Below the pieces are notes generated by a model. That model was not told the origin of the DNA. It ran no database searches and saw only the letters and a program-made list of their open reading frames with translations. A DNA stretch of 63,963 nucleotides, counting the filler. It is 3 parts of 3 records of this genome, joined end to end, with 100 filler letters (N's around TTAATTAATTAA, not from the genome) between each part and the next. Parts side by side here need not be neighbours in the genome. Positions count along the whole stretch, not along the records: positions 33,457 to 63,963 come from DRR723986_12913; 2 more parts are not named here. One strand, 5' to 3'. The position numbers were made by a program, and so were the translations under genes. Of this stretch, positions 1 to 63,963 are shown piece after piece; the stretch's first letter is position 1, and every line of letters starts with the position of its first letter.

Positions 1-2
1 GG

Positions 3-29
3 CATTATCATCCCGAACGGATAATAATG
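3..29. terminator. Hairpin downstream of the integrase (possible terminator or att-associated dyad)
   Basis: CATTATCATCC (3-13) and GGATAATAATG (19-29) form an inverted repeat with one mismatch and a 5-nt loop. Confidence 0.35.
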
Positions 30-113
30 TATCAATAATAAAGGGAGATACCGAACTAAATATTGGAGTTTTTCCTAAAAAAAAGAAGATTTTTAGTAAC
101 CTATTCTGATAGT

Positions 114-1199
114 TTAAACCTGCGATAATTTTTCAAATACGCGATCAGTTTCATCATCAATGAATGATTGAGATAGCAGAACATATCTGAAAAATTCTTT
201 GCTATTGGCAGAATGGCCCGATATTTTTCTAACCAAATGCTCAGGCATCCCCAAACAAAGCATTGTGGTAATTGCAGTTCGTCTCATGGTATGCGTACTG
301 ATGTGATCAGACAGTTTGTAATGAATGCGTTTTTTGGGGTCTTTATATACAATCACTTGTTTCCCATTCCGTTCTCGGGTTTTAGGCATTTCAAAATTAT
401 CTGGAATTAACAGGGCCATTTTTTTTAATTGGGTATTAAACCAGGCCTTGCTAATGTCAGGTAGTAGCTTTGCACTTTTGCTTTTGTACTTTTTAATGAT
501 TGTTACACAATAATCGGGCAACTTTATAGAAGTTGATGTACCCGTTTTTTGAGATTTGACAGCTAAGTAATGACTGCCATTTTTAACAACCAGATTTTTT
601 CCAGATAAACTTAATAGATCAGAGATACGCAAAGCTACAGTACATCCGAATATGAAAATATCTCTTATTTTTTCTAGTTGATGAGTTTCAACGGCTTTTT
701 CAAATTCCTGATTATAGATCACATAGTGCAACTGTTCCTGACTCAATGCAATAATGGGGATTTCTTCAGCCGGCACATAGAAAGATCGGTGATACGTTCC
801 AACAGAAATATTTCGTTCCACTTCTAAATAATTAAAAAAGCTGCGTAAACATTTTATGATTAGTCCAACATAATTGTCATAATAGCCCTTTTTACTGTAC
901 ATAAAATTAGTGAAGCTAGAATAGAATTTCTGATAGTAGCGCTTCGCCCTTTCTTTTTGTGTTTGGGTAAGATTATTTACAATGTAAAGCTTAAGCTCGA
1001 ATGAATTTTCGTAAGCAAATTCGTTAAGCCGTTTTTGTAAGTATTCATAGTTTTTGATTGTTCCTTTGCTAATCCTGGTTCCATTGCTTTTAGTTCTTCT
1101 TCCTGTACGAGAGTCTTCAATAAAAGCATTAAGGAGTGCAAGGAAAGTTTGTTCATTTAAAAACTTATCTTTTTTATTTATTTTCAGTTTAATAGGCAT
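114..1199 (-). CDS. Tyrosine recombinase / site-specific integrase (Bacteroidota type)
   Basis: Full catalytic set in order: LRISD (R), KSQKT (K), HTMRR (HxxR), SGH (H), FFRY (Y); N-terminal core-binding helical region; ATG at 1199 preferred over TTG at 1229. Confidence 0.92.
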   Translation of the reverse strand: MPIKLKINKKDKFLNEQTFLALLNAFIEDSRTGRRTKSNGTRISKGTIKNYEYLQKRLNEFAYENSFELKLYIVNNLTQTQKERAKRYYQKFYSSFTNFMYSKKGYYDNYVGLIIKCLRSFFNYLEVERNISVGTYHRSFYVPAEEIPIIALSQEQLHYVIYNQEFEKAVETHQLEKIRDIFIFGCTVALRISDLLSLSGKNLVVKNGSHYLAVKSQKTGTSTSIKLPDYCVTIIKKYKSKSAKLLPDISKAWFNTQLKKMALLIPDNFEMPKTRERNGKQVIVYKDPKKRIHYKLSDHISTHTMRRTAITTMLCLGMPEHLVRKISGHSANSKEFFRYVLLSQSFIDDETDRVFEKLSQV

Positions 1200-1619
1200 G
1201 ATACAAGATATTAAAAATTGAAGATTCAAATTTGAATTAAGCTTAACAAGAAATGTTAGTTTAGAATTGTTTTATTTTTTTACATGAAAGCCTGAGGGAA
1301 TCCTCCAGAAAAGGCTAGTGGCAAACCTTAAAGAAAAGAATTGGTAATTTCTTTCTATTTAATTATGCGATTCTTTTTGCTATAATTATACCCTAAATCC
1401 GTTTTGGAGCGGGAATTCTACCTTTCGCACATAATTCTTTCTTATAAATCGTTGGTTTTATTTCGAAATTCCGTGCTGACCGTAAAATTCTACATTAAAA
1501 TCCCTCCATATTCCGTGCTAACACTTAATGATAATTTGTGAAAATCTGGAAGACCACGTATGCTCTATACGCAGCGCGGATTCAGTAAATTCAATGTCCT
1601 ACATTTTTAATCAGGCCAT

Positions 1620-2321
1620 ATGAAAACTTTGATGTTTTTATCCATTTTATCTTTAACTCAAACAGTTCTTTCTCAAGAGCTTAAAGAGTTGCGTCACACT
1701 CGTGATGAAGCTTATAAATGTGATTTCTACGTTTCATTTTCTGATAAAGAAGTGAAATACGAAGACACCTTGCATTATCATTGGTTCAAATCTCAGCAAA
1801 TTCATGTGACTCAAGGCAACTCTTCTGGACGTGTTTTGAATGGTGAATTCACCAAATTTTATTTGTCGGGTCAAATGGCCGAGCAAGGAGAATTTAAAAA
1901 AGGCTTGAAAGATGGGGTCTGGAAGACTTGGTTTGAATCTGGCAATCTCGCAACCATTTACAATTATAAAGAAGGCATTATTTCTGGAGATTATATGCTG
2001 TTCAACGAAGTTGGAGACTTAAGAGAGTCTGGCAAAATAAAAAAGGGTGAGAAAGATATAGATCAGGAAAAGGTGAAGAAAAAAGATAAGCCCATGACTC
2101 TGAAAAAAGCCTATAAACTCGAACAACGGAGATTGAGGAAAGAGGCAAAACAGAAAGAACGGGATGAAAAGAAAGCATCTAAAAAAGATAGTAAACCTGA
2201 AAAAGAAGGAACCTTGATTGAAAGAATTAAAGGCAAAATTGAAGGTTTCAAAGCAAACCAAAAGCTAAAGAAACAGGAGAGAGAAGCTAAAAAGGAGAAG
2301 AAGAAAAGTGAAAAAGCTTAA
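1620..2321 (+). CDS. Exported MORN-variant/YwqK-like repeat protein with Lys/Glu-rich tail
   Basis: Signal peptide; repeats LNGEFTKFYLSGQ / KDGVWKTWFESGNL / ISGDYMLFNEVGDL; highly charged C-terminal ~95 aa. Confidence 0.75.
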   Translation: MKTLMFLSILSLTQTVLSQELKELRHTRDEAYKCDFYVSFSDKEVKYEDTLHYHWFKSQQIHVTQGNSSGRVLNGEFTKFYLSGQMAEQGEFKKGLKDGVWKTWFESGNLATIYNYKEGIISGDYMLFNEVGDLRESGKIKKGEKDIDQEKVKKKDKPMTLKKAYKLEQRRLRKEAKQKERDEKKASKKDSKPEKEGTLIERIKGKIEGFKANQKLKKQEREAKKEKKKSEKA

Positions 2322-3543
2322 ATCATCAGCCATATACTATGCCTTGTTTTTGAGCATTATTATTTCACTTTTTTTAGGCGGAATGATTTTGTTTTCTTCA
2401 GCGAACAGGCAATTCATCAGTCAAATGGATATGCAGGATCGCTTGATTGAAAATGCCTATTCTGGAGTAGAGTATGGCCTAGCCAATTACCAAGAGATGC
2501 AGAATGGCAAAGTCTTAGAACTAGATTTATTCGATCAGCAAATTGATTCTGTTGAGTTGAAGAAAAAGACTTGGGGGGCATTCACTGCAATTGAAAGTAC
2601 AGCTCATCATAAAAACCAATCTTATTCTAAATTGGCATTGGCAGGTCAAATCAATACTGATAATGGACCTAATTTATATTTAACCGATCAAGGTAGACCA
2701 TTTTCTATTTGCGGCGAAACCAAGATAGAAGGCAAATGTGCTATTCCGAAAGCAGGAGTGAAGCGTGCATATATTGAGGGTAAAAATTACACGGGAAAAG
2801 AAATGATTTATGGGTCAATCTCTGATGCCGAAAAAAGCCTACCTAAAATTAATAATGAGTTCACTCGAAATTTGAGTGAATTTGATGCTGAAATTGTAGA
2901 TTGGGAAGATACCGATTCTGTGGTAGTTTCTTTCTCCGAAATGGGTAAACACTTTATAGCGGGGAGTTACTTGAGTCTCAAGGATGTTTTTGTTGAGGGT
3001 CAAGTAATTATTGAAGCAAAGGACTCCATTTTTGTTAGCGCTTCAACTCATTTAGATAAGGTGATTCTTAAAAGCGAAGTGATTTATATAGAGTCAGGCT
3101 TTGTTGGTAACGCGCAGCTGTTTGCTTCTGAGCGGATTGTTCTTGAAGATGAAGTGTTATTGAAATATCCCTCAGTTTTAGGATTAATTGAAACGACAAT
3201 TCCTAAGGAGCATAGTGCCGAAATTTTAATCGGTGAAAAATCACAGGTTTTGGGTTCTGTGTTTGCTCTAAGCGAAGCTCCGAATTTCAGAATGCCCGTT
3301 CAAATCAGCATTGACAAAGATGCAGAGGTAGATGGTCTAGTGTATTGTCAAGGTAGAACACAGCTGAAAGGCACTGTTAATGGGAACCTTTTTACCCAGA
3401 AATTTTATTTAGAAACTCCCTCTTCAAAATATGAGAACCATCTATTAGACGCTAAAATTTTAGATCAATTACCGGCAGGTTTTGTTTCTGTTTCATTGTT
3501 TGAAAATACGAACACGCTAACTCAAATCGCATGGCTGGATTGA
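2308..3543 (+). CDS. Large minor pseudopilin (GspK/PilX-like)
   Basis: Short basic leader KKLKSS then hydrophobic helix; ENAYSGVEY PilX-type motif; position in T2SS-like operon. Confidence 0.65.
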   Translation: MKKLKSSAIYYALFLSIIISLFLGGMILFSSANRQFISQMDMQDRLIENAYSGVEYGLANYQEMQNGKVLELDLFDQQIDSVELKKKTWGAFTAIESTAHHKNQSYSKLALAGQINTDNGPNLYLTDQGRPFSICGETKIEGKCAIPKAGVKRAYIEGKNYTGKEMIYGSISDAEKSLPKINNEFTRNLSEFDAEIVDWEDTDSVVVSFSEMGKHFIAGSYLSLKDVFVEGQVIIEAKDSIFVSASTHLDKVILKSEVIYIESGFVGNAQLFASERIVLEDEVLLKYPSVLGLIETTIPKEHSAEILIGEKSQVLGSVFALSEAPNFRMPVQISIDKDAEVDGLVYCQGRTQLKGTVNGNLFTQKFYLETPSSKYENHLLDAKILDQLPAGFVSVSLFENTNTLTQIAWLD

Positions 3544-4094
3544 GGGGGCGAGGACATATGGATTCTAACTGTAGAGGAGGTAAAGGTTTGAACGCCGTAA
3601 CTCAAATTGTTAATTGCGATTCTCGATTCTCGATTCTCGATTTTCAGTTCCCAATGATTCGAAAATCGAAAATCGAACATCCAAAATCGAACATCCATTC
3701 GAAAATCGAGTGTCACATTGAGCCTGTCGAAGTCAAGTCGAAACATGCTAAACACTTAAAAGCTTTTACTCTCCTTGAGTCCGTAACGGCCATTACCATC
3801 ATCACCATCCTAATTGGAGTCTCAGCCATGATCTACAGCAATGTAGTAGAATCAGAAAAACCTATGGCCTTTTATCAAGCCAAGCAAGATTTATCTAAAA
3901 TCTATCAAAATACAAAAACGAATCAGGCCTTTTTTACTAAGAGTTTTTCATTTGAAAATTATGACATCCAGCAAGAGGTAGATTTTTATAAAGGCAATAA
4001 AAAGCTGTATCAAATAAACTATACCATAACATCAAAAGGAGAAATTTGGTGGTCTGAAAATCATTTAGTTGCGAATAAGTACAATGCTCTATAA
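3531..4094 (+). CDS. Minor pseudopilin with abnormally long, repeat-containing leader
   Basis: KA|FTLLES prepilin motif plus hydrophobic helix starting near codon 79; ATG overlaps the end of the upstream gene. Confidence 0.75.
   Translation: MAGLRGRGHMDSNCRGGKGLNAVTQIVNCDSRFSILDFQFPMIRKSKIEHPKSNIHSKIECHIEPVEVKSKHAKHLKAFTLLESVTAITIITILIGVSAMIYSNVVESEKPMAFYQAKQDLSKIYQNTKTNQAFFTKSFSFENYDIQQEVDFYKGNKKLYQINYTITSKGEIWWSENHLVANKYNAL
3617..3733. repeat. Inverted heptamer arrays plus REP-like unit inside a pilin leader
   Basis: (CGATTCT)x3+CGATTTT at 3617-3644; CGAAAAT/CGAACAT/CCAAAAT units at 3660-3706; TGTCACATTGAGCCTGTCGAAGT at 3711-3733. Confidence 0.8.
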
Positions 4095-4602
4095 TTATTC
4101 GAACATATCGACCAATTCAAAGCTTTCAGCATTTACGTTAATAGATGTTCTGGCAGCCATAGTCATTTTGAGTATAGTCATCAGCATGGCTTTTTACTTA
4201 ATGTCTGCTGCTTCAAAACAATCTTATGAATTTCAGGCTTCTCGAATGGAATTGAATGATTTTGTGCTCATGAACAATGATGTCAAAAGGGAGGTGGATC
4301 AATGCCAAATGATAGAAGAAATACCTTTCGGTTTTATATTAAAATCTAAAGATAAAGTAATTACTTATAAAAAATCTGAACGATATTTATTAAGAGAAAG
4401 CGACTTGATTTGGGACACTTTGGCGAAAAATTGTTCAAGTATAGACTTCACTTATTTGCCGCAAAAAGAAAAAAACACCCTACCCATCATCTCAGACATT
4501 GAGATTGTTACATCCATTCAAAAACAAGAGTTTACTTCCTACTTTCATAAAGATTACGGAATTTCTGAACCCATTAATTCAGCCTTGATTCATGAGTTTT
4601 AA
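4084..4602 (+). CDS. Minor pseudopilin (GspJ/PulJ-like)
   Basis: SA|FTLIDV prepilin motif then hydrophobic helix; operon context. Confidence 0.75.
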   Translation: MLYNYSNISTNSKLSAFTLIDVLAAIVILSIVISMAFYLMSAASKQSYEFQASRMELNDFVLMNNDVKREVDQCQMIEEIPFGFILKSKDKVITYKKSERYLLRESDLIWDTLAKNCSSIDFTYLPQKEKNTLPIISDIEIVTSIQKQEFTSYFHKDYGISEPINSALIHEF

Positions 4603-5737
4603 AATAGAACAACATATCGCAGTTGAGGCTAATAAACAAGAAGCAAATTCTACTCAAGAAAATAAACGTTTTTGGGAGAAAGAACTTTCTTTTGGAGGTG
4701 GAGGATTTGGTGACAAAAAGAAAGAACGATTTTACGAAGATTTGAAAGTGTTGCTCGTTGCAGGAGTTGACTTGAAAACGGCTTTTGAAATCATTATTCA
4801 AGAACAAAGCAAAGAAAAAGACAAGGTATTGTTTGATGTAATTTATCAAGGCATTCTAAAAGGAAAAAGCCTAGCGTCTTGCTTAAAAGAAACAGGGAAA
4901 TTTTCAGAATACGAGTATTTCAGTATTGAAATTGGTGAAGAAGCCAATCGATTGAATGAAGTGCTAGATGAATTGACGACTTATTATGCAGATCAAACGG
5001 CTTTAAAAAGGCAAGTTGTTTCAGTTTTAACTTATCCGCTTTTTGTTTTTGCCGTGACCTTAGGCTTGGTGTATTTCATGATGACCACAATTGTCCCCAT
5101 GTTTGCGGATATCTTTAAACAGTTTGGTAGTGAATTGCCGCCTCTAACGCAAAAGATCGTTTACATCTCGAATAATTTTCCATTCTATGCCATGGTGTTT
5201 ATTGCCGTATGTGCGGTAATCGGTTTATTCATTTACACTCAAAAGAAACAAGAATGGTTTCGAAAATCGACATCTGCAATTGTTTTGAAAGTACCTAAAG
5301 TAGGGCAATTGGTCAAATTGATTTATTTGGCACGCTTCACGCAAACTATGCATTTATTGTTGTCTTCAAAAACGCCTTTGGTCAGGTCATTGGAATTAAC
5401 CGGTCAGATGATCAAGTTTTATCCTATTCAATCAGCAATCTATCAAATTAAAGAAGATATCACCAAAGGGAAATCTTTACACGAAGGTATGTCGAAATTC
5501 AGCATTTTCCCTAAACGGATGTTGTCGCTTATTAAAGTTGGAGAAGAGGTCAATCAACTAGAAGTAATGTTGAAAAAAATGTCGAAACAATACAACGAAG
5601 ATTTAAAACACCAAACCCAAGTAATCGGGAAGTTAATGGAACCACTCGTGATACTGATTATTGGAGTAGTGGTAGGCGTAATATTAGTGGCTATGTATAT
5701 GCCAATGTTCAACTTGAGTAATATCATGAATCAATGA
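4592..5737 (+). CDS. gspF: T2SS/T4P inner-membrane platform protein (GspF/PilC)
   Basis: Two T2SSF domains (IEIGEEANRLNEVL; IKVGEEVNQLEVML), LTYP and MEP..MYMPMF motifs, three TM segments. Confidence 0.93.
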   Translation: MSFKIEQHIAVEANKQEANSTQENKRFWEKELSFGGGGFGDKKKERFYEDLKVLLVAGVDLKTAFEIIIQEQSKEKDKVLFDVIYQGILKGKSLASCLKETGKFSEYEYFSIEIGEEANRLNEVLDELTTYYADQTALKRQVVSVLTYPLFVFAVTLGLVYFMMTTIVPMFADIFKQFGSELPPLTQKIVYISNNFPFYAMVFIAVCAVIGLFIYTQKKQEWFRKSTSAIVLKVPKVGQLVKLIYLARFTQTMHLLLSSKTPLVRSLELTGQMIKFYPIQSAIYQIKEDITKGKSLHEGMSKFSIFPKRMLSLIKVGEEVNQLEVMLKKMSKQYNEDLKHQTQVIGKLMEPLVILIIGVVVGVILVAMYMPMFNLSNIMNQ

Positions 5738-6150
5738 CAATGAAAAATTATAGAGATAAAAAACTGAAATCCTTCACATTGATGGAGATTCTAATAGTAA
5801 TAGCCGTGATTGGCGTTTTGTACTTTTTAGCAGTTCCTAATCAAGCATCCACTGTGGCATCTGCGAAGGCAATTGAAGCCAAGTCTATGCTAAACCAAGT
5901 ACATGCTTTACAGAAAAATCATTTCTATATGTATTCTAAATATACCATGAGCTTAGAGGAAATAGGCTTTGAGCAAGAACGCTTAACTACAGAAGGAGGC
6001 AATGCGAATTACAAAGTTCAGATTGTTGAAGCGGCCAACGGTAGTTTCTTGGCACAGGCCGAGGCCGTAGTTGATTTTGATGCAGACGGACAATACAATG
6101 TTTGGTCAATTGATCAAAACAAATCATTAAAAGAGGTGACCAAAGATTAA
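5734..6150 (+). CDS. Major pseudopilin / type IV pilin-like protein
   Basis: KS|FTLMEILIVIAVIGVL N-terminal methylation motif; C-terminal DFDADG..WSID. Confidence 0.85.
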   Translation: MTMKNYRDKKLKSFTLMEILIVIAVIGVLYFLAVPNQASTVASAKAIEAKSMLNQVHALQKNHFYMYSKYTMSLEEIGFEQERLTTEGGNANYKVQIVEAANGSFLAQAEAVVDFDADGQYNVWSIDQNKSLKEVTKD

Positions 6151-6638
6151 TGGAGGTTGCTTTAAGCATATTATTAATGATAAGTCTTGTGTTGATATTC
6201 ATCCAAGATGTAAAAGACCGTGCAGTCAGTATTCTAATTTTTGGGATATTGGCTGGATGTTCATTTGGGTTGTTTGTCCTCAGTGAACTGGATTGGCAAG
6301 TCTTGTTGACGAACCTTGCTTTTGTGCTTTTGGTTTTAGGATCCTTGTTCTTGTATATAGGTTTCAAAGAAAAACAATTCACCAATATCTTTCAGTCTCA
6401 TTTTGGATTGGGGGATTTCGTCTTCTTTATAGCGGTAACACCACTTTTCGCAAATCGCAACTTCATTTTGTTTTTTATCTCCGGGATGATACTTTCTGCA
6501 ATCATTCACTTGTTTAGTAATCGATCACAAATTGAAAAAACCATACCCTTGGCAGGCTATTTGGCATTATATATAGTTGTACTCAAAGGCATTGAATTGA
6601 CCTCTAAGCAGTTCATTTTATATTCAGATATCTTCTAA
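6150..6638 (+). CDS. Minimal prepilin peptidase (A24-like)
   Basis: Multi-TM 162 aa with IQD..DR and FGLGD aspartate motifs and C-terminal IPLAGY. Confidence 0.75.
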   Translation: MEVALSILLMISLVLIFIQDVKDRAVSILIFGILAGCSFGLFVLSELDWQVLLTNLAFVLLVLGSLFLYIGFKEKQFTNIFQSHFGLGDFVFFIAVTPLFANRNFILFFISGMILSAIIHLFSNRSQIEKTIPLAGYLALYIVVLKGIELTSKQFILYSDIF

Positions 6639-8056
6639 TGACGATAATAAAAGACATAGCTGTATCTGTTGATTTACAACAACTCATTTCATCTGAAATG
6701 GCTTGGAATTATGGAGTGATTCCTGCTGAGAGAACGGCTAATGGAATTAGTTTTTATTGCAAAGAAGACGCAGATTTAAGTCTTGTAAAAGAAGATTTAG
6801 AAATGCTTACGGGAGAGTCAATTTCATTAATTCCGATCAGCAGTTTGTCCATCCAGCAGACCTTAGGAAAGGTGTATAGAAAATCTGGTAACTCAAGTCA
6901 AGAATCAACGCAGTCAAATTTTGGAGATAAAAATGACTTTTTGATGCGGATTGTTCACGAGGCGAAGGCAATGGGTAGTTCCGATATTCATATTGAGATT
7001 TATGATGACGAAGCTCGTGTTAGGATTAGAATTGATGGTCATCTGGTAGAGAAATACCGCATTGAAAAAACAGAATACCCTGAAATTGTAAATCGTGTAA
7101 AAATTGAGTCAAATCTAGATATTACAGAAAAACGATTACCTCAAGATGGTAGAATCAATGTGAAGGATTTTGACATCAGGGTATCAGTTTTACCAACGCT
7201 CCATGGGGAAAAAATCGTATTGAGAATTTTGTCACGTGATGCATCTCAGGTTGATTTGAATTATCTTGGATTTGCTGAAGAAGAGAAAGTAAATTATTTA
7301 GAAGGCGTAGGAAAACCAAACGGAATTGTGTTGATTTCAGGTCCAACCGGATCAGGTAAAACCACAACACTTTATGCTACGCTTAAAATCCTTAATGAAG
7401 AGAAAAGAAATATTGTCACAGTTGAAGATCCAATAGAGTACACCTTAAAAGGCATCAATCAAGTTCAGTTGAAAGAAGATATTGGCTTGACCTTTTCATC
7501 TGCATTGAGATCATTTTTAAGGCAAGATCCAGACATTATCATGTTAGGGGAAATTAGGGATGGAGAAACCGCAAAAATGGCGATTAGAGCTGCTCAGACG
7601 GGACACTTGGTTTTGTCTACCATTCACACGAACTCGGCCTGGGGAACAATTGCGAGATTAATTGATATGGGTGTGCCTGCTTATTTACTTTCGGCCTCTT
7701 TAAACACATCTGTAGCTCAACGATTAGTTCGTGTGCTATGCAATGACTGCAAAGAAGAGCAACCATTAGATCAAACTGAATTACCAAAAGAATATAGAGA
7801 TAAAGGTTTAATGTTTCATCACTTACCGGTAGGATGTGCTGCATGTCATTTTACTGGATATCGAGGAAGAAAAGCAGTTTACGAAGTGATCAATATTGAC
7901 CATGAGTTGGCCGATAAAATCAAAGAAGGTGATTTGAAAGTAGACGCACTTTTAAAAGATAAAAACATAGAAAAATTGAACGAAAAAGCATACAAATTGC
8001 TTGAAAAGGGGGTGACTTCATTAGAAGAAGTTTATGCGCTTTTAACAAATATGTAA
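6638..8056 (+). CDS. gspE: T2SS/T4P assembly ATPase (GspE/PulE/PilB)
   Basis: Walker A GPTGSGKTT, VEDPIE Asp box, LRQDPDIIMLGEIRD, GHLVLSTIH His box, CxxC..CxxC. Confidence 0.95.
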   Translation: MTIIKDIAVSVDLQQLISSEMAWNYGVIPAERTANGISFYCKEDADLSLVKEDLEMLTGESISLIPISSLSIQQTLGKVYRKSGNSSQESTQSNFGDKNDFLMRIVHEAKAMGSSDIHIEIYDDEARVRIRIDGHLVEKYRIEKTEYPEIVNRVKIESNLDITEKRLPQDGRINVKDFDIRVSVLPTLHGEKIVLRILSRDASQVDLNYLGFAEEEKVNYLEGVGKPNGIVLISGPTGSGKTTTLYATLKILNEEKRNIVTVEDPIEYTLKGINQVQLKEDIGLTFSSALRSFLRQDPDIIMLGEIRDGETAKMAIRAAQTGHLVLSTIHTNSAWGTIARLIDMGVPAYLLSASLNTSVAQRLVRVLCNDCKEEQPLDQTELPKEYRDKGLMFHHLPVGCAACHFTGYRGRKAVYEVINIDHELADKIKEGDLKVDALLKDKNIEKLNEKAYKLLEKGVTSLEEVYALLTNM

Positions 8057-8057
8057 G

Positions 8058-9950
8058 ATGAAAAAGATAATCCAAATATGCATTGTATTGTTCATGACCT
8101 CAACTTCATTTGGTCAGAATGAAGAGTTAAGGTTAGCGCTAGATGAACTGGCCAAAACGCAGCCAGGTCTAGAAGAAAAAGTGCAGCTAAGCGTTTCTTC
8201 TGTGACGCTATCAGATTTTATTTCGGCGATCGCCTTAGAACACAATTTGAACGTGAGCGTTGATGATGAACTCAGTAATCTTGTGGTCAATAATTTCTAT
8301 GACGCTTTGGTAAAAGACGTGTTCATTTTCATAACAACCAAGTACAACTTAGATCTGGAGATAATGGGTAGCATCATTTCATTTAAAGCCAAAAAACCTG
8401 TGGAAGAACCACCGGTGGTTTATTTACCTAAGGAAATTAATGTTGAATACAATCCTGAAAATGAGTTTCTGAGTTTAGACCTTAAACTTGACTCACTCGA
8501 GAAAGTTGCTGAAGCAATTACAAAGAAATCAGATAAAAACGTTGTCCTCTCACCAGAGATTAAGGATAAAGTAGTTTCTGTATACATTGAAAATAGACCT
8601 TTTGGTCAGACCATGGAAATGTTAGCTAAATCAAACGGATTGCTAATAACTCCTGATGAAAATGGATTCTATTTTATTGAATTAGCAGAAAAACCAATTA
8701 AAAATGGCAATCAAAACTCAAACGGATCAAGACCAAATGGGAAACAAAAAATTGAGTTTTTGATTGAACAGAGTACAACGAATCCAAAGAGAATTAGCAT
8801 TTCTGCTGTTGATACGCCCATTAAAGATATTATTGAACAAGCATCTCTAAAATTAGGTGAGCAGTATTTCATGTATGATGTGCCAACGGGTAATACAACA
8901 TTGAAAGTAGAGGATGTAAGCTTTGAGGAATTGATGGTGCATATATTGAATGGCACAGAGTTTACCTTTAAAAATAATGAAAAATACTTTTTGATTGGAA
9001 ACAGAGGAAGTGAAGGTTTGAGGTCAACCGAATTAATTCAATTAGAAAACAGAACAGTGGAGGCCGTTGAGGAGATCATACCTACTGATTTAACTACTGG
9101 TTTAACACTTAAAAAGTTCGTTGATTTAAACGGCTTCATTGTTTCTGGTTCTTATTTGGGGATTTCAGAATTACGAGATTTTTTGACTGCTATAGATCAA
9201 GTTGTTCCAATGGTTCAAATTGATATCATTATTGTTGAAACCAAGAAGACAAGAGGTTCGAGTTCGGGTGTACAAGCCGGTTTGGCTGATGAGCCTGTAA
9301 CCACTTCTGGAACAATCTTACCAGGGGTTGACATGACATTTGGAGCAGAATCAATTAATGGATTACTTAATGCACTTAACGGTTTTGGTTTAATCAACTT
9401 AGGTTTGGTTACACCTGAATTTTACGTGTCGTTGCAGGCTTTAGAATCAAATAGTAAGTTAGTGATAGAATCAACTCCGAAAATTGCTACGTTGAACGGT
9501 CATGAGGCCACTTTTTCAGTAGGAACAACGAGTTATTATCAAGAGCAAAGAGTTGATGTGTCGCCAACAATTTCTGGCGGCAATGTCATTTCAAATCAAG
9601 TTTGGAAAACGACTGATGCCAATTTAGATATCACTGTAACACCGTTTGTTTCTGCAGATGAGTATGTGACTCTAGATATTAAGGTCGATCAAAGTGATTT
9701 CGGAGCCGGACAAGTAGATCCATCTGCTCCACCAGACAAGACGACTCAAAACTTTCAATCTTTAATTCGAGTGAAAAACGGGGAAATGATCTTATTGGGA
9801 GGACTTGAGCGAGATTCTAAAACTGAGTCTTCAAGGGGTACACCATTCTTATCTAGAATTCCGGTAATAAAATGGTTTTTTAGTAGTAGATCAAAAGATA
9901 AAGAGAAATATAAACTACACGTTTTTATTAAGACTACGGTTACCTATTAA
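8058..9950 (+). CDS. gspD: Outer-membrane secretin (GspD/PilQ-like)
   Basis: Signal peptide; PKIATLNGHEATFSVG, VKNGEMILLGGL, PFLSRIPVIKWFF secretin signatures. Confidence 0.93.
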   Translation: MKKIIQICIVLFMTSTSFGQNEELRLALDELAKTQPGLEEKVQLSVSSVTLSDFISAIALEHNLNVSVDDELSNLVVNNFYDALVKDVFIFITTKYNLDLEIMGSIISFKAKKPVEEPPVVYLPKEINVEYNPENEFLSLDLKLDSLEKVAEAITKKSDKNVVLSPEIKDKVVSVYIENRPFGQTMEMLAKSNGLLITPDENGFYFIELAEKPIKNGNQNSNGSRPNGKQKIEFLIEQSTTNPKRISISAVDTPIKDIIEQASLKLGEQYFMYDVPTGNTTLKVEDVSFEELMVHILNGTEFTFKNNEKYFLIGNRGSEGLRSTELIQLENRTVEAVEEIIPTDLTTGLTLKKFVDLNGFIVSGSYLGISELRDFLTAIDQVVPMVQIDIIIVETKKTRGSSSGVQAGLADEPVTTSGTILPGVDMTFGAESINGLLNALNGFGLINLGLVTPEFYVSLQALESNSKLVIESTPKIATLNGHEATFSVGTTSYYQEQRVDVSPTISGGNVISNQVWKTTDANLDITVTPFVSADEYVTLDIKVDQSDFGAGQVDPSAPPDKTTQNFQSLIRVKNGEMILLGGLERDSKTESSRGTPFLSRIPVIKWFFSSRSKDKEKYKLHVFIKTTVTY

Positions 9951-11122
9951 TGAAGTTTGAGTTAGGCCATATCAACAAAGTAATTGCCTTGTCCATCAAT
10001 TTTGAAGGGACTAAAACTGTAATGCACTATTACGAACTGAAGAAAAAAAAGGGAGAAATAGTTTTTGGTAAATCAATACGTTTTGTGGAATCATTGAAAA
10101 GTTTCGCAAAGAAAATCGGGAAACATACTCCGGTAATCATTCATTTTTCAGGCAAAGGGATCATCAATAGAAAAGTAGCTAAAACTGAGAATTATAGACA
10201 CTCCTTATTGATGAATGCAGATTTGAATCAATTTTACTTCACGGATTTTTTTCAAGAAGATTTGATTTTCTCATCAGTGATTCGAAAAGATACTGTTGAA
10301 GAAATTACTAATGAATTAACTGAATTGAAAATAGATGTAATTGCAATCAGCTCTGGACCCTTCGTTATAGGACCTTTGGCCTCCTTCATTTCAAAAAAGA
10401 TTATAGATATTGATGAGATGCAACTTGCTTTTGAAGATGTTAAGATTAGTTCTTTTGAAAAGGTAGAATCTCCGCGAAATACGGTATTGGGTGAGGAATC
10501 TATCAGAAATGATCAGTTAGGAGCTGTATCTACGGCCACACACTTTTTTAATCCTAGTCAAACACTGCTATTGCCAGAAGATGAAGGGATAAACGTACAA
10601 AACTTAGCAGAAGCTAAACAAAAAAACATATTTGTCAGATTTGGAGCAGGTATGGCTTTCTTTTTTCTGTTCATTTTAGCCGGCAATTATTTCTATTTGA
10701 ATTACCTAAATAAAAAAATAGAATCTAATGCTTTAGACTTATTGGCACATGAGGATCAGTTGGCTGAGCTCAGTTTTCTAAGTGATGAAAAAGAGCGTAA
10801 AGAGAAGTTGTTGTCTTCTTCTGGTTTATTGAATAAGAAGTTTTTGTCTTATTATCTGATGGAAATTTCAAATACTGTTCCTAAAGATATTGTGTTGAGT
10901 TCAATGGTGATTAGCCCTTTGGTTAAAGAAATGAAGAAAAAACACAAGATTGAATTTCAAAATGAATTCATTTATGTGACAGGACAATCAAAGTCTTCAG
11001 ATATGCTTAGCCGCTGGATTGATGATTTAAAAGAAAATGAATGGCTGTCATCTGTAGATATTTTAGATTACTCCTATGCAAAGGGCGTTGGAAACTTTGA
11101 ACTTGAAATATTGGTTTTTTAA
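9950..11122 (+). CDS. Alignment-complex protein (GspL / PilM-PilN-like)
   Basis: Cytoplasmic N-domain, single TM, coiled coil, PilN-like C-terminal region; follows secretin. Confidence 0.6.
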   Translation: MKFELGHINKVIALSINFEGTKTVMHYYELKKKKGEIVFGKSIRFVESLKSFAKKIGKHTPVIIHFSGKGIINRKVAKTENYRHSLLMNADLNQFYFTDFFQEDLIFSSVIRKDTVEEITNELTELKIDVIAISSGPFVIGPLASFISKKIIDIDEMQLAFEDVKISSFEKVESPRNTVLGEESIRNDQLGAVSTATHFFNPSQTLLLPEDEGINVQNLAEAKQKNIFVRFGAGMAFFFLFILAGNYFYLNYLNKKIESNALDLLAHEDQLAELSFLSDEKERKEKLLSSSGLLNKKFLSYYLMEISNTVPKDIVLSSMVISPLVKEMKKKHKIEFQNEFIYVTGQSKSSDMLSRWIDDLKENEWLSSVDILDYSYAKGVGNFELEILVF

Positions 11123-11673
11123 TGGCGTCCAATTCAAAATATAGTTTTGATAGATTCTCCTATAAACAGAAGAATTACTTCTTACTGGTGATGTTTATTC
11201 TGTTGATTATGGTCAGTTATAAACGATCATTCGTCCTCAGTTTGAATGCGCTGGATGAAATTGAAACTCAAGAAAAGCAGAAGGAAGCCACTTTGCATGC
11301 TCAAACAGATATAGAAACTTTGACTATTCAAATAGCTCAACTCAATAAAAACATTGGTAAGTCTGATATCAATCCAGATAAGGTCAATCAAGAAATTTTA
11401 GCGGAAATTTCTGCGCAAAGCATGGTTTCAGATGTCCATTTAGAAAGACTTGAAGCAACACATGTTTTTCAAACGGTAGACTTTGATATTTACAGCAATT
11501 TAATTGTCGTGCAAGGCGCTTATAATGGAATATTAGAGTTAGCTTATCATATGGAGAATGATTTTGAATATGCACGTTTAACCAATATTGAAGTATTCAA
11601 AGAAAAGGACCACAGCAGTAAAAAAGAAAAATTATATGGAAAATTATTATTTCAACATTATCGCCAAAAGTAA
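11122..11673 (+). CDS. Alignment-complex protein (GspM/PilO-like)
   Basis: N-terminal TM, coiled coil, VQGAYNGILEL ferredoxin-like PilO motif. Confidence 0.6.
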   Translation: MASNSKYSFDRFSYKQKNYFLLVMFILLIMVSYKRSFVLSLNALDEIETQEKQKEATLHAQTDIETLTIQIAQLNKNIGKSDINPDKVNQEILAEISAQSMVSDVHLERLEATHVFQTVDFDIYSNLIVVQGAYNGILELAYHMENDFEYARLTNIEVFKEKDHSSKKEKLYGKLLFQHYRQK

Positions 11674-12631
11674 GCTTCTGCTTGTCGTTGGATTAATCAT
11701 TTTAACAAATTCTTGTAAAGATTTTGTAGAAGAGGATTTATCTAAAGAGATGGTTCAAATGATTATACCCACAGATAATGATACCATTCAAAGCAACTTA
11801 GTTCATTTTAAATGGAATGAGTTGGATGGAGCAGATAACTATCGAATTCAAATTGTTTCACCTTCATTTTCAAACATTGATACTTATGTTTTGGATTCTT
11901 TAATAGCTGGAACTAATTACTATTATTCTTTAAACCCTGGGAATTATGAGTTTATGATGAGAGCAGAAAACTCAGCTTATGAATCGATATTTGCAGGTCC
12001 CTTTGCATTTATAGTGGATAGTGTATCGGATCTTTCAAATCAAACTATTCCTTTGGTAAGTCCGGCAGACGGATTATACAGTAATGCTTTAGATTTAACC
12101 CTCACATGGCAGACCATTTTTGCTGCTGATTATTATGAAGTTCAAGTAAGATCTGGCAGTGTTTTTAATAGTTCTGCAACCATTTTGCAAACGGCGACCG
12201 GAATTTACGGCTCTTCTTATACTACAACGAACAATACGTTTTTGAGTGAAGGCCAATACTCATGGGGAGTTAGAGGTGTTAATTCTTCTTCCCAATCAGA
12301 TTTTTCATCAAGAGGAATCAATATTGATGCAACTAACCCAAATGATGTGAGTTTGACTAGCCCTGCAGATGGTTTCAATAATGTAGACGACACTGTTTTA
12401 TTTAAGTGGACTTCAGGAAGTGATCCAGGAATCATTAACTCGCCTTTGACCTATGAATTTGAGTTGGCTACAGATGCTGGATTTTCTAGTCCAATAATTT
12501 ATAATCCATTGGTTGATTCGCTTCAATTAGTTTTAAGCTCAGGTACCTATTATTGGAGAGTTTTCGCCAAGGATGAAGCGGGCAATCAAAGTGTCAATTA
12601 CAGTAACGAATATTCGGTTATAATACCTTAA
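11636..12631 (+). CDS. Lipoprotein with three FN3/Ig-like repeats
   Basis: Lipobox LTNS-C; three repeats of SPADG..F/L.W..Y..Q..G.Y.W.V; ATG at 11636. Confidence 0.75.
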   Translation: MENYYFNIIAKSKLLLVVGLIILTNSCKDFVEEDLSKEMVQMIIPTDNDTIQSNLVHFKWNELDGADNYRIQIVSPSFSNIDTYVLDSLIAGTNYYYSLNPGNYEFMMRAENSAYESIFAGPFAFIVDSVSDLSNQTIPLVSPADGLYSNALDLTLTWQTIFAADYYEVQVRSGSVFNSSATILQTATGIYGSSYTTTNNTFLSEGQYSWGVRGVNSSSQSDFSSRGINIDATNPNDVSLTSPADGFNNVDDTVLFKWTSGSDPGIINSPLTYEFELATDAGFSSPIIYNPLVDSLQLVLSSGTYYWRVFAKDEAGNQSVNYSNEYSVIIP

Positions 12632-13143
12632 TGTCTAAAAAACTAAAAACACGATTAGTTCTAGTGTTGGTACTCTTAATTTGGGGTGTCAACATCTACC
12701 GTACGATTCAAAATCGCGCGGCTGAAGAAATGATTGCTGAAACTGAAGCTACTTTTACAACACCAAGTTTTTCTCCAATGATGTTTAATAAAGACACTTT
12801 TGAGTTAGAATTAGCTGATGTAGATCCCTTTCTTAAAAAGCAGTCAAAATCGGCTAAACCAAGCTATGAATCGACTCAGAATTCATCTCATTCACAAGTC
12901 AACAAAATTCATAAGGAAAATAAGGTTGTGCAGCCTGTAGTCAATAAATCATGGCCACAAATAAAATATTTAGGATTCGTAAAGAACAGAGATCAAGATA
13001 AAACCTTGTGTCTGCTGCAAATCAATAACAGAACTTCTAAAGTCGGTAAAGGTGAGCAAAAATCAGGAGTTTATGTGTCTGACGTTTACAGAGATTCAGT
13101 TCATCTTGTTTATTCAGGTGAGGAGAGGACTTTTTTGAAATAA
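12631..13143 (+). CDS. GspC/PilP-like accessory protein, last gene of T2SS-like operon
   Basis: N-terminal TM, DPFL motif, flexible linker, C-terminal beta domain WPQIKYLGFV. Confidence 0.55.
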   Translation: MSKKLKTRLVLVLVLLIWGVNIYRTIQNRAAEEMIAETEATFTTPSFSPMMFNKDTFELELADVDPFLKKQSKSAKPSYESTQNSSHSQVNKIHKENKVVQPVVNKSWPQIKYLGFVKNRDQDKTLCLLQINNRTSKVGKGEQKSGVYVSDVYRDSVHLVYSGEERTFLK

Positions 13144-13362
13144 AGTGACTCGAATATCAGGACTTAAGTATTCACAAAAAATTATCTAAAACCATCAAGA
13201 AAATGTTCAAGAGATTGGGCTATTTGGTTCGAATTGAGTTGATTTAGCGTGGATTGCCTTTTCATGTGAGACCCATTGCTTCAAGCCATGTTAATACATT
13301 ACTGGCATGGAGTTGTGGGACTGAAGTATGTTTCATAGTTCAAGAAACAATCATTTATTCAG

Positions 13363-13390
13363 TTTGATAAATAAAAACAACCTTTGATAA
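13363..13390 (+). promoter_or_regulatory. Direct repeat pair TTTGATAA, 20-bp period (candidate LytTR box)
   Basis: GATAA at 13366 and 13386, upstream of ATG 13446. Confidence 0.55.
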
Positions 13391-13445
13391 TTCTCACGAT
13401 TGAGATTTGAATTTTTTTTACAATCTGTGGATATTATAGACAGAT

Positions 13446-14621
13446 ATGAACACATTAAATGAAAAATGTTTACTCACCTGTTTATTGATTGGGAGTTTAA
13501 TCTGTCCTGTCATTAGTCAAGGTCAATATTGTCTTTCAGGAGGGCCATTGTCTCCAGAATATGAAAATGTAGAGTTTGTATCTATTTTGGGAGAGAATAA
13601 TACATTCATATCTTATACTGGGTGTCCAGGTATTTCGGGATTAAATGATCTTACTCAAATTGAGTCAATCGATCTGGTTCAAGGGAGTACATACGAATTA
13701 ACAGTGGTATTTGGAACGTGTTCGATAATTGCGGCTTTATCAGCCGGTGAAGTTTGGATAGATTTTAACCAGGATGAGATCTTTGACGCTTCTGAATCAA
13801 TCGGCACTTGGGTAGGTACTCCTTCAAATCAAAATTCTGTTTTTTATTTTACTGTGCCCATATCTGCTCAAAATGGTCAATGCAGAATGAGAATAAATCA
13901 AGAAATTTATGGCCAACCTCCTCTTGATCCTTGCGCCACATATAGTTATGGTAGTTCTATGGATTTTGGCGTTTCGATTGGTCCAATTATTGACTGTTCA
14001 CTTTTCACTGGGAATGACAAATCAGACCCTAGGATAATTCATACAATTCCTTATGTAGAATCTCATAGTAATAGTGTCTGTTATGGGAACTCGTCATTGA
14101 TTTATCCATCTCCTGATGTTTTTTATAGAATTATCCCATCTGAATTCAATAATTCAGACTGGAGTGTCTCTTTATGTAATTCAAATTTTGATACGTATTT
14201 AAGGGTTATTGATAATAACATGAATGTTATTGCTGAGAATGATGACGACTTATTATGCTCACCATATTCTTTAGTTAATTTTTCTTCGCTAGGAATAGAT
14301 ACACTATTTATTATAGTTCAAGGGTGGTGGTATCACACAGGCAATTATGAAATTTCAATTAATGATGGATCCTTACTGGGATCTAAAGAATTAAATTCAG
14401 AAATCTCTCTGTTTCCGAATCCTTGCATTGAAATTTTAAATCTGCGGGGTATTGATGAATCAGCGGAATTAAATCTTTATTCAATTCTCGGGCAATCTGT
14501 ATTAACTAACATCAAAATGAACGAGAATTCGATTGATTTAAGTCAAATAGAAGAAGGGAGTTATATTCTACAAGTAAAGTTTGAAGGGAAATCTATAAAC
14601 ACAAAACTAATAATACAATGA
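13446..14621 (+). CDS. T9SS-secreted protein with GEVED domain
   Basis: Signal peptide; VWIDFNQD..F..SE...RMRI...YGSSMDF GEVED-like domain; C-terminal LFPNP..YILQV..KLII type A sorting domain. Confidence 0.85.
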   Translation: MNTLNEKCLLTCLLIGSLICPVISQGQYCLSGGPLSPEYENVEFVSILGENNTFISYTGCPGISGLNDLTQIESIDLVQGSTYELTVVFGTCSIIAALSAGEVWIDFNQDEIFDASESIGTWVGTPSNQNSVFYFTVPISAQNGQCRMRINQEIYGQPPLDPCATYSYGSSMDFGVSIGPIIDCSLFTGNDKSDPRIIHTIPYVESHSNSVCYGNSSLIYPSPDVFYRIIPSEFNNSDWSVSLCNSNFDTYLRVIDNNMNVIAENDDDLLCSPYSLVNFSSLGIDTLFIIVQGWWYHTGNYEISINDGSLLGSKELNSEISLFPNPCIEILNLRGIDESAELNLYSILGQSVLTNIKMNENSIDLSQIEEGSYILQVKFEGKSINTKLIIQ

Positions 14622-15760
14622 AAAAAATACTTTTCCCTCTTGTTTTGATGGTTTTACCTATAACCTTAAATGCTAATAATCAATGGCATCAAAAAGCATC
14701 ATTTCCGGGAGAGGGAAGGCATAGAGCGTCAAGTTGGTCAATTGGAAATAGAGGTTACATTGGATTGGGTCACTATAATACTTCAATTGTTGCTAATAAA
14801 TCTGATGTGTGGGAGTACAATCCTGCGGATGATTCCTGGATGCAAAAATCGGATTATGGTGGAGGGGCTACGTATGGAGCCACAGCTTTCGTAATTGGTG
14901 ATAAAGCTTATGTAGGTGCACATTTTTTAAATAACAATGAGTTTTACGAGTTCTGTCCAGTGAATAATACGTGGACTCAAATTACTTCATGTCCTGTAAG
15001 CCAAACGGATTTTCCTTCATTCGCATTAAACGGAAAAGGATATGTCCTTGGCAGCTCAACTATGTACTGTTATGATCCTAATGTAAATGATTGGTTTATT
15101 TGCACAGCTCCACCTGGTATTGTCCAATCCACGGATGCGACCCTTGTAATAAACGAGAAAGGATATCTTCGGAGCGGAAATAGTTTTTGGGAATACAAAC
15201 CAAATACGGATTCTTGGGCTCCAAGATCTTTGTTTCCAGGAGATTGGAGTATTCGAACTTCCCAATTTACAGTGAATAAAATGGGATATGTTGTTTGTGG
15301 ATATAACTTAGTTAACGCTCAAACAACTAAAGAAGTATGGGTTTACGATTCTGAATGGGATACTTGGACTCAACTAGATGACTTTCCTGGAGCCGCCAGA
15401 AGATATTCTGTAGCTTTTAGCATTGGTAATAAGGGTTATTTAGGAACAGGTACAAACGGAATCAACTTAAATGATTTTTGGGAATATGACCCTACCTTGA
15501 ATTTAGATTCAGAAGAGTACAGTTTTGATATCTACCCTAACCCTGTTAAAGATATTTTAATGATCAAAACAAATGGTCTTTTCGAGCACAAAATAATTGA
15601 ATTTGAACTCTATAATTGTATGGGTCAAAAAGTAATGTCAAAAAGAATTGATCATGAAAACAATGCCATTGATATTGGCTCTTTGCCTTCAGGCGATTAT
15701 TTCATATATATGTCCTGTGATGAGCAATTAATTAAAACGGAAAAAATTCTGATTAGATAA
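14618..15760 (+). CDS. Kelch-repeat beta-propeller protein with T9SS C-terminal domain
   Basis: Repeats F.IG.KGY.G.G..D.WEY.P..D.W; IYPNPV..LPSGDYF..KILI CTD. Confidence 0.88.
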   Translation: MKKILFPLVLMVLPITLNANNQWHQKASFPGEGRHRASSWSIGNRGYIGLGHYNTSIVANKSDVWEYNPADDSWMQKSDYGGGATYGATAFVIGDKAYVGAHFLNNNEFYEFCPVNNTWTQITSCPVSQTDFPSFALNGKGYVLGSSTMYCYDPNVNDWFICTAPPGIVQSTDATLVINEKGYLRSGNSFWEYKPNTDSWAPRSLFPGDWSIRTSQFTVNKMGYVVCGYNLVNAQTTKEVWVYDSEWDTWTQLDDFPGAARRYSVAFSIGNKGYLGTGTNGINLNDFWEYDPTLNLDSEEYSFDIYPNPVKDILMIKTNGLFEHKIIEFELYNCMGQKVMSKRIDHENNAIDIGSLPSGDYFIYMSCDEQLIKTEKILIR

Positions 15761-15790
15761 TTCTCGGAAAATTTTCCATTCATTTATTTA

Positions 15791-15840
15791 CTGTTTGATT
15801 TAATCTACTCTGTTTGATAAGCTATATTATCACAGGATAA
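15791..15840 (+). promoter_or_regulatory. Direct repeats CTGTTTGAT x2 and GATAA pair, 20-bp period (candidate LytTR box)
   Basis: CTGTTTGAT at 15791 and 15810; GATAA at 15816 and 15836. Confidence 0.55.
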
Positions 15841-15911
15841 TTGAATGATGTTTTCGTTTCACATATTAGAAACTAAAAATTATCATTGCCTAAACGTCAA
15901 AACTTTACAAA

Positions 15912-16574
15912 ATGAATCGTTTTCTCATCATTCTCTTTTCCAGTTTCATCATTTTTTCTTGTAAGAAAAAAACAGAAGATGAACCGCAAGAACCCGTTCC
16001 TTCGGCTTCTTTCTCAATGAGCACCAACCAGGCTAAAACAGGGGTAAGCGTAAACTTCACCAATACATCTCAAAATGGATTTTCTTATCTCTGGGATTTT
16101 GGTGATGGACAAACTTCTACTTCTGAACATGTTAGCCATTCTTGGGATTTGGCAGGTACCTATGATGTTAAACTTACCGCTTATTCTGAAAGTTCCGAAA
16201 AGCAAAGTGAGCACAGCGATCAGATCTATGTTACTAATCTAAACGAAGGTTATGAAGGATACTATAATTGGATTTCAGGCCAATGTGGTTTTACCAATCT
16301 ATTTCAAATGACTTCTCAGGGAACTTCAGAATTGGTTATGCATGATTATATTGAAAACCAGCATGATATCCAGTTAGTTTGTCACAACACAGGTTTTGAT
16401 ATTCCTTACCAAACCTTCACACATACCCAAAATCCTAACGCATATCATTCAATACAAGGATCAGGCTACTTGTCTAATGACACGCTTTACTTAGATTACT
16501 TCTATAATTGGGTGAACACAACTGAACCTTGGTTGAACACTTCAAATTCCTGTTTAGAAAAATATAAAAGATAA
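15912..16574 (+). CDS. PKD-domain lipoprotein
   Basis: Lipobox IFS-C-KKK; YLWDFGDG and GTYDVKLTA PKD motifs. Confidence 0.88.
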   Translation: MNRFLIILFSSFIIFSCKKKTEDEPQEPVPSASFSMSTNQAKTGVSVNFTNTSQNGFSYLWDFGDGQTSTSEHVSHSWDLAGTYDVKLTAYSESSEKQSEHSDQIYVTNLNEGYEGYYNWISGQCGFTNLFQMTSQGTSELVMHDYIENQHDIQLVCHNTGFDIPYQTFTHTQNPNAYHSIQGSGYLSNDTLYLDYFYNWVNTTEPWLNTSNSCLEKYKR

Positions 16575-16616
16575 AAGCCTTTTGGAGAAAAGTGGGTATT
16601 TCATCCAATAGACTTG

Positions 16617-16642
16617 GGGAGCTAATTTATTAGCTCCCTTTT
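16617..16642 (+). terminator. Rho-independent terminator
   Basis: GGGAGCTAAT-TT-ATTAGCTCCC followed by TTTT, between convergent genes. Confidence 0.75.
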
Positions 16643-16702
16643 GTTTACTAATCTTCTATGTTTTGATGACCCTCAAGGCTAATATAACTTGCAAATTTGG
16701 CC

Positions 16703-17455
16703 TTAACTCTCCAACCATTTGATGAACTCGTTTTTTCTTAAACGAGACAGTTCCAATTTTTCTCCTGTTTTCATAATGACTCTAAGACTAGGCGTATTTT
16801 TTATTTTATCCACGAACGTTCTGCTGACGATATGTGATTTATGAATTCTGAAAAAATGCTTTCCATATAGAATATCCTCATACTCTTTTAACGTTTTGGC
16901 ACTTAGATATGTTTTGTTTTTTGTATAAATTTTGGTGTAATTTCTGTCGCCTTGAAGTCTGATAATATTTTCAAAATTAAGAATGTGTTTACCGTTTTCT
17001 GAATTGATTACTAATTTTTTCTCCTTAATTTCGTCTTCATTGGCATTGAGCATTAAGCTTTTTAGTAATTCGTGTTGCTCGAACAAATTCCGTTCAGTTT
17101 TTTTAGATTGAATGAATTTTTCAATTATTTCGCCTACTTCCTTTTGACCAATAGGTTTTAAAATATAATCAAAAGCTGAAAGCTTAATTGCTCTAATGGC
17201 ATAGGAATCAAACGCAGTCGTAAAAACAACATAAGTCTGACTCAAGTCAACCGTATCGTACAATTCAAAACCGAGCTTTTCAGGCATTTGTATATCGAGA
17301 AATATTAAATCAGGTTCATAACTAGGTATTAGATCTGCAGCCTGATCAACTGATTCAACAGTTTTTACGGTCAACTCAGAATTTAACCTGTTCACAATAG
17401 AAAACAAAACCTCTCTTGCATTTATCTCGTCATCAATGATTAGTACTCTATACAT
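16703..17455 (-). CDS. LytTR-family response regulator
   Basis: Receiver IIDDE..FLDIQMP..TTAF..DYILKP; LytTR domain FFRIHKSHIV, LSR. Confidence 0.95.
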   Translation of the reverse strand: MYRVLIIDDEINAREVLFSIVNRLNSELTVKTVESVDQAADLIPSYEPDLIFLDIQMPEKLGFELYDTVDLSQTYVVFTTAFDSYAIRAIKLSAFDYILKPIGQKEVGEIIEKFIQSKKTERNLFEQHELLKSLMLNANEDEIKEKKLVINSENGKHILNFENIIRLQGDRNYTKIYTKNKTYLSAKTLKEYEDILYGKHFFRIHKSHIVSRTFVDKIKNTPSLRVIMKTGEKLELSRLRKNEFIKWLES

Positions 17456-20240
17456 CTCTTAAAAATTTGATAGTTGCTTTCGTACCATTAGGTAAATTAT
17501 CAACAATGGTTAGGCTCAGATCTATTGAAAATTCCTTGTTCAATATTTCTATCCGCTTTCTATTTAATTCAGTACTTGCCGAAATGTGAGAAGAGTTTAG
17601 ATTATTTGAGTTTTTGGATTTTGTGAATCCAACTCCGTTGTCTGTGACTTGGATGAAAATATATTGATCTCTTAATATAAATTCCAATGAAATCTCTCCT
17701 TCATTAACGTTTTTAATTCCATGCCATAGTGCGTTTTCTATCAATGGCTGGATCATCATTGCTGGCACTAAATCATTTTCTTGATCAAGTTCTTTATCAA
17801 TTTTAATATCGTATGAGAAAGAATAGTCAGCTCTTAATTTTTCTAGATTCAAATAGTCAAGTAAAAAATCAACTTCCTCTTTAATGGTTGTAAAATGGTT
17901 CTGATTTGTGTCTAAATTTGATCTCATCAAATCAGAGAATTTTTTCAAATATTTTTGCGCATTGTCGTTATCTTTTCTTTGGATTAGATTTTGAATGGAG
18001 TTCAGGGCATTGAATATAAAATGAGGATTCATTTTGGCGCGATAGGCGTCTTGTTTAGCATATAATAATTCATTTTGAAATTTTATTTTTCGCATAAATT
18101 TTTTCCTTCTTTTAAAACTTATAATAAATCCTAGGCCAAGAATCACAAAAATACAGAGAACAATAAAGTAGATTGATTTATACCAGACCTCTGACTTTAT
18201 CACCAACAATTTGTATGCTTCACTTTTTTCTCCTCGTGCCGAAACAGCCCTTAAATACAATTCGTTTGTTCCAATTTCAAAATTTTGCAACTCCAAGCTT
18301 CTGGAACTCGTAGACTTCCAATCCCCATGGCCAACTCTGTATTGATAATTATACGGTCGATCTTTGTAACCAATGGCTGAAAAACTTAATTCTAATGCTT
18401 CTTCTGAGTTTAGCTCAATTTGATCGGTAGTCTCATTTATCCAGGTATTGTCCACCAAGATTTCTTTTATAATTAAGCGAGGTTTGTGATGGACGTTTGC
18501 TTTACCTTTATATTCGTATAGACCTTCAGAAGATGTTAAGAAATAAGTATCCCCTAATTTCTTAATGTCAATATAATTATAATTATCTATTTGAGATTTA
18601 AAAGTAATTTTACCCAGATGACCACAGCTGAAAACATAAATCTTTTCTTCTGTCCAAATAGTAATTTCATTATTATTTGCTAAAACAATTTTTTCGATTT
18701 CTTTTCCGAAATACTTTATTTTTCTTTCTCCATTTTGGTCTATCAAGCTAATTCCTTCTTGTTTCGAAGAGATTATCAATTTGTCTTGAAAAGTCAAAAG
18801 TCCAGTAATTTTACTCTCAAAATTATATTTGGGCAGAATTTCATTTTCCTTTATGATAAAAAGTCCATTTGGCGCTCCGAGATAAAGATCCCCATTAAAA
18901 TGAAGTGATTTCGAGTATCGTTGACTTAGTTTTTTGTTGGGCGTACTATATAAATTTGCTTTTGACAAAACTTGTAAGCCGTTGGCGCCAGCTGAATATA
19001 AACTGTCTTCATATAAATGGATATGTTTACTTCCTCTTATGCTCTTGATTTGAGAAATTTTGTTGTGATAAAGCAATCCGCAATAGGAAGCAGTTGATAA
19101 TAAAAAGCTATCTGGGTTCATCTGATAGATATCAGCAACAAAATCGTCCTTAGCCAAGGGAATCAGTTCTCTGTGATGACCATCAAGTGAACAGATAATT
19201 AGAGAACCCTTTGCACCAACTAAAATAGAATCTTGATATTGAATCATTTTTGTACAAGGTGCGTCAAGTATTTTTGAGACGGATTTATTCGGCCGATAAA
19301 AAACACCATCACCTAATGTGGAAATCCAAGTTCCTCCCTCATAGTCGAAAATGATTGAAGAGGGTTTGCGATTAAAAACTTCAGATTTCTTCAAATGAAA
19401 GTTGTTCAATTCTAACTCCCATACTTCAGAATCTGCACCTATAAGAATAATGGAGTCGTTCTTTTTCTTGAAAAATTGAATATAATTAAACTCAGTTTCT
19501 ATTTTTTGAATGAACCTGTCACCAATATTGATAGAATTATTAAAAACAAGCAAGCTGCTCGCTTGATCAGTAAACTTACCTTTAGAGGCTATAATATGCC
19601 TGTCATTAACGCTTATATTTCTATTTAAAAAATAAAAGCCTGTATCTTTCTTTTTTGAATTAAGGTCGTTACAATCAGGGTAATAATCAATCTCACCCTT
19701 TCCTGTGCTGAATTTCACATATAGTTTCGGTGATGATTCATTAGGAATTAATTCACAGTATTGATTTGGAAACAAATGTTTAGTATCACCATCAGGCTCC
19801 AACTCAAAGATACCATCTTTATGAGTTTGAAAAATTATAGAACCATCTTTTAGTTCTACTGCACGGTGAAAATAGCTTGTGGATTTTAAATTCGATAATT
19901 TAGAATCAGTGGTTGAATTATAAATTTCACCTTTTAAATAATAGCTCAACTTTCCGTTATAACTTAAAAACCAGATTCTTCTTTTCGAATCTTCAAAAAC
20001 TGATAATATTTCTGTGTCAGCAACTCCCTCATTTACAGAGTAATTTGTGAATTCACTCCCGTCATACATAGAGACTCCGTTGTCTGTAGCGAACCATAAT
20101 CTACCTAGATAATCTGAATGGATAGAATAGACGATATCTGAGGCAAGGCCATCAGTTGAATTATAATTTATGCTGTTCTTTTGAGAATAAGAGACATTTA
20201 TTTCTCCAATCAAAATCAACAAAAATAGCCAACATTTCAT
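17448..20240 (-). CDS. LytS-family sensor histidine kinase with periplasmic beta-propeller/Y_Y_Y region
   Basis: MNPHFIFNALNSIQ H-box, QPLIENALWHG, DNGVG; N-terminal two-component propeller repeats; TM before kinase. Confidence 0.95.
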   Translation of the reverse strand: MKCWLFLLILIGEINVSYSQKNSINYNSTDGLASDIVYSIHSDYLGRLWFATDNGVSMYDGSEFTNYSVNEGVADTEILSVFEDSKRRIWFLSYNGKLSYYLKGEIYNSTTDSKLSNLKSTSYFHRAVELKDGSIIFQTHKDGIFELEPDGDTKHLFPNQYCELIPNESSPKLYVKFSTGKGEIDYYPDCNDLNSKKKDTGFYFLNRNISVNDRHIIASKGKFTDQASSLLVFNNSINIGDRFIQKIETEFNYIQFFKKKNDSIILIGADSEVWELELNNFHLKKSEVFNRKPSSIIFDYEGGTWISTLGDGVFYRPNKSVSKILDAPCTKMIQYQDSILVGAKGSLIICSLDGHHRELIPLAKDDFVADIYQMNPDSFLLSTASYCGLLYHNKISQIKSIRGSKHIHLYEDSLYSAGANGLQVLSKANLYSTPNKKLSQRYSKSLHFNGDLYLGAPNGLFIIKENEILPKYNFESKITGLLTFQDKLIISSKQEGISLIDQNGERKIKYFGKEIEKIVLANNNEITIWTEEKIYVFSCGHLGKITFKSQIDNYNYIDIKKLGDTYFLTSSEGLYEYKGKANVHHKPRLIIKEILVDNTWINETTDQIELNSEEALELSFSAIGYKDRPYNYQYRVGHGDWKSTSSRSLELQNFEIGTNELYLRAVSARGEKSEAYKLLVIKSEVWYKSIYFIVLCIFVILGLGFIISFKRRKKFMRKIKFQNELLYAKQDAYRAKMNPHFIFNALNSIQNLIQRKDNDNAQKYLKKFSDLMRSNLDTNQNHFTTIKEEVDFLLDYLNLEKLRADYSFSYDIKIDKELDQENDLVPAMMIQPLIENALWHGIKNVNEGEISLEFILRDQYIFIQVTDNGVGFTKSKNSNNLNSSHISASTELNRKRIEILNKEFSIDLSLTIVDNLPNGTKATIKFLRDV

Positions 20241-20273
20241 TAGGTCTAAAGTTAATAAAAAAGCGACCTCAAA

Positions 20274-20367
20274 GATTAATTAAAGAGACGTTCGATAAGA
20301 ATTTCAACATCAAGATAAGTTTAAAATAGTCTCCAATAAAAACCAGAACAAGATTAACCTATGTTTG
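20274..20367 (+). promoter_or_regulatory. GAT(T/A)A triple repeat at 20-bp period plus Bacteroidota -7 box
   Basis: GATTA 20274, GATAA 20294, GATAA 20314; TATGTTTG (TAnnTTTG) at 20360-20367. Confidence 0.55.
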
Positions 20368-20389
20368 AGAAAATATCTTCTAATTGGTT

Positions 20390-23032
20390 ATGAAAAAAAC
20401 ATTAATTTTTGGCTTAATTTTATCAAATGCAATTTCTTATTCTCAATCCGCCTTATATGGTACAACTTATAATGGAGGTTCAGACGATTTAGGCACCATT
20501 TTTAGAACAGACCTTGATGGCACAAATCATCAGATGATGTCATCATTTAACACAATTTATCCTGGATCTGAACCAAAAACTAATATGGTGGAGGTTTTTC
20601 CGGATATTTTTATCGGTACGACATCAACCGGCGGAGCAAATGGTTTTGGTTGTATATATGAATTTAATTTCTTGACCGGAGAATATATAAATAGATTTGA
20701 TTTTGATGGAAATAATGGAGATCAGCCCTATGGAGATTTGCTTTTAGCCTCAAATGGACTCGTTTATGGAACGACTAGATACGGAGGTGCTAATGGTGCA
20801 GGAACATTATTTGCTTATGATCCTGTCAATCACAGTCATGATATCTGGCATGATTTTGATTTCGGATTATCTGATGGACAGTATCCACATGGAGGTGTAA
20901 TTGAAGAAAACAATGCTTTATATGGAACTCTTCAGTCTGGGGGAGCGAATGGTAATGGAGCTATATTCAAAAAAGATTTAATACTTCAAGGTTATGGATT
21001 AGAGTATAGTTTTGATGGTGTAAATGGTAGAGACCCAATTTCAATCTTTACCAAAGCAGCCAATGGCCTGTTTTATGGAGTTGCACCTTTCGGAGGGGTA
21101 AATGATCAAGGGGTTTTTTATACTTATGATATAGGTACACAGACTTTAACTAAACTTGTTGATTTTGGTTCTTCGCCGTCAGTTCTAGGGGCTTATCCGA
21201 AGGGTTCCCCTACAATTGTTGGGAACAAAGTGATTGGAATGACAACTTCAAATGGAGCTAATGGTTTTGGGGCTGTTTATCAGTATATTATTGGACCGAA
21301 TACAATGAATACAGTTCACATGTTTAATGGTTTGGATGGAGCAGGTGATAGATGGTCTTTTGTGGAAAATGGCACACTTCTTTATGGAACAAGTGAATAT
21401 GGAGGGGCAGCAGGTAAAGGGACTGTGTTTTCTTTTGATCCAAGCACATCAGCTTTAAACGTGATTCATGAGATGAGTGAGGCGGAATTTCCTTTAGCAA
21501 ATTTAACAATCACATCTGTGGGGTCATTATTGGGGACATCTTATGCCACGTCTTTTATGTTTAACGTGGACACATTAAATATGACCTATCAAAACTTGTT
21601 TCCATTTGAACAAAATAATGGTGAAGCACCAGGAGGGAATTTATTATTCTATCAAGATAGTTTGTTATTAGGTGTTTCAGAATCAGGTGGGTTCTATTCT
21701 GAAGGAACTATTTTCTCATTCAATATAAACACAAATGAGATTATTACTTTATTTGATTTTACGGATACACTTGGTAGTAGTCCCGGAGGTGAGCTAGTTT
21801 TGGCTTCAGACGGTTTATTATATGGAACCACTTCCGAGGGGGGGGATAATGATGATGGAGTTCTTTATTCATATGATTTTCAAAACAATAGCTATGCTGT
21901 TGAATTTCATTTTGACGCAGCAGATGGATATTACCCAATATCTGAATTGGTTGAATTAAACCAAAATTTATACGGAGTTTGCCAGTTGGGAGGAGCTAAC
22001 AATGATGGATCATTGTTTTCCTACAATATCGCTGTCAACTCTATGTCTTTCGTTCATGACTTTAACGCACCTTCTGGTGAAAACCCATCATGTGGACTAA
22101 CAGTTAGAGGTAATAATTTGCTTTTGGGAACTGCAAGATCCGGTGGGCAAAATAATGACGGAGTAATATTTTCCTTCGATACTGGTTCTGATAATTACAC
22201 AGTACTTCATGAATTTGATATTTCTTTAGGTAAGAATCCTCAGGGTTCTATGCTCCATGTAATCGGAGATAAATTGTACGGAATAACATCTCAGGGTGGA
22301 AACGATTCTTACGGTGTTCTTTACGAATATGATTTAGCTACGTCATCCTATTCTGTCTTGTATCATATGAACTCTAATGATGGAGGCTTTGTATTGGGTA
22401 ATTTAATTCAGGGAGAAAATGGAGAATTAATGGGATTGGCAAATCAAGGTGGACTGAATAATTCGGGAACGATATTTTCTTTCAATGTGAGCACATTAAG
22501 CTTTACCAAGCATCATGATTTTTTAAATTCAGACGGTTCGTATCCAGGTGCAGGTCTTACAAATACCTGCTTTTCTGAACCAAATGTATCTTTGACAGAT
22601 GGAGTGTTTACAACAGACCTTAACAATGCATCTTATCAATGGCTAGATTGTTTAAGCGGGAATACACCAATACCAGGAGCAACCTCTCAAACTTTTGAAC
22701 CTACAATGAACGGAAATTATGCAGTCGAGATTACATACCAAGGTTGTACAAGAGTTTCAGAATGTTTATCTATTCAGGATGTTTCTTTAAACAGCTATGG
22801 AGATGAGATTAAAGTGTACCCTAATCCTTTTGAAGATGTTATTTTCATAGCGAATTCGTATACGGAAATAGAGAAAATAAGTGTATTTGATATCTATGGC
22901 CGAATAGTTTTCATAGAAACGAATTTTAACGATCAATCATTTTATTTAGGTGATTTAGAACCTGGTATTTATTTGCTGATGATAAATAATCAAAATGGGT
23001 CTACTTATTCCAAAAAGATTTTGAAAAATTAA
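20390..23032 (+). CDS. Gloeo_Verruco (GloVer) tandem-repeat protein with T9SS C-terminal domain
   Basis: About 14 repeats of G..P.G.L...NG.LYGTT..GG.N..G.LF; VYPNPF..LEPGIYLL..KKILK CTD. Confidence 0.85.
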   Translation: MKKTLIFGLILSNAISYSQSALYGTTYNGGSDDLGTIFRTDLDGTNHQMMSSFNTIYPGSEPKTNMVEVFPDIFIGTTSTGGANGFGCIYEFNFLTGEYINRFDFDGNNGDQPYGDLLLASNGLVYGTTRYGGANGAGTLFAYDPVNHSHDIWHDFDFGLSDGQYPHGGVIEENNALYGTLQSGGANGNGAIFKKDLILQGYGLEYSFDGVNGRDPISIFTKAANGLFYGVAPFGGVNDQGVFYTYDIGTQTLTKLVDFGSSPSVLGAYPKGSPTIVGNKVIGMTTSNGANGFGAVYQYIIGPNTMNTVHMFNGLDGAGDRWSFVENGTLLYGTSEYGGAAGKGTVFSFDPSTSALNVIHEMSEAEFPLANLTITSVGSLLGTSYATSFMFNVDTLNMTYQNLFPFEQNNGEAPGGNLLFYQDSLLLGVSESGGFYSEGTIFSFNINTNEIITLFDFTDTLGSSPGGELVLASDGLLYGTTSEGGDNDDGVLYSYDFQNNSYAVEFHFDAADGYYPISELVELNQNLYGVCQLGGANNDGSLFSYNIAVNSMSFVHDFNAPSGENPSCGLTVRGNNLLLGTARSGGQNNDGVIFSFDTGSDNYTVLHEFDISLGKNPQGSMLHVIGDKLYGITSQGGNDSYGVLYEYDLATSSYSVLYHMNSNDGGFVLGNLIQGENGELMGLANQGGLNNSGTIFSFNVSTLSFTKHHDFLNSDGSYPGAGLTNTCFSEPNVSLTDGVFTTDLNNASYQWLDCLSGNTPIPGATSQTFEPTMNGNYAVEITYQGCTRVSECLSIQDVSLNSYGDEIKVYPNPFEDVIFIANSYTEIEKISVFDIYGRIVFIETNFNDQSFYLGDLEPGIYLLMINNQNGSTYSKKILKN

Positions 23033-23033
23033 T

Positions 23034-24143
23034 ATGAAGATTTTTTCTTTTTTCACTTTTCTATTTATTGGAAACCTAGTGTTTAGTCAGGTAGAGTTAG
23101 ATGATTCAAGCCCCGCAAAAAAGGATTTTGGGAGAATGAACATGCTACTTCGAATGTATAGTTCTTATCCCGAAAAGGGAAAGAAAATCAAAGAAGAAAC
23201 ATACATTCAACTAAAAGACTCTTATCAAAATTGCAAAATTAAAGAGCCTACCAAGGATTGGGAATACTATAATAAAGATGTTGAATTAATATTGAATCAT
23301 TACGAAGCCAGTTTGGTTGCTGATAATTTTGGGTCTATCACATTTAATGAAAATGACCAAAACTCAGTTCAATTTACTTATACGTTGCCGAAAAGCTTGG
23401 GTGATATTGCTTCAGAAAAAGGTGTTTCTGATAGATGGCCAAAAATTTTTTATTTAAATGCTTACATGTTAGATGCAAATGAGACTCAAGTTCCGATTAG
23501 ACTAGTAGCTCTTCCAAATACTCAAGAAGATAATACCATCAAGTTAGTTATAATTCCAAGTGAGGAACAGATGGCCAGTGAATGGTATGAAGACTTAGAT
23601 TGGGTGTACAATGATGAAGGCCAGCTTATTTCAACTGTTGATAAATCGATTTTTTTAGAAAATTTAGATGTGATCCAAGATGCACATAAAAAAGTACAAT
23701 TAAAATTATTTGTGGATCACAAACTTGGAGATGGTAAAAGTGCTTTTAAGGCTCAGTGTGACTTTTCAATTAATGAAAACTTAAATTTAATTTCAAAGAA
23801 AGAGGCAATAGAAATGAGTATAATCAATTCATCTAAATGGCCTGAGAGAAAGAGTAATAATGTTAAGAAAGAAACGAAGTTGGCGAGATTAATTGAGGTG
23901 CAAAAAAGTGTTGAAGTTATAGAAGTGATAGGTGTTACTCCAGATAATGCGCCCGTAAAATATTATAATAATCGTGACGAATTAGTTAAGAAGAAGTGGT
24001 ATTACGCAGTGGTTTTTATTGAGGATAAAACTTGCGTATTAAAGTATTATTATCATACAGAAATTTTTACTGGCTTAGAATGGATGGATGATGGGTTTCA
24101 TGAGTCCAAGGGAGATTCTAAAAAAGTTAATTGTAATAATTAG
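23034..24143 (+). CDS. Exported hypothetical protein
   Basis: 369-aa ORF with signal peptide (..LVFS-Q), 1 nt after upstream stop. Confidence 0.7.
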   Translation: MKIFSFFTFLFIGNLVFSQVELDDSSPAKKDFGRMNMLLRMYSSYPEKGKKIKEETYIQLKDSYQNCKIKEPTKDWEYYNKDVELILNHYEASLVADNFGSITFNENDQNSVQFTYTLPKSLGDIASEKGVSDRWPKIFYLNAYMLDANETQVPIRLVALPNTQEDNTIKLVIIPSEEQMASEWYEDLDWVYNDEGQLISTVDKSIFLENLDVIQDAHKKVQLKLFVDHKLGDGKSAFKAQCDFSINENLNLISKKEAIEMSIINSSKWPERKSNNVKKETKLARLIEVQKSVEVIEVIGVTPDNAPVKYYNNRDELVKKKWYYAVVFIEDKTCVLKYYYHTEIFTGLEWMDDGFHESKGDSKKVNCNN

Positions 24144-24160
24144 TTTTAAAAATATATTCT

Positions 24161-24538
24161 ATGAAAATGTCACGTGTAATTATAACGGTATCAGTTTTGT
24201 TAATATTAATATCACTCTGGTTACCAGCCATAACAAAATACGGGGTTAATGTAAGTTTTATGGATGTCCCCAAACTTTTTGGTTTGTCTATGGCGATAGT
24301 TGTAGTCGCTATAATTGTATTTGGAGTAGCACTGATCGATAAAAAGGCATTTAATATAATTGGTATTATTTTGGGCGCCATATTATCGATTTTCAGTTTA
24401 ATGTTTCTTTCAATAGGTCTTTCTGAGGGAGGTGTGGCTTTTGGTGCTTTTGTATTATTTTTAGGCTGTATAGGTTGTATATTAGGCCATATTTTAAAGT
24501 TGATTGAAAGAAGAAAATCCAAACAAGAAAGAATCTAA
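24161..24538 (+). CDS. Small four-TM membrane protein
   Basis: Four hydrophobic segments, basic C-terminus. Confidence 0.65.
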   Translation: MKMSRVIITVSVLLILISLWLPAITKYGVNVSFMDVPKLFGLSMAIVVVAIIVFGVALIDKKAFNIIGIILGAILSIFSLMFLSIGLSEGGVAFGAFVLFLGCIGCILGHILKLIERRKSKQERI

Positions 24539-24773
24539 AAGGGGTTGTTTACAAGTCTTTTTCGTTGTTAGTATTAGCGTTTCGCTAGCTGTTTTAATTC
24601 AGTCCCTGAATGTTTTTCCATATCGTCAGTTGAAAGAATGGCAATTGCATTATTTTGACGGAGGCTATTATCCTAAGTATACATTCGCAATAGTTTGGAT
24701 TTTTAGTATTATTATTCTGTTTGTTTTGGTCATGATTTTTGGTATTATAATCGATTATTTCAAGAAAAATTAG
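24504..24773 (+). CDS. Small two-TM membrane protein
   Basis: Two hydrophobic helices around a FDGGYYPK loop; TTG start overlaps the upstream gene. Confidence 0.5.
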   Translation: MKEENPNKKESKRGCLQVFFVVSISVSLAVLIQSLNVFPYRQLKEWQLHYFDGGYYPKYTFAIVWIFSIIILFVLVMIFGIIIDYFKKN

Positions 24774-24824
24774 CATTTTTTTTAATTTAGGCATGTCTTT
24801 TGTAAAATTAGAGTAAAACAAATA

Positions 24825-25343
24825 ATGAGGAAATTAAGATTAATGTTGCCCTTTATATTATTGAATTTTCATATAGTTTGGGGCCAAGAAATTTCAAGTG
24901 CCTTAAACGGTAATTATTCAATCCCTAATACAAAAGTAGCGGAAGCAAATACAATTGAAATTGAGGGTTTCAAATTGATCGTAAGATCGATTTATGAAGA
25001 AGTTTATTACGGTCATATTTCAAAAGAAGAATTTGAAGAAAAAAGTGATCGAAGACTATCTTTTTTAATAGATGTACGAGACTCAAGACCTGATAATATT
25101 CAGGCAGAAATAGAGAAACAGTTTTATGGGGCTCGACTTTTTTATTTTGATAAGAATGGCGATTTTATTGTAGCTGGTCAAATGGGTTTTGATCCAATGT
25201 TTCGAGTTGGTGGAAACGCTATATCAGATAATGTACGTGTTCCAAAATCAGTTAGTGCAACTGATATTAGCGTTTATCTGGCTTTTGAATACACAAGTAA
25301 TCTTTCTGGGGCCACCAAGGTTGTTACTTTTAAAATTAAATAG
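24825..25343 (+). CDS. Exported hypothetical protein
   Basis: Signal peptide ending VWG-Q; 172 aa. Confidence 0.7.
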   Translation: MRKLRLMLPFILLNFHIVWGQEISSALNGNYSIPNTKVAEANTIEIEGFKLIVRSIYEEVYYGHISKEEFEEKSDRRLSFLIDVRDSRPDNIQAEIEKQFYGARLFYFDKNGDFIVAGQMGFDPMFRVGGNAISDNVRVPKSVSATDISVYLAFEYTSNLSGATKVVTFKIK

Positions 25344-25344
25344 G

Positions 25345-25378
25345 TATCCATAAGAGCCCAGAAAGACTCTTATGGATA
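25345..25378. terminator. Bidirectional terminator
   Basis: Perfect 12-bp inverted repeat TATCCATAAGAG / CTCTTATGGATA between convergent stops. Confidence 0.8.
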
Positions 25379-25383
25379 ATTTA

Positions 25384-26046
25384 TTAGTATACAATTTGAT
25401 AGTTTATTAATCTTCGCTCATAATAACTGCAATTTGCATTTAGTTCACCGAAAAAGCCACATTTACTGGATAGTTCCCCAACCCCAACACTATAAAAGTT
25501 ATCTTGATTCCAAAAAAATGAGCATGGAGTGAAACTTGAGCCATTTATAGTGTAATAATGAGTCTCGTTTTTTCTCACGTCATTGAAAGTTCCTGCTGGC
25601 ACACTATATGATCCTTGAAATGGTTCAATTAATTTATAGGTCGAATAGGATCCTCCAGTCGAAGTTTGTACAGAATCATAATCTCCTAAAGAACTATAAT
25701 GAATTTCTCCATTTTCATTTATTATAAACTGAAGTGAATCACGTAAATAATAATCAAAAGTATCGTTGTAAATAAAATATGTCCCTCTTAAGTGGGTATA
25801 GTTATAACCATTTATATTTTTTAATCCTAAACAATAAACACTGTCGAGGTCTCCAGTAAGTACAGAAGTTCCAGTACTATCAATTTTGTGCCACTCATAT
25901 AACCACCAAGATCCTGGCTGAGCATCAGTTATTTTTAAAGAAGACTCCAGATAGAGATCTTCAGAACTTTCTAAGTTTTTCTTTTTGCAAGAAACGAGTG
26001 CGATAGATGAAGCAACTACAACAAGCATGATTTTTTTTGATTTCAT
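25384..26046 (-). CDS. Lipoprotein (VPAGTF-motif family)
   Basis: Lipobox LVS-C-KKK; GSWWLY, SVPAGTF and YSVGVG motifs. Confidence 0.75.
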   Translation of the reverse strand: MKSKKIMLVVVASSIALVSCKKKNLESSEDLYLESSLKITDAQPGSWWLYEWHKIDSTGTSVLTGDLDSVYCLGLKNINGYNYTHLRGTYFIYNDTFDYYLRDSLQFIINENGEIHYSSLGDYDSVQTSTGGSYSTYKLIEPFQGSYSVPAGTFNDVRKNETHYYTINGSSFTPCSFFWNQDNFYSVGVGELSSKCGFFGELNANCSYYERRLINYQIVY

Positions 26047-26159
26047 AATTGAATTTTATTCACTAACTGCCAAGTGATAACAAAAATTTTGTTCAATTTA
26101 TCGAGTTGTTGATTTTGTTATCCTAATCTGAACATCAAGTTCTACCAGAGGAACCATTA

Positions 26160-26222
26160 GATAATTTTTTAGACAGCACGATAAACAACTTTGAGTGCTT
26201 GTCTTGATTTCTCATAGATTTA
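26160..26222 (+). promoter_or_regulatory. GATAA pair at 20-bp period followed by Bacteroidota-type promoter
   Basis: GATAA at 26160 and 26180; TTTG at 26190; TAGATTTA (-7-like) at 26215. Confidence 0.5.
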
Positions 26223-26234
26223 TGAAAAAACTTT

Positions 26235-26570
26235 ATGAAATATTTAAGAACTTTTTTATTTGCTTTAATACTTACTCCAGCAAGTTCGTTTGCGCAATTT
26301 GATAAAGCCTCAACAGAAGAGCTTTTCGCATCATTCGATATTGACAAACTAGGAAGCAACGGCGCAATTATTTTTTACCTAGAAAACGGTGAGAAAGGAG
26401 GGCATTTGAAAGCAAATACAGCAAAAATTTCCTTTAAAGATGCATATGTATCTTTTATTGATGGAAACCTAGACGAGCCGTATGTTATGTCAATTGCATA
26501 TCCAAGTATTAGCTGTATAAAATACTTATCAAACCCTTCAAAAAACGTTATTGAGATTAGGTTAAGATGA
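26235..26570 (+). CDS. Small exported hypothetical protein
   Basis: Signal peptide ending SFA-Q. Confidence 0.7.
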   Translation: MKYLRTFLFALILTPASSFAQFDKASTEELFASFDIDKLGSNGAIIFYLENGEKGGHLKANTAKISFKDAYVSFIDGNLDEPYVMSIAYPSISCIKYLSNPSKNVIEIRLR

Positions 26571-27364
26571 GATGTACAGTAAGATTGATGTCACTTTTTA
26601 TTGTGCTCGGATTTATTAATGTGAAAATAAGTTATTCTCAAACTCAGTATTCCTATTCTCATACGAAATATACTTATGGTCCATATTATTTCAATCAATC
26701 AATGGGCTTTATTCAAGGATTAATTCAAGAGAAAAAAAACAGGGAAAGAGAAGCTGCACATGCAGAGTTTATGAAAAGTAAGACTCTTGAAATCAGAAAT
26801 TACTACGATTCCATAAAAAATCCCCCCGTAAAAATCCTCAATGGCTGGCACAAAGTGACGATTGTTGCTGGTGAAAATTTTATCGACTACAGAAAGGTCT
26901 TAGTTGAAAATGGAAAAATCCAAAAAATGGTTTGGGATGATTTTATGGAAGAGAATTTAACTTTCGGTGGGAAAGTTGAAAAAGGAAAATCGAAGGCAAG
27001 TATTCAATCTGAAAATCCAAATCTTGTTGGGCTTTTTGACGTGTACTTTTTTGACTTCATGGCTGACACAACACGGACCACAACTCCGCCTTTGAAACCT
27101 GCGAAAATAAAATTTTGGACATCTAGTAAAGATTTTGAACGCATGTATGTTTCCATTGATGAAGATGACAAGGTGGGACCTTTTCCTGTTAGAACTAAAA
27201 GAAAGAGTACTATAAATTGTGACTCAAAAGGACACCTTGAATTACTAGTAAAACCAGGATCTTTAAATTATCATTTATTTTATTCTCCTAAAGCAACAAG
27301 ACCTGAAAGTTCTGGTTTACTTCAACTGACCGAAGGAGAGTGCAAAGTTGTTTATTTTAAATGA
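26567..27364 (+). CDS. Exported hypothetical protein
   Basis: Signal peptide; ATGA coupling with upstream gene; C-terminal C..C pair. Confidence 0.7.
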   Translation: MRCTVRLMSLFIVLGFINVKISYSQTQYSYSHTKYTYGPYYFNQSMGFIQGLIQEKKNREREAAHAEFMKSKTLEIRNYYDSIKNPPVKILNGWHKVTIVAGENFIDYRKVLVENGKIQKMVWDDFMEENLTFGGKVEKGKSKASIQSENPNLVGLFDVYFFDFMADTTRTTTPPLKPAKIKFWTSSKDFERMYVSIDEDDKVGPFPVRTKRKSTINCDSKGHLELLVKPGSLNYHLFYSPKATRPESSGLLQLTEGECKVVYFK

Positions 27365-27441
27365 TTTTTACTCTGTAGTATTATTTCAACTATCGAGTTG
27401 ATTGATTTGGCTTGTAAAGATGATTAATTCTGTTAAAAATC

Positions 27442-27469
27442 GGTTCGAATCTAATCCAGTAAGGCCCAC
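27442..27469 (+). other. tRNA 3'-end-like remnant (candidate attR)
   Basis: GGTTCGAATC-TAATC-CAGTAAGGCCCAC resembles T-loop, 3' T-stem and acceptor strand, with no D or anticodon arm upstream. Confidence 0.5.
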
Positions 27470-27482
27470 GAAAATTAAAGCC

Positions 27483-27582
27483 NNNNNNNNNNNNNNNNNN
27501 NNNNNNNNNNNNNNNNNNNNNNNNNNTTAATTAATTAANNNNNNNNNNNNNNNNNNNNNNNNNNNNNNNNNNNNNNNNNNNN
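27483..27582. other. Artificial contig spacer
   Basis: 44 N + TTAATTAATTAA (stops in all frames) + 44 N; composition changes abruptly across it. Confidence 0.98.
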
Positions 27583-27609
27583 GCTGCGTCACCACTCCGC
27601 CAACTCGCC
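27583..27609 (-). tRNA. 5' part of a tRNA, probably tRNA-Cys (truncated by contig end)
   Basis: Reverse complement GGCGAGTTGGCGGAGTGGTGACGCAGC gives acceptor strand and D arm; anticodon not in window, identity inferred from sequence and the usual tRNA-Cys/pcm synteny. Confidence 0.7.
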
Positions 27610-27750
27610 GCCTGTGGTAACGGCACTGCTAACGGATCATTTCGGCGGCTGCAAGATGCGACTTGCGGGAAAGTGCATGCTAGCCGTTGCTGATAGGCCC
27701 GCGATGTGGCACATCTGTCTCAGAAGAATCTGAACGTATGAGTTTAGCTG

Positions 27751-28404
27751 ATGAGTGATTTCACTGCACGCCGCACAATGATGGTCGATACACAGGTCCG
27801 TCCGTCTGATGTGACCAAATTTCCAATCATTGACGCCATGCTAACGGTGCCGCGCGAGGACTTTGTGCCGGCGGCCCGGCGCGAGGCAGCCTATCTCGGC
27901 GAAAACCTCGATTTGGGGCAGGGGCGTGTCTTGCTGGAGCCGCGCACATTGGCCAAAATGCTGGATGCATTGGCGATTGTGAACACCGAGATGGTGCTCG
28001 ATCTGGGATGCGGCATGGGATACTCCGCCGCCGTGATCGCCCATATGGCGGAGGCGGTTGTTGCCGTCGAAGAGGACGAAGCCATGGCCGCCGAGGCGCA
28101 GGAGGCTTTGACCGCGGCCGGGGCGGACAATGTGATTATGCACACCGGCCCCATTGCCGAAGGTGTGGCGCAGCATGGGCCATATGATGTGATCGTGGTT
28201 GAGGGCGGTGTTGCCACTTTGCCAGGCGCGATTTTGGATCAACTCAAGGATGGTGGCCGAATTGCCTGTCTCTTTATGGAGGGACAATTGGGTGAGGTTC
28301 GGATTGGCTACAAGCGCGGCGATCAGGTGAGCTGGCGCATGGCCTTCAACGCGGCGGCCCCTGTGTTGCCCGGATTTGAAAAAGCGGCTGAGTTTCAGCT
28401 TTGA
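27751..28404 (+). CDS. pcm: Protein-L-isoaspartate O-methyltransferase
   Basis: MVDTQVRP..VPREDFVP; SAM motif VLDLGCGMGYSAA; GPYDVI; QLKDGGR. Confidence 0.92.
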   Translation: MSDFTARRTMMVDTQVRPSDVTKFPIIDAMLTVPREDFVPAARREAAYLGENLDLGQGRVLLEPRTLAKMLDALAIVNTEMVLDLGCGMGYSAAVIAHMAEAVVAVEEDEAMAAEAQEALTAAGADNVIMHTGPIAEGVAQHGPYDVIVVEGGVATLPGAILDQLKDGGRIACLFMEGQLGEVRIGYKRGDQVSWRMAFNAAAPVLPGFEKAAEFQL

Positions 28405-28458
28405 CGTGCGGGCACCCCTGAGGTGCCAGTTGTATTGAAATAGTAAGAGGCGTTCGAA

Positions 28459-29883
28459 ATGCGGTCTGCAAAAACATCGTTCAAATCGCGATTGCTGGGC
28501 GGGGTTCTGGCGGTTGCTGCCGGATTTGCAGTGCCGCAGTCGGTTACGGCAGAAACGCTCGCGGATGCCCTTGTCGGAGCCTACAACCACTCTGGCTTGC
28601 TGGAGCAGAACCGCGCCTTGCTGCGGGCCGCAGACGAAGATGTCGCCATCGCCGGATCGGCGCTCAAGCCGGTTGTCCGTTGGACAGCCGCCGCCACGCA
28701 GAGCTTTGGCCAGGTGCGCACTGCGGCAACTGGCGGTGCAATTTCAAATGATGATTTGACCGCGTCACTGAACCTGATTGCAGAATTGCTGATCTACGAT
28801 GGCGGTGCACGGAAATTCCGCGTTGAGGCCACCAAGGAAACTGTTCTGGCAACCCGCGATGCGCTGGTGAATGTAGAGCAACAGGTACTGTTGCGGGCCA
28901 TCGCTGCCTATATGGGCGTGCTGGAAGCCTCTGAATTTGTGGCTCTTCGCACCAATAACGTCCGGCTGCTGACTCAGGAATTGCGCGCCGCACGTGACCG
29001 GTTTGAAGTGGGCGAGGTGACCCGCACCGATGTTGCGCTTGCCGAAGCGCAGCTTGCTCAGGCCCGCAGCGGTCTGGCGGGTGCGCAGGGCGACCGGCTT
29101 CGCGCGATCGAGGAATATCGCAATGCTGTCGGCCGCAAGCCCGGTCAGCTGCGTGCCGCGCCACCATTGCCGTCCATCAGCGAAAGCGTTGATGCCGCCA
29201 AGGCCCTGGCTGTGCGTGTGCATCCCCTGCTTTTGTCCGCACAGCATCAGGTCGCTGCCGCAGATTTGCTGACCCGCGCAGCCGAAGCGGATATGTCCCC
29301 TCAGGTGAGCCTGAACGGGCGGCTTGGCTTGAGCGAAAACCTAAGTTCCAGCGACTTTAACCACAGTGGGTCTGTCGGGATCGAACTGGGACAGACGATC
29401 TATCAAGGTGGCCGTCTGTCTGCGGGCGTGCGGCAGAACAAAGCCCGCAGCGATGCGCAGCGGGCGAACCTGCACACTGTCCGTCATGACGTGCAGCAAT
29501 CGGTTGGCAACGCCTATGCCAACCTCGCCTCGGCCCGCGCACAATTGTCCGCCTCCGAACGCCAGATCCGCGCCGCGCGTATCGCCTTCCGCGGCATCCG
29601 CGAAGAGGCAGCCCTGGGCGCCCGGACAACGCTGGATGTTCTGGATGCGGAACAATCCTTGCTGGATGCGCAGTCCTTGCAGGTTTCGGCCCGTGCCAAC
29701 CTTTATGTTGCGGCCTATACATTGTTGTCCGCAACGGGGCGTTTGACGGTCAAAGACCTCAAGCTTCCGGTGCAGACATATGATCCTGCGGCCTATTACA
29801 ACTTGGTCAAAGACAGCCCTGCCAAACGCTCCAAACAGGGCAAACAGTTGGATAAGGCGCTCAAAGGTATCCTTAAAAACTGA
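28459..29883 (+). CDS. tolC: TolC-family outer-membrane efflux protein
   Basis: Signal peptide; two OEP repeats (RFEVGEVTRTDV; GARTTLDVLDAEQ). Confidence 0.93.
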   Translation: MRSAKTSFKSRLLGGVLAVAAGFAVPQSVTAETLADALVGAYNHSGLLEQNRALLRAADEDVAIAGSALKPVVRWTAAATQSFGQVRTAATGGAISNDDLTASLNLIAELLIYDGGARKFRVEATKETVLATRDALVNVEQQVLLRAIAAYMGVLEASEFVALRTNNVRLLTQELRAARDRFEVGEVTRTDVALAEAQLAQARSGLAGAQGDRLRAIEEYRNAVGRKPGQLRAAPPLPSISESVDAAKALAVRVHPLLLSAQHQVAAADLLTRAAEADMSPQVSLNGRLGLSENLSSSDFNHSGSVGIELGQTIYQGGRLSAGVRQNKARSDAQRANLHTVRHDVQQSVGNAYANLASARAQLSASERQIRAARIAFRGIREEAALGARTTLDVLDAEQSLLDAQSLQVSARANLYVAAYTLLSATGRLTVKDLKLPVQTYDPAAYYNLVKDSPAKRSKQGKQLDKALKGILKN

Positions 29884-29956
29884 CCAATTGTAACCAACCA
29901 TTGTGAGAATCCGGTGTTCGCGTTAAACTGGCGAGCGAGGAAAGAGTGGTAATGAT

Positions 29957-31033
29957 ATGTCCGACCCCGTCACAAATGCCGAGGTAGAAGATGTTTTGTC
30001 TTCGATCCGGCGTCTGGTTTCAGAAGACAAACGCCCGATGCAGGCCTTCAAAGACCCTGAGCCGCAGGCCGTTGAACCCAGCGATCGCCTGGTGTTGACC
30101 CCCGCTTTGCGGGTGGCGGATGCCCCGGCAGCGGAAGAAAGCGCAGACACTGCTGATGCGCCGCGATCGGCGGATGATTTTGCGCGGGACGTCCAACAGA
30201 TGACCGCCGCGGCTGAGACAGCCCATGCTGAAGTAGACGTCTCTGATGCGGGCAATGGCGACGAGACGGTCGAAGCAGACCTGCACAAATTGTTCGAGGA
30301 TGAAGCTTCAAGCGAAGAACAGACCGCGCCGGATCAGGACTATTCGGATGATCCTTACGGGTTTGCTGATGATGAGGACGCTGATGGTGCAGAGGACGAA
30401 CAATCCTGGCTGCGCCGCGCCCCCGAGGACGAGGAAGCCCATGACGGGGAAGACGCCCCTGTTGGCACCGCCTCATTGACCGCCAAGATCGAAGCGCTGG
30501 AAACGGCGATTGGCAATATTTCCGACACTTGGGAGCCTGACGCACCGGGCGAGGATGAATATTCTGGCACAGATGCGCCGGCGATGTCCTGGGAGGATGA
30601 GGCCAACGACCAGCCAGAACCCGCCCAGCCGGAAGAGGCATCACAGGACGCCGAAAGCGATGCCCTTGTCGTGATGGAAGACATCACCGAGGCGGTTAAA
30701 GAGGATAAAGACGAAGATACCTCACCCGGCATTTTTGCCTCGACGCGCCATCATGCGGCGGATGTCCCTGAAATGCCGGAAGAATCCGCGCGTGAAGCAG
30801 ACGCAATGCTGACCCCGCCACCAGTGGCGAACGTATCCAGCGCGGCGGATGAGGGTGATTTTGAATACGAACAGGATGATCAGGTCATCGACGAAGAGGC
30901 GCTGCGCGATCTGGTCTCTGAGATTGTCCGGTCTGAACTGCAGGGCGCTTTGGGCGAGCGGATCACCCGCAATGTCCGCAAATTGGTGCGCCGGGAAATT
31001 CACCGCGCATTGACCGCGCAGGAAATGGAATAA
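29957..31033 (+). CDS. PopZ-like polar organising protein (acidic disordered core)
   Basis: N-terminal EDVLSSIRRLVSED helix, long Asp/Glu/Pro/Ala-rich middle, C-terminal helical LRDLVSEIVR..VRREIHR; pcm-tolC-X synteny. Confidence 0.65.
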   Translation: MSDPVTNAEVEDVLSSIRRLVSEDKRPMQAFKDPEPQAVEPSDRLVLTPALRVADAPAAEESADTADAPRSADDFARDVQQMTAAAETAHAEVDVSDAGNGDETVEADLHKLFEDEASSEEQTAPDQDYSDDPYGFADDEDADGAEDEQSWLRRAPEDEEAHDGEDAPVGTASLTAKIEALETAIGNISDTWEPDAPGEDEYSGTDAPAMSWEDEANDQPEPAQPEEASQDAESDALVVMEDITEAVKEDKDEDTSPGIFASTRHHAADVPEMPEESAREADAMLTPPPVANVSSAADEGDFEYEQDDQVIDEEALRDLVSEIVRSELQGALGERITRNVRKLVRREIHRALTAQEME

Positions 31034-31038
31034 CGGTG

Positions 31039-32502
31039 CTAAGCCGTTATTTCGCCTGCGCAATTCAATAACAGGTCAACATCCATGTAACGTTCAACAT
31101 GGTCGGCCAGCGCATCCAGCGCGGCCTCGACGCCGGTCTCAAACACGGCGGATGATGTTCCGCCCAGCCCCGCCAGAAACACGGCGCGGAAGGCGTCAGA
31201 GCTGAAGATCCCATGCATATAGCAGCCCCGCACACGGCCATCGAGACTGGCCGCGCCTTCGGGGCGGCCGTCAAAGTCGAGCCATGCGCGTTCAGTGTCC
31301 GGGCCGGAGGTTTCGCCGATGTGGATCTCATAGCCGTCCAAATGCGCGCCGCTTTCGCAGTGCGTGCCCGATTTGAGCGACAAATGTTTGATCGGGGCCA
31401 TCTCTGTTTCGATGTCCAGTTGCCCAAGACCAGCAACCTCTGACGGATCGCCCTCAATGCCGTGCGGATCAGCAATCCGGCGTCCAAGCATCTGATAGCC
31501 GCCGCACAGGCCCAGCACATGCCCTCCGCGCCGGATATGGGCGGCCAGATCAATATCCCAGCCCTCGGCGCGGAAGGCCGCCAGATCGGCGATGGTTGCC
31601 TTGCTGCCGACCATCAAGACCAGATCCGCATCCGCGGGCAGGGGGCTGCCCGGCATGATCATCCGCAGATCCACACCCGGCTCAGCAGCGAGCGGATCAA
31701 GATCGTCAAAGTTGGAAATGCGCGGCAGGCGCGGAACTGCGATCACAATGCCATCGCCGCTGGATCGCGCCCGCGCGGGCAGGTCCATCACATCCTCGGC
31801 TGGCAGGCGGTGCGCCTGATCGAACCACGGGATCACCCCAAGCGAGGGCCAGCCGGTGCGCCGGGCGATGTCGTCCCGTCCGGCATCAAAGAGGCTGCGA
31901 TCCCCGCGAAATTTGTTGACGGCAAAGCCGCGCACCAAGGCGTTGTCTTCGGCCTCTAGCACCGCTTGCGTGCCGACGATCTGCGCAATCACGCCGCCCC
32001 GATCAATATCGCCCATCAAGATCACCGGGACATGCGCGGCGCGGGCAAAACCCATGTTGGCAATGTCGCCGGCCCTCAGATTGGTCTCGGCGGGGCTTCC
32101 GGCCCCTTCGACGATGATCAAATCGCATTTCTCGGCCAGACGATGAAAGGACTGCAACACCGCTGGCATCAGCGCGTTCTTGTTCTTGCCAAAGGCGGCG
32201 GCCTCCTGATGGCCCGCGATTTGCCCCTGTACAATCACCTGCGCCCCTGTGGCGGTCTGCGGTTTGAGCAGGATCGGGTTCATATCCGTGTGGGGCGCAA
32301 CGCCAGCCGCACGGGCCTGCAAGGCCTGCGCCCGGCCAATCTCGCCGCCATCCTCGGTCACGGCGGCGTTGTTGGACATGTTCTGCGGCTTGAAGGGGCG
32401 CACGGTCATCCCCCGCCGGGTGCAGGCGCGGATCAGCCCTGCAACAATCATGGATTTGCCGACATTGCTGCCGGTGCCTTGAATCATGATGGCTTTGGTC
32501 AT
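31039..32502 (-). CDS. cobQ: Cobyric acid synthase
   Basis: [43 protein letters not shown]; true start MTKAIM at 32502. Confidence 0.96.
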
Positions 32503-32669
32503 GGGGGGCCTTTGTCCGTTTGACCGCAAAATGGCGCAATTCGGACAGGGGCGAAAGCACTTTGGCGACCAACAGGTCGGAAAGAACGGCGCGGCGGGCG
32601 CGGCACTGCTCAAAAACAAAAGACGCAGCCCGAAGGCTACGTCTTTTTGTCAGTTCTTTGATTGGATGC

Positions 32670-32990
32670 TTAGGCCGCTTCGGCCTGTTGTGCGGCATTG
32701 CGACGCTCGGATTCTTCGCGCGACAGCGCAACAGAGGTCCGAACACCCTTGCCAACAAAATCCATCAGACCTTCCACAACACGTTCGTTGGGGTCGATGC
32801 CTGCACAGCTCAACACTTCACGGCCGTCGCGCGAACGCGCCCAGCGTGCAATCTGCTCGGGGCCATTGCCATATTTCTTGTCGTCAGCAATAGCGTCGTC
32901 CAGTGCAGCCAGTACCACAGCTGCGAAAAGTTTACGGGCACGGTTGCCTTGTTCGTTATTGAAAGCGGTGCCATCAACGAAATCTTTCAT
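32670..32990 (-). CDS. Conserved small roseobacter protein (DUF6280-like)
   Basis: 106-aa ORF, ARKLFAAVVLAALDDAI..REVLSCAGIDP; family name from recall, not verified. Confidence 0.7.
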   Translation of the reverse strand: MKDFVDGTAFNNEQGNRARKLFAAVVLAALDDAIADDKKYGNGPEQIARWARSRDGREVLSCAGIDPNERVVEGLMDFVGKGVRTSVALSREESERRNAAQQAEAA

Positions 32991-33089
32991 CTCGTCGTCC
33001 TTTCCATTATTCTTGCTCTTGTCATTTCGGCGTGAAGCCCCTTATGACGGATCTCGCGCGATTCGGATACCAATTTTTTGCATAACTCC

Positions 33090-33106
33090 TATGCATTTGA
33101 TGCATA
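33090..33106. promoter_or_regulatory. Dyad TATGCAT-TTG-ATGCATA (LysR-type box)
   Basis: ATGC-N7-GCAT palindrome in the divergent intergenic region. Confidence 0.45.
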
Positions 33107-33209
33107 TCTATCCATTATCGGCACGAGATATCGTTGCCTTGCAGGGGGCGCACCTCCCAGATATAGAGCGGAACATCATTCTATCAACCTTTTGCCTTGG
33201 TTTGGACAC

Positions 33210-33356
33210 ATGCCTAAAATTAACGGAAATGAGATTCGCCCCGGTAACGTGCTGGAGCATAACGGTGGCCTTTGGGCAGCTGTGAAAGTCGATCACGTCA
33301 AGCCCGGCAAGGGTGGCGCGTTTGCTCAGGTCGAGATGCGCAACCTGCGCAACGGC
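33210..33356 (+). CDS. efp: Elongation factor P (5' part, truncated by contig end)
   Basis: [33 protein letters not shown]. Confidence 0.95.
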
Positions 33357-33456
33357 NNNNNNNNNNNNNNNNNNNNNNNNNNNNNNNNNNNNNNNNNNNN
33401 TTAATTAATTAANNNNNNNNNNNNNNNNNNNNNNNNNNNNNNNNNNNNNNNNNNNN
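33357..33456. other. Artificial contig spacer
   Basis: 44 N + TTAATTAATTAA + 44 N. Confidence 0.98.
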
Positions 33457-33457
33457 G

Positions 33458-33910
33458 GTTCCAGAGTGCCGAACTAAGGTTTGCACCTACCGAACTTGCA
33501 AGATGGTTTGCGAACAACGCACGAAGAACGTTTGCTACCGCACCTGCAAGATGGTTCCTGAGTGCAAGACTCAGACTTACACCGTCTGCAACTGGACCTG
33601 CGAAAACGTTTGCAAGCAAGTTCCTTACACTGTCTGCGTTCCAGTATGCGAGCAAAAGACAATCAAGGTTTGCAAGCGAGTTCCTGTTTGCGTTCCTTAC
33701 ACCGTAACGGTTTGCGTTCCTAAGGTTGTTTGCGAGCAAGTTCCTGTCGAAGTCAGCTGCGGATGCACCTGCAACGGCGGAAACGCTTCTCGCGGTGGCC
33801 TACTCAGCCGTCTTGCTGATCGCCTTGGCGGTCGACGAGCTGCTGGCTGCGGATGCGGAAGCTCTTGCGGCGGATGTGACAGCGGTTGCGACAGCGGCTG
33901 CGGATGCTAA
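33458..33910 (+). CDS. Cys/Val/Thr-rich repeat protein (3' part)
   Basis: Open from contig start; repeats VPEC.TK..Y.TCKM / VPYTVCVP; C-terminal GCGC..CDSGCDSGCGC. Confidence 0.75.
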   Translation, partial: VPECRTKVCTYRTCKMVCEQRTKNVCYRTCKMVPECKTQTYTVCNWTCENVCKQVPYTVCVPVCEQKTIKVCKRVPVCVPYTVTVCVPKVVCEQVPVEVSCGCTCNGGNASRGGLLSRLADRLGGRRAAGCGCGSSCGGCDSGCDSGCGC

Positions 33911-33946
33911 GACCTGCCCCTCAGGTTCGATAACCAAGCACAGTGC

Positions 33947-34119
33947 GACTGAAACCGCAATTCAGAAGCACTGTGTCGAACCGGACCGGGGGAAATCTTA
34001 CCACCCCATAGTGTTGAACGGCTGAATTGATTCACATTCAACGCGCCCGATGGAACCGGTAATAACCTTCCACCCGTCCGGATGATGATCTGGTGGAGTT
34101 AAGCAAAAGGCGGTCAGTT
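33947..34119 (+). ncRNA. Rod-shaped structured RNA, candidate 6S RNA
   Basis: Nested pairings GACTG..ACCGC/GCGGTCAGTT, CCGGAC/GTCCGG, GGG.GGAA/TTCC.CCC, TTACC/GGTAA, CCAT/ATGG, GTGTTGAA/TTCAACGC, TGAAT/ATTCA; about 173 nt; followed by terminator; strand inferred from the T-tract. Confidence 0.55.
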
Positions 34120-34151
34120 TGCCATGGAGGCAAGTCTGGCCGCTTTTTTTT
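34105..34151 (+). terminator. Rho-independent terminator
   Basis: GCGGTCAG.TTGCC / GGCAAG.CTGGCCGC stem followed by T8. Confidence 0.85.
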
Positions 34152-34317
34152 ATGCGCTGCTCAAACCAATTCTGCTTACCCGCCAGCAAACTCTGCTCGC
34201 ATCTTCGCGGTGGATTCTAGGGTGTTGCGAGCGATCGCTAGGAAGTCACGCGCCTAAACAACGTGCCCGTCGAGCCTTTTCGATTGGGATGAATGGGTTT
34301 CAATGAGGGGCGATGGC

Positions 34318-34800
34318 ATGCGGTACAGTATGAAAGAGAAGTTTTGGTCGTGGGGAAATGATTTTCATATCTGCGATGCGAATCAGCAGCCTGTGTTTTT
34401 CGTCGACGGACAGGCGTTTTCGTGGGGAACCAAACTATCGCTGCAGGACATCTCGGGCCGAGAGTTGGCGTTTATCAGCCAGAAACTGCTTAGCTGGATG
34501 CCCAAGTACGAGATCTACCGAGGTGGAAACCTGTTCGCGGAAGTCCTGAAGGAATTCAGTTGGTTCACCAAGAAGTTCACGCTGGATGTCCCCGGCCCCA
34601 ATGACTATTCAATCGACGGTAGTTTCTGGGAGCACGAGTACCAATTTGTGCGAGGTGGCGTTTGCGTCGCGTCGGTATCGAAGAAGTATTTTTCGTGGAC
34701 CGATACGTACGGCATCGATATCGTCGATGGAGAAGATGACGTTGCCATTTTGGCGACAGTTGTTGTCATCGACCAAGTCTTGCACGACGACAAGAAGTAG
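34318..34800 (+). CDS. LURP-one-related / YxjI (tubby C-terminal-like) protein
   Basis: KEKFWSWGNDFHI.D..VDG, IDGSFWEHEY, WTDTYGIDI..VVVID; RBS GAGGGG before ATG 34318. Confidence 0.88.
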   Translation: MRYSMKEKFWSWGNDFHICDANQQPVFFVDGQAFSWGTKLSLQDISGRELAFISQKLLSWMPKYEIYRGGNLFAEVLKEFSWFTKKFTLDVPGPNDYSIDGSFWEHEYQFVRGGVCVASVSKKYFSWTDTYGIDIVDGEDDVAILATVVVIDQVLHDDKK

Positions 34801-34824
34801 CTCCGTGCAAGATAACAACTTGGA

Positions 34825-34953
34825 TTAGCGTCGGGTTGCACCCAACACGCATGAAGAATCTCGGTGGGTTTTACCCACCCTACAAGAATTCTTACGTGCC
34901 CTACGGCTGAGGCTGCATGGCTGCAAAATTCGCAGGCTGGCAGCCTACGCTAC
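34825..34953. repeat. GTAG-family REP cluster
   Basis: GGTGGGTTTTACCCACCCTAC (34863-34883), a degenerate inverted partner (34825-34846), and GCAGGCTGGCAGCCTACGCTAC (34932-34953). Confidence 0.75.
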
Positions 34954-34958
34954 GGGGG

Positions 34959-37900
34959 CTAGCGGCTGCGGGTTGGGATTTGCTTGATCAGTTCGGTGCC
35001 AGGTCTGCAGGCCGGGCTCCCGCCGCCCAGGGCCTCGATGTACTCGGACAGGATGCCTTGCGATTGCGAAATGTATCCTGACTTCAAGCTCTCCTGCAGC
35101 AATTGGCGGAAATCGGCATAGGAGTTACATGACTTGGCGTGAGACCAGTCAATGCTCGACGGGACTTCAAGAGCCAGCTCAGACAGTTCATGGCAGATAC
35201 ACTGGGCGAAACTTACGGCGGCCTGATCATCGGCATCCAAGAACACACTGCTCTTCAGCTCGATAACCTCGTTGACGATCCGCATGGAAACCTCGTTTGC
35301 AATCTGAGGGAGCCCGTCAACGAATGGGTATTTATCGTGCTTTTTAAATAAATCAGCGATGTCCAAGGCCAACTTGACGACTATGCTCACCAGCTTGGAT
35401 CTACCGCCAATTTGAAAAATGGCCGATGGTGATCCCCGGTGTAACTGCTGGCAACTGATTGCCAACGCGGCAAGGTGGGCGGCGTAACAGTGCTTTGTCG
35501 CTTCGCTGAAATCTTGTCCAAGTTTGAAGTCGATTTCATTGTTCAGCTCTAACTTACCGTCCACGATTGCCGCTACAAGGGAGCTGGTGGTCGTGGCGCG
35601 ATAATCTAAGGTTCCATAAACGTCGCGATTAACAACGCTGCAGACGGTTTCCAAGTAGGCAGCGGCGATGTCCGCGTTGGTCATGGACTTCTGAAGCCAG
35701 TAATTGCACTTTGCGCGCAATCGCTTTCGAGTCTTTTCTCGTTCGTGTCGATGATCTTGTGCTTCGTTAGCAGGGTGGCCTTGCAATTCCCAACTGCTGA
35801 GAACGGCATCAATGTTGTGGAGGGCTACCGTTTCGCCCGCAAATGATGGGAATCTGGATTCAGCGCTATTGCCCGTCCAAATCGACTCACCGTAAACATC
35901 GTCTTCGCGATAGCTTATTTCTTCGTAGCAAGCTTGAACGTAGGCCCGTTTTAGTCGCTTTTCAACCTCGCTAAGCAGTGGCTGCATTGCACCAGAATAC
36001 TCCGATGGATAGTGCTTGGACTGCGTCCAGATTTCAGCCTCATTCCAGCGGTGTATGTTGTTGCAAAGTCGGTTGCCGATGTGGTAACCGAGGTGCTGGT
36101 ACGCTTCGACCTGTTCGTCAGTGTAGAACTGGTTGGTCGTCGGCTCGTCTGGGAAGGAGGGGAAACAGTGACGGATTTGTTGGATCTCGATTGGATCGGA
36201 TTCCGTGATCGCCATCTGAGCATAGAAAAGGTAACCACATTCCTCGATCTCTGGATACTTGATCCTCATTGCCAGGAACGGTTGTGCGACCAATCGACGG
36301 TCATCTCGATTGAGGCGTCCAAAGTCGATGGGCGCATCATGGTCAAGGTCGAGGAATCGCACGCCCTGCTGGGAGGTCGCGTTGTGGCACATCTTGGCTA
36401 GTGACGAAAGCGTGTGTTCTCCTGCGTTAACGCCAGCATCGCTGACAATTATTAACTTGCACCGCCGGCGGATCAATTCATTGACGCCCAAGAAATCGTA
36501 GAAGCCGCCGTCGGCAACAAACGCTCGTGGCCACCGCTTAGAAGCTTCGGTAAGTTGGTCGCCCAGCGAGGCCGCGCTTGTGCCCTTCGGCAAAAACATG
36601 TTTGCGAGCAGGTAGGGGTAGCCCAAGTTGAAGCAGTGGCCGATCGCAAGCAGCACGCAAGTTGCGATGATTAGCGACTTAAGGATCAGACTGAGGCCAG
36701 TGAACGTGAGGCAGATGATGCAAACGGCAACCAGCACCAGAATGACAGGGCCCTTGTCGTGCGTCGTCTGACCACCTTGTTCAGAATCTGGATGCTGAAA
36801 TTTGAGCCACCTGCCGATACGGCCGCCGAAGAAATCCAGAATCGCGGCGAGAGCGATATTGTTGGTCATCAGTGGCGTAACTGCAGAACCACTAATCGCG
36901 ACAGCGTCCTTGAGCTTGATCGGGTCGTTGCTGACAGCTACCGCGGATTGTTCTTTGACTATTTCACCATCATGGGACGTAGTTCCGGCGACGTTCCGAT
37001 TCCAAAGGTGTACGCCGAGCGGCGTGCAGGTGACGTTCTCGGATTCGATTTGAAACGAGTCAGCGGCCTGATTGGGGCGTTGCCAGGTGGCTTGATAAAT
37101 TGGAAAAGGCAAACCGTGTTCGGTTGGCTTCAAGTCTTCGAGCATCGTTTCGCCGCAGAAACGACCGTCGGGTTGCTTCCTGAGAAAATGTGTCGCGATG
37201 CGGCTGCGGTAGAAGTAATAAGCGTAAACAATTGCGTTCAAATCGATTGTTGCCATCAGCCCGAAGGTGAGCAGGCTAAGCCAGACGACAAGCCAACGCA
37301 ATCGCGCCTGTTGGTCATGAGGTTGGATATAGTGGGTGCTCACGTCGTTGTGCGCAACGAGCAATTTGCCGCCTATGAGTTCGAGCAAGAAATGATTGAG
37401 CTCAGCGGTTTGCAGTTTCTGAAGAGATTCCGGGGCAGCAGCGATCCCATCCGCAGCACTATTGGGAAGCCGTGAAGAATCGGTCGTCTTGGATGCGTTT
37501 TCGTGATCGGGAGAAGACTTGGTGAAATGGAGAGCGTGTGCTTGCATCAGGGAACAGAATCGTTCACGGTTTGAGGTGCTCCAGCCGTGAAGGTGTGATG
37601 CTAGCCACTCGCTGTCGACAAGCAACTTTGGTGAAGCAGGCGGAACGCTTTGACTGGCATTGAACGAAACGCTCGCGCCTTCCCCCTCCGACTCAACACT
37701 AGCGGTTGCATCCCATTGGGGGGTGGCATTTTCTTGTCCTACAAACTTGATCTTCAATCGATCGATCAAATAATCCGTGAACGAGGGTTCGACCAAGAAG
37801 TTCTTGTTGAAATGGTCTACAAATTTGCTTTGCTTTTCGAGCATTTGCCGCGCTCGGGCGGATTGGTTGTCCGCGAGTACATCTGCAAATTTCGCCGGTA

Positions 37901-39599
37901 AGAACGAATACGCTGCGAGACGCGACATGCGGCCAAATCCTGATAGCTCATATTCTGGAGCTTGGAATTCTTTGGGAACCGCAGGTTCCGACTCTTCTTG
38001 AGCGGCATCACCGTAAAGGCTTTGAGCTTGGCCGTTGAGAATATTGCTAGCCAAGTACTTCCGGCTATTACTCGGTGACATTTGCCGCGAATAGAGTTCT
38101 CGATCCAATGCTTCGACAGGAAACCGTCGGTTGAATTCTGCGACTCGTTCTTCTCGATCGCGTTCTTTGCCGTTTAAGGTGGTGGCCTGTTGAGCGATGT
38201 GGTGCAGTCTTTTCCAGTCCGTGACTTCGCCACGGAGTAGAAATGGGTCGCGGTGGTTTGCAAACTGGCTTACGTTTTCACATGCCATTAGGTGGACGAA
38301 GGCGAAAAAGGCTACACCAACGACAGCAAAAGTAACCACAGATTGGAGAGCTTTTTGCCAGTTGGCGGCCTCGCTCTTTTCGCTTTTGAACAGGCGGTCT
38401 CGTCCAAGGAAAACGAGGATTTGAATTGCACCAGCGATTAGAGCAATATAGTTAGCAAAATAGTTTAGGTGTAGTTCGTTGTTTGTTCCGGTTCGGGCCG
38501 TAGTGAGGCTGTTGCCTATGCTGACGGCCACGGATGTGACCAAGAAGAACAACGACAAGAAAAGGAGTAGTCCAACTATGCGATGCGAGACCGTTCCGAT
38601 CTTCTTGAGCACCGACATAGCGTCATCGTTGTTTCGAAACAGTCGGTTGCTTGCTCGCAATAATGAGTCAAAACCGACGCTGATGACTAGCAGGATAGCG
38701 ACAGCCAAGGTTGGCAAGAACGAGAAGACAATCTCACCACCATCGAAAAAGCCAATGTCGTCCTCAACAACCATGCGGTAAACGGGCTCGTCGAAGCTGC
38801 GAAAGCCAAGTGCCAGGAGGGTGGCGATGGTGCCGAGCAAACCGATGTAGACGCACTTTGTTGCAACCTGGTAGCGGACGAAGCTGACCATTCCCTTCCA
38901 AGTGCTTTGGAGATAGGACCCGACGTTGGGCAGATGTTCGGCGTCTACCTTGCCGTTGTCAGGATTGACTCCCAGCCACCACGCCGGCTTGGGCGGTTCA
39001 TCGCAATCCGGATTGTCAGGGTTGGCTTCCGGCTTGGTGGCGTGGAAGTTCTGTGGCTGTTTATCTTTGTCTCCACCCTCGGCTTTCGTTAGCAGGTGCC
39101 CAGCGATATAGCCTCCTCCGGAGACGCTGCACAGGTAGTCGACGTAGCGGAGTAGACCACAGTGGGACAGTGCTCGAAGGAAGCCATCGTTAAACAGCGC
39201 ACTTCGCAGTCCGCCGCCGCTGAGGGCAAGCCCTACGACGTCAGTGAACTCCGAGGATTCTTCGCAATCGCTTTTATCCGTAACGCCTTTCGAATCACGG
39301 TCCTCGCAAGTTGCGGGGCCCTGTTCGGCGACTGGACTTGCGTTGCAGGCTCGCCCTTGGTGGGATTGCTCCTGCGGTTCGCCTGAAGAGCTGGCTGTAG
39401 AGGCACCAAAGGCGACTCGACGACGCTCTCTCAATAGCGCTTCTTCTGCCTGTTTCAAGTCAGCGAAACGGAAGAGCTTTTCGCCGGTTTCGCGGTCCTG
39501 TTGATTCGCACCAGGCAGGTTGTGTTCTTGGTCGGCTGCCTTGTTTGGGGCAGCCTTTGAGCGGGGCAAATGAGCATCGGGCTTGCTCGGTGAAGACAT
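34959..39599 (-). CDS. Very large multi-TM patatin/cPLA2-like phospholipase
   Basis: GLALSGGGLRSA oxyanion loop, SVSGG nucleophile elbow, AVAISGSA, ADGGFYDFLG catalytic Asp; many TM helices between the motifs; RBS GGAG. Confidence 0.85.
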   Translation of the reverse strand: MSSPSKPDAHLPRSKAAPNKAADQEHNLPGANQQDRETGEKLFRFADLKQAEEALLRERRRVAFGASTASSSGEPQEQSHQGRACNASPVAEQGPATCEDRDSKGVTDKSDCEESSEFTDVVGLALSGGGLRSALFNDGFLRALSHCGLLRYVDYLCSVSGGGYIAGHLLTKAEGGDKDKQPQNFHATKPEANPDNPDCDEPPKPAWWLGVNPDNGKVDAEHLPNVGSYLQSTWKGMVSFVRYQVATKCVYIGLLGTIATLLALGFRSFDEPVYRMVVEDDIGFFDGGEIVFSFLPTLAVAILLVISVGFDSLLRASNRLFRNNDDAMSVLKKIGTVSHRIVGLLLFLSLFFLVTSVAVSIGNSLTTARTGTNNELHLNYFANYIALIAGAIQILVFLGRDRLFKSEKSEAANWQKALQSVVTFAVVGVAFFAFVHLMACENVSQFANHRDPFLLRGEVTDWKRLHHIAQQATTLNGKERDREERVAEFNRRFPVEALDRELYSRQMSPSNSRKYLASNILNGQAQSLYGDAAQEESEPAVPKEFQAPEYELSGFGRMSRLAAYSFLPAKFADVLADNQSARARQMLEKQSKFVDHFNKNFLVEPSFTDYLIDRLKIKFVGQENATPQWDATASVESEGEGASVSFNASQSVPPASPKLLVDSEWLASHLHGWSTSNRERFCSLMQAHALHFTKSSPDHENASKTTDSSRLPNSAADGIAAAPESLQKLQTAELNHFLLELIGGKLLVAHNDVSTHYIQPHDQQARLRWLVVWLSLLTFGLMATIDLNAIVYAYYFYRSRIATHFLRKQPDGRFCGETMLEDLKPTEHGLPFPIYQATWQRPNQAADSFQIESENVTCTPLGVHLWNRNVAGTTSHDGEIVKEQSAVAVSNDPIKLKDAVAISGSAVTPLMTNNIALAAILDFFGGRIGRWLKFQHPDSEQGGQTTHDKGPVILVLVAVCIICLTFTGLSLILKSLIIATCVLLAIGHCFNLGYPYLLANMFLPKGTSAASLGDQLTEASKRWPRAFVADGGFYDFLGVNELIRRRCKLIIVSDAGVNAGEHTLSSLAKMCHNATSQQGVRFLDLDHDAPIDFGRLNRDDRRLVAQPFLAMRIKYPEIEECGYLFYAQMAITESDPIEIQQIRHCFPSFPDEPTTNQFYTDEQVEAYQHLGYHIGNRLCNNIHRWNEAEIWTQSKHYPSEYSGAMQPLLSEVEKRLKRAYVQACYEEISYREDDVYGESIWTGNSAESRFPSFAGETVALHNIDAVLSSWELQGHPANEAQDHRHEREKTRKRLRAKCNYWLQKSMTNADIAAAYLETVCSVVNRDVYGTLDYRATTTSSLVAAIVDGKLELNNEIDFKLGQDFSEATKHCYAAHLAALAISCQQLHRGSPSAIFQIGGRSKLVSIVVKLALDIADLFKKHDKYPFVDGLPQIANEVSMRIVNEVIELKSSVFLDADDQAAVSFAQCICHELSELALEVPSSIDWSHAKSCNSYADFRQLLQESLKSGYISQSQGILSEYIEALGGGSPACRPGTELIKQIPTRSR

Positions 39600-39837
39600 C
39601 AGGTTCTCCCCAGAATGATCGCTTCAGTTCGTTGGGGGGTATTCTTGCCCCTCTCGGCGGCTAATGCAAGCATTGCAGGTTGTTGCGTGGTCGATTTTCA
39701 CCAATATGCACCCCGCTCGGTTCTCCAAGGTGCCTGGTCGCTACGCGTTACCATGCGCCGGCGGCGATGAAATTGACCGAGAAGTGCACCGGCGGCTGAC
39801 GAATTTGGCGATTAAGGCGAACGACCGTTGCAGCAAG

Positions 39838-42342
39838 CTACTGCGTCCTCTGAAGACCAGCTTCGCTATTCGATTCAGTGCTCGCGTCGTTCGACTTGGT
39901 GTCCTCGTCATTTGACTTGGTGTCCTCATTGTCTGATTGGGCGGCGTCTGCGGTGCTTTGATCAAGGCCTAGTTTCGCCAAGACTGAGGAGTGGTACTTT
40001 TCCCACGCCGGTGCATATTGTTGGGCTTGGCGCGGTGTCAGCACCCAGCTCAACGGAGGTTCGAAGCGTTCGTCGTCGCACGTGAATGGAACATTGACTA
40101 CTTTGATCACAACGTTGCTTCCCGACGCCGTTCCGTTCAGTGCCTCCGCTAGTTGTGCCACTTCCAGGTTGCCTCGCTCCAATTGCGATGCAGTTCGCAT
40201 CGAAGCAAGCCCTTGCAGAGGTCCAGCGATCCATCGCAGAGATTCCCCAAAGTCGAATTTCTGCGGACGCCGTCGTCGGTCGTCTTTGCCTTTGTCGCCT
40301 GAGCTTGAAACTGGTGTTTGCTGTTTTGGTTGATACGGTTGAATCCGGATCAAGTAAATCGTGTGCGCGGGCGTGGAACTCTCTACCTCGTTCGCGTCTG
40401 GTGCCGATGCGGCGGTTGGCTCTTCTGCGGTTGGCTCGTCGTCGGCCTCGCCTTGGAGTGACTTTTGCTCCTCCGAGCCAGAATCGTCTGACTGCGAATC
40501 GGTTTGGGCGGATTGTGGCTGCAGGCTCGCTCGGAATTTCGTAATCCATTCGATGGCCGAGATAATTCCCTCGTTATCGATGTAACCACCGTCTCCTAGA
40601 GCGTATCGCGAAACTTCTTTCTGTTTTGCCTTGGATTCATTGCTGTCGGGCGTCGCGCCGACAAGCGGAGATACATATGGAAATGCCGCCGATGCGCGAA
40701 TTGCCGAAGAAACGCGAATCGTCTTGTTAGGGCCTAGCAAATCTTTGATCTGGAGAGCGAGCGTGTCTTCGCGAAACTCCATGCCGGTGTGTAGGACAGC
40801 TCGCTTGCCTGAGAGGATATCCATCGCTCCGAAGCAAACGACTGGCATTTGCCTGTTGCGCGCCAGTGCCTCCCACTGGTCCATTCGAGCACCCTCCAGG
40901 TACTGCTCAAAGTAGTCTTCCAATCGCTCGCCGCGCCCCTTTTGAAGTTCGCCAAACGGCAGCAGTCTGAACGGAAGCACAACTTTGCGAATGTCACCAT
41001 GCAAAAGCCCACGGCCAATTTGATCCAAGCCACCATTGGGGATGGTCCGACCAGGAAGCTCGCTGTTCGAATCTTCGGCGTCATCTGCCGCGGAGTTGGC
41101 AAGGGTATCCTTTAGGTAGAATGCCGCACCGACGCTCCCACCGGAGATTGCGCTGATGAAACGCACGTTCTTTCGGAATCTTTCATGCTGATGCAATTCG
41201 CTCAGGATCAGGTAGGACCATGCTGAGGCGTGAATGCCACCGCCGGGGCAGGTTACTACATAGGTTACTCCTGATTCCATCGGAGGGCTGATCGGCTCCG
41301 TGCGAAGTGCGACCTTGGTCTGAGGCTCGTCTTGAGCAATTGGCTGCAACTGGTCGCGATGTGGGCTCGTTGCTATCTTGGCGGCGCCGATCCACAGCAA
41401 GAAAACGAACACTACCGAGATTCGCCAGGACGAAAGCAGATCGCTCAAACCTGACAGGCCCATCGTAACCACTAGAATCACCAGCACGATCAAGGACGCA
41501 ACCGAGCTTGCTGGAGAAAGTAGCCAACTGTCGAAAACCGTCCATATGAAGGTGATCAAGAACAGCAGGTAGATAAGTAGCTGCCGATCGACATTGCCTG
41601 AACGGCTGGCTGCTTTGGTCGAACTTTGCCCCGAAATACTCCGCGAGAATGGGAAGTAGTAGCCCTTTACCAAACCACGGTTCAACCAGCGACGACTGCG
41701 AACGGTGAGCCATTCTAAGACCCAAAGCACAATCCAGCCGCCCATGACTCCCAGACAGGTGCTGAGAAGACTGACAAAAATCATCGTGTAACCGTCCAGC
41801 GGCTCAGGTTCGCTCAGTTTCTCGCGAGCTTGCGTCTTGGCTGTCTGGGCAGCTTCCTCGTCGGGCGTACCATGCACTTGCTCAATCGAATCGGTCGAAC
41901 TTGGCTGGAGCACAGCACTCTTGGTTTGCCCAAAGACAGCTCGCAAGCCTCCTTGCTCAACTGAAAACGATAACGCCGCAACCGGAGTCAGCATTGCACC
42001 CAAGCTGCAAAGGACGTACAGCCACATTGGCCAAGGGGACAATTGATAGTCGCTCCCCTTGTTGAGCGCCGAGTGCTTCATATGGTGCTCGAACAGTCGC
42101 CGCGCAATGACGACAGTGATCGCGACCGCAATCAGGTTTACAGCCGCAAGAAACAGCAACTGCACCTGAGAATGAATGTACATGACATTCGTCTCTTGAT
42201 TGCCAGGCTTGCCTGTCAGAACGTACCCAGCGAGGGTAAGAAGAATGAGTCCGAAAACTGGGAACCGGAGTGCTTCGGCCCGGAGGACGTGCGGCTTGAA
42301 AGGGTTGAGACGTTGTTTGATGTTCGTTACGAAATCGGACAT
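39838..42342 (-). CDS. Multi-TM patatin-like phospholipase
   Basis: N-terminal TM bundle; CPGGGIHAS, AISGGSVG, SAAFPYVSP, DGGYIDNEG; PPLSWVL; start MSDFV at 42342; 21-bp tandem repeat (39893/39914) near the C-terminus. Confidence 0.85.
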   Translation of the reverse strand: MSDFVTNIKQRLNPFKPHVLRAEALRFPVFGLILLTLAGYVLTGKPGNQETNVMYIHSQVQLLFLAAVNLIAVAITVVIARRLFEHHMKHSALNKGSDYQLSPWPMWLYVLCSLGAMLTPVAALSFSVEQGGLRAVFGQTKSAVLQPSSTDSIEQVHGTPDEEAAQTAKTQAREKLSEPEPLDGYTMIFVSLLSTCLGVMGGWIVLWVLEWLTVRSRRWLNRGLVKGYYFPFSRSISGQSSTKAASRSGNVDRQLLIYLLFLITFIWTVFDSWLLSPASSVASLIVLVILVVTMGLSGLSDLLSSWRISVVFVFLLWIGAAKIATSPHRDQLQPIAQDEPQTKVALRTEPISPPMESGVTYVVTCPGGGIHASAWSYLILSELHQHERFRKNVRFISAISGGSVGAAFYLKDTLANSAADDAEDSNSELPGRTIPNGGLDQIGRGLLHGDIRKVVLPFRLLPFGELQKGRGERLEDYFEQYLEGARMDQWEALARNRQMPVVCFGAMDILSGKRAVLHTGMEFREDTLALQIKDLLGPNKTIRVSSAIRASAAFPYVSPLVGATPDSNESKAKQKEVSRYALGDGGYIDNEGIISAIEWITKFRASLQPQSAQTDSQSDDSGSEEQKSLQGEADDEPTAEEPTAASAPDANEVESSTPAHTIYLIRIQPYQPKQQTPVSSSGDKGKDDRRRRPQKFDFGESLRWIAGPLQGLASMRTASQLERGNLEVAQLAEALNGTASGSNVVIKVVNVPFTCDDERFEPPLSWVLTPRQAQQYAPAWEKYHSSVLAKLGLDQSTADAAQSDNEDTKSNDEDTKSNDASTESNSEAGLQRTQ

Positions 42343-42636
42343 TGTGGGGCGTACTCCATCGCAACTAGCCACTTCGGTGTGTTTAGGGCCCAGAAGTGCT
42401 ACTACTTGCGGGGGAAGGGCAGGGAGTTTGGGCAAACAACCAGCGGTTGGGGCGTGAAAAAGGTGCGTTTTGAGCGATCTCAGAACATGTCAGTAGTTCT
42501 ACGGACTACAATTGACTGCACCTTCAGGGTTGTAACATCTATTTACACCCCTTTCAACTCCTCAAGGGGTTGCTTCGAACGTCGTGCACCTGCCCGTGCC
42601 TGTAATCCGCCCCACTTCTTATTGGAAGAACGCCCC

Positions 42637-44250
42637 ATGCTGATGCCCAAGCCTCGCAATGCGCTGCTGACCCTATGCTTCTCTATCGCGGCTGCGCTAC
42701 CAACCAACGTTTTCGCCGATCACCATGGACCGGGATGCAAGAACTGTAAAACGCATCACGACGCCGGCGGTGCTCAGCTACATGTGAAGCATCACGGACG
42801 CAATTTGCTCAGCGAACTACACAGTTTGAGCATCTTGCAGTTGAAAAATCCATGCCTCGCGCTGCTTGAGCAGACGCGACAACAGCAAGCGGGCGGTGTG
42901 AGCGGATTGGAGCCAGACAGCATCCTTGAGATTGCCAAAACACTTATGGAGAAGCTGGATTCCATTGAGAAGGCAGTCAAGGCTCCGGCAAGTGCGAAAC
43001 CTATGGGCGGTGCACCCGCTGCCGCAGCAAAACACGACTTCAACTCTGCCGATCAAATCCTCGAGCAGCTTCGTTCGATGCAATCGGAGCTCGATGAACT
43101 GCAGAAGAAGCTGCATGAAGCTCTCGAGAAAAAAGACCAAATCGTGAGTGCACTGCAAGATTTAAAGTCTGAACTCAAAACCGTGGAGACGAAGCACACG
43201 GCGATGCTAGCGCCAGGAGATTTCTGGAAAGCGTTGAAGGCTGGAGCGGACCAAACGGACGCGCCGACGCCAGATCAAGCAGTCATTGATACCGCTGTCG
43301 AGCAGTTGGACGCCTACGCAGAGTTGAAGTGCAAATTACAAACGCTTCCCGGTGAGATTGCGAAACGGGAAGCAGAGATTGCCGAGCTCGATAAGCAGGT
43401 TGAGCAACACAAGACTATCTATGAGCATGTGAAGCGGAAGCGTGACGGCATTCTGAATGCAAAGCAAAAATCGGCGCAGTTGGATGTTTCGGCACCGGGG
43501 ATTTCGAGTTCCAAGTCGATTTTTCGGTTAACTTCATACTCTGACAAGAACTCGAAACTCGCTGGCAAGGCTGCGAATCTGCCAGCACCGGCAGGGGAGG
43601 GCAAGCACGTTCCTAGTACCGCTTCACATCAAATCGCCAAGAACAGTCCCGCACCTGCGCAACGGCTCTTGGCGGAGTTGGCTTCAGGTGTGCAAGGCAG
43701 CGAAGTCCAGCGGGCGAAGATTAAGGCATTCTCGGATCTGTCGAAAAAGAACGCGAGGGATTATTTCGAAGCGCACGAACAAATCGTAGAAGCGGCCGAT
43801 GCATGGAAGTCTGACAAAGTCGTAACGTCTTGCGTCTTCGACCAGCCCGCGACCTTTCAAGATCCTGGGCGAGCATACGAATCTGGCTCCAGTGCAGTTA
43901 TCCGTGAAGGGATGCGGTTCTCGTCCGATGGGCACGGCAATTGGACTTTGGAAGCACCGTATACGGCTGGGCTGAGTCCATCTGAGATTCATATGCAGCT
44001 ACGAATCACGATGGCGGATTACACACAGCAGACTCTGACGCTCAAGCCGATTTGCTTGCCAGCGCGGTCTCCTTGCCAAACCAAAGGATGCACGGGGAAC
44101 GCACCTTGCGCGACGAGCGATCATTCTGCCTGCAGTTCGACGTTGAAACTCAAAGGCTATTTGCCAGCACTGGACAATAGCAACGGAGTGTTCGAAAGCG
44201 TCGACCGCAAAGGTTACGCCGTCTACGGTGAAGCTTACTCCGCGAAGTAA
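42637..44250 (+). CDS. Exported coiled-coil protein with Cys/His motifs and C-terminal beta domain
   Basis: Signal peptide ending VFA-D; HHGPGCKNCKTHH; long heptad region; start 42637 avoids overlap with the patatin gene. Confidence 0.75.
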   Translation: MLMPKPRNALLTLCFSIAAALPTNVFADHHGPGCKNCKTHHDAGGAQLHVKHHGRNLLSELHSLSILQLKNPCLALLEQTRQQQAGGVSGLEPDSILEIAKTLMEKLDSIEKAVKAPASAKPMGGAPAAAAKHDFNSADQILEQLRSMQSELDELQKKLHEALEKKDQIVSALQDLKSELKTVETKHTAMLAPGDFWKALKAGADQTDAPTPDQAVIDTAVEQLDAYAELKCKLQTLPGEIAKREAEIAELDKQVEQHKTIYEHVKRKRDGILNAKQKSAQLDVSAPGISSSKSIFRLTSYSDKNSKLAGKAANLPAPAGEGKHVPSTASHQIAKNSPAPAQRLLAELASGVQGSEVQRAKIKAFSDLSKKNARDYFEAHEQIVEAADAWKSDKVVTSCVFDQPATFQDPGRAYESGSSAVIREGMRFSSDGHGNWTLEAPYTAGLSPSEIHMQLRITMADYTQQTLTLKPICLPARSPCQTKGCTGNAPCATSDHSACSSTLKLKGYLPALDNSNGVFESVDRKGYAVYGEAYSAK

Positions 44251-44690
44251 CATGTTCGGCCCAGGACGCCGAAGCAGAGTGCAAACTACCTATTGTGGGT
44301 GGCTCCCACAGGTGCTTGTTAAAGTGTAGTAATTGTACGGATTCTATTGATTATTCCGGCAGGGTGAGACGATAGTCCTACAGCGGGATGGGATTTCCGC
44401 AACGCCCCAGCGAAACTCTTGCCAATTTAGCAGTCCTAGTTGCCACGACCGACTGCATCGGTGCTTGAGATTTGACTCTATTTGCCGCTGTCTACGACTG
44501 AATTGTCATCAGCGTGCGGCTGGATTCGCACTTGCTCGGGCAAACCTGTTGCCACTTCTGCCAAGCCCTTGGTGCTCAACCAGCAAGTCTCCATGGACGG
44601 ACGTAACTTGCCCAAAGCCCCAGCTCGGCCAAAGTGCCCACTTGCCCAGTTTCACATCGCGCCGCCCCGGCGTGAGCATGGAGGTGCGTT

Positions 44691-47600
44691 TTGCGTCAGC
44701 TAATTGTTCTAGTTGTTGGTCTGATGTTGATCTTTGGCTGGGCGACACTGGTTCGAGCGCTTCGTTCGCAGGCCAAGAAACCAGCAACCGTAACTGCAAA
44801 ACACACCGTCGACTCCAGAGAACCTCGGCGTGTTCCCACCGAGTCCAAAGCACGCAGGCTACGGAGCGTTCCACCTCGCGTAGACGATTCAGCCACTGAC
44901 AAGACTGTTACGACGGATCAGGTTCAGGTGGCAGACCAGGTCTCGGGGGCTGATCGAGTTACCGGGGCTGACCAGTCGGCTGCAATACACCGAACCGGAA
45001 CAGAGTATCGGCAGTCAGTCCCCGTCGCGCGGCAGAGCGGTGGTGATGTTGTTTCGGCTTCCTTTTTTCAGCCACCTCAGGTTGGACGGCTTGAAAAGAT
45101 TACGGACGATTCGGGAGTGATTTGGGATGCGGAGTCGCTAGCCAAAAATCGCAATTCCATTCTGCTCGCCGGAGTTAAGCACGACAAGATTGAACCAGGC
45201 GGGAACAATGGATACGAAATTGTCACCGAAGCAGGAACTGCACTGTCGGATCCGATTTCACTTGGCAGCTACGAAATCGCTGTGGTCGACCGGAGTGGCA
45301 ACACCTCACAACTCTTTCAAGATGCTAAGAACGCTGGATTGACCTACAACCTGCACGTCGGAATGCGGCAAGATCTGTCTGCCGACAACGTGTTTAAAGT
45401 CGGTTTCGGGGATTCTCCGTTGTTGGACCCAATGGCGTCGCATTCAGTCGCCGTTCTCGAGACAGCCAACGATGCACTGCAAGTTAGGCTTTTGATGAAA
45501 CGTGATTCAACCCGTCGTTTCATCGTCCTTACACCAGATGGAACGAGCACTGTTGTTGCCCAAACTCGGCAGCCTGCAGGAGTCAACCGAGATGATTTGC
45601 TTGAGTACGTCATACCTGTTGCATTCAACAGTGAGTCGGACGAGTACAGGATTGCTCCCGTCAGAAACGACGGTAGCACGCTATCGTTCGCGCAGCCAAT
45701 CGCGCTGAAAGCGGTAGATCCTGGAATGGGGCATGATGTCCAGTTTCCGGACGCCCCGAATAGCATCAGCCAACGCAAGAGCGGGAACGGTATTGATTTG
45801 AAGGCGACAGTGCCTAGCACTTCGCCGATCACGTTTGCCGAGGTAAAGCACGTTGCGAGCGGCGTAGTTCATCGCCAGGCAGTAAACTCGAACGGCCAAG
45901 AATTGTCTTTTGACTTCGACCTTCCGGATGGATCGCACACGCTAGAGGCGCAGCTATTCAGCGGAAACCGTGCACTTGGATCGACGGCCACGTATCAATT
46001 TGAAGTGCATAGCACGCTCAAAGTTGTCAGCTACGGTCCCAGCGGTTTCGGCACTTTCGCCAGTGGTCAGAGCATCAAAGTTCATCTAAATCGTGCGGTC
46101 AAAGATGAAAATACAGGCCAAATGGTGGAGCTCGACGAAGCGCCAGATGGAGTCACCACCGCATCTACCACTGTGAGTGGCTCCACCATAACGATCAACT
46201 TGAGCGGCGAAATCGTTCGCGGAGAGTACAAGATTCGGCTGAGGGGTGAACATATCACCGACGCCATTGATAACCAATTGCAAGGCAATGACGGAGTTGC
46301 TGGGGAGGACTACGTCTTTACCCTTGGCAGTCCGAGCGAACTTGGGCAGCAACCGGTCCGTGGCATCGCTGGCCGTCGCGCTGAACAGGTTGAGTATCCG
46401 CAATTCCTGACTTCACAGCAGGATACGTCCGGGTTCAATCCCAATGATCGTGTTGAAACCAGAGTTTCGCGACTTTACTTCTATCGTGATGCTCATCGCG
46501 TAGCACAGATCATCAATCGAATGGTCGATTCTTACAATAAGCACGGTGTTTCTGCTAGCCAAACGCTCGCCCGACAAGCACGCATGGATGCCGATAAATC
46601 GACGACCGATCGTCTGGCAGCGGAACGAAAGGCGATTCGCGACGCTGAACAAACTCGTGCAATCCAACGCGACTTGTCCGTCGCTCAGAGTTCGTTGGAT
46701 ACTTCGCTTCGGCAACTTGAGCAAACGTCGCTGAAGCTGAATCTTGCCCGCGCTCGAGCGGCTCAATCGCAAAATGCAGCCGAACGTCAGGCAGCCGAGA
46801 CTGAAGTAACGCAGAACGAAGCCTTGGTAGCCCAGCTCGAAAATTCAGCTCGCACGTTCGACAACCAAATCAACTCCTACCAACTTCAATTGCAACAATT
46901 GCAGGTTAAGGAGGCTGAATCTCGGGAAGAAGCTCTGCAACTGCAACGCGAGGAAGAACTTAACCGCGTTGAGCAATTTCGGCTTGAGGCCGCTCTGGGA
47001 CACGCTGATCCGGATACCTACGCTCCTGGGAACCCAGAGAGTATCGACCCGGTAGCCCAAGTGAGCATTACGGTGATTGGCGAAGGACTTCTGCACCTGC
47101 GAGGTCCATTGAAGGGGCTGAACAAGGTTCGCATGATGATCGATCAAATCGATGCACCTCAGGGGCAAGTTGCGGTCAAGGTGCATTCGGCTCAGATTAA
47201 CGGTGACGAAGCTGAGCATCTGGAGGTGGTTGCCAACAGGATTCAAACCTACATCGACCAAGCTCGATTCATGACAACCCAGTCGGCTGAGATGCTGCGG
47301 AAGAGTGTTGTGACGGTCGCGGCGCAGCGAGCAGAACAGGCACGGGCAATCTATCCAGGGATTCGCCAGGAGGATCGAGATCGACGGTATCTGGATGCTT
47401 TCTTCGGTGCTGATTTTATCCAGGAGCTGGATGCCTGCGACTCTGAATTGCTTCGTACCGGCAACAAACTATTGTCATTGCACAGCATGGACGTGACCAG
47501 CCTAAGCCACGCTTTGTTGTTGATTTCACTGGCTAAGAACTCCACCCGACTCGAGATCCTGGAGGAGTTCCAACGGCGGTTGAGCGAAGAGTTGCCAATT

Positions 47601-50600
47601 GCCGAGGCTCAGTACATACGAAACGGCATTGGCTGTTGCACGGGCGGATGTAAGGAAGGCTGCAAGCACCACAATGCGGCACCTCCGGTCTGTTCGATGG
47701 CCCAAAATGCTACCTTTACCAGCCTAAGAGGGTTCTTCGACACGCAGCTAGCATTCGACGATACGATGACGCCGATGCAACGCGAAGTCATCAAGCTGGC
47801 TCAGATCCTGCGGGCTCGATTGATCTCTGAAAAGGAGCTGAAGCAAAGGATCAACGATCGAAGCGTCGTTGAAAGCCGATTTGCTCAATCCGGCCAGCAA
47901 GAGCAATTTCGACAGGAGCTAGAGAAGAAGGCTCGCGAAGAACTCCAACATGCTCTATCCGCACATCAAACAGCTCAGTCAGAGCTTGGAGCCAAGATCC
48001 CACGAATCACTGGTGAACTACAGCGATTTAAGGGAGCAGTTGGAAAGATTGAACCAACCATCGTCCGCTTGGGATCTCTCATACGACGCGTGTTGTTACC
48101 ACGACTGAACGACGGCACAACGACCGAATCGTCGCTTGAACGAATCGATAGAGCGCTTTCCTATCTGGATCGGTTCGAGCAAAGGAGAAACGCAATCTTC
48201 GAAATGCTACCCGCTGGCGACTTGCGAGTGGAAGATGCATCCAAAGAAGTGCAAGGTGCGAGCAGGCCAGTCTATCTCCTGATGTACAAGCCTAAGGATT
48301 TTGGAGTCAGTGATGACCCCGATGCATATATTTACATTACCGGCAATCCCGCTGAGGGAGAAGACGCAGCGGCCTTGATTCGGAACCTGGTCCGAGCTGT
48401 CACAGCGATGAAGAATGCCAATGTCGCACTAAGTGACGAATCATTCAAAGACGTTGTGGCGATTGGCGAGTCCATCGAGCAGAACCGAGTCGAACGACAG
48501 GCTGTGCTTTCTGCGATTAACCAACTCTCGGCAACTGCAACGGTAATGCCTCAAGGTCAGGAACCACTGATTTCACTCAAGCACCTGAACGAGATTCTCT
48601 CGCGAATGGTGGATCTGCTCGCCCGGTATCAAGAAGACATTGGGGCGATCGACAACATGGATGTCGCTCGGCGAGATCTATCGTACGCGTTCGAATGCCT
48701 GACCGAAAATGCTCGGCAGGGCATCCTCGAGATGGAGGATGTCGAGAAGATCTTTACCAGTTGGTCCGCTTTTGAGCAAAACCTGAAGAGTGCTTACAAC
48801 AAGAATCCTCCAGCTTCGGTTCTCGCACCGCTCAATGATGTTGAGCGAGCACTTGAAAGCTTGAGTCAGGCGTTCAGTCGGCTTGATTCTGCCAGGGCGA
48901 TGGCGGCGCAGGCGAAAGCGCCGCTGGATCACAAAAAATTCCTGGATATGTTCATCGACGAAGAAGAAGAACAGTTGATCGAGTTGCTCGAGGGAACCCG
49001 AGCTCACACGGCCAACATAGACAACTACTTGAAGCGGATCACGACGGCTCTGGATGACGACTTCAACCGGCAATTCTATCGACCATCCCTAGGGCTGATT
49101 CGAACCGCCAGCCAGTACAAACGCGTTGAGTTCGGACAGACGGAGGAGACCAGCGTTTTGGCGAACAATCGTGCGTTCGCTAAGGTTTCGCCATCGGCAA
49201 CGATGGAATTCGATCTACCGAAGCGAGACATCCTCTTGAAGGAAGCCGTCGATGGGATTCTGGCGACCTACAACGATGTTGGCGCTTTGTTGAACGATCC
49301 CAACTTCCTGGCCCTTGTCAAAATGCAAGCCGGAGGTTCCGCCTTGGGGAGCGTTGGCGATGGAGGATTTGGCGTTGTGCAAAACGTACTGCCAGGATTG
49401 CAAAGCGATTCCACTGAACAAGTCGTCTCCAGGCACTCGGGGGCAAGTCCTGGCTTCGGATCCGAACTTGAAAAGCTGATGAAGGATCCTGCGATCTACA
49501 AGTTTGAAACGGGAACCGGCTACGAGATCCGCCCCGTCATCGCACCTGATGGACAGGCCGTCGTCTTCGATTTCCACTACCTCTACACCACGCAAATCCG
49601 TGAACCCGTGCGAGCTGATGAAAAGCACCTTGGGAGAGTCAAGCGGCATTTGATCGACACCGATGTGCAACTCTCAAATTTTGAACTTCGCGAAGTTAGT
49701 CGCTACACAGTTGCACTGAAGGCCGAGAGAACAGCTCGTGGAGTGCCGTTGCTGGAGGATATTCCCGTGGTTGGCGTGCTGTGGCAACCGCTGCCGAATC
49801 GCGAAAAGTCGTTGCAGCAGAACATCATTATGGCTCAAGCAACCATCTTCCCAACTCTATTCGATCTAATGAACCTACGCTGGGCACCAGAAGTGGCTGA
49901 GCTGGATCCGTTGGCGATGTCCGAGAGAGAATTCGTGCGTGACAATCGCAACCGACAGATTAAGACCTACATCGATGGCGTAACACGCTCTTACGTCGAC
50001 GATTCACTCGGCATTCCCAATAGTGCTCGACGCCAAGATCTTTACTCGCCACAAGCCACCATTCCTCGGCAGCATCCAAACGGTTACTCCGGGCCAGGCA
50101 TGCACTATCGATACGCTCCCATGCGAGAAGGCCACAATACGCAGGCAACAACGCCGAACGATATCCCGCTGCGTTCTTCAGAGGGTTCGCCCATCCGCCA
50201 GCCGCGACCAAGTTTCCCAATCGTGCCGCAAGGTTCCTTGAACGGTCAGTCCGGCGGGATGGGAAGCGTGCAAACTCACTCCAATTATCATCCTGGGGCG
50301 ACTGCAACCGACGGCTATGTGCCTGCATCTGATGGCTTCAGAACGGTCCAGCCGTTGCCTAACCAAGACTATCTACCGCTTCACGGCGGCGGCGGAACCC
50401 AGGCAAAACCAACACTGATCCAGCCCGAGCAAGTTGACGCGCGGCCGATTGTCGAACCGCTTCGTAAGCCTCAGCCGATGTCGTCCGGGTCGCAGGGGAC
50501 GACGATCCTGCAGCCGCCACTGGTACCAGAACCCATCCTTAAGCAAGCAAAACCCTTTGTTATTGACCCAAGCAACAGCGGAGCGGACGGCTGGGAGGCA

Positions 50601-50630
50601 GGCAAAGTCGATGTCAGGCTTGGCAAGTAA
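44691..50630 (+). CDS. Giant (1979 aa) secretin-family protein with Ig-like domains and large helical insertions
   Basis: GGAGG RBS before TTG; N-terminal hydrophobic helix; N3-to-core junction LHLRGP..IDQIDAPQGQVAVKV; core motifs TSVLANNRAFAKV, TGTGYEIRPVIAPDG, IDTDVQL, GVPLLEDIPVVGVLW, NIIMAQATI. Confidence 0.8.
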   Translation: MRQLIVLVVGLMLIFGWATLVRALRSQAKKPATVTAKHTVDSREPRRVPTESKARRLRSVPPRVDDSATDKTVTTDQVQVADQVSGADRVTGADQSAAIHRTGTEYRQSVPVARQSGGDVVSASFFQPPQVGRLEKITDDSGVIWDAESLAKNRNSILLAGVKHDKIEPGGNNGYEIVTEAGTALSDPISLGSYEIAVVDRSGNTSQLFQDAKNAGLTYNLHVGMRQDLSADNVFKVGFGDSPLLDPMASHSVAVLETANDALQVRLLMKRDSTRRFIVLTPDGTSTVVAQTRQPAGVNRDDLLEYVIPVAFNSESDEYRIAPVRNDGSTLSFAQPIALKAVDPGMGHDVQFPDAPNSISQRKSGNGIDLKATVPSTSPITFAEVKHVASGVVHRQAVNSNGQELSFDFDLPDGSHTLEAQLFSGNRALGSTATYQFEVHSTLKVVSYGPSGFGTFASGQSIKVHLNRAVKDENTGQMVELDEAPDGVTTASTTVSGSTITINLSGEIVRGEYKIRLRGEHITDAIDNQLQGNDGVAGEDYVFTLGSPSELGQQPVRGIAGRRAEQVEYPQFLTSQQDTSGFNPNDRVETRVSRLYFYRDAHRVAQIINRMVDSYNKHGVSASQTLARQARMDADKSTTDRLAAERKAIRDAEQTRAIQRDLSVAQSSLDTSLRQLEQTSLKLNLARARAAQSQNAAERQAAETEVTQNEALVAQLENSARTFDNQINSYQLQLQQLQVKEAESREEALQLQREEELNRVEQFRLEAALGHADPDTYAPGNPESIDPVAQVSITVIGEGLLHLRGPLKGLNKVRMMIDQIDAPQGQVAVKVHSAQINGDEAEHLEVVANRIQTYIDQARFMTTQSAEMLRKSVVTVAAQRAEQARAIYPGIRQEDRDRRYLDAFFGADFIQELDACDSELLRTGNKLLSLHSMDVTSLSHALLLISLAKNSTRLEILEEFQRRLSEELPIAEAQYIRNGIGCCTGGCKEGCKHHNAAPPVCSMAQNATFTSLRGFFDTQLAFDDTMTPMQREVIKLAQILRARLISEKELKQRINDRSVVESRFAQSGQQEQFRQELEKKAREELQHALSAHQTAQSELGAKIPRITGELQRFKGAVGKIEPTIVRLGSLIRRVLLPRLNDGTTTESSLERIDRALSYLDRFEQRRNAIFEMLPAGDLRVEDASKEVQGASRPVYLLMYKPKDFGVSDDPDAYIYITGNPAEGEDAAALIRNLVRAVTAMKNANVALSDESFKDVVAIGESIEQNRVERQAVLSAINQLSATATVMPQGQEPLISLKHLNEILSRMVDLLARYQEDIGAIDNMDVARRDLSYAFECLTENARQGILEMEDVEKIFTSWSAFEQNLKSAYNKNPPASVLAPLNDVERALESLSQAFSRLDSARAMAAQAKAPLDHKKFLDMFIDEEEEQLIELLEGTRAHTANIDNYLKRITTALDDDFNRQFYRPSLGLIRTASQYKRVEFGQTEETSVLANNRAFAKVSPSATMEFDLPKRDILLKEAVDGILATYNDVGALLNDPNFLALVKMQAGGSALGSVGDGGFGVVQNVLPGLQSDSTEQVVSRHSGASPGFGSELEKLMKDPAIYKFETGTGYEIRPVIAPDGQAVVFDFHYLYTTQIREPVRADEKHLGRVKRHLIDTDVQLSNFELREVSRYTVALKAERTARGVPLLEDIPVVGVLWQPLPNREKSLQQNIIMAQATIFPTLFDLMNLRWAPEVAELDPLAMSEREFVRDNRNRQIKTYIDGVTRSYVDDSLGIPNSARRQDLYSPQATIPRQHPNGYSGPGMHYRYAPMREGHNTQATTPNDIPLRSSEGSPIRQPRPSFPIVPQGSLNGQSGGMGSVQTHSNYHPGATATDGYVPASDGFRTVQPLPNQDYLPLHGGGGTQAKPTLIQPEQVDARPIVEPLRKPQPMSSGSQGTTILQPPLVPEPILKQAKPFVIDPSNSGADGWEAGKVDVRLGK

Positions 50631-50685
50631 CGCTGGCAAATGCCGTGATGATCAAACTTAAGTGTGGGTTAGACAGGTAATTGTT

Positions 50686-51702
50686 ATGTCCGAAGAAAAG
50701 TCCTCAAGCGTCACTTCGCAGCAAGGCATGTCACAGTGCGGCAGATCGCAGCACGTCACCTCACGGTGCGGCGGCTTTGCCCAAATGTCGCGTCGGCGTT
50801 TGCTAACACTTGCCGGTTCCCTCGGAGCTGGCACGGTGGTCTGGTTGAGCAATCAGATTTCGTCAATCGCATTGGCTGACGATTGGCTGACCCATCGCAG
50901 TCGAGGGCATCGTGCAGTTCGTTTGCGAGGTGTGCCAACTGCCGATTACCACTCGCGGAAACGCACCGTCTCATTCTTCGCCAGTACGCAGCAGGCGACC
51001 GAGAGGGCCACGGTCAAGACGATCGAACAAAAGATTGAAGCGAGTCATCGGCGGGCCGACCAGCAGTTTGCGGCCACGCGACTAAGCAACGCTGAGACCA
51101 TTCAGCCCTCCGGCATTGTCTCCCTGCTGCCAAACACTGCTAGTCTTCCCAGGCCAGCCGCCGTCGCGACGCTTACGCCAAGTGCCTCAACGGAGTTGCC
51201 TGCGGCAGCAATGGTTCCAGCGGACCGCAAGGAGTTTTTGCTAGCCACGGCGAGTTTCGGGCAAGCGCCGTTTTCTGTCGGTGGCTTTACATTGAGAATC
51301 GACGAAAAGATGAATTGGTCGGTGTCGCTCAGAGCTGAGTATGTGGCGACCGATAGTAGCAACAGGCCGATCGCTGAGTTGACCAACTTGCGACACCAGT
51401 TCCAAGTAGCGGTCAGGCTGTACGCGAATCCGCCATCAGCGTTTGCCCCCACGCAGCCTTCCGCCGGGACCGCTTCGCTGGCATCGCAGTTTACCAACGT
51501 TGGCCATATCGCTGAAATTGCACTGGAACCGTTTTGGGTGGAACGCGATCAACCGCTGCGAATCGAGTTTCGAGGCACCGGTGGGCCGGAACATCGTGAA
51601 ATATTCTCGCTGGCCAGGTTTGCTGAGGTCGAGTTCTTTGTGTATCTGGACGCGTTCTCGGGAAGAACGACGAAGACAATCCAAGGGAGAACACTGAGAT
51701 GA
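50686..51702 (+). CDS. Tat-exported hypothetical protein
   Basis: SRRRLLTLAG twin-arginine motif, hydrophobic stretch, ALA-D site; 30-bp imperfect duplication at 50716/50746 in the leader. Confidence 0.7.
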   Translation: MSEEKSSSVTSQQGMSQCGRSQHVTSRCGGFAQMSRRRLLTLAGSLGAGTVVWLSNQISSIALADDWLTHRSRGHRAVRLRGVPTADYHSRKRTVSFFASTQQATERATVKTIEQKIEASHRRADQQFAATRLSNAETIQPSGIVSLLPNTASLPRPAAVATLTPSASTELPAAAMVPADRKEFLLATASFGQAPFSVGGFTLRIDEKMNWSVSLRAEYVATDSSNRPIAELTNLRHQFQVAVRLYANPPSAFAPTQPSAGTASLASQFTNVGHIAEIALEPFWVERDQPLRIEFRGTGGPEHREIFSLARFAEVEFFVYLDAFSGRTTKTIQGRTLR

Positions 51703-52541
51703 ATAATTCACTTTGGACCCGCTTAAGTGATTGTCGGTGCCGCATTGCACTGGTCGCGTTGGCAGCGCTTGTGCCTTTGCTGCAATCCTCCTGTTGCTTT
51801 GGGCAGGTCAACGGGCGGGAGCAATCACCTTCAGGGCGTCTGACATCGCAGGTTTCGCCTGCACTTGAAATTGAAGTCCTCGATCCTCATCGCGACCCTA
51901 AGGGGAATCCTGCAATCCAACTTGGCAAAACGGAACAAGGATTTACGCAGGTTGATATTGCACCGAGCGTTATTGTGCATCGGTACTACTACACAGGTGA
52001 CCGTAGTTTTCGCGGCCCCGAATTGCCCGGTGGACCAACGGTAGTTGTTGTCACCAACCCGCGAACTGGGGAGCGGTGTTATATCGAAGTGCAGATGTTG
52101 CCCGGCGCTCCGCAGGTACACTATACACAGCATCGCATCGAATACGATTTTGGCAACCGAGCTATATTGCTAGACTTCCCATGGCGTGGTTCTCCGAAAG
52201 TCAGCGTTCGCAATGGAAGGCCGCTCACTGAAAAGGTGGCTGGGGCACTTAAGTTGAATGCAATCAAGTCAGCCGCGGTGAAGACGGGGGCTATGGCAAA
52301 AGCTGTAGCTAAGAAAACGCAAACGGCTGTTCGCGGTGCGGGGATGGCATTTGGCGAGATGACACGCCCTATCACTCTGCCGATGCAAAACCTTGCTCGA
52401 ATGATGCCAGGAGCGGCCATGTTGACCGACCCAGATTTAGAAGCGCGAGTCGTTGAAGCTCAGGCCATCCGACAGGCCGACGCTGAAGCATTCCGAGTCC
52501 AGACACTCAATTCACCAGACGTCGACATTTTAAGGCGTTGA
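51699..52541 (+). CDS. Exported hypothetical protein
   Basis: ATGA coupling to the upstream gene; signal-like N-terminus; VIVHRYYYTGDRSFRGP beta-rich domain. Confidence 0.75.
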   Translation: MNNSLWTRLSDCRCRIALVALAALVPLLQSSCCFGQVNGREQSPSGRLTSQVSPALEIEVLDPHRDPKGNPAIQLGKTEQGFTQVDIAPSVIVHRYYYTGDRSFRGPELPGGPTVVVVTNPRTGERCYIEVQMLPGAPQVHYTQHRIEYDFGNRAILLDFPWRGSPKVSVRNGRPLTEKVAGALKLNAIKSAAVKTGAMAKAVAKKTQTAVRGAGMAFGEMTRPITLPMQNLARMMPGAAMLTDPDLEARVVEAQAIRQADAEAFRVQTLNSPDVDILRR

Positions 52542-52570
52542 TGCGGTCGTTAAGGCGTTTACACGGTCGT
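52531..52570 (+). repeat. 20-bp imperfect tandem duplication over a stop codon
   Basis: TAAGGCGTTGATGCGGTCGT / TAAGGCGTTTACACGGTCGT. Confidence 0.7.
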
Positions 52571-52575
52571 GAGTC

Positions 52576-52679
52576 GTAGGGTGGGTGAAACCCACCAATG
52601 CGAGTTTCTGGTGGTTTTCACCTACCTTACTCTGTGAAATGGCGTTGGATAGATGCTGGTGGGGTTCACCTGGTTCTAC
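52576..52679. repeat. GTAG-family REP doublet plus degenerate third copy
   Basis: GTAGGGTGGGTGAAACCCACC (52576-52596), inverted copy 52610-52630, degenerate copy 52658-52679; same family as 34863-34883. Confidence 0.8.
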
Positions 52680-52745
52680 TCAGCCTACTTTTTGAAATGG
52701 CGGCCGAGGGCAGAGACTTTAAGGGGTGGTGGGCTGTAGACGGCT

Positions 52746-53006
52746 CTAGACTTTCTCGGTGATTGCCTTGGCGACAAGGGCGGCGTCGTCTTGCTCGCGG
52801 AGATGAGCAATTCGTGACTTGGGAAAGCCGGCCTTCTCCATATGATTGGCAAGCGAGTCCCAAACCTTTTCACGCTTCTTACCTTCTGCCAAATACAGCT
52901 CCGTCACCAGCTCTTGTGCTCGCTGCAAACTGATGGCGTCACGATTGTCGTAAAAACGCTTGATGACGTTCTGCTGGTACTTCGTGTGGCTCTTGTTGTC
53001 AGACAT
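52746..53006 (-). CDS. Small hypothetical protein
   Basis: 86 aa, YQQNVIKRFYDNRD..QELVTELYLAEGKKR; AGGA RBS; co-oriented with the MBL gene. Confidence 0.75.
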   Translation of the reverse strand: MSDNKSHTKYQQNVIKRFYDNRDAISLQRAQELVTELYLAEGKKREKVWDSLANHMEKAGFPKSRIAHLREQDDAALVAKAITEKV

Positions 53007-53080
53007 GGCTTCCTGCTGTGCTCGTTTCGATCTGGTAGTTGCTTTGATGAATTGGAATGTGCCGGGCCGCTGTGGCTAGG

Positions 53081-53866
53081 CTACTCTGGCAATTTGCCTT
53101 CGGCGATCTCTTCTTCCCACTGGTCCATCAACGGCCAGTCAATGGCGCACGTGCCAAAGTCAGCCATATGAAGGTAGCCCTCAAGACGCTTGATCGTCTT
53201 GTCGAGCATCGCTGTGTCTTTGCGGAAAATTGGACCGTGGCTTGGCAGTAGCCATTCAACCTCTGCGTCGTCGCGGATGCGAGTCAGAGACCGAATAAAG
53301 GCGGTAATATCACTTCCATGGTGAGCGTCGATCGCGCCTACGCATCCATCTCGGTAAATGTTGTCACCGCTGAATAGCAAATTGCCCATCTTGAACGCTA
53401 GCTGGCTGTCAGCGTGACCAGGCGTCGTCCAAACTTCCAACTCAAGGCTGCCAATACTGATCTTGGAGCCGTTCTCGACATGGTGTTCAGCGTGAACAAC
53501 GGGCATCTCCAGGTCGATACCTTGGGCTTCGATCTCGGCAAAGGTCTGGAGTTTGTCGCCAGTTTCCAGGAGCTTTGCGGCTTTGGGGTGGGCCGTTAGC
53601 GTCGTTTTCAGCAGGCTCTTCGCTAATGCAAAGCCCTGTCCATGGTCGACATCGGCGTGCGTAGCAATCAGCGTTTGGCAGTTGGACAGCGGGAAATCCA
53701 ACTCCCGAATCAACTCAACGATCTCCTCGACAGACTCTTCGTAGCCGATATCGATCAACGCCCATTGGTCGTTGTCGTAAATGAGGTAGACGTTACATCC
53801 GATGACGTGCCCAGCCTGGAAATTCAGCTCGATCACGTTTGGGAAGATAGGCTTTCGTTCAAGCAT
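53081..53866 (-). CDS. MBL-fold metallo-hydrolase
   Basis: LIDIG, THADVDH, TPGH, FSGD, LLPSHG motifs. Confidence 0.9.
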
Positions 53867-54403
53867 AAGTCATTTGAGAGAGGAGTTTGGCGGGCCGAGG
53901 GGCCTGGCTGCTTCGATTGAGGCAGAGTGGCACGGGCACACCGGTGAAATGCATATCGTTCGGTTAGGTACGCATTGTAGGCATGCAAGCCACGCCCGCC
54001 ACCAAGGCTTGGACCAAATTCTTAAGCACGCACCTCTGGCCGTGACGGCAAATGCCCGCGACAGTGCATCTGCGGCGCGTATCGCAGCCGCGCCGATCGC
54101 TCAAAATCGCCTGAAGGGTAGCGTTTCGCAAGGCATAGATGCTCTCGCTGATTCTCGCCCTGGTCGCTTTCGTGTAGGCTTGGCTACCGAGCAATAAGCA
54201 CGTCGTCGCCACGAGAGGCTATCAAAACGTCCGGCTGAATAGCGAATGACAATGCGACACTTGGATGTTGCGACCGGAACAACTGCGGCTTACCTCACAT
54301 TCGCCGCACCTGGCCCACAGCTTCAGTGGCGGGCTGAGTCGCATAGGAGTTGCTCCGCCCAAGCCCTCGGTCCGCGCATCATTGATCTAGGCAAGTTACC
54401 ACC

Positions 54404-55126
54404 ATGACCACCGCACAAGAAGTTGAAACGGAGCTGCGTAAGCGTATCAACGACGAAAAGGCCGCATTTTATCCGAAGTTCTTTAAGGCTTTTCCGGGCG
54501 GCTATGGCGAAGGCGACCAATTCCTGGGGGTGGTTGTGCCGGATCAACGGAAGATCGCAAAGAAGTTTCGCGATTTGCCGATCGACGAAGTTTCCCGTCT
54601 GCTCAAATCTCCATGGCATGAATGTCGCCTGACCGGACTGTTCGTCTTGGTGCATCACTACGATAGCGCTCAGAGCATTTCCGAGAAGAAAGGAGTCGTT
54701 GACTACTACTTTTCCAATCTTGAACACGTGAACAACTGGGACCTGGTCGATGCAACCGCCCACAAAATCCTCGGAGCCTACCTCGTCGATAAACCTCGCG
54801 AGCGTAGCATCTTGAACAAACTGTCGCGTCGAGATGATTTGTGGTGTCAGCGGGTGAGTGTCATTGCAACACTGCCGCTGATCAAGCTCGGGCAGTTTGA
54901 CGAAATTCTTCAACTCGCCGCGAAATTTCTTTCTCATAAACATGATCTGATGCATAAAGCAGTGGGCTGGATGTTGAGAGAGCTTGGCAAAGTTGATGAG
55001 CAGGTGCTTCGCGGGGTGCTCGAGCAACACGGAAGCGAGATGCCGCGAACGATGCTCCGATACGCCATTGAAAAACTAGACCGAACCGAACGCGACCACT
55101 GGTTGAAAGCAACTCAAACGCGTTAG
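54404..55126 (+). CDS. DNA alkylation repair protein (AlkD-like)
   Basis: GGYGEGDQFLGV.VP, WHECR, NNWDLVD, HDLMHKAVGWMLRE, MPRTMLRYAIE. Confidence 0.92.
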   Translation: MTTAQEVETELRKRINDEKAAFYPKFFKAFPGGYGEGDQFLGVVVPDQRKIAKKFRDLPIDEVSRLLKSPWHECRLTGLFVLVHHYDSAQSISEKKGVVDYYFSNLEHVNNWDLVDATAHKILGAYLVDKPRERSILNKLSRRDDLWCQRVSVIATLPLIKLGQFDEILQLAAKFLSHKHDLMHKAVGWMLRELGKVDEQVLRGVLEQHGSEMPRTMLRYAIEKLDRTERDHWLKATQTR

Positions 55127-55187
55127 TCCCAGCGCGGTACAATAGGGGCCGCACTGATGACTTCTCCATTTCCTTTCTGCGACCCCG

Positions 55188-56447
55188 ATGCTGCACAATA
55201 TCAACACTGGCGAAGCTGGCCCTCGTGGTGAGGCGATGGCTGATGCAATTGGCACTTGCGTTCACTGCGGCTTTTGCCTTCCCGCCTGCCCAACCTACCA
55301 AGAACTTGGCAGCGAAATGGACTCGCCTCGCGGCCGCATTCTGTTGATGAAATCGGTTTTGGAAGGCGAGCTTACTTTCGAAGAGGCGGAGCAGCATATC
55401 GATCGTTGTTTGGGGTGCGTGGCCTGCGTGACGCATTGCCCAAGCGGTGTTGAGTATGGCGATCTGATCAGTTCCTTTCGCGATCGTGCACGAGAGCAGG
55501 GCAAGAAGCCAAAGCAACTGCGAGATTGGCTAGCTATGCAGACCTTACCTTATGCAGGCAGATTTCGGTGGGCCATGCGGGCAGCAAAGTGGACGGGTTT
55601 CATCCATCGATTGATGCCGCCAAGTCTGCGACCGATGCTGGAGCTGGTGCCCGACGAACTGCCGCCCAGGCGGGATCTCCCGGAGGTCATCCCAGCCGAA
55701 GGAACTCGTAAAGGGCGAGTCGCAATGCTGGCCGGATGTGCGCAACAAGTGCTCGCGCCGGACATTAATGCCGCGTCGGCTCGCGTCCTCAGTCGAAATG
55801 GTATTGAAGTCGTCATTCCAAAGGGGCAAGGCTGCTGCGGCGCGCTTGCTTGGCATAGCGGCGAAGGCAAAACGGCTCAAAGGTTTGCCGAAGCGTTGAT
55901 GAAAACCATTCCTGGTGATATCGATTGCTTCGTAACCACAGCGGCTGGATGCGGTTCGGCCATCGCGGAATACCCGCTGCTGATGAAAGGAACTGGCCTT
56001 GAGGAGCAGGCTATCGAGCTTACGAAGAAGACAATGGATGTCTCGGTCTACTTGTCCGAGTTGGATCTAGCGCCGATTCCGCAAGTAGCGAGCCCGATCA
56101 AGATCGCTTATCACGATGCTTGCCACCTTGCGCACGCGCAAAAGGTTCGCCGCCAGCCGAGAGAGCTGCTTGCGGCTATTCCTGGCGTCGAAGTTGCGGA
56201 GTTGGCCGACCCCGACACCTGCTGCGGCTCGGCCGGAACCTACAACATTGAACAACCAGAAATTGCGGCAAGTCTCGGGAGTCGCAAGGCTGCGGATGTT
56301 ACGGAAACTGGTGCAGCGATGGTCGCAACGGGCAATATTGGGTGTTTAGTCCAGATTGAAAATCACCTCAAAAAAGGTAGTTCCCGTGTTCCGGTTCTTC
56401 ACACTATGCAGGTCTTAGATTTAGCCTATCAAAGTAAACTCAGATAG
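55188..56447 (+). CDS. glcF: Glycolate oxidase iron-sulfur subunit
   Basis: CVHCGFCLPACPTY, DSPRGRI, CLGCVACVTHCPSGV, two CCG domains, YHDACHL.H. Confidence 0.88.
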   Translation: MLHNINTGEAGPRGEAMADAIGTCVHCGFCLPACPTYQELGSEMDSPRGRILLMKSVLEGELTFEEAEQHIDRCLGCVACVTHCPSGVEYGDLISSFRDRAREQGKKPKQLRDWLAMQTLPYAGRFRWAMRAAKWTGFIHRLMPPSLRPMLELVPDELPPRRDLPEVIPAEGTRKGRVAMLAGCAQQVLAPDINAASARVLSRNGIEVVIPKGQGCCGALAWHSGEGKTAQRFAEALMKTIPGDIDCFVTTAAGCGSAIAEYPLLMKGTGLEEQAIELTKKTMDVSVYLSELDLAPIPQVASPIKIAYHDACHLAHAQKVRRQPRELLAAIPGVEVAELADPDTCCGSAGTYNIEQPEIAASLGSRKAADVTETGAAMVATGNIGCLVQIENHLKKGSSRVPVLHTMQVLDLAYQSKLR

Positions 56448-56652
56448 CAAAGTTTACCTACTCTTCCTGCTCAACTCCCCTTGCCTCCCCTGCCGATACG
56501 ATTGCCTGTTGATCAGATGCAAAGTCGCCACTCAATCACTTGAGTCACTGCCTGCACACCGCCGAGAGCAAATCTCCGCAGTTTGGGGCAGCGACGATTG
56601 ATGAGGGCTTTGGATCGATTTCCCCCCCGAAGTCAACAGGAACGATAAAGAT

Positions 56653-56931
56653 ATGACCGTCAAAGACGTTGTAGATACGCATCAGTTTGAAGAAGTTCGC
56701 GAGTACGTTCGCGAAGAACTTTGTCACAATAACCAACTCGAAAAAGACGCCTTCCAGATGTCTGAGCAAGTGCTCACGCGAGGTGGTGCACCGGTAGGTT
56801 TTTACTTTTGTATTTATGGGCCTCGTAGCGTTCGTTTGACCGCTGTTTGGGACCTGTCGAAGAATACGATTTTCTTTTACGACTCGCTCGGGCGGCGTGC
56901 AATGTGCAGCCCGATACCTGGGCAAAATTAG
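56653..56931 (+). CDS. Small hypothetical protein
   Basis: 92 aa, L.R.G.P.G.YFC.YGPRSVRLTAVWD motif; upstream of csrA. Confidence 0.7.
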   Translation: MTVKDVVDTHQFEEVREYVREELCHNNQLEKDAFQMSEQVLTRGGAPVGFYFCIYGPRSVRLTAVWDLSKNTIFFYDSLGRRAMCSPIPGQN

Positions 56932-57098
56932 CCCGAGCCAGTTCGGCGTCTACTTCTGGGATTGAGTCACCCCAGCACTGTAATGGTAGTCACGTCGGTT
57001 GTTGCCCTGACCCATGAGATTGTTTTGTGCACATTGCTCTGTAGCACAGAAGGCTTTGCCGAAGACATCTCAAATGACTGCACTCAAGGAGGAGTAAA

Positions 57099-57488
57099 GT
57101 GCTTATTCTATCCCGTCGCGCCGCGGAGCGGATTTACTTAGGTGATGACATCGTTTTAACGATAGTTGCCGTCGGTGCCGACAAAGTGCGGATTGGTGTC
57201 AAGGCACCTGCAGGTGTGCGGATCCTGCGAAACGAACTCGACTGTATTGATATACCAGCATCAGTTGGTATCGAAGACGCTGAAGGTGATAGTGTGTCAC
57301 CGGCGACTTTACCGTTCCAATCAATTTCGTGTTCGTCAGATGATGATGCAATTGAATCCCTTACTCAACCGCTAGGTAACGACAGGACGGAATCTCCGGT
57401 CAGTATCCCTATGCATGAGCCATCCGAGCAAGTTGCCAAGAAGAACGCCGGATTAAAAGGATTTATGCAGAATCGCAAAGCAGCCTAG
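57099..57488 (+). CDS. csrA: Carbon storage regulator CsrA with C-terminal extension
   Basis: MLILSRR..ERI.LGDDI.LTIV..KVRIGVKAP..VRILRNEL; strong AGGAGG RBS, GTG start. Confidence 0.9.
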   Translation: MLILSRRAAERIYLGDDIVLTIVAVGADKVRIGVKAPAGVRILRNELDCIDIPASVGIEDAEGDSVSPATLPFQSISCSSDDDAIESLTQPLGNDRTESPVSIPMHEPSEQVAKKNAGLKGFMQNRKAA

Positions 57489-57494
57489 CTGCTC

Positions 57495-57524
57495 AGGCGC
57501 TGTCCGTTGCCAACAGCGCCTTTT
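57495..57524 (+). terminator. Rho-independent terminator after csrA
   Basis: AGGCGCTGT / ACAGCGCCT stem followed by T run. Confidence 0.7.
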
Positions 57525-57842
57525 ATGATGTCCCGCGAAGCATCCGCATGTTCGCTTCGCGGGGCAGATCGACACGCTTCTATTCGTAGTGGACAAGGGC
57601 TGCGAATTGCTGGCATCGACCTTACCAAGCGAAGCCGCGGCGTTCCTCTGTGATTCGAGTGAACCGCGTGGACTGAGCCAACCAGCTCGCTTGCGCAATA
57701 TTTCTACCAACGCGCGGGCTTTTCTGTTCCTTGCCCCGTCCGCTTCCGAGCAGCCGCCTGCGGTCGACTCACTTTCGTTGTAAAATCGGTTTGCCTGAGC
57801 ACCTACGCTCTCGACCGAATTGGCAATTGAAAGAACACACTT

Positions 57843-58859
57843 ATGAGCGACGAAAGACGAACTGAACGATCCAATGTCTCCAGGCGACGTTTCGCCTTTT
57901 CCGCCGCGTCGGCCCTGCCCCTTGCGATTGGAAGCAGCAGAATCTTGCCTGCAAGCACCGTGGCTGCGCCAGCAGGCAGTGGTGTTTTCCATGCCGCCCC
58001 AGGTGCTGCGAAGTACACGATGGATCTTTGTCCCGGGCGAATCGGTGTGAGCGTATCGCAGGAAGAAGCCATTCGACTCGCCGACAAGTTCGGTTACGGG
58101 TCTGTCGAGCCGATGGCTGGTTACCTTGCCTCCTTGGGAGACAAACTTCCGGCACTGGTTGAAGATCTGAAGAGCCGAGGTCTTGTTTGGGGCGCTGCCG
58201 GTCTGAGCGTTGACTTTCGGTCCGACGAACAGAAATTCAAGGATGAAATGAAGAAGCTGCCCGCCCAGGCGGCTGCACTGAACCAAGCTGGCGTCACACG
58301 CCTGGGCACTTGGCTGAGGCCCAATCACGCTGAGCTAACCTACGTTGCCAATTTTCGACAGCACAGCAAGCGGTTGAAAGCGATTGCACAAGTGCTGGGC
58401 GACCAAGGAATCCAGTTTGGGCTTGAGTACGTCGGGCCTTTTACACTTTGGTCCAGCGCCAAGCATCCATTCATCCACACTATGGCGGAGACCAAGGATC
58501 TTATCGCTGATATCGGAGAAGACAACGTGGGCTTCGTCTTGGATAGCTGGCATTGGTACTGCGCCGAAGAATCAGCCGAAGACATCTTGTCGCTCACCGC
58601 CAAAGACGTTGTGGCGGTCGATCTGAACGATGCACCGAAGGGGCTTGGCATCAACGAGCAAATCGACTCAAAACGCGAGCTGCCTGCTGCTACCGGAGTG
58701 ATTGATGTGGCGACGTTCCTCAAATCACTACAGCAATTGGGCTACGACGGGCCGATACGCGCTGAGCCATTCAACAAGCCCTTGAATCAAATGGATGATG
58801 AACCGGCCGTCAAGAAAACGGCTACAGCCATTGCAAAGGCGTTTGCGATGGCTGACTAG
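57843..58859 (+). CDS. Tat-exported sugar phosphate isomerase/epimerase (TIM barrel)
   Basis: SRRRFAF signal; GLEY, LDSWH, DLND, RELP..GVID, GYDGPI.AE motifs. Confidence 0.88.
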   Translation: MSDERRTERSNVSRRRFAFSAASALPLAIGSSRILPASTVAAPAGSGVFHAAPGAAKYTMDLCPGRIGVSVSQEEAIRLADKFGYGSVEPMAGYLASLGDKLPALVEDLKSRGLVWGAAGLSVDFRSDEQKFKDEMKKLPAQAAALNQAGVTRLGTWLRPNHAELTYVANFRQHSKRLKAIAQVLGDQGIQFGLEYVGPFTLWSSAKHPFIHTMAETKDLIADIGEDNVGFVLDSWHWYCAEESAEDILSLTAKDVVAVDLNDAPKGLGINEQIDSKRELPAATGVIDVATFLKSLQQLGYDGPIRAEPFNKPLNQMDDEPAVKKTATAIAKAFAMAD

Positions 58860-58882
58860 CGCGACTTTACGAAACGCTACGA

Positions 58883-58920
58883 AAAATGGCTGCTAGAGCA
58901 AGTGCTCTAACAGCCATTTT
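58883..58920. terminator. Bidirectional terminator
   Basis: AAAATGGCTGCTAGAGCA / TGCTCTAACAGCCATTTT inverted repeat between convergent genes. Confidence 0.8.
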
Positions 58921-59073
58921 GCATTGAACTTCGCTGCAGCCACGCGGTGCTGGATTGACGTCCCACGCACAGGGTTTGGGCCTCACCGACGCAAACGCTG
59001 GCAGTCGAAGTCTCCTGGTCGGCTCCGGTGCAGTCTCAACCGCACCGGAACCAATAAGACTCAGCGGTACCGT

Positions 59074-60984
59074 CTAGAAGTTGTAGAGGGCACCAATGTT
59101 CAATCCATGCAGGACCAGTGAACCGTAGTTGTCGTAGTCGCGGATATCAGCATAGTTGGCGTGTGCGTAGTGGATGTTGTCCACAGATGTCGCCACACCA
59201 GAAGCAAAGATCGCGCGGTAGCCGACAGTCGCGGTCCAGCGTGAGGACATACGAACGCCAACGCCTGTACCCAGCTCACCAAGGAAGGCAAGCGTATTCT
59301 TCGACTCGTTGAACAACCATGCTTGTCCATTGTTCGGATTCGCTGGTGTTCGAGTGTCGTTCAGGTAGGCGTTCTGGAATTCGGTTGCGATTCGCGAGTA
59401 AAACGTCGAGTGGTTTCCGAAGATACCAGCCTTTGCATTGCCGTAGAAATTGAATCGATTTCCTAGGCAGTAGTCCAAGCGGCTTCCGAGCTGGAACCCG
59501 AACAAGTCGTTCGTCGTGTTCACGTCATAGTAAAGGTCGTCCGCAGCACGGCTAATTACGCTGTCCTCAAGACTGGCCGCGTAGGTCAGATTGTCTTCGA
59601 AGCGGAAGTAACGGAAACCCGCCAACCAAGTCATGTTGATGCAGCTACCGCATGATGGAGGAGTCAAGCCACAAGGGCCAGCACCGAAGCGTGGACCGCA
59701 CCCGCTAGCACATGAACCGCAACCGCCTCCACAGGAGCTGCCACAAGAGCTACCGCAGGAACCTGCACTTGCGCAAGAACCGCAGCCCGCGCCGCCACAA
59801 CCACCGCAGCCACCATGCCCCCGAGACAGCAAGCAGCCGCCTGCAGGACCGGCACGGAAGTTTCGAGCTGCTCCACCGGCAGCGAACCCAAGTAGGTTCA
59901 CTTCGACGTTATGGAAGTTCGTGCTACGCTCCAATTGGTGCGTGAACGCGGAATCAAACCAACTGTAAACACCTTGCGTAGCTGGGCCCCAAGGAGCCGT
60001 TTGGGCTGGATTCAAAATGTCGACGTATGTGAACGCCATACGCGAGCGGTAGTCTCCACCAACGGTTCGAGCTCTTGTCGCGGTCGCCGTTTCGGAAAAG
60101 ACGCCGAAGTAGGAGACTTGAATTGCGTTTCGTCCGCAATTGAAGTATCTCCCCGCCATCACTTCAAAGCCTGGCATAACGCCCGGACGAGCTGAACGGG
60201 TCGTCAGCGTATTCGCGACATAGTCATTGTCGAAGAAGCTTAGTGGTACGTCTTTGTTATCAAAACGGTTGAAGAGCAAGACTCCACCGCCGAAGAACCA
60301 AGGCGAAGCACCTGGACCGATTCCAACACTCGAAACTGGGGCATAATTGGCCGCAGTCGGAGCACAGGAGTAGGCTCCTTGATCGTATCCAATTCCACCA
60401 CCAACGATCGTGGATGGGTAGGAGTAGTTGAACGCTTGACCGCTTCCTTGCTGACAGCTTGTGCATCCGCTGCCCTGCTGCACGTAGCCAGTACCCGGAG
60501 CGGCATAGGTCTGCATTGGAGCTGCCGAACCATGGGCCATACCGGGCTGAACGTACTGAGGAGCCGCGTGCCCGGTCGCTGGTGCGTAAGGCTGCGGCGC
60601 AATCGTTTGGCTCGGCTGCGGTGCCATCACTTGTGGCGTAACCGTCTCGGGACCCAATTGTTGGTTGTAGATTGCACCGTCTTGGTTTGCAATCAACTGC
60701 ATCTGCGGCTGATAACCGGGCTGCTGTTGGTAAACCGAGGGTTGATAGGCAGGTTGCTGGTAGACCGGCTGTTGAGCGATCTGCTGCTGAGGAATTGGTT
60801 GTAGCCCAGGCTGCGCGTAAGTACCAGGTACCTGTGGCAGACTCTGAACAACCAGCGGTGTATTCTGAACGGGATATGCGCTTGCACCAAGACCACCTAC
60901 TGGGGCATTGTATTGTGCACTGGCGCTCGAAAAGCCTACTAACCCCAAGGTCAGGGCAAGGCTTTGAAGCCAAAACTTCTTCAC
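59074..60984 (-). CDS. Planctomycete outer-membrane beta-barrel (BBP7-like) with Gln/Pro-rich N-terminus and Cys/Gly-rich loop
   Basis: Signal peptide; LAGFRYFRFED, N.LFGFQLG, KAGIFGN, GYRAIF..GVA; terminal HGLNIGALYNF beta-signal; GTG start. Confidence 0.85.
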   Translation of the reverse strand: MKKFWLQSLALTLGLVGFSSASAQYNAPVGGLGASAYPVQNTPLVVQSLPQVPGTYAQPGLQPIPQQQIAQQPVYQQPAYQPSVYQQQPGYQPQMQLIANQDGAIYNQQLGPETVTPQVMAPQPSQTIAPQPYAPATGHAAPQYVQPGMAHGSAAPMQTYAAPGTGYVQQGSGCTSCQQGSGQAFNYSYPSTIVGGGIGYDQGAYSCAPTAANYAPVSSVGIGPGASPWFFGGGVLLFNRFDNKDVPLSFFDNDYVANTLTTRSARPGVMPGFEVMAGRYFNCGRNAIQVSYFGVFSETATATRARTVGGDYRSRMAFTYVDILNPAQTAPWGPATQGVYSWFDSAFTHQLERSTNFHNVEVNLLGFAAGGAARNFRAGPAGGCLLSRGHGGCGGCGGAGCGSCASAGSCGSSCGSSCGGGCGSCASGCGPRFGAGPCGLTPPSCGSCINMTWLAGFRYFRFEDNLTYAASLEDSVISRAADDLYYDVNTTNDLFGFQLGSRLDYCLGNRFNFYGNAKAGIFGNHSTFYSRIATEFQNAYLNDTRTPANPNNGQAWLFNESKNTLAFLGELGTGVGVRMSSRWTATVGYRAIFASGVATSVDNIHYAHANYADIRDYDNYGSLVLHGLNIGALYNF

Positions 60985-61283
60985 GGTACTGCTCCTTGCA
61001 ATTCTAACGTCAATCCATTGACTGGGCGATTACGGCCCTAGATGGTTGGCATCATGAACACCTGCATTTGCAAGCATTACATTGTGCGTGAACCAACCAA
61101 TGGGCGCAGGTCTCAGCGCCCGGTGAAGTCATCGACGCCAGAAGTACTGGTTGTGCCGTCTTTGAGCAAATACTTAGCAGTTTGCTGAGCGCGTAGATCG
61201 AATAACTAGATTGCCGCGAACAATGCGATTAACCCGCAAGGTTTAACACCCCTCATCGGCGCTGTAGAAAATGCCGCACCTGC

Positions 61284-62921
61284 TTACTTTAGTCGTGATT
61301 CTGCGGATTTTTGCACTGCAGCTTCATAACGTTCGGGTGAAATCCACCACAGATCTGGCCAGTGACCAGTATCATTCAGTGCAGCCGCTCCAGCGGTCGT
61401 TCTACCGTTGAGCACCGCTTCGGTAAGTTGATTGGTCAGTCGCGATACCGTATCGGGTTCCATGTCCGCCAAATTGCGAGTCTCACCCAGGTCCGCTGCC
61501 AAGTTGTATAGCTCGGCACGTCCCCGACTGCGTGGCATGACCAACTTCCAATCGCCGCTGCGAACAGCGAACCGCCCGTTTGAGCCATGGTGGATCAGGG
61601 GTGAGTCTCGTTGACTTAGACTTGGATCGCTGAAGGTCGCCAGAAAACTCTCGCTGTCGACGAGCTCCGCGGGATCCTCCTGAGTTGCAGCGTTGCCGGA
61701 TGCGTTTGCTGTGGCAGAGCCTGCACTATCGGAATGGACAATTTCTCGTATGGTCGCGAAAATGTCTGTCTGAGACACGGGTTTTGAGACCACTTCCCCA
61801 GGCTTCTTGATTCCGGCAGGCCAACTGCAGATGAACGGAACGCGGTGCCCGCCTTCGTAAATGCTTCGCTTGCCCTCACGCAAGGGGCCGTTGCTGCGGT
61901 GTGAAAACTCCTTGACGCGCTGCTTCCATGACTTCTCTGGCCCATTGTCACTGGTCAGAATAATCAGTGTATTGTCCGCAACTCCAGCTTGTTCAAGCGC
62001 CTGCACAACCCTGCCGATGTGATAATCTGTTTCCAGCAGGAACTCGCCGTAGCCACCCGCTGCCCCTTTGCCGTAATACTCCGGCAATGGACAAACTGGA
62101 TAGTGAGGTGAAGTTAGCGGCAGGTAAAGGAAGAACGGTTGCTCCGCCGCGTCGCTTGATGTGTGCAACGCAATGTTCGCAATGGCCCGATCAGTGAAAC
62201 GTGTCAAACACTGGTTGTCGACAAAATCCTCTGCGACTTCGATTACGGTTCCACCAAGCTTCTTGACTGCCTCTCGAAATGTGGATTGATAGGGAGGCTT
62301 GATGCGGTAGTCTAAATGCCGTTTGTTCGGTTTCTTAGCGGTGAATTGCGTCGGAGGCACTTTGGCCATGCGACCGTCAAACCATGCAAGCACTCCGTAG
62401 TTCAGGGAAGCAGGGATTCCAAAGTAGTCCTCGAATCCTTTATCAAGCGGCATGTCTTGAGTCGGCTTCGTCCAATCCCGATTCTTGTGAGAATCCCCTG
62501 GGAAGTCCATTCCCAAATGCCACTTGCCAACCATCCACGTCGCGTATCCATGGGATTTCAAGTAGCTTGCAATCGTAGCTTGGCCTGGCTTAATCAAACA
62601 CTCATGCTCGGCCCCAAGTACGCCGCGTTTCAGCTCTGTTCTCCAGCAATAGCGCCCCGTTAACAGGGCATATCTGGACGGTGTGCACACGGCATCAGCC
62701 GAATGAGCATCGGTAAAACGCAGGCCGCTGGCAGCCAGAGCGTCAATGCTCGGTGTTTGAACTTTGCTGTCTGGGTTATAACAACTAGCATCACCATAGC
62801 CTTGGTCGTCCGTGTAGATAATCACCACGTTGGGCCGACTCGGATCGCTGGCTACGGCACAGGTATCTATGCGAATTGTCGAACAGAAGAGGATGACAAC
62901 GGCGAAAACTAAACGATACAT
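61284..62921 (-). CDS. Formylglycine-dependent sulfatase (arylsulfatase-like)
   Basis: RPNVVIIYTDDQGYGD, CTPSRYALLTG, GKWHLG, SDNG, YEGGHRVP, ELYNLAAD. Confidence 0.95.
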   Translation of the reverse strand: MYRLVFAVVILFCSTIRIDTCAVASDPSRPNVVIIYTDDQGYGDASCYNPDSKVQTPSIDALAASGLRFTDAHSADAVCTPSRYALLTGRYCWRTELKRGVLGAEHECLIKPGQATIASYLKSHGYATWMVGKWHLGMDFPGDSHKNRDWTKPTQDMPLDKGFEDYFGIPASLNYGVLAWFDGRMAKVPPTQFTAKKPNKRHLDYRIKPPYQSTFREAVKKLGGTVIEVAEDFVDNQCLTRFTDRAIANIALHTSSDAAEQPFFLYLPLTSPHYPVCPLPEYYGKGAAGGYGEFLLETDYHIGRVVQALEQAGVADNTLIILTSDNGPEKSWKQRVKEFSHRSNGPLREGKRSIYEGGHRVPFICSWPAGIKKPGEVVSKPVSQTDIFATIREIVHSDSAGSATANASGNAATQEDPAELVDSESFLATFSDPSLSQRDSPLIHHGSNGRFAVRSGDWKLVMPRSRGRAELYNLAADLGETRNLADMEPDTVSRLTNQLTEAVLNGRTTAGAAALNDTGHWPDLWWISPERYEAAVQKSAESRLK

Positions 62922-63355
62922 CTATGTGTTTCTTTGCGGGGCGGGTGAGATAGGGCGCATGAGTCTGACGAGAGCAATTCAATACTGCTTAGCTCCCAAG
63001 TTAACGACACGAACCTCAGCGCCAAGTAAGCAAGACCGGAGAGCATTCGCATGCCGGGGTCGTCGGGGAAGGCCGGCCATTCATACTCAAGGCCGGAGCG
63101 GAGAAACAATACAGCGCGAGTACAGGTGCATTTGGTTTCGGCGTCGAGTGCGTGGCGGCCGCGTAGACGCATCGGCAACAGCAAGCCTGACGAGTACAAG
63201 GAATAGCAGAATGCGGAGATTTCGCGCACCGCACGATCATCCGCCGAGTCGTAGCGATCGTAGTATGCGTCATCGAAGTCGTCGTTCGTCATGCGCCCGG
63301 TTACAAGCCGCCGAACGTCTTGCGATAGTGCTTGGCGAAGGTCGGAATCAACCAT
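62909..63355 (-). CDS. Cassette-borne hypothetical protein, 3' end possibly degenerate
   Basis: ATG 10 nt past an attC-like core; RLVTGRMTNDDFDD..LFLRSGLEYEWP; the tail runs into the sulfatase start. Confidence 0.55.
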   Translation of the reverse strand: MVDSDLRQALSQDVRRLVTGRMTNDDFDDAYYDRYDSADDRAVREISAFCYSLYSSGLLLPMRLRGRHALDAETKCTCTRAVLFLRSGLEYEWPAFPDDPGMRMLSGLAYLALRFVSLTWELSSIELLSSDSCALSHPPRKETHRCIV

Positions 63356-63365
63356 TGGTTTCGTC

Positions 63366-63505
63366 ACATAACGGAAGGTTTTAACGACACCTTGCTAAAC
63401 AATGCGGGCAATGTCTGAACTACCGGAGAATTGTACCAATGCCAACGCCTGTTGCCAAAGAGCGTAGGCCTTGCCGAAGGCCTCAGCGTAAACACCATGT
63501 TATCC
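63366..63505 (-). repeat. attC-like integron recombination site
   Basis: On the minus strand it starts GGATAAC (contains the upstream gene's stop) and ends GTTATGT; the ends are imperfectly complementary; 140 bp. Confidence 0.7.
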
Positions 63506-63913
63506 TCCGTGCGAACCCCAGTAAGCGTTCAAGAGACCAGCGATGTCATCAGGGTAGCCGAAGAATTCAGCATCCAATGATTCAAACGCGTCTTCATTTG
63601 AGTCGGTGATTGCCTCCAGTTGATCTTGTCGAGCGTCACGGTCTGCAGGCGGCATCCGGTCGGGAAACAGTGCGCACGCGCGCTGCTGAATGTCGGCGCA
63701 TTTTCACGCCCCGATTCGCCTGAGACCGTCCAGTGTTTGTTGGCACAAGTCGCCAGCGTAATTGAAGAAGAACTGGTCAAAACCACCGTTTTTTGGTTCG
63801 GCCTCGAACCACCAGACAGCGTGGAACGTCTGTTGTGCAGGTGTGAGGGCGTTGAAACCGTCGGTCTGTTCTTTTGCTGCGATGGATTCTGACAGTTCAA
63901 ACAGGTCAGCCAT
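63500..63913 (-). pseudogene. DMP19/DUF4375-like cassette gene with one in-frame TGA
   Basis: EAE..NGGFDQFFFN..G..L..IGA, then TGA at 63704-63706, then the same frame continues KCADI..LFP..LDAEFFGYPDDI..TAA at 63500. Confidence 0.75.
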
Positions 63914-63929
63914 TTTATTGTTCACGAGC

Positions 63930-63963
63930 GGATAACGGGAGGTTTTTACGACACCGGGCTTGA
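63930..63963 (-). repeat. Second attC-like site (partial, at window edge)
   Basis: ATAACGGGAGGTTTTTACGACACC matches 63368-63391 at 22 of 24 positions; minus-strand core GTTATCC. Confidence 0.7.

Follow-up and report, generated by a model that had tools for sequence, protein, structure and literature searches.

The window, that is, the whole stretch of DNA analysed here (63,963 nucleotides), joins three unrelated contigs through N spacers (44 N, TTAATTAATTAA and another 44 N, at 27483–27582 and 33357–33456), and the six genes considered in this work all lie on the last contig (33457–63963). On this contig, 1.5 kb of sequence flanks them on the left and 11.4 kb on the right, which limits what can be called nearby in the window. 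All six ORFs were present as the initial annotation had described them, with the starts of P0002 and P0003 revised. Two genes encoding membrane patatin-like phospholipases are read leftward from the minus strand, namely P0001 (34959–39599, 1546 aa) and P0002 (39838–42342, 834 aa), the latter most likely starting at the ATG at 42342 within a maximal ORF that extends to 42435. The divergent intergenic region (42343–42636) separates them from four genes on the plus strand. The first, P0003 (42637–44250), most likely starts at the ATG at 42637 and encodes 537 aa, not the 735 aa of the maximal ORF. It is followed, after a gap of 440 bases (44251–44690), by P0004 (44691–50630), encoding a giant secretin-like protein of 1979 aa from a TTG start codon at 44691, with GGAGG at 44680–44684. 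Next come the genes for two exported proteins, P0005 (50662–51702, up to 346 aa, with alternative starts at 50686, 50728 and 50786) and P0006 (51699–52541, 280 aa), and the 4-base overlap ATGA at 51699–51702 agrees with the translational coupling of these two genes. Signal peptides were called by eye together with hydropathy. A scan for promoters and terminators, the P0002/P0003 intergenic region included, returned sites not above, and in fact fewer than, those in shuffled sequence.

A four-gene cassette conserved in a minority of Planctomycetia

P0004 had been regarded as an orphan, a view that does not hold, as 495 relatives were retrieved in one search and 581 representatives at E ≤ 0.001 in another. 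Relatives of the giant protein come from all four orders of Planctomycetia, with Roseimaritima ulvae, Roseiconus lacunae, Stieleria sp. and Gemmata algarum among the organisms, and carriers amount to about 10% of the Planctomycetia genomes searched, a lower bound because this first-look genome search scored only part of its candidates. All family members encountered are annotated as hypothetical proteins, bar one with an automatic GspD name, and the literature searches returned nothing on a giant secretin-like family.

Comparison of the loci narrows the proposed six-gene block to a conserved unit of four genes of the P0003–P0006 types. In 56 of the 58 evaluable loci, the giant gene is immediately followed on its own strand by genes of the P0005 and P0006 types, and in 37 of 44 it is immediately preceded by a P0003-type gene, the arrangement being kept across Pirellulales, Planctomycetales, Gemmatales and Isosphaerales. 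One locus (L057) that looked like a fusion of the upstream partner with the giant gene was rejected as such, since it holds two overlapping ORFs in different frames.

The reported lack of ATPase, platform-protein, pilin-operon, T3SS and phage families near P0004 was borne out, as none was found on the window's contig, which reaches 1.5 kb beyond the six genes on one side and 11.4 kb on the other. The secretion ATPase family T2SSE had no match in the 80 loci (1.28 Mb) or on the window's contig (32 control cross-hits), and no motor-gene family appeared among 47 representatives of the neighbour clusters. The conditions set beforehand for rejecting the proposal were that homologues of the giant gene sit in ordinary T2SS or T4P operons, or never co-occur with these partners; with no ATPase gene in 80 loci and the partners in place at the frequencies given above, neither was seen.

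The three partner families match nothing in Pfam, NCBIfam or the solved proteins. P0003 begins with a signal peptide and continues through a variable, coiled-coil-like stretch to a conserved domain of about 135–150 aa at its C terminus, and this domain is common to the upstream-gene clusters c3, c4, c10 and c18 (hhalign probability 98.1–100%). The C-terminal domain of P0005 aligns with that of P0003 at a hhalign probability of 80.3% (E 1.4e-5), and is possibly its distant paralogue. The label of P0005 as Tat-exported may suit the window's own protein, which carries SRRRLL, but the twin-arginine motif is not a family trait, as it occurs in only 7 of 15 sampled relatives. P0006 is the best conserved of the three partners (VPPSLEIEVLDP ... 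HRYYYTGDRSF).

Architecture of the giant protein

P0004 alternates conserved and variable regions along its length. Residues 120–560 (45048–46370) form a variable region with identity of 0.10–0.29 that includes an Ig-like Big_5 match at residues 443–543 (E 7e-4, below the cut-off). The conserved block RLYFYRDAHRVAQIINR follows at residues 560–680 (46368–46730), with identity of 0.35–0.53 and no Pfam family in 42 members. Residues 780–845 (47028–47225) make up a conserved domain that ends in IDAPQGQVAVKVHSAQING and may be the counterpart of the junction between N3 and the secretin domain of canonical secretins, as suggested by a weak hhalign alignment (E 0.0099, probability 4%). Neither Secretin_N nor any other consistent family was detected in residues 545–875, searched as fragments from 42 members.

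Beyond the junction, residues 846–1479 (47226–49127) form a helical insert that is conserved at both ends and variable in between (1080–1400). The secretin-like beta core with GVPLLEDIPVVGVLW then occupies residues 1480–1730 (49128–49880), where conservation is the highest in the whole protein, with identity up to 0.87. A C-terminal helix (residues 1740–1773; 49908–50009), modelled at pLDDT 78–93, comes after the core, and the protein ends in a variable tail with a high content of Pro, Gly and Gln (residues 1801–1979; 50091–50627).

Two AlphaFold models were built, model 1 of residues 760–1770 and model 2 of residues 1470–1800. In model 1, the helical insert reaches pLDDT 70–92 over most of its length and contains a predicted helix of about 108 residues (1028–1135), and a small strand-strand-helix unit precedes the junction motif, for which the hhalign support is weak. 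The beta core stays below pLDDT 50 in both models, and the mean of model 2 is 50.4. Foldseek matched model 1 to long helices only (TM ≤ 0.1) and returned nothing at E ≤ 0.001 for model 2. The first three ranks for this weak model were GspD, PulD and ExeD, none of them significant (E 0.25–0.30, TM 0.14–0.18). When model 2 was aligned with VIA-align to 48,161 chains, the best score (Z 6.0) fell on a single helix, and PulD came 49th (Z 4.9, with an rmsd of 5.8 over 107 residues).

Remote relationship of the core to secretins

Secretins are known to form the gates in the outer membrane that serve T2SS, type IV pili, T3SS and filamentous phages. As a firm label for P0004, the name given in the initial annotation is not supported, since the cut-off of the Pfam Secretin family (PF00263) is missed, but remote homology of the C-terminal core stands. 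At full length, P0004 has no Secretin match at E ≤ 0.1, and the 15.2 bits (E 0.017) of its C-terminal fragment fall short of the required 27.5 bits. Across the family, the C-terminal domain matches Secretin at E ≤ 0.1 in 42 of 46 members, with a best value of 7.1e-6 and all of those counted below the cut-off, and Secretin is the sole Pfam family that consistently matches this domain in the 46 members. Whole-genome scans gave sub-cut-off Secretin matches within the giant gene in four of five carrier genomes (21.2–25.5 bits).

The matches of the genome scans and of the C-terminal domains together cover positions of about 50–165 of the 169 in the Secretin model, those of the C-terminal domains about 56–162, so that its C-terminal two thirds only are matched. 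A candidate for the first secretin strand, QVAVKVHSAQING, may lie about 630 residues upstream of the core, as the same weak alignment suggests (E 0.0099, probability 4%). In addition, two colinear signature motifs of the giant family align with those of 12 canonical planctomycete secretins.

Other searches set the distance of this relationship. The giant-family profile reached no secretin among the solved structures by sequence, and searches of these structures with P0004 alone and with profiles A1–A4 returned nothing beyond noise from coiled coils or repeats that added up in designed propellers. A search of NCBIfam gave a match to the SctC tail at E 0.0098 and nothing else. Against 1.84 billion representatives, only 55 matches of the profile fell between E 1e-10 and 1e-3, and the family did not merge with the mass of canonical secretins. 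Judged from sequence comparison, it is credible that the C-terminal core of P0004 is remotely homologous to Secretin, family-wide and linked through the short planctomycete relatives as intermediates. We favour, with modest confidence, the explanation that P0004 belongs to the secretin superfamily as a very divergent member and, jointly, has three dedicated exported accessory subunits.

Proposed mechanism and alternative roles

The family is conserved, its gene order is kept, its core has remote secretin homology and its loci are free of nearby motor genes, and we propose the following model. P0004 would be exported and its C-terminal beta core (about 1480–1730) would reside in the outer membrane, where, by analogy with secretins, it presumably forms a multimeric ring, while its Ig-like and conserved N-terminal domains would reach into the periplasm. 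Between an N3-like domain and the beta core, about 630 residues appear to be inserted as a helical module. P0003, P0005 and P0006 may serve as dedicated exported accessory subunits that bind P0004, of which P0003 and P0005 would share a beta-rich domain and P0006 would belong to a family that is well conserved but unrelated to theirs. As a set, the four genes could constitute a self-contained envelope module that a minority of Planctomycetia inherit as a unit and that presumably transports some cargo. Such a module would lack its own secretion ATPase, platform protein and pilin operon, and motor genes elsewhere in the genome could act on it.

This last point leads to the strongest alternative, in which P0004 is driven in trans by a motor encoded elsewhere and the three partners would act like PilN/O/P, GspC or a pilotin. 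Spare motors do exist, because the carrier genomes hold 7–17 T2SSE and 4–10 Secretin matches each, and separation of secretin and ATPase genes is not unusual in these organisms, as only 7 of 17 strong canonical secretin matches in carrier genomes lie within 2–8 kb of a T2SSE gene. Moreover, DUF1559/N_methyl pseudopilin-like genes occur in five of the loci. However, this occurrence may be due to chance, because the DUF1559 family is hugely expanded in planctomycetes, and a T2SSE gene is found at none of the 80 loci, with the giant gene in the five carrier genomes lying over 100 kb away from the nearest T2SSE gene or on a T2SSE-free contig. The partner families likewise resemble no described protein family, and P0004, with no recognisable N0–N3 set and a helical insert of 630 residues, is unlike the pilus and T2SS secretins. 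We consider a motor acting in trans unlikely on balance, while still a serious candidate.

Alternatively, P0004 could be mainly a tether, fibre base or surface crown, its secretin-like core serving as an anchor or ring scaffold and not as a transport channel, and its long helices and Ig-like domains spanning an enlarged periplasm or projecting from the surface. Over 1200 of the 1979 residues are not part of the core, and the confidently modelled helical module with its longest helix, the presence of Ig-like and coiled-coil regions and the absence of motor genes nearby would all suit a structural role. So would the crateriform structures, which are described as outer-membrane complexes that contact the cytoplasmic membrane and are of unknown composition (PMC5394234). 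Nevertheless, a mainly structural role is improbable, as the part of P0004 under the strongest conservation is the secretin-like core, which fits a working channel. The cassette is also confined to about 10% of the genomes searched, whereas crateriform structures are, to our knowledge, near-universal in the class. Given this patchy occurrence, the cassette was set aside as a universal gene set for crateriform structures, and the tie to surface pits, fibres or uptake that had been suggested at the outset is weakened.

Membrane patatins beside the cassette

Both leftward genes are patatin-like, as had been proposed, and share with the patatin-like phospholipases the glycine-rich loop (GGGxR/H), the serine motif and DGG. 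P0002 (GGGIH at residue 367, ISGGS at 398 and DGG at 584) scores 34.3 bits on Patatin (PF01734), above the cut-off of 27.7, and P0001 (GGGLR at residue 128, SVSGG at 158 and DGG at 1030) scores 25.1 bits, under the same cut-off, its relatives reaching 36.2 and 34.9 bits. Unlike those phospholipases, the two are multi-pass membrane proteins, with eight hydrophobic segments in P0001 and seven in P0002, and in P0001 a long insert splits the motifs, placing the two halves of the catalytic domain about 870 residues apart.

A P0001-type gene lies near the cassette at 13 of the 80 loci, and at 10 of the 36 loci that are flanked by 6 kb or more on either side, compared with a chance expectation of about 1–2% as calculated from 1–4 such genes per genome of 5.6–8.8 Mb. 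The link of the patatins to the cassette, earlier drawn from adjacency, is therefore upheld for the P0001 type but not for P0002, a relative of which stands beside the cassette only in L001, the locus of the closest relative. An adjacent pair of patatin genes near the cassette, as in the window, recurs in two other genomes (G007 and G010), in two more (G003 and G005) a patatin gene lies about 40 kb from the cassette, and the strand and side of the P0001-type gene vary between loci. The P0001-type multi-pass membrane patatin is a frequent but optional companion of the cassette. That cassette and patatin lipases form one lipid-directed system, acting for example in the turnover of outer-membrane lipids, in releasing vesicles or in delivering a lipase activity, is very improbable despite this enrichment and the recurring gene pairs, as 26 of the 36 well-flanked loci have no patatin nearby, orientation is not kept, and the patatins, because of their 7–8 hydrophobic segments, are unlikely cargo for an outer-membrane channel.

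Implications and comparison with known systems

Extending the favoured reading of P0004 as a divergent secretin with three accessory subunits, one may imagine a motor-independent giant secretin machine. Here the P0004 ring would carry a helical crown or stalk, up to about 16 nm long by our estimate given a helix of about 108 residues, and the two paralogous beta-domain partners and the third partner would dock to it. In the carrier planctomycetes, the whole would form a portal across the envelope or the base of a fibre, used to take up macromolecules or to build surface structures, with membrane patatins remodelling the lipid around it. Taken in full, this picture is speculative and quite improbable. 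What the loci do present is a secretin-derived core within a protein three times the usual size, together with a conserved trio of partners and no motor genes, in four orders of Planctomycetia. Should it be a working channel, the range of known secretin jobs would be widened, and planctomycete envelope biology would gain a concrete gene set, in a field where a 2025 review continues to describe the players in macromolecule uptake as unknown.

The canonical secretins (L081–L092) come from the same organisms as the giant family and some of them also lie in very long open frames (1397–2225 aa), but those of the carrier genomes score 120–166 bits on Pfam Secretin, unlike the giant proteins. Closer to P0004 are short planctomycete secretin-like proteins of 820–888 aa (L093:6435–8897, L094:6127–8793 and L095), which align to its residues 1416–1722 (32% identity, E 4e-38) and 750–975 (E 2e-23) and, like P0004, have a helical stretch between two conserved blocks. 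One of them exceeds the Secretin cut-off that P0004 misses (32.4 bits, E 8.4e-8). In contrast to P0004, they are devoid of the Ig-like N-terminal half and of most of the insert, and have none of the three partners and no patatin nearby; in L094, the gene after the short relative is a coupled DUF1207 gene. Compared with the T2SS secretins GspD, PulD and ExeD, P0004 is about three times longer, has no recognisable N0–N3 set, has about 630 helical residues inserted ahead of the core, and stands apart from any GspC-M, ATPase or pseudopilin operon. Its similarity to them is in the C-terminal beta core, which matches the Secretin model below the cut-off and includes the VP.L.DIP..G.LF motif, and in the conserved helix after it.

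Gene models of the six-gene block

The composition profile of the window jumps at about 28 kb, and a script found two spacers, 27483-27582 and 33357-33456, each made up of 44 N, TTAATTAATTAA and 44 N. Therefore, the window consists of three unrelated contigs differing in composition and apparent origin, with GC contents of about 34% (1-27482), 60% (27583-33356) and 54% (33457-63963), and features must not be read across either spacer. All six open reading frames claimed by the initial annotation are present and lie inside the third contig, namely the patatin-like genes P0001 (34959-39599, minus strand) and P0002 (39838-42342, minus strand), the upstream partner P0003 (42637-44250, plus strand), the giant secretin-like gene P0004 (44691-50630, plus strand, 1979 aa), and the exported downstream partners P0005 (50662-51702, plus strand) and P0006 (51699-52541, plus strand).

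P0002 probably starts at ATG 42342, and P0003 most likely at ATG 42637, giving 537 aa with a signal-peptide-like N-terminus; the maximal P0003 frame of 735 aa overlaps P0002. The P0004 start codon is TTG 44691, with a GGAGG six bases ahead of it, and the protein has one hydrophobic segment at its N-terminus. P0005 contains SRRRLL and overlaps P0006 by ATGA. P0003 and P0004 are separated by 440 untranslated bases (44251-44690) that include hairpin-forming stretches (44255-44311) and might serve as terminator, attenuator or long leader; gaps of about 100-500 bases occur at this position in relatives too.

The other products of the third contig are a Cys-rich YTV-repeat protein (33503-33910), LOR, metallo-beta-lactamase, DNA-alkylation repair and CCG/Fe-S proteins, a CsrA homologue (57099-57488, 129 aa, the Pfam model spanning only residues 1-47, followed by a long C-terminal extension), a TIM-barrel enzyme, a BBP7-type putative porin (59074-60984, with a long N-terminal half rich in Gln/Pro and Cys/Gly) and a sulfatase; none of these remaining genes is a secretion or pilus gene.

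A candidate secretin core in P0004

Judged by the curated standard (Pfam Secretin PF00263, cut-off 27.5 bits), the P0004 sequence is not classed as a secretin. Matches of the full-length protein were limited to a weak one with Big_5 in Pfam and a tail match to SctC in NCBIfam (E 0.0098), neither P0004 nor the family profiles reached solved secretins by sequence, and a Secretin_N-type domain was not found in 42 fragments covering residues 545-875. A C-terminal-domain profile searched against 1.84 billion representatives found a closed family (581 matches at E <= 0.001, 526 of them at E <= 1e-10).

Four lines of evidence support remote secretin homology of the C-terminal region. First, P0004 residues 1470-1800 match Secretin at E 0.017 (15.2 bits), as do 42 of 46 relatives at E <= 0.1 (best 7.1e-6), always at about positions 56-162 of the 169 in the model, and no other Pfam family recurs in the C-terminal fragments of the 46 relatives. 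Second, in a six-frame scan the giant gene holds sub-cut-off Secretin matches (21.2-25.5 bits) in four of five carrier genomes. Third, genome searches yielded short relatives of 820-888 aa with both conserved P0004 blocks (L093, 6435-8897, minus strand; L094, 6127-8793, plus strand; L095, 5872-8478, plus strand), one of which aligns with P0004 residues 1416-1722 at 32% identity (E 4e-38) and with residues 750-975 (E 2e-23), and another exceeds the Secretin cut-off at 32.4 bits. Fourth, profile-profile alignment against 12 canonical secretins encoded by the same genomes placed the junction motif IDxPxGQVxVxVH (a weak match) and VP.L.DIP..G.LF in the correct order. The agreement of these lines leads us to conclude that the secretin core at residues about 1480-1730 is probably genuine, though very divergent, so that the earlier designation of P0004 as a secretin stands as remote homology of the core, but not at the curated cut-off. 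The short relatives have no P0003-, P0005- or P0006-type partners beside them, and that of L094 is coupled with a DUF1207 gene (8790-9770).

Conservation over 46 full-length relatives and the first predicted model gave the layout of P0004: an N-terminal signal or anchor segment, a variable, partly Ig-like region (residues 120-560), a conserved block (560-680), a coiled coil, a conserved N3-like unit (780-845), a confidently helical module over the next ~630 residues (pLDDT 70-92, ends conserved, middle variable, one ~108-residue helix), the secretin-like core (1480-1730, where identity reaches 0.87), a confidently modelled helix (1740-1773) and a variable Pro-, Gly- and Gln-rich tail. Core pLDDT is below 50 in both predicted models; with the second, Foldseek listed GspD, PulD and ExeD on top and InvG and PilQ lower, none of them significantly (E 0.25-0.9), and an independent structure aligner placed PulD only at rank 49 for this same low-pLDDT model.

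Distribution and partners of the giant gene

P0004 had been called an orphan, a description that falls with its 495 relatives, only one of them informatively named; the best 120 share 54-75% identity over the C-terminal region. A one-genome-per-species scan gave 150 relatives, and the best 80 of the 150 loci span Pirellulales, Planctomycetales, Gemmatales and Isosphaerales. Matches occurred in 3/301 genomes sampled for the phylum, 16/121 for the family and 23/201 for the class, each sample containing the carrier serving as its centre; three matches in the family sample and three in the class sample are short relatives, leaving the giant form in 13/121 and 20/201 genomes. Because only part of the first-look candidates was scored, these counts are lower bounds. 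The giant gene is patchy in occurrence and nearly always single-copy.

Open reading frames were called and clustered in the window's contig and in the 61 loci that measure 9 kb or more, and an HMM of each neighbour family was run over all 80 loci, counting only sufficiently flanked ones. In 56/58 loci the giant gene is immediately followed, on the same strand, by genes of the P0005 and P0006 types. The two exceptions are L073, where both lie directly upstream (6350-8152), and L077, where neither was found within 5.9 kb downstream; in L080 the P0006 type is directly upstream (7219-8031). A P0003-type gene is directly upstream in 37/44 loci, counting L057, where overlapping frames hide it; in L039 it has another position, and it is missing from L007, L011, L013, L056, L073 and L080. 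The initial annotation had asked whether homologues co-occur with these partners, and by these counts they do. The upstream genes form four BLAST clusters, all with the P0003 C-terminal domain of about 135-150 residues (hhalign probability 98.1-100%); this domain and the P0005 family may be paralogues, if distant ones (probability 80.3%). Neither of them is related to the P0006 family, which gave no match to anything known.

The patatin link proved to be mixed. A P0002 relative adjoins the cassette (P0003 to P0006 types) only in L001, the closest relative, but the P0001 type occurs near it in 13/80 loci, and in 10 of the 36 flanked by 6 kb or more to the left and to the right, on either strand and either side. 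Since ten genomes of 5.6-8.8 Mb hold 1-4 P0001-type genes each, we estimate chance adjacency at about 1-2%, and against this the recurrence makes the link real but optional. The distance between a P0001-type gene and the cassette is about 40 kb in G003 and G005, and G007 and G010 resemble the window in having a pair of adjacent patatin genes near the cassette.

Motor genes and canonical secretins

The reported lack of ATPase, platform protein, pilin and T3SS genes nearby is confirmed for the third contig, where nearby means 1.5 kb leftward and 11.4 kb rightward only. No ATPase, platform protein or prepilin peptidase was present among 47 neighbour-cluster representatives, and seven diverse ATPases of the secretion family T2SSE from carrier genomes gave no matches in the 1,279,969 bases of the 80 loci or in the window's contig, while matching one another 32 times as a control; placement of the homologues in ordinary T2SS/T4P operons thus found no support, and the stand-alone reading is not refuted. 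DUF1559/N_methyl (prepilin-like) genes occur in five cassette loci (L003, L010, L036, L071 and L077); planctomycetes have many such genes, and these occurrences may be due to chance.

The main rival is that a motor acts on P0004 from elsewhere in the genome. Among the 17 strong canonical secretin matches of five carrier genomes, 7 have a T2SSE gene at a distance of 2-8 kb; the giant gene lies more than 100 kb from one or on a contig without any. Pfam Secretin matches number 4-10 in each of the genomes G001-G005, and several strong ones fall in open frames of 1286-2225 aa, so canonical secretins of very great length are common in these bacteria.

Discussion

The observation of the initial annotation holds, with corrections. 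The cassette is best read as a secretin-type module that has dedicated partners and lacks a motor, and we favour this reading by a narrow measure. Literature searches found no published work on the P0004 family, and passages from PMC3422733 and PMC11131199 added nothing specific.

A tie of the cassette to pits, fibres or uptake is a possibility. The players in uptake are called unknown in PMC12673574, and the crateriform structures are described in PMC5394234 as outer-membrane complexes of unknown composition that touch the cytoplasmic membrane and bear 12-nm and 6-nm fibres.
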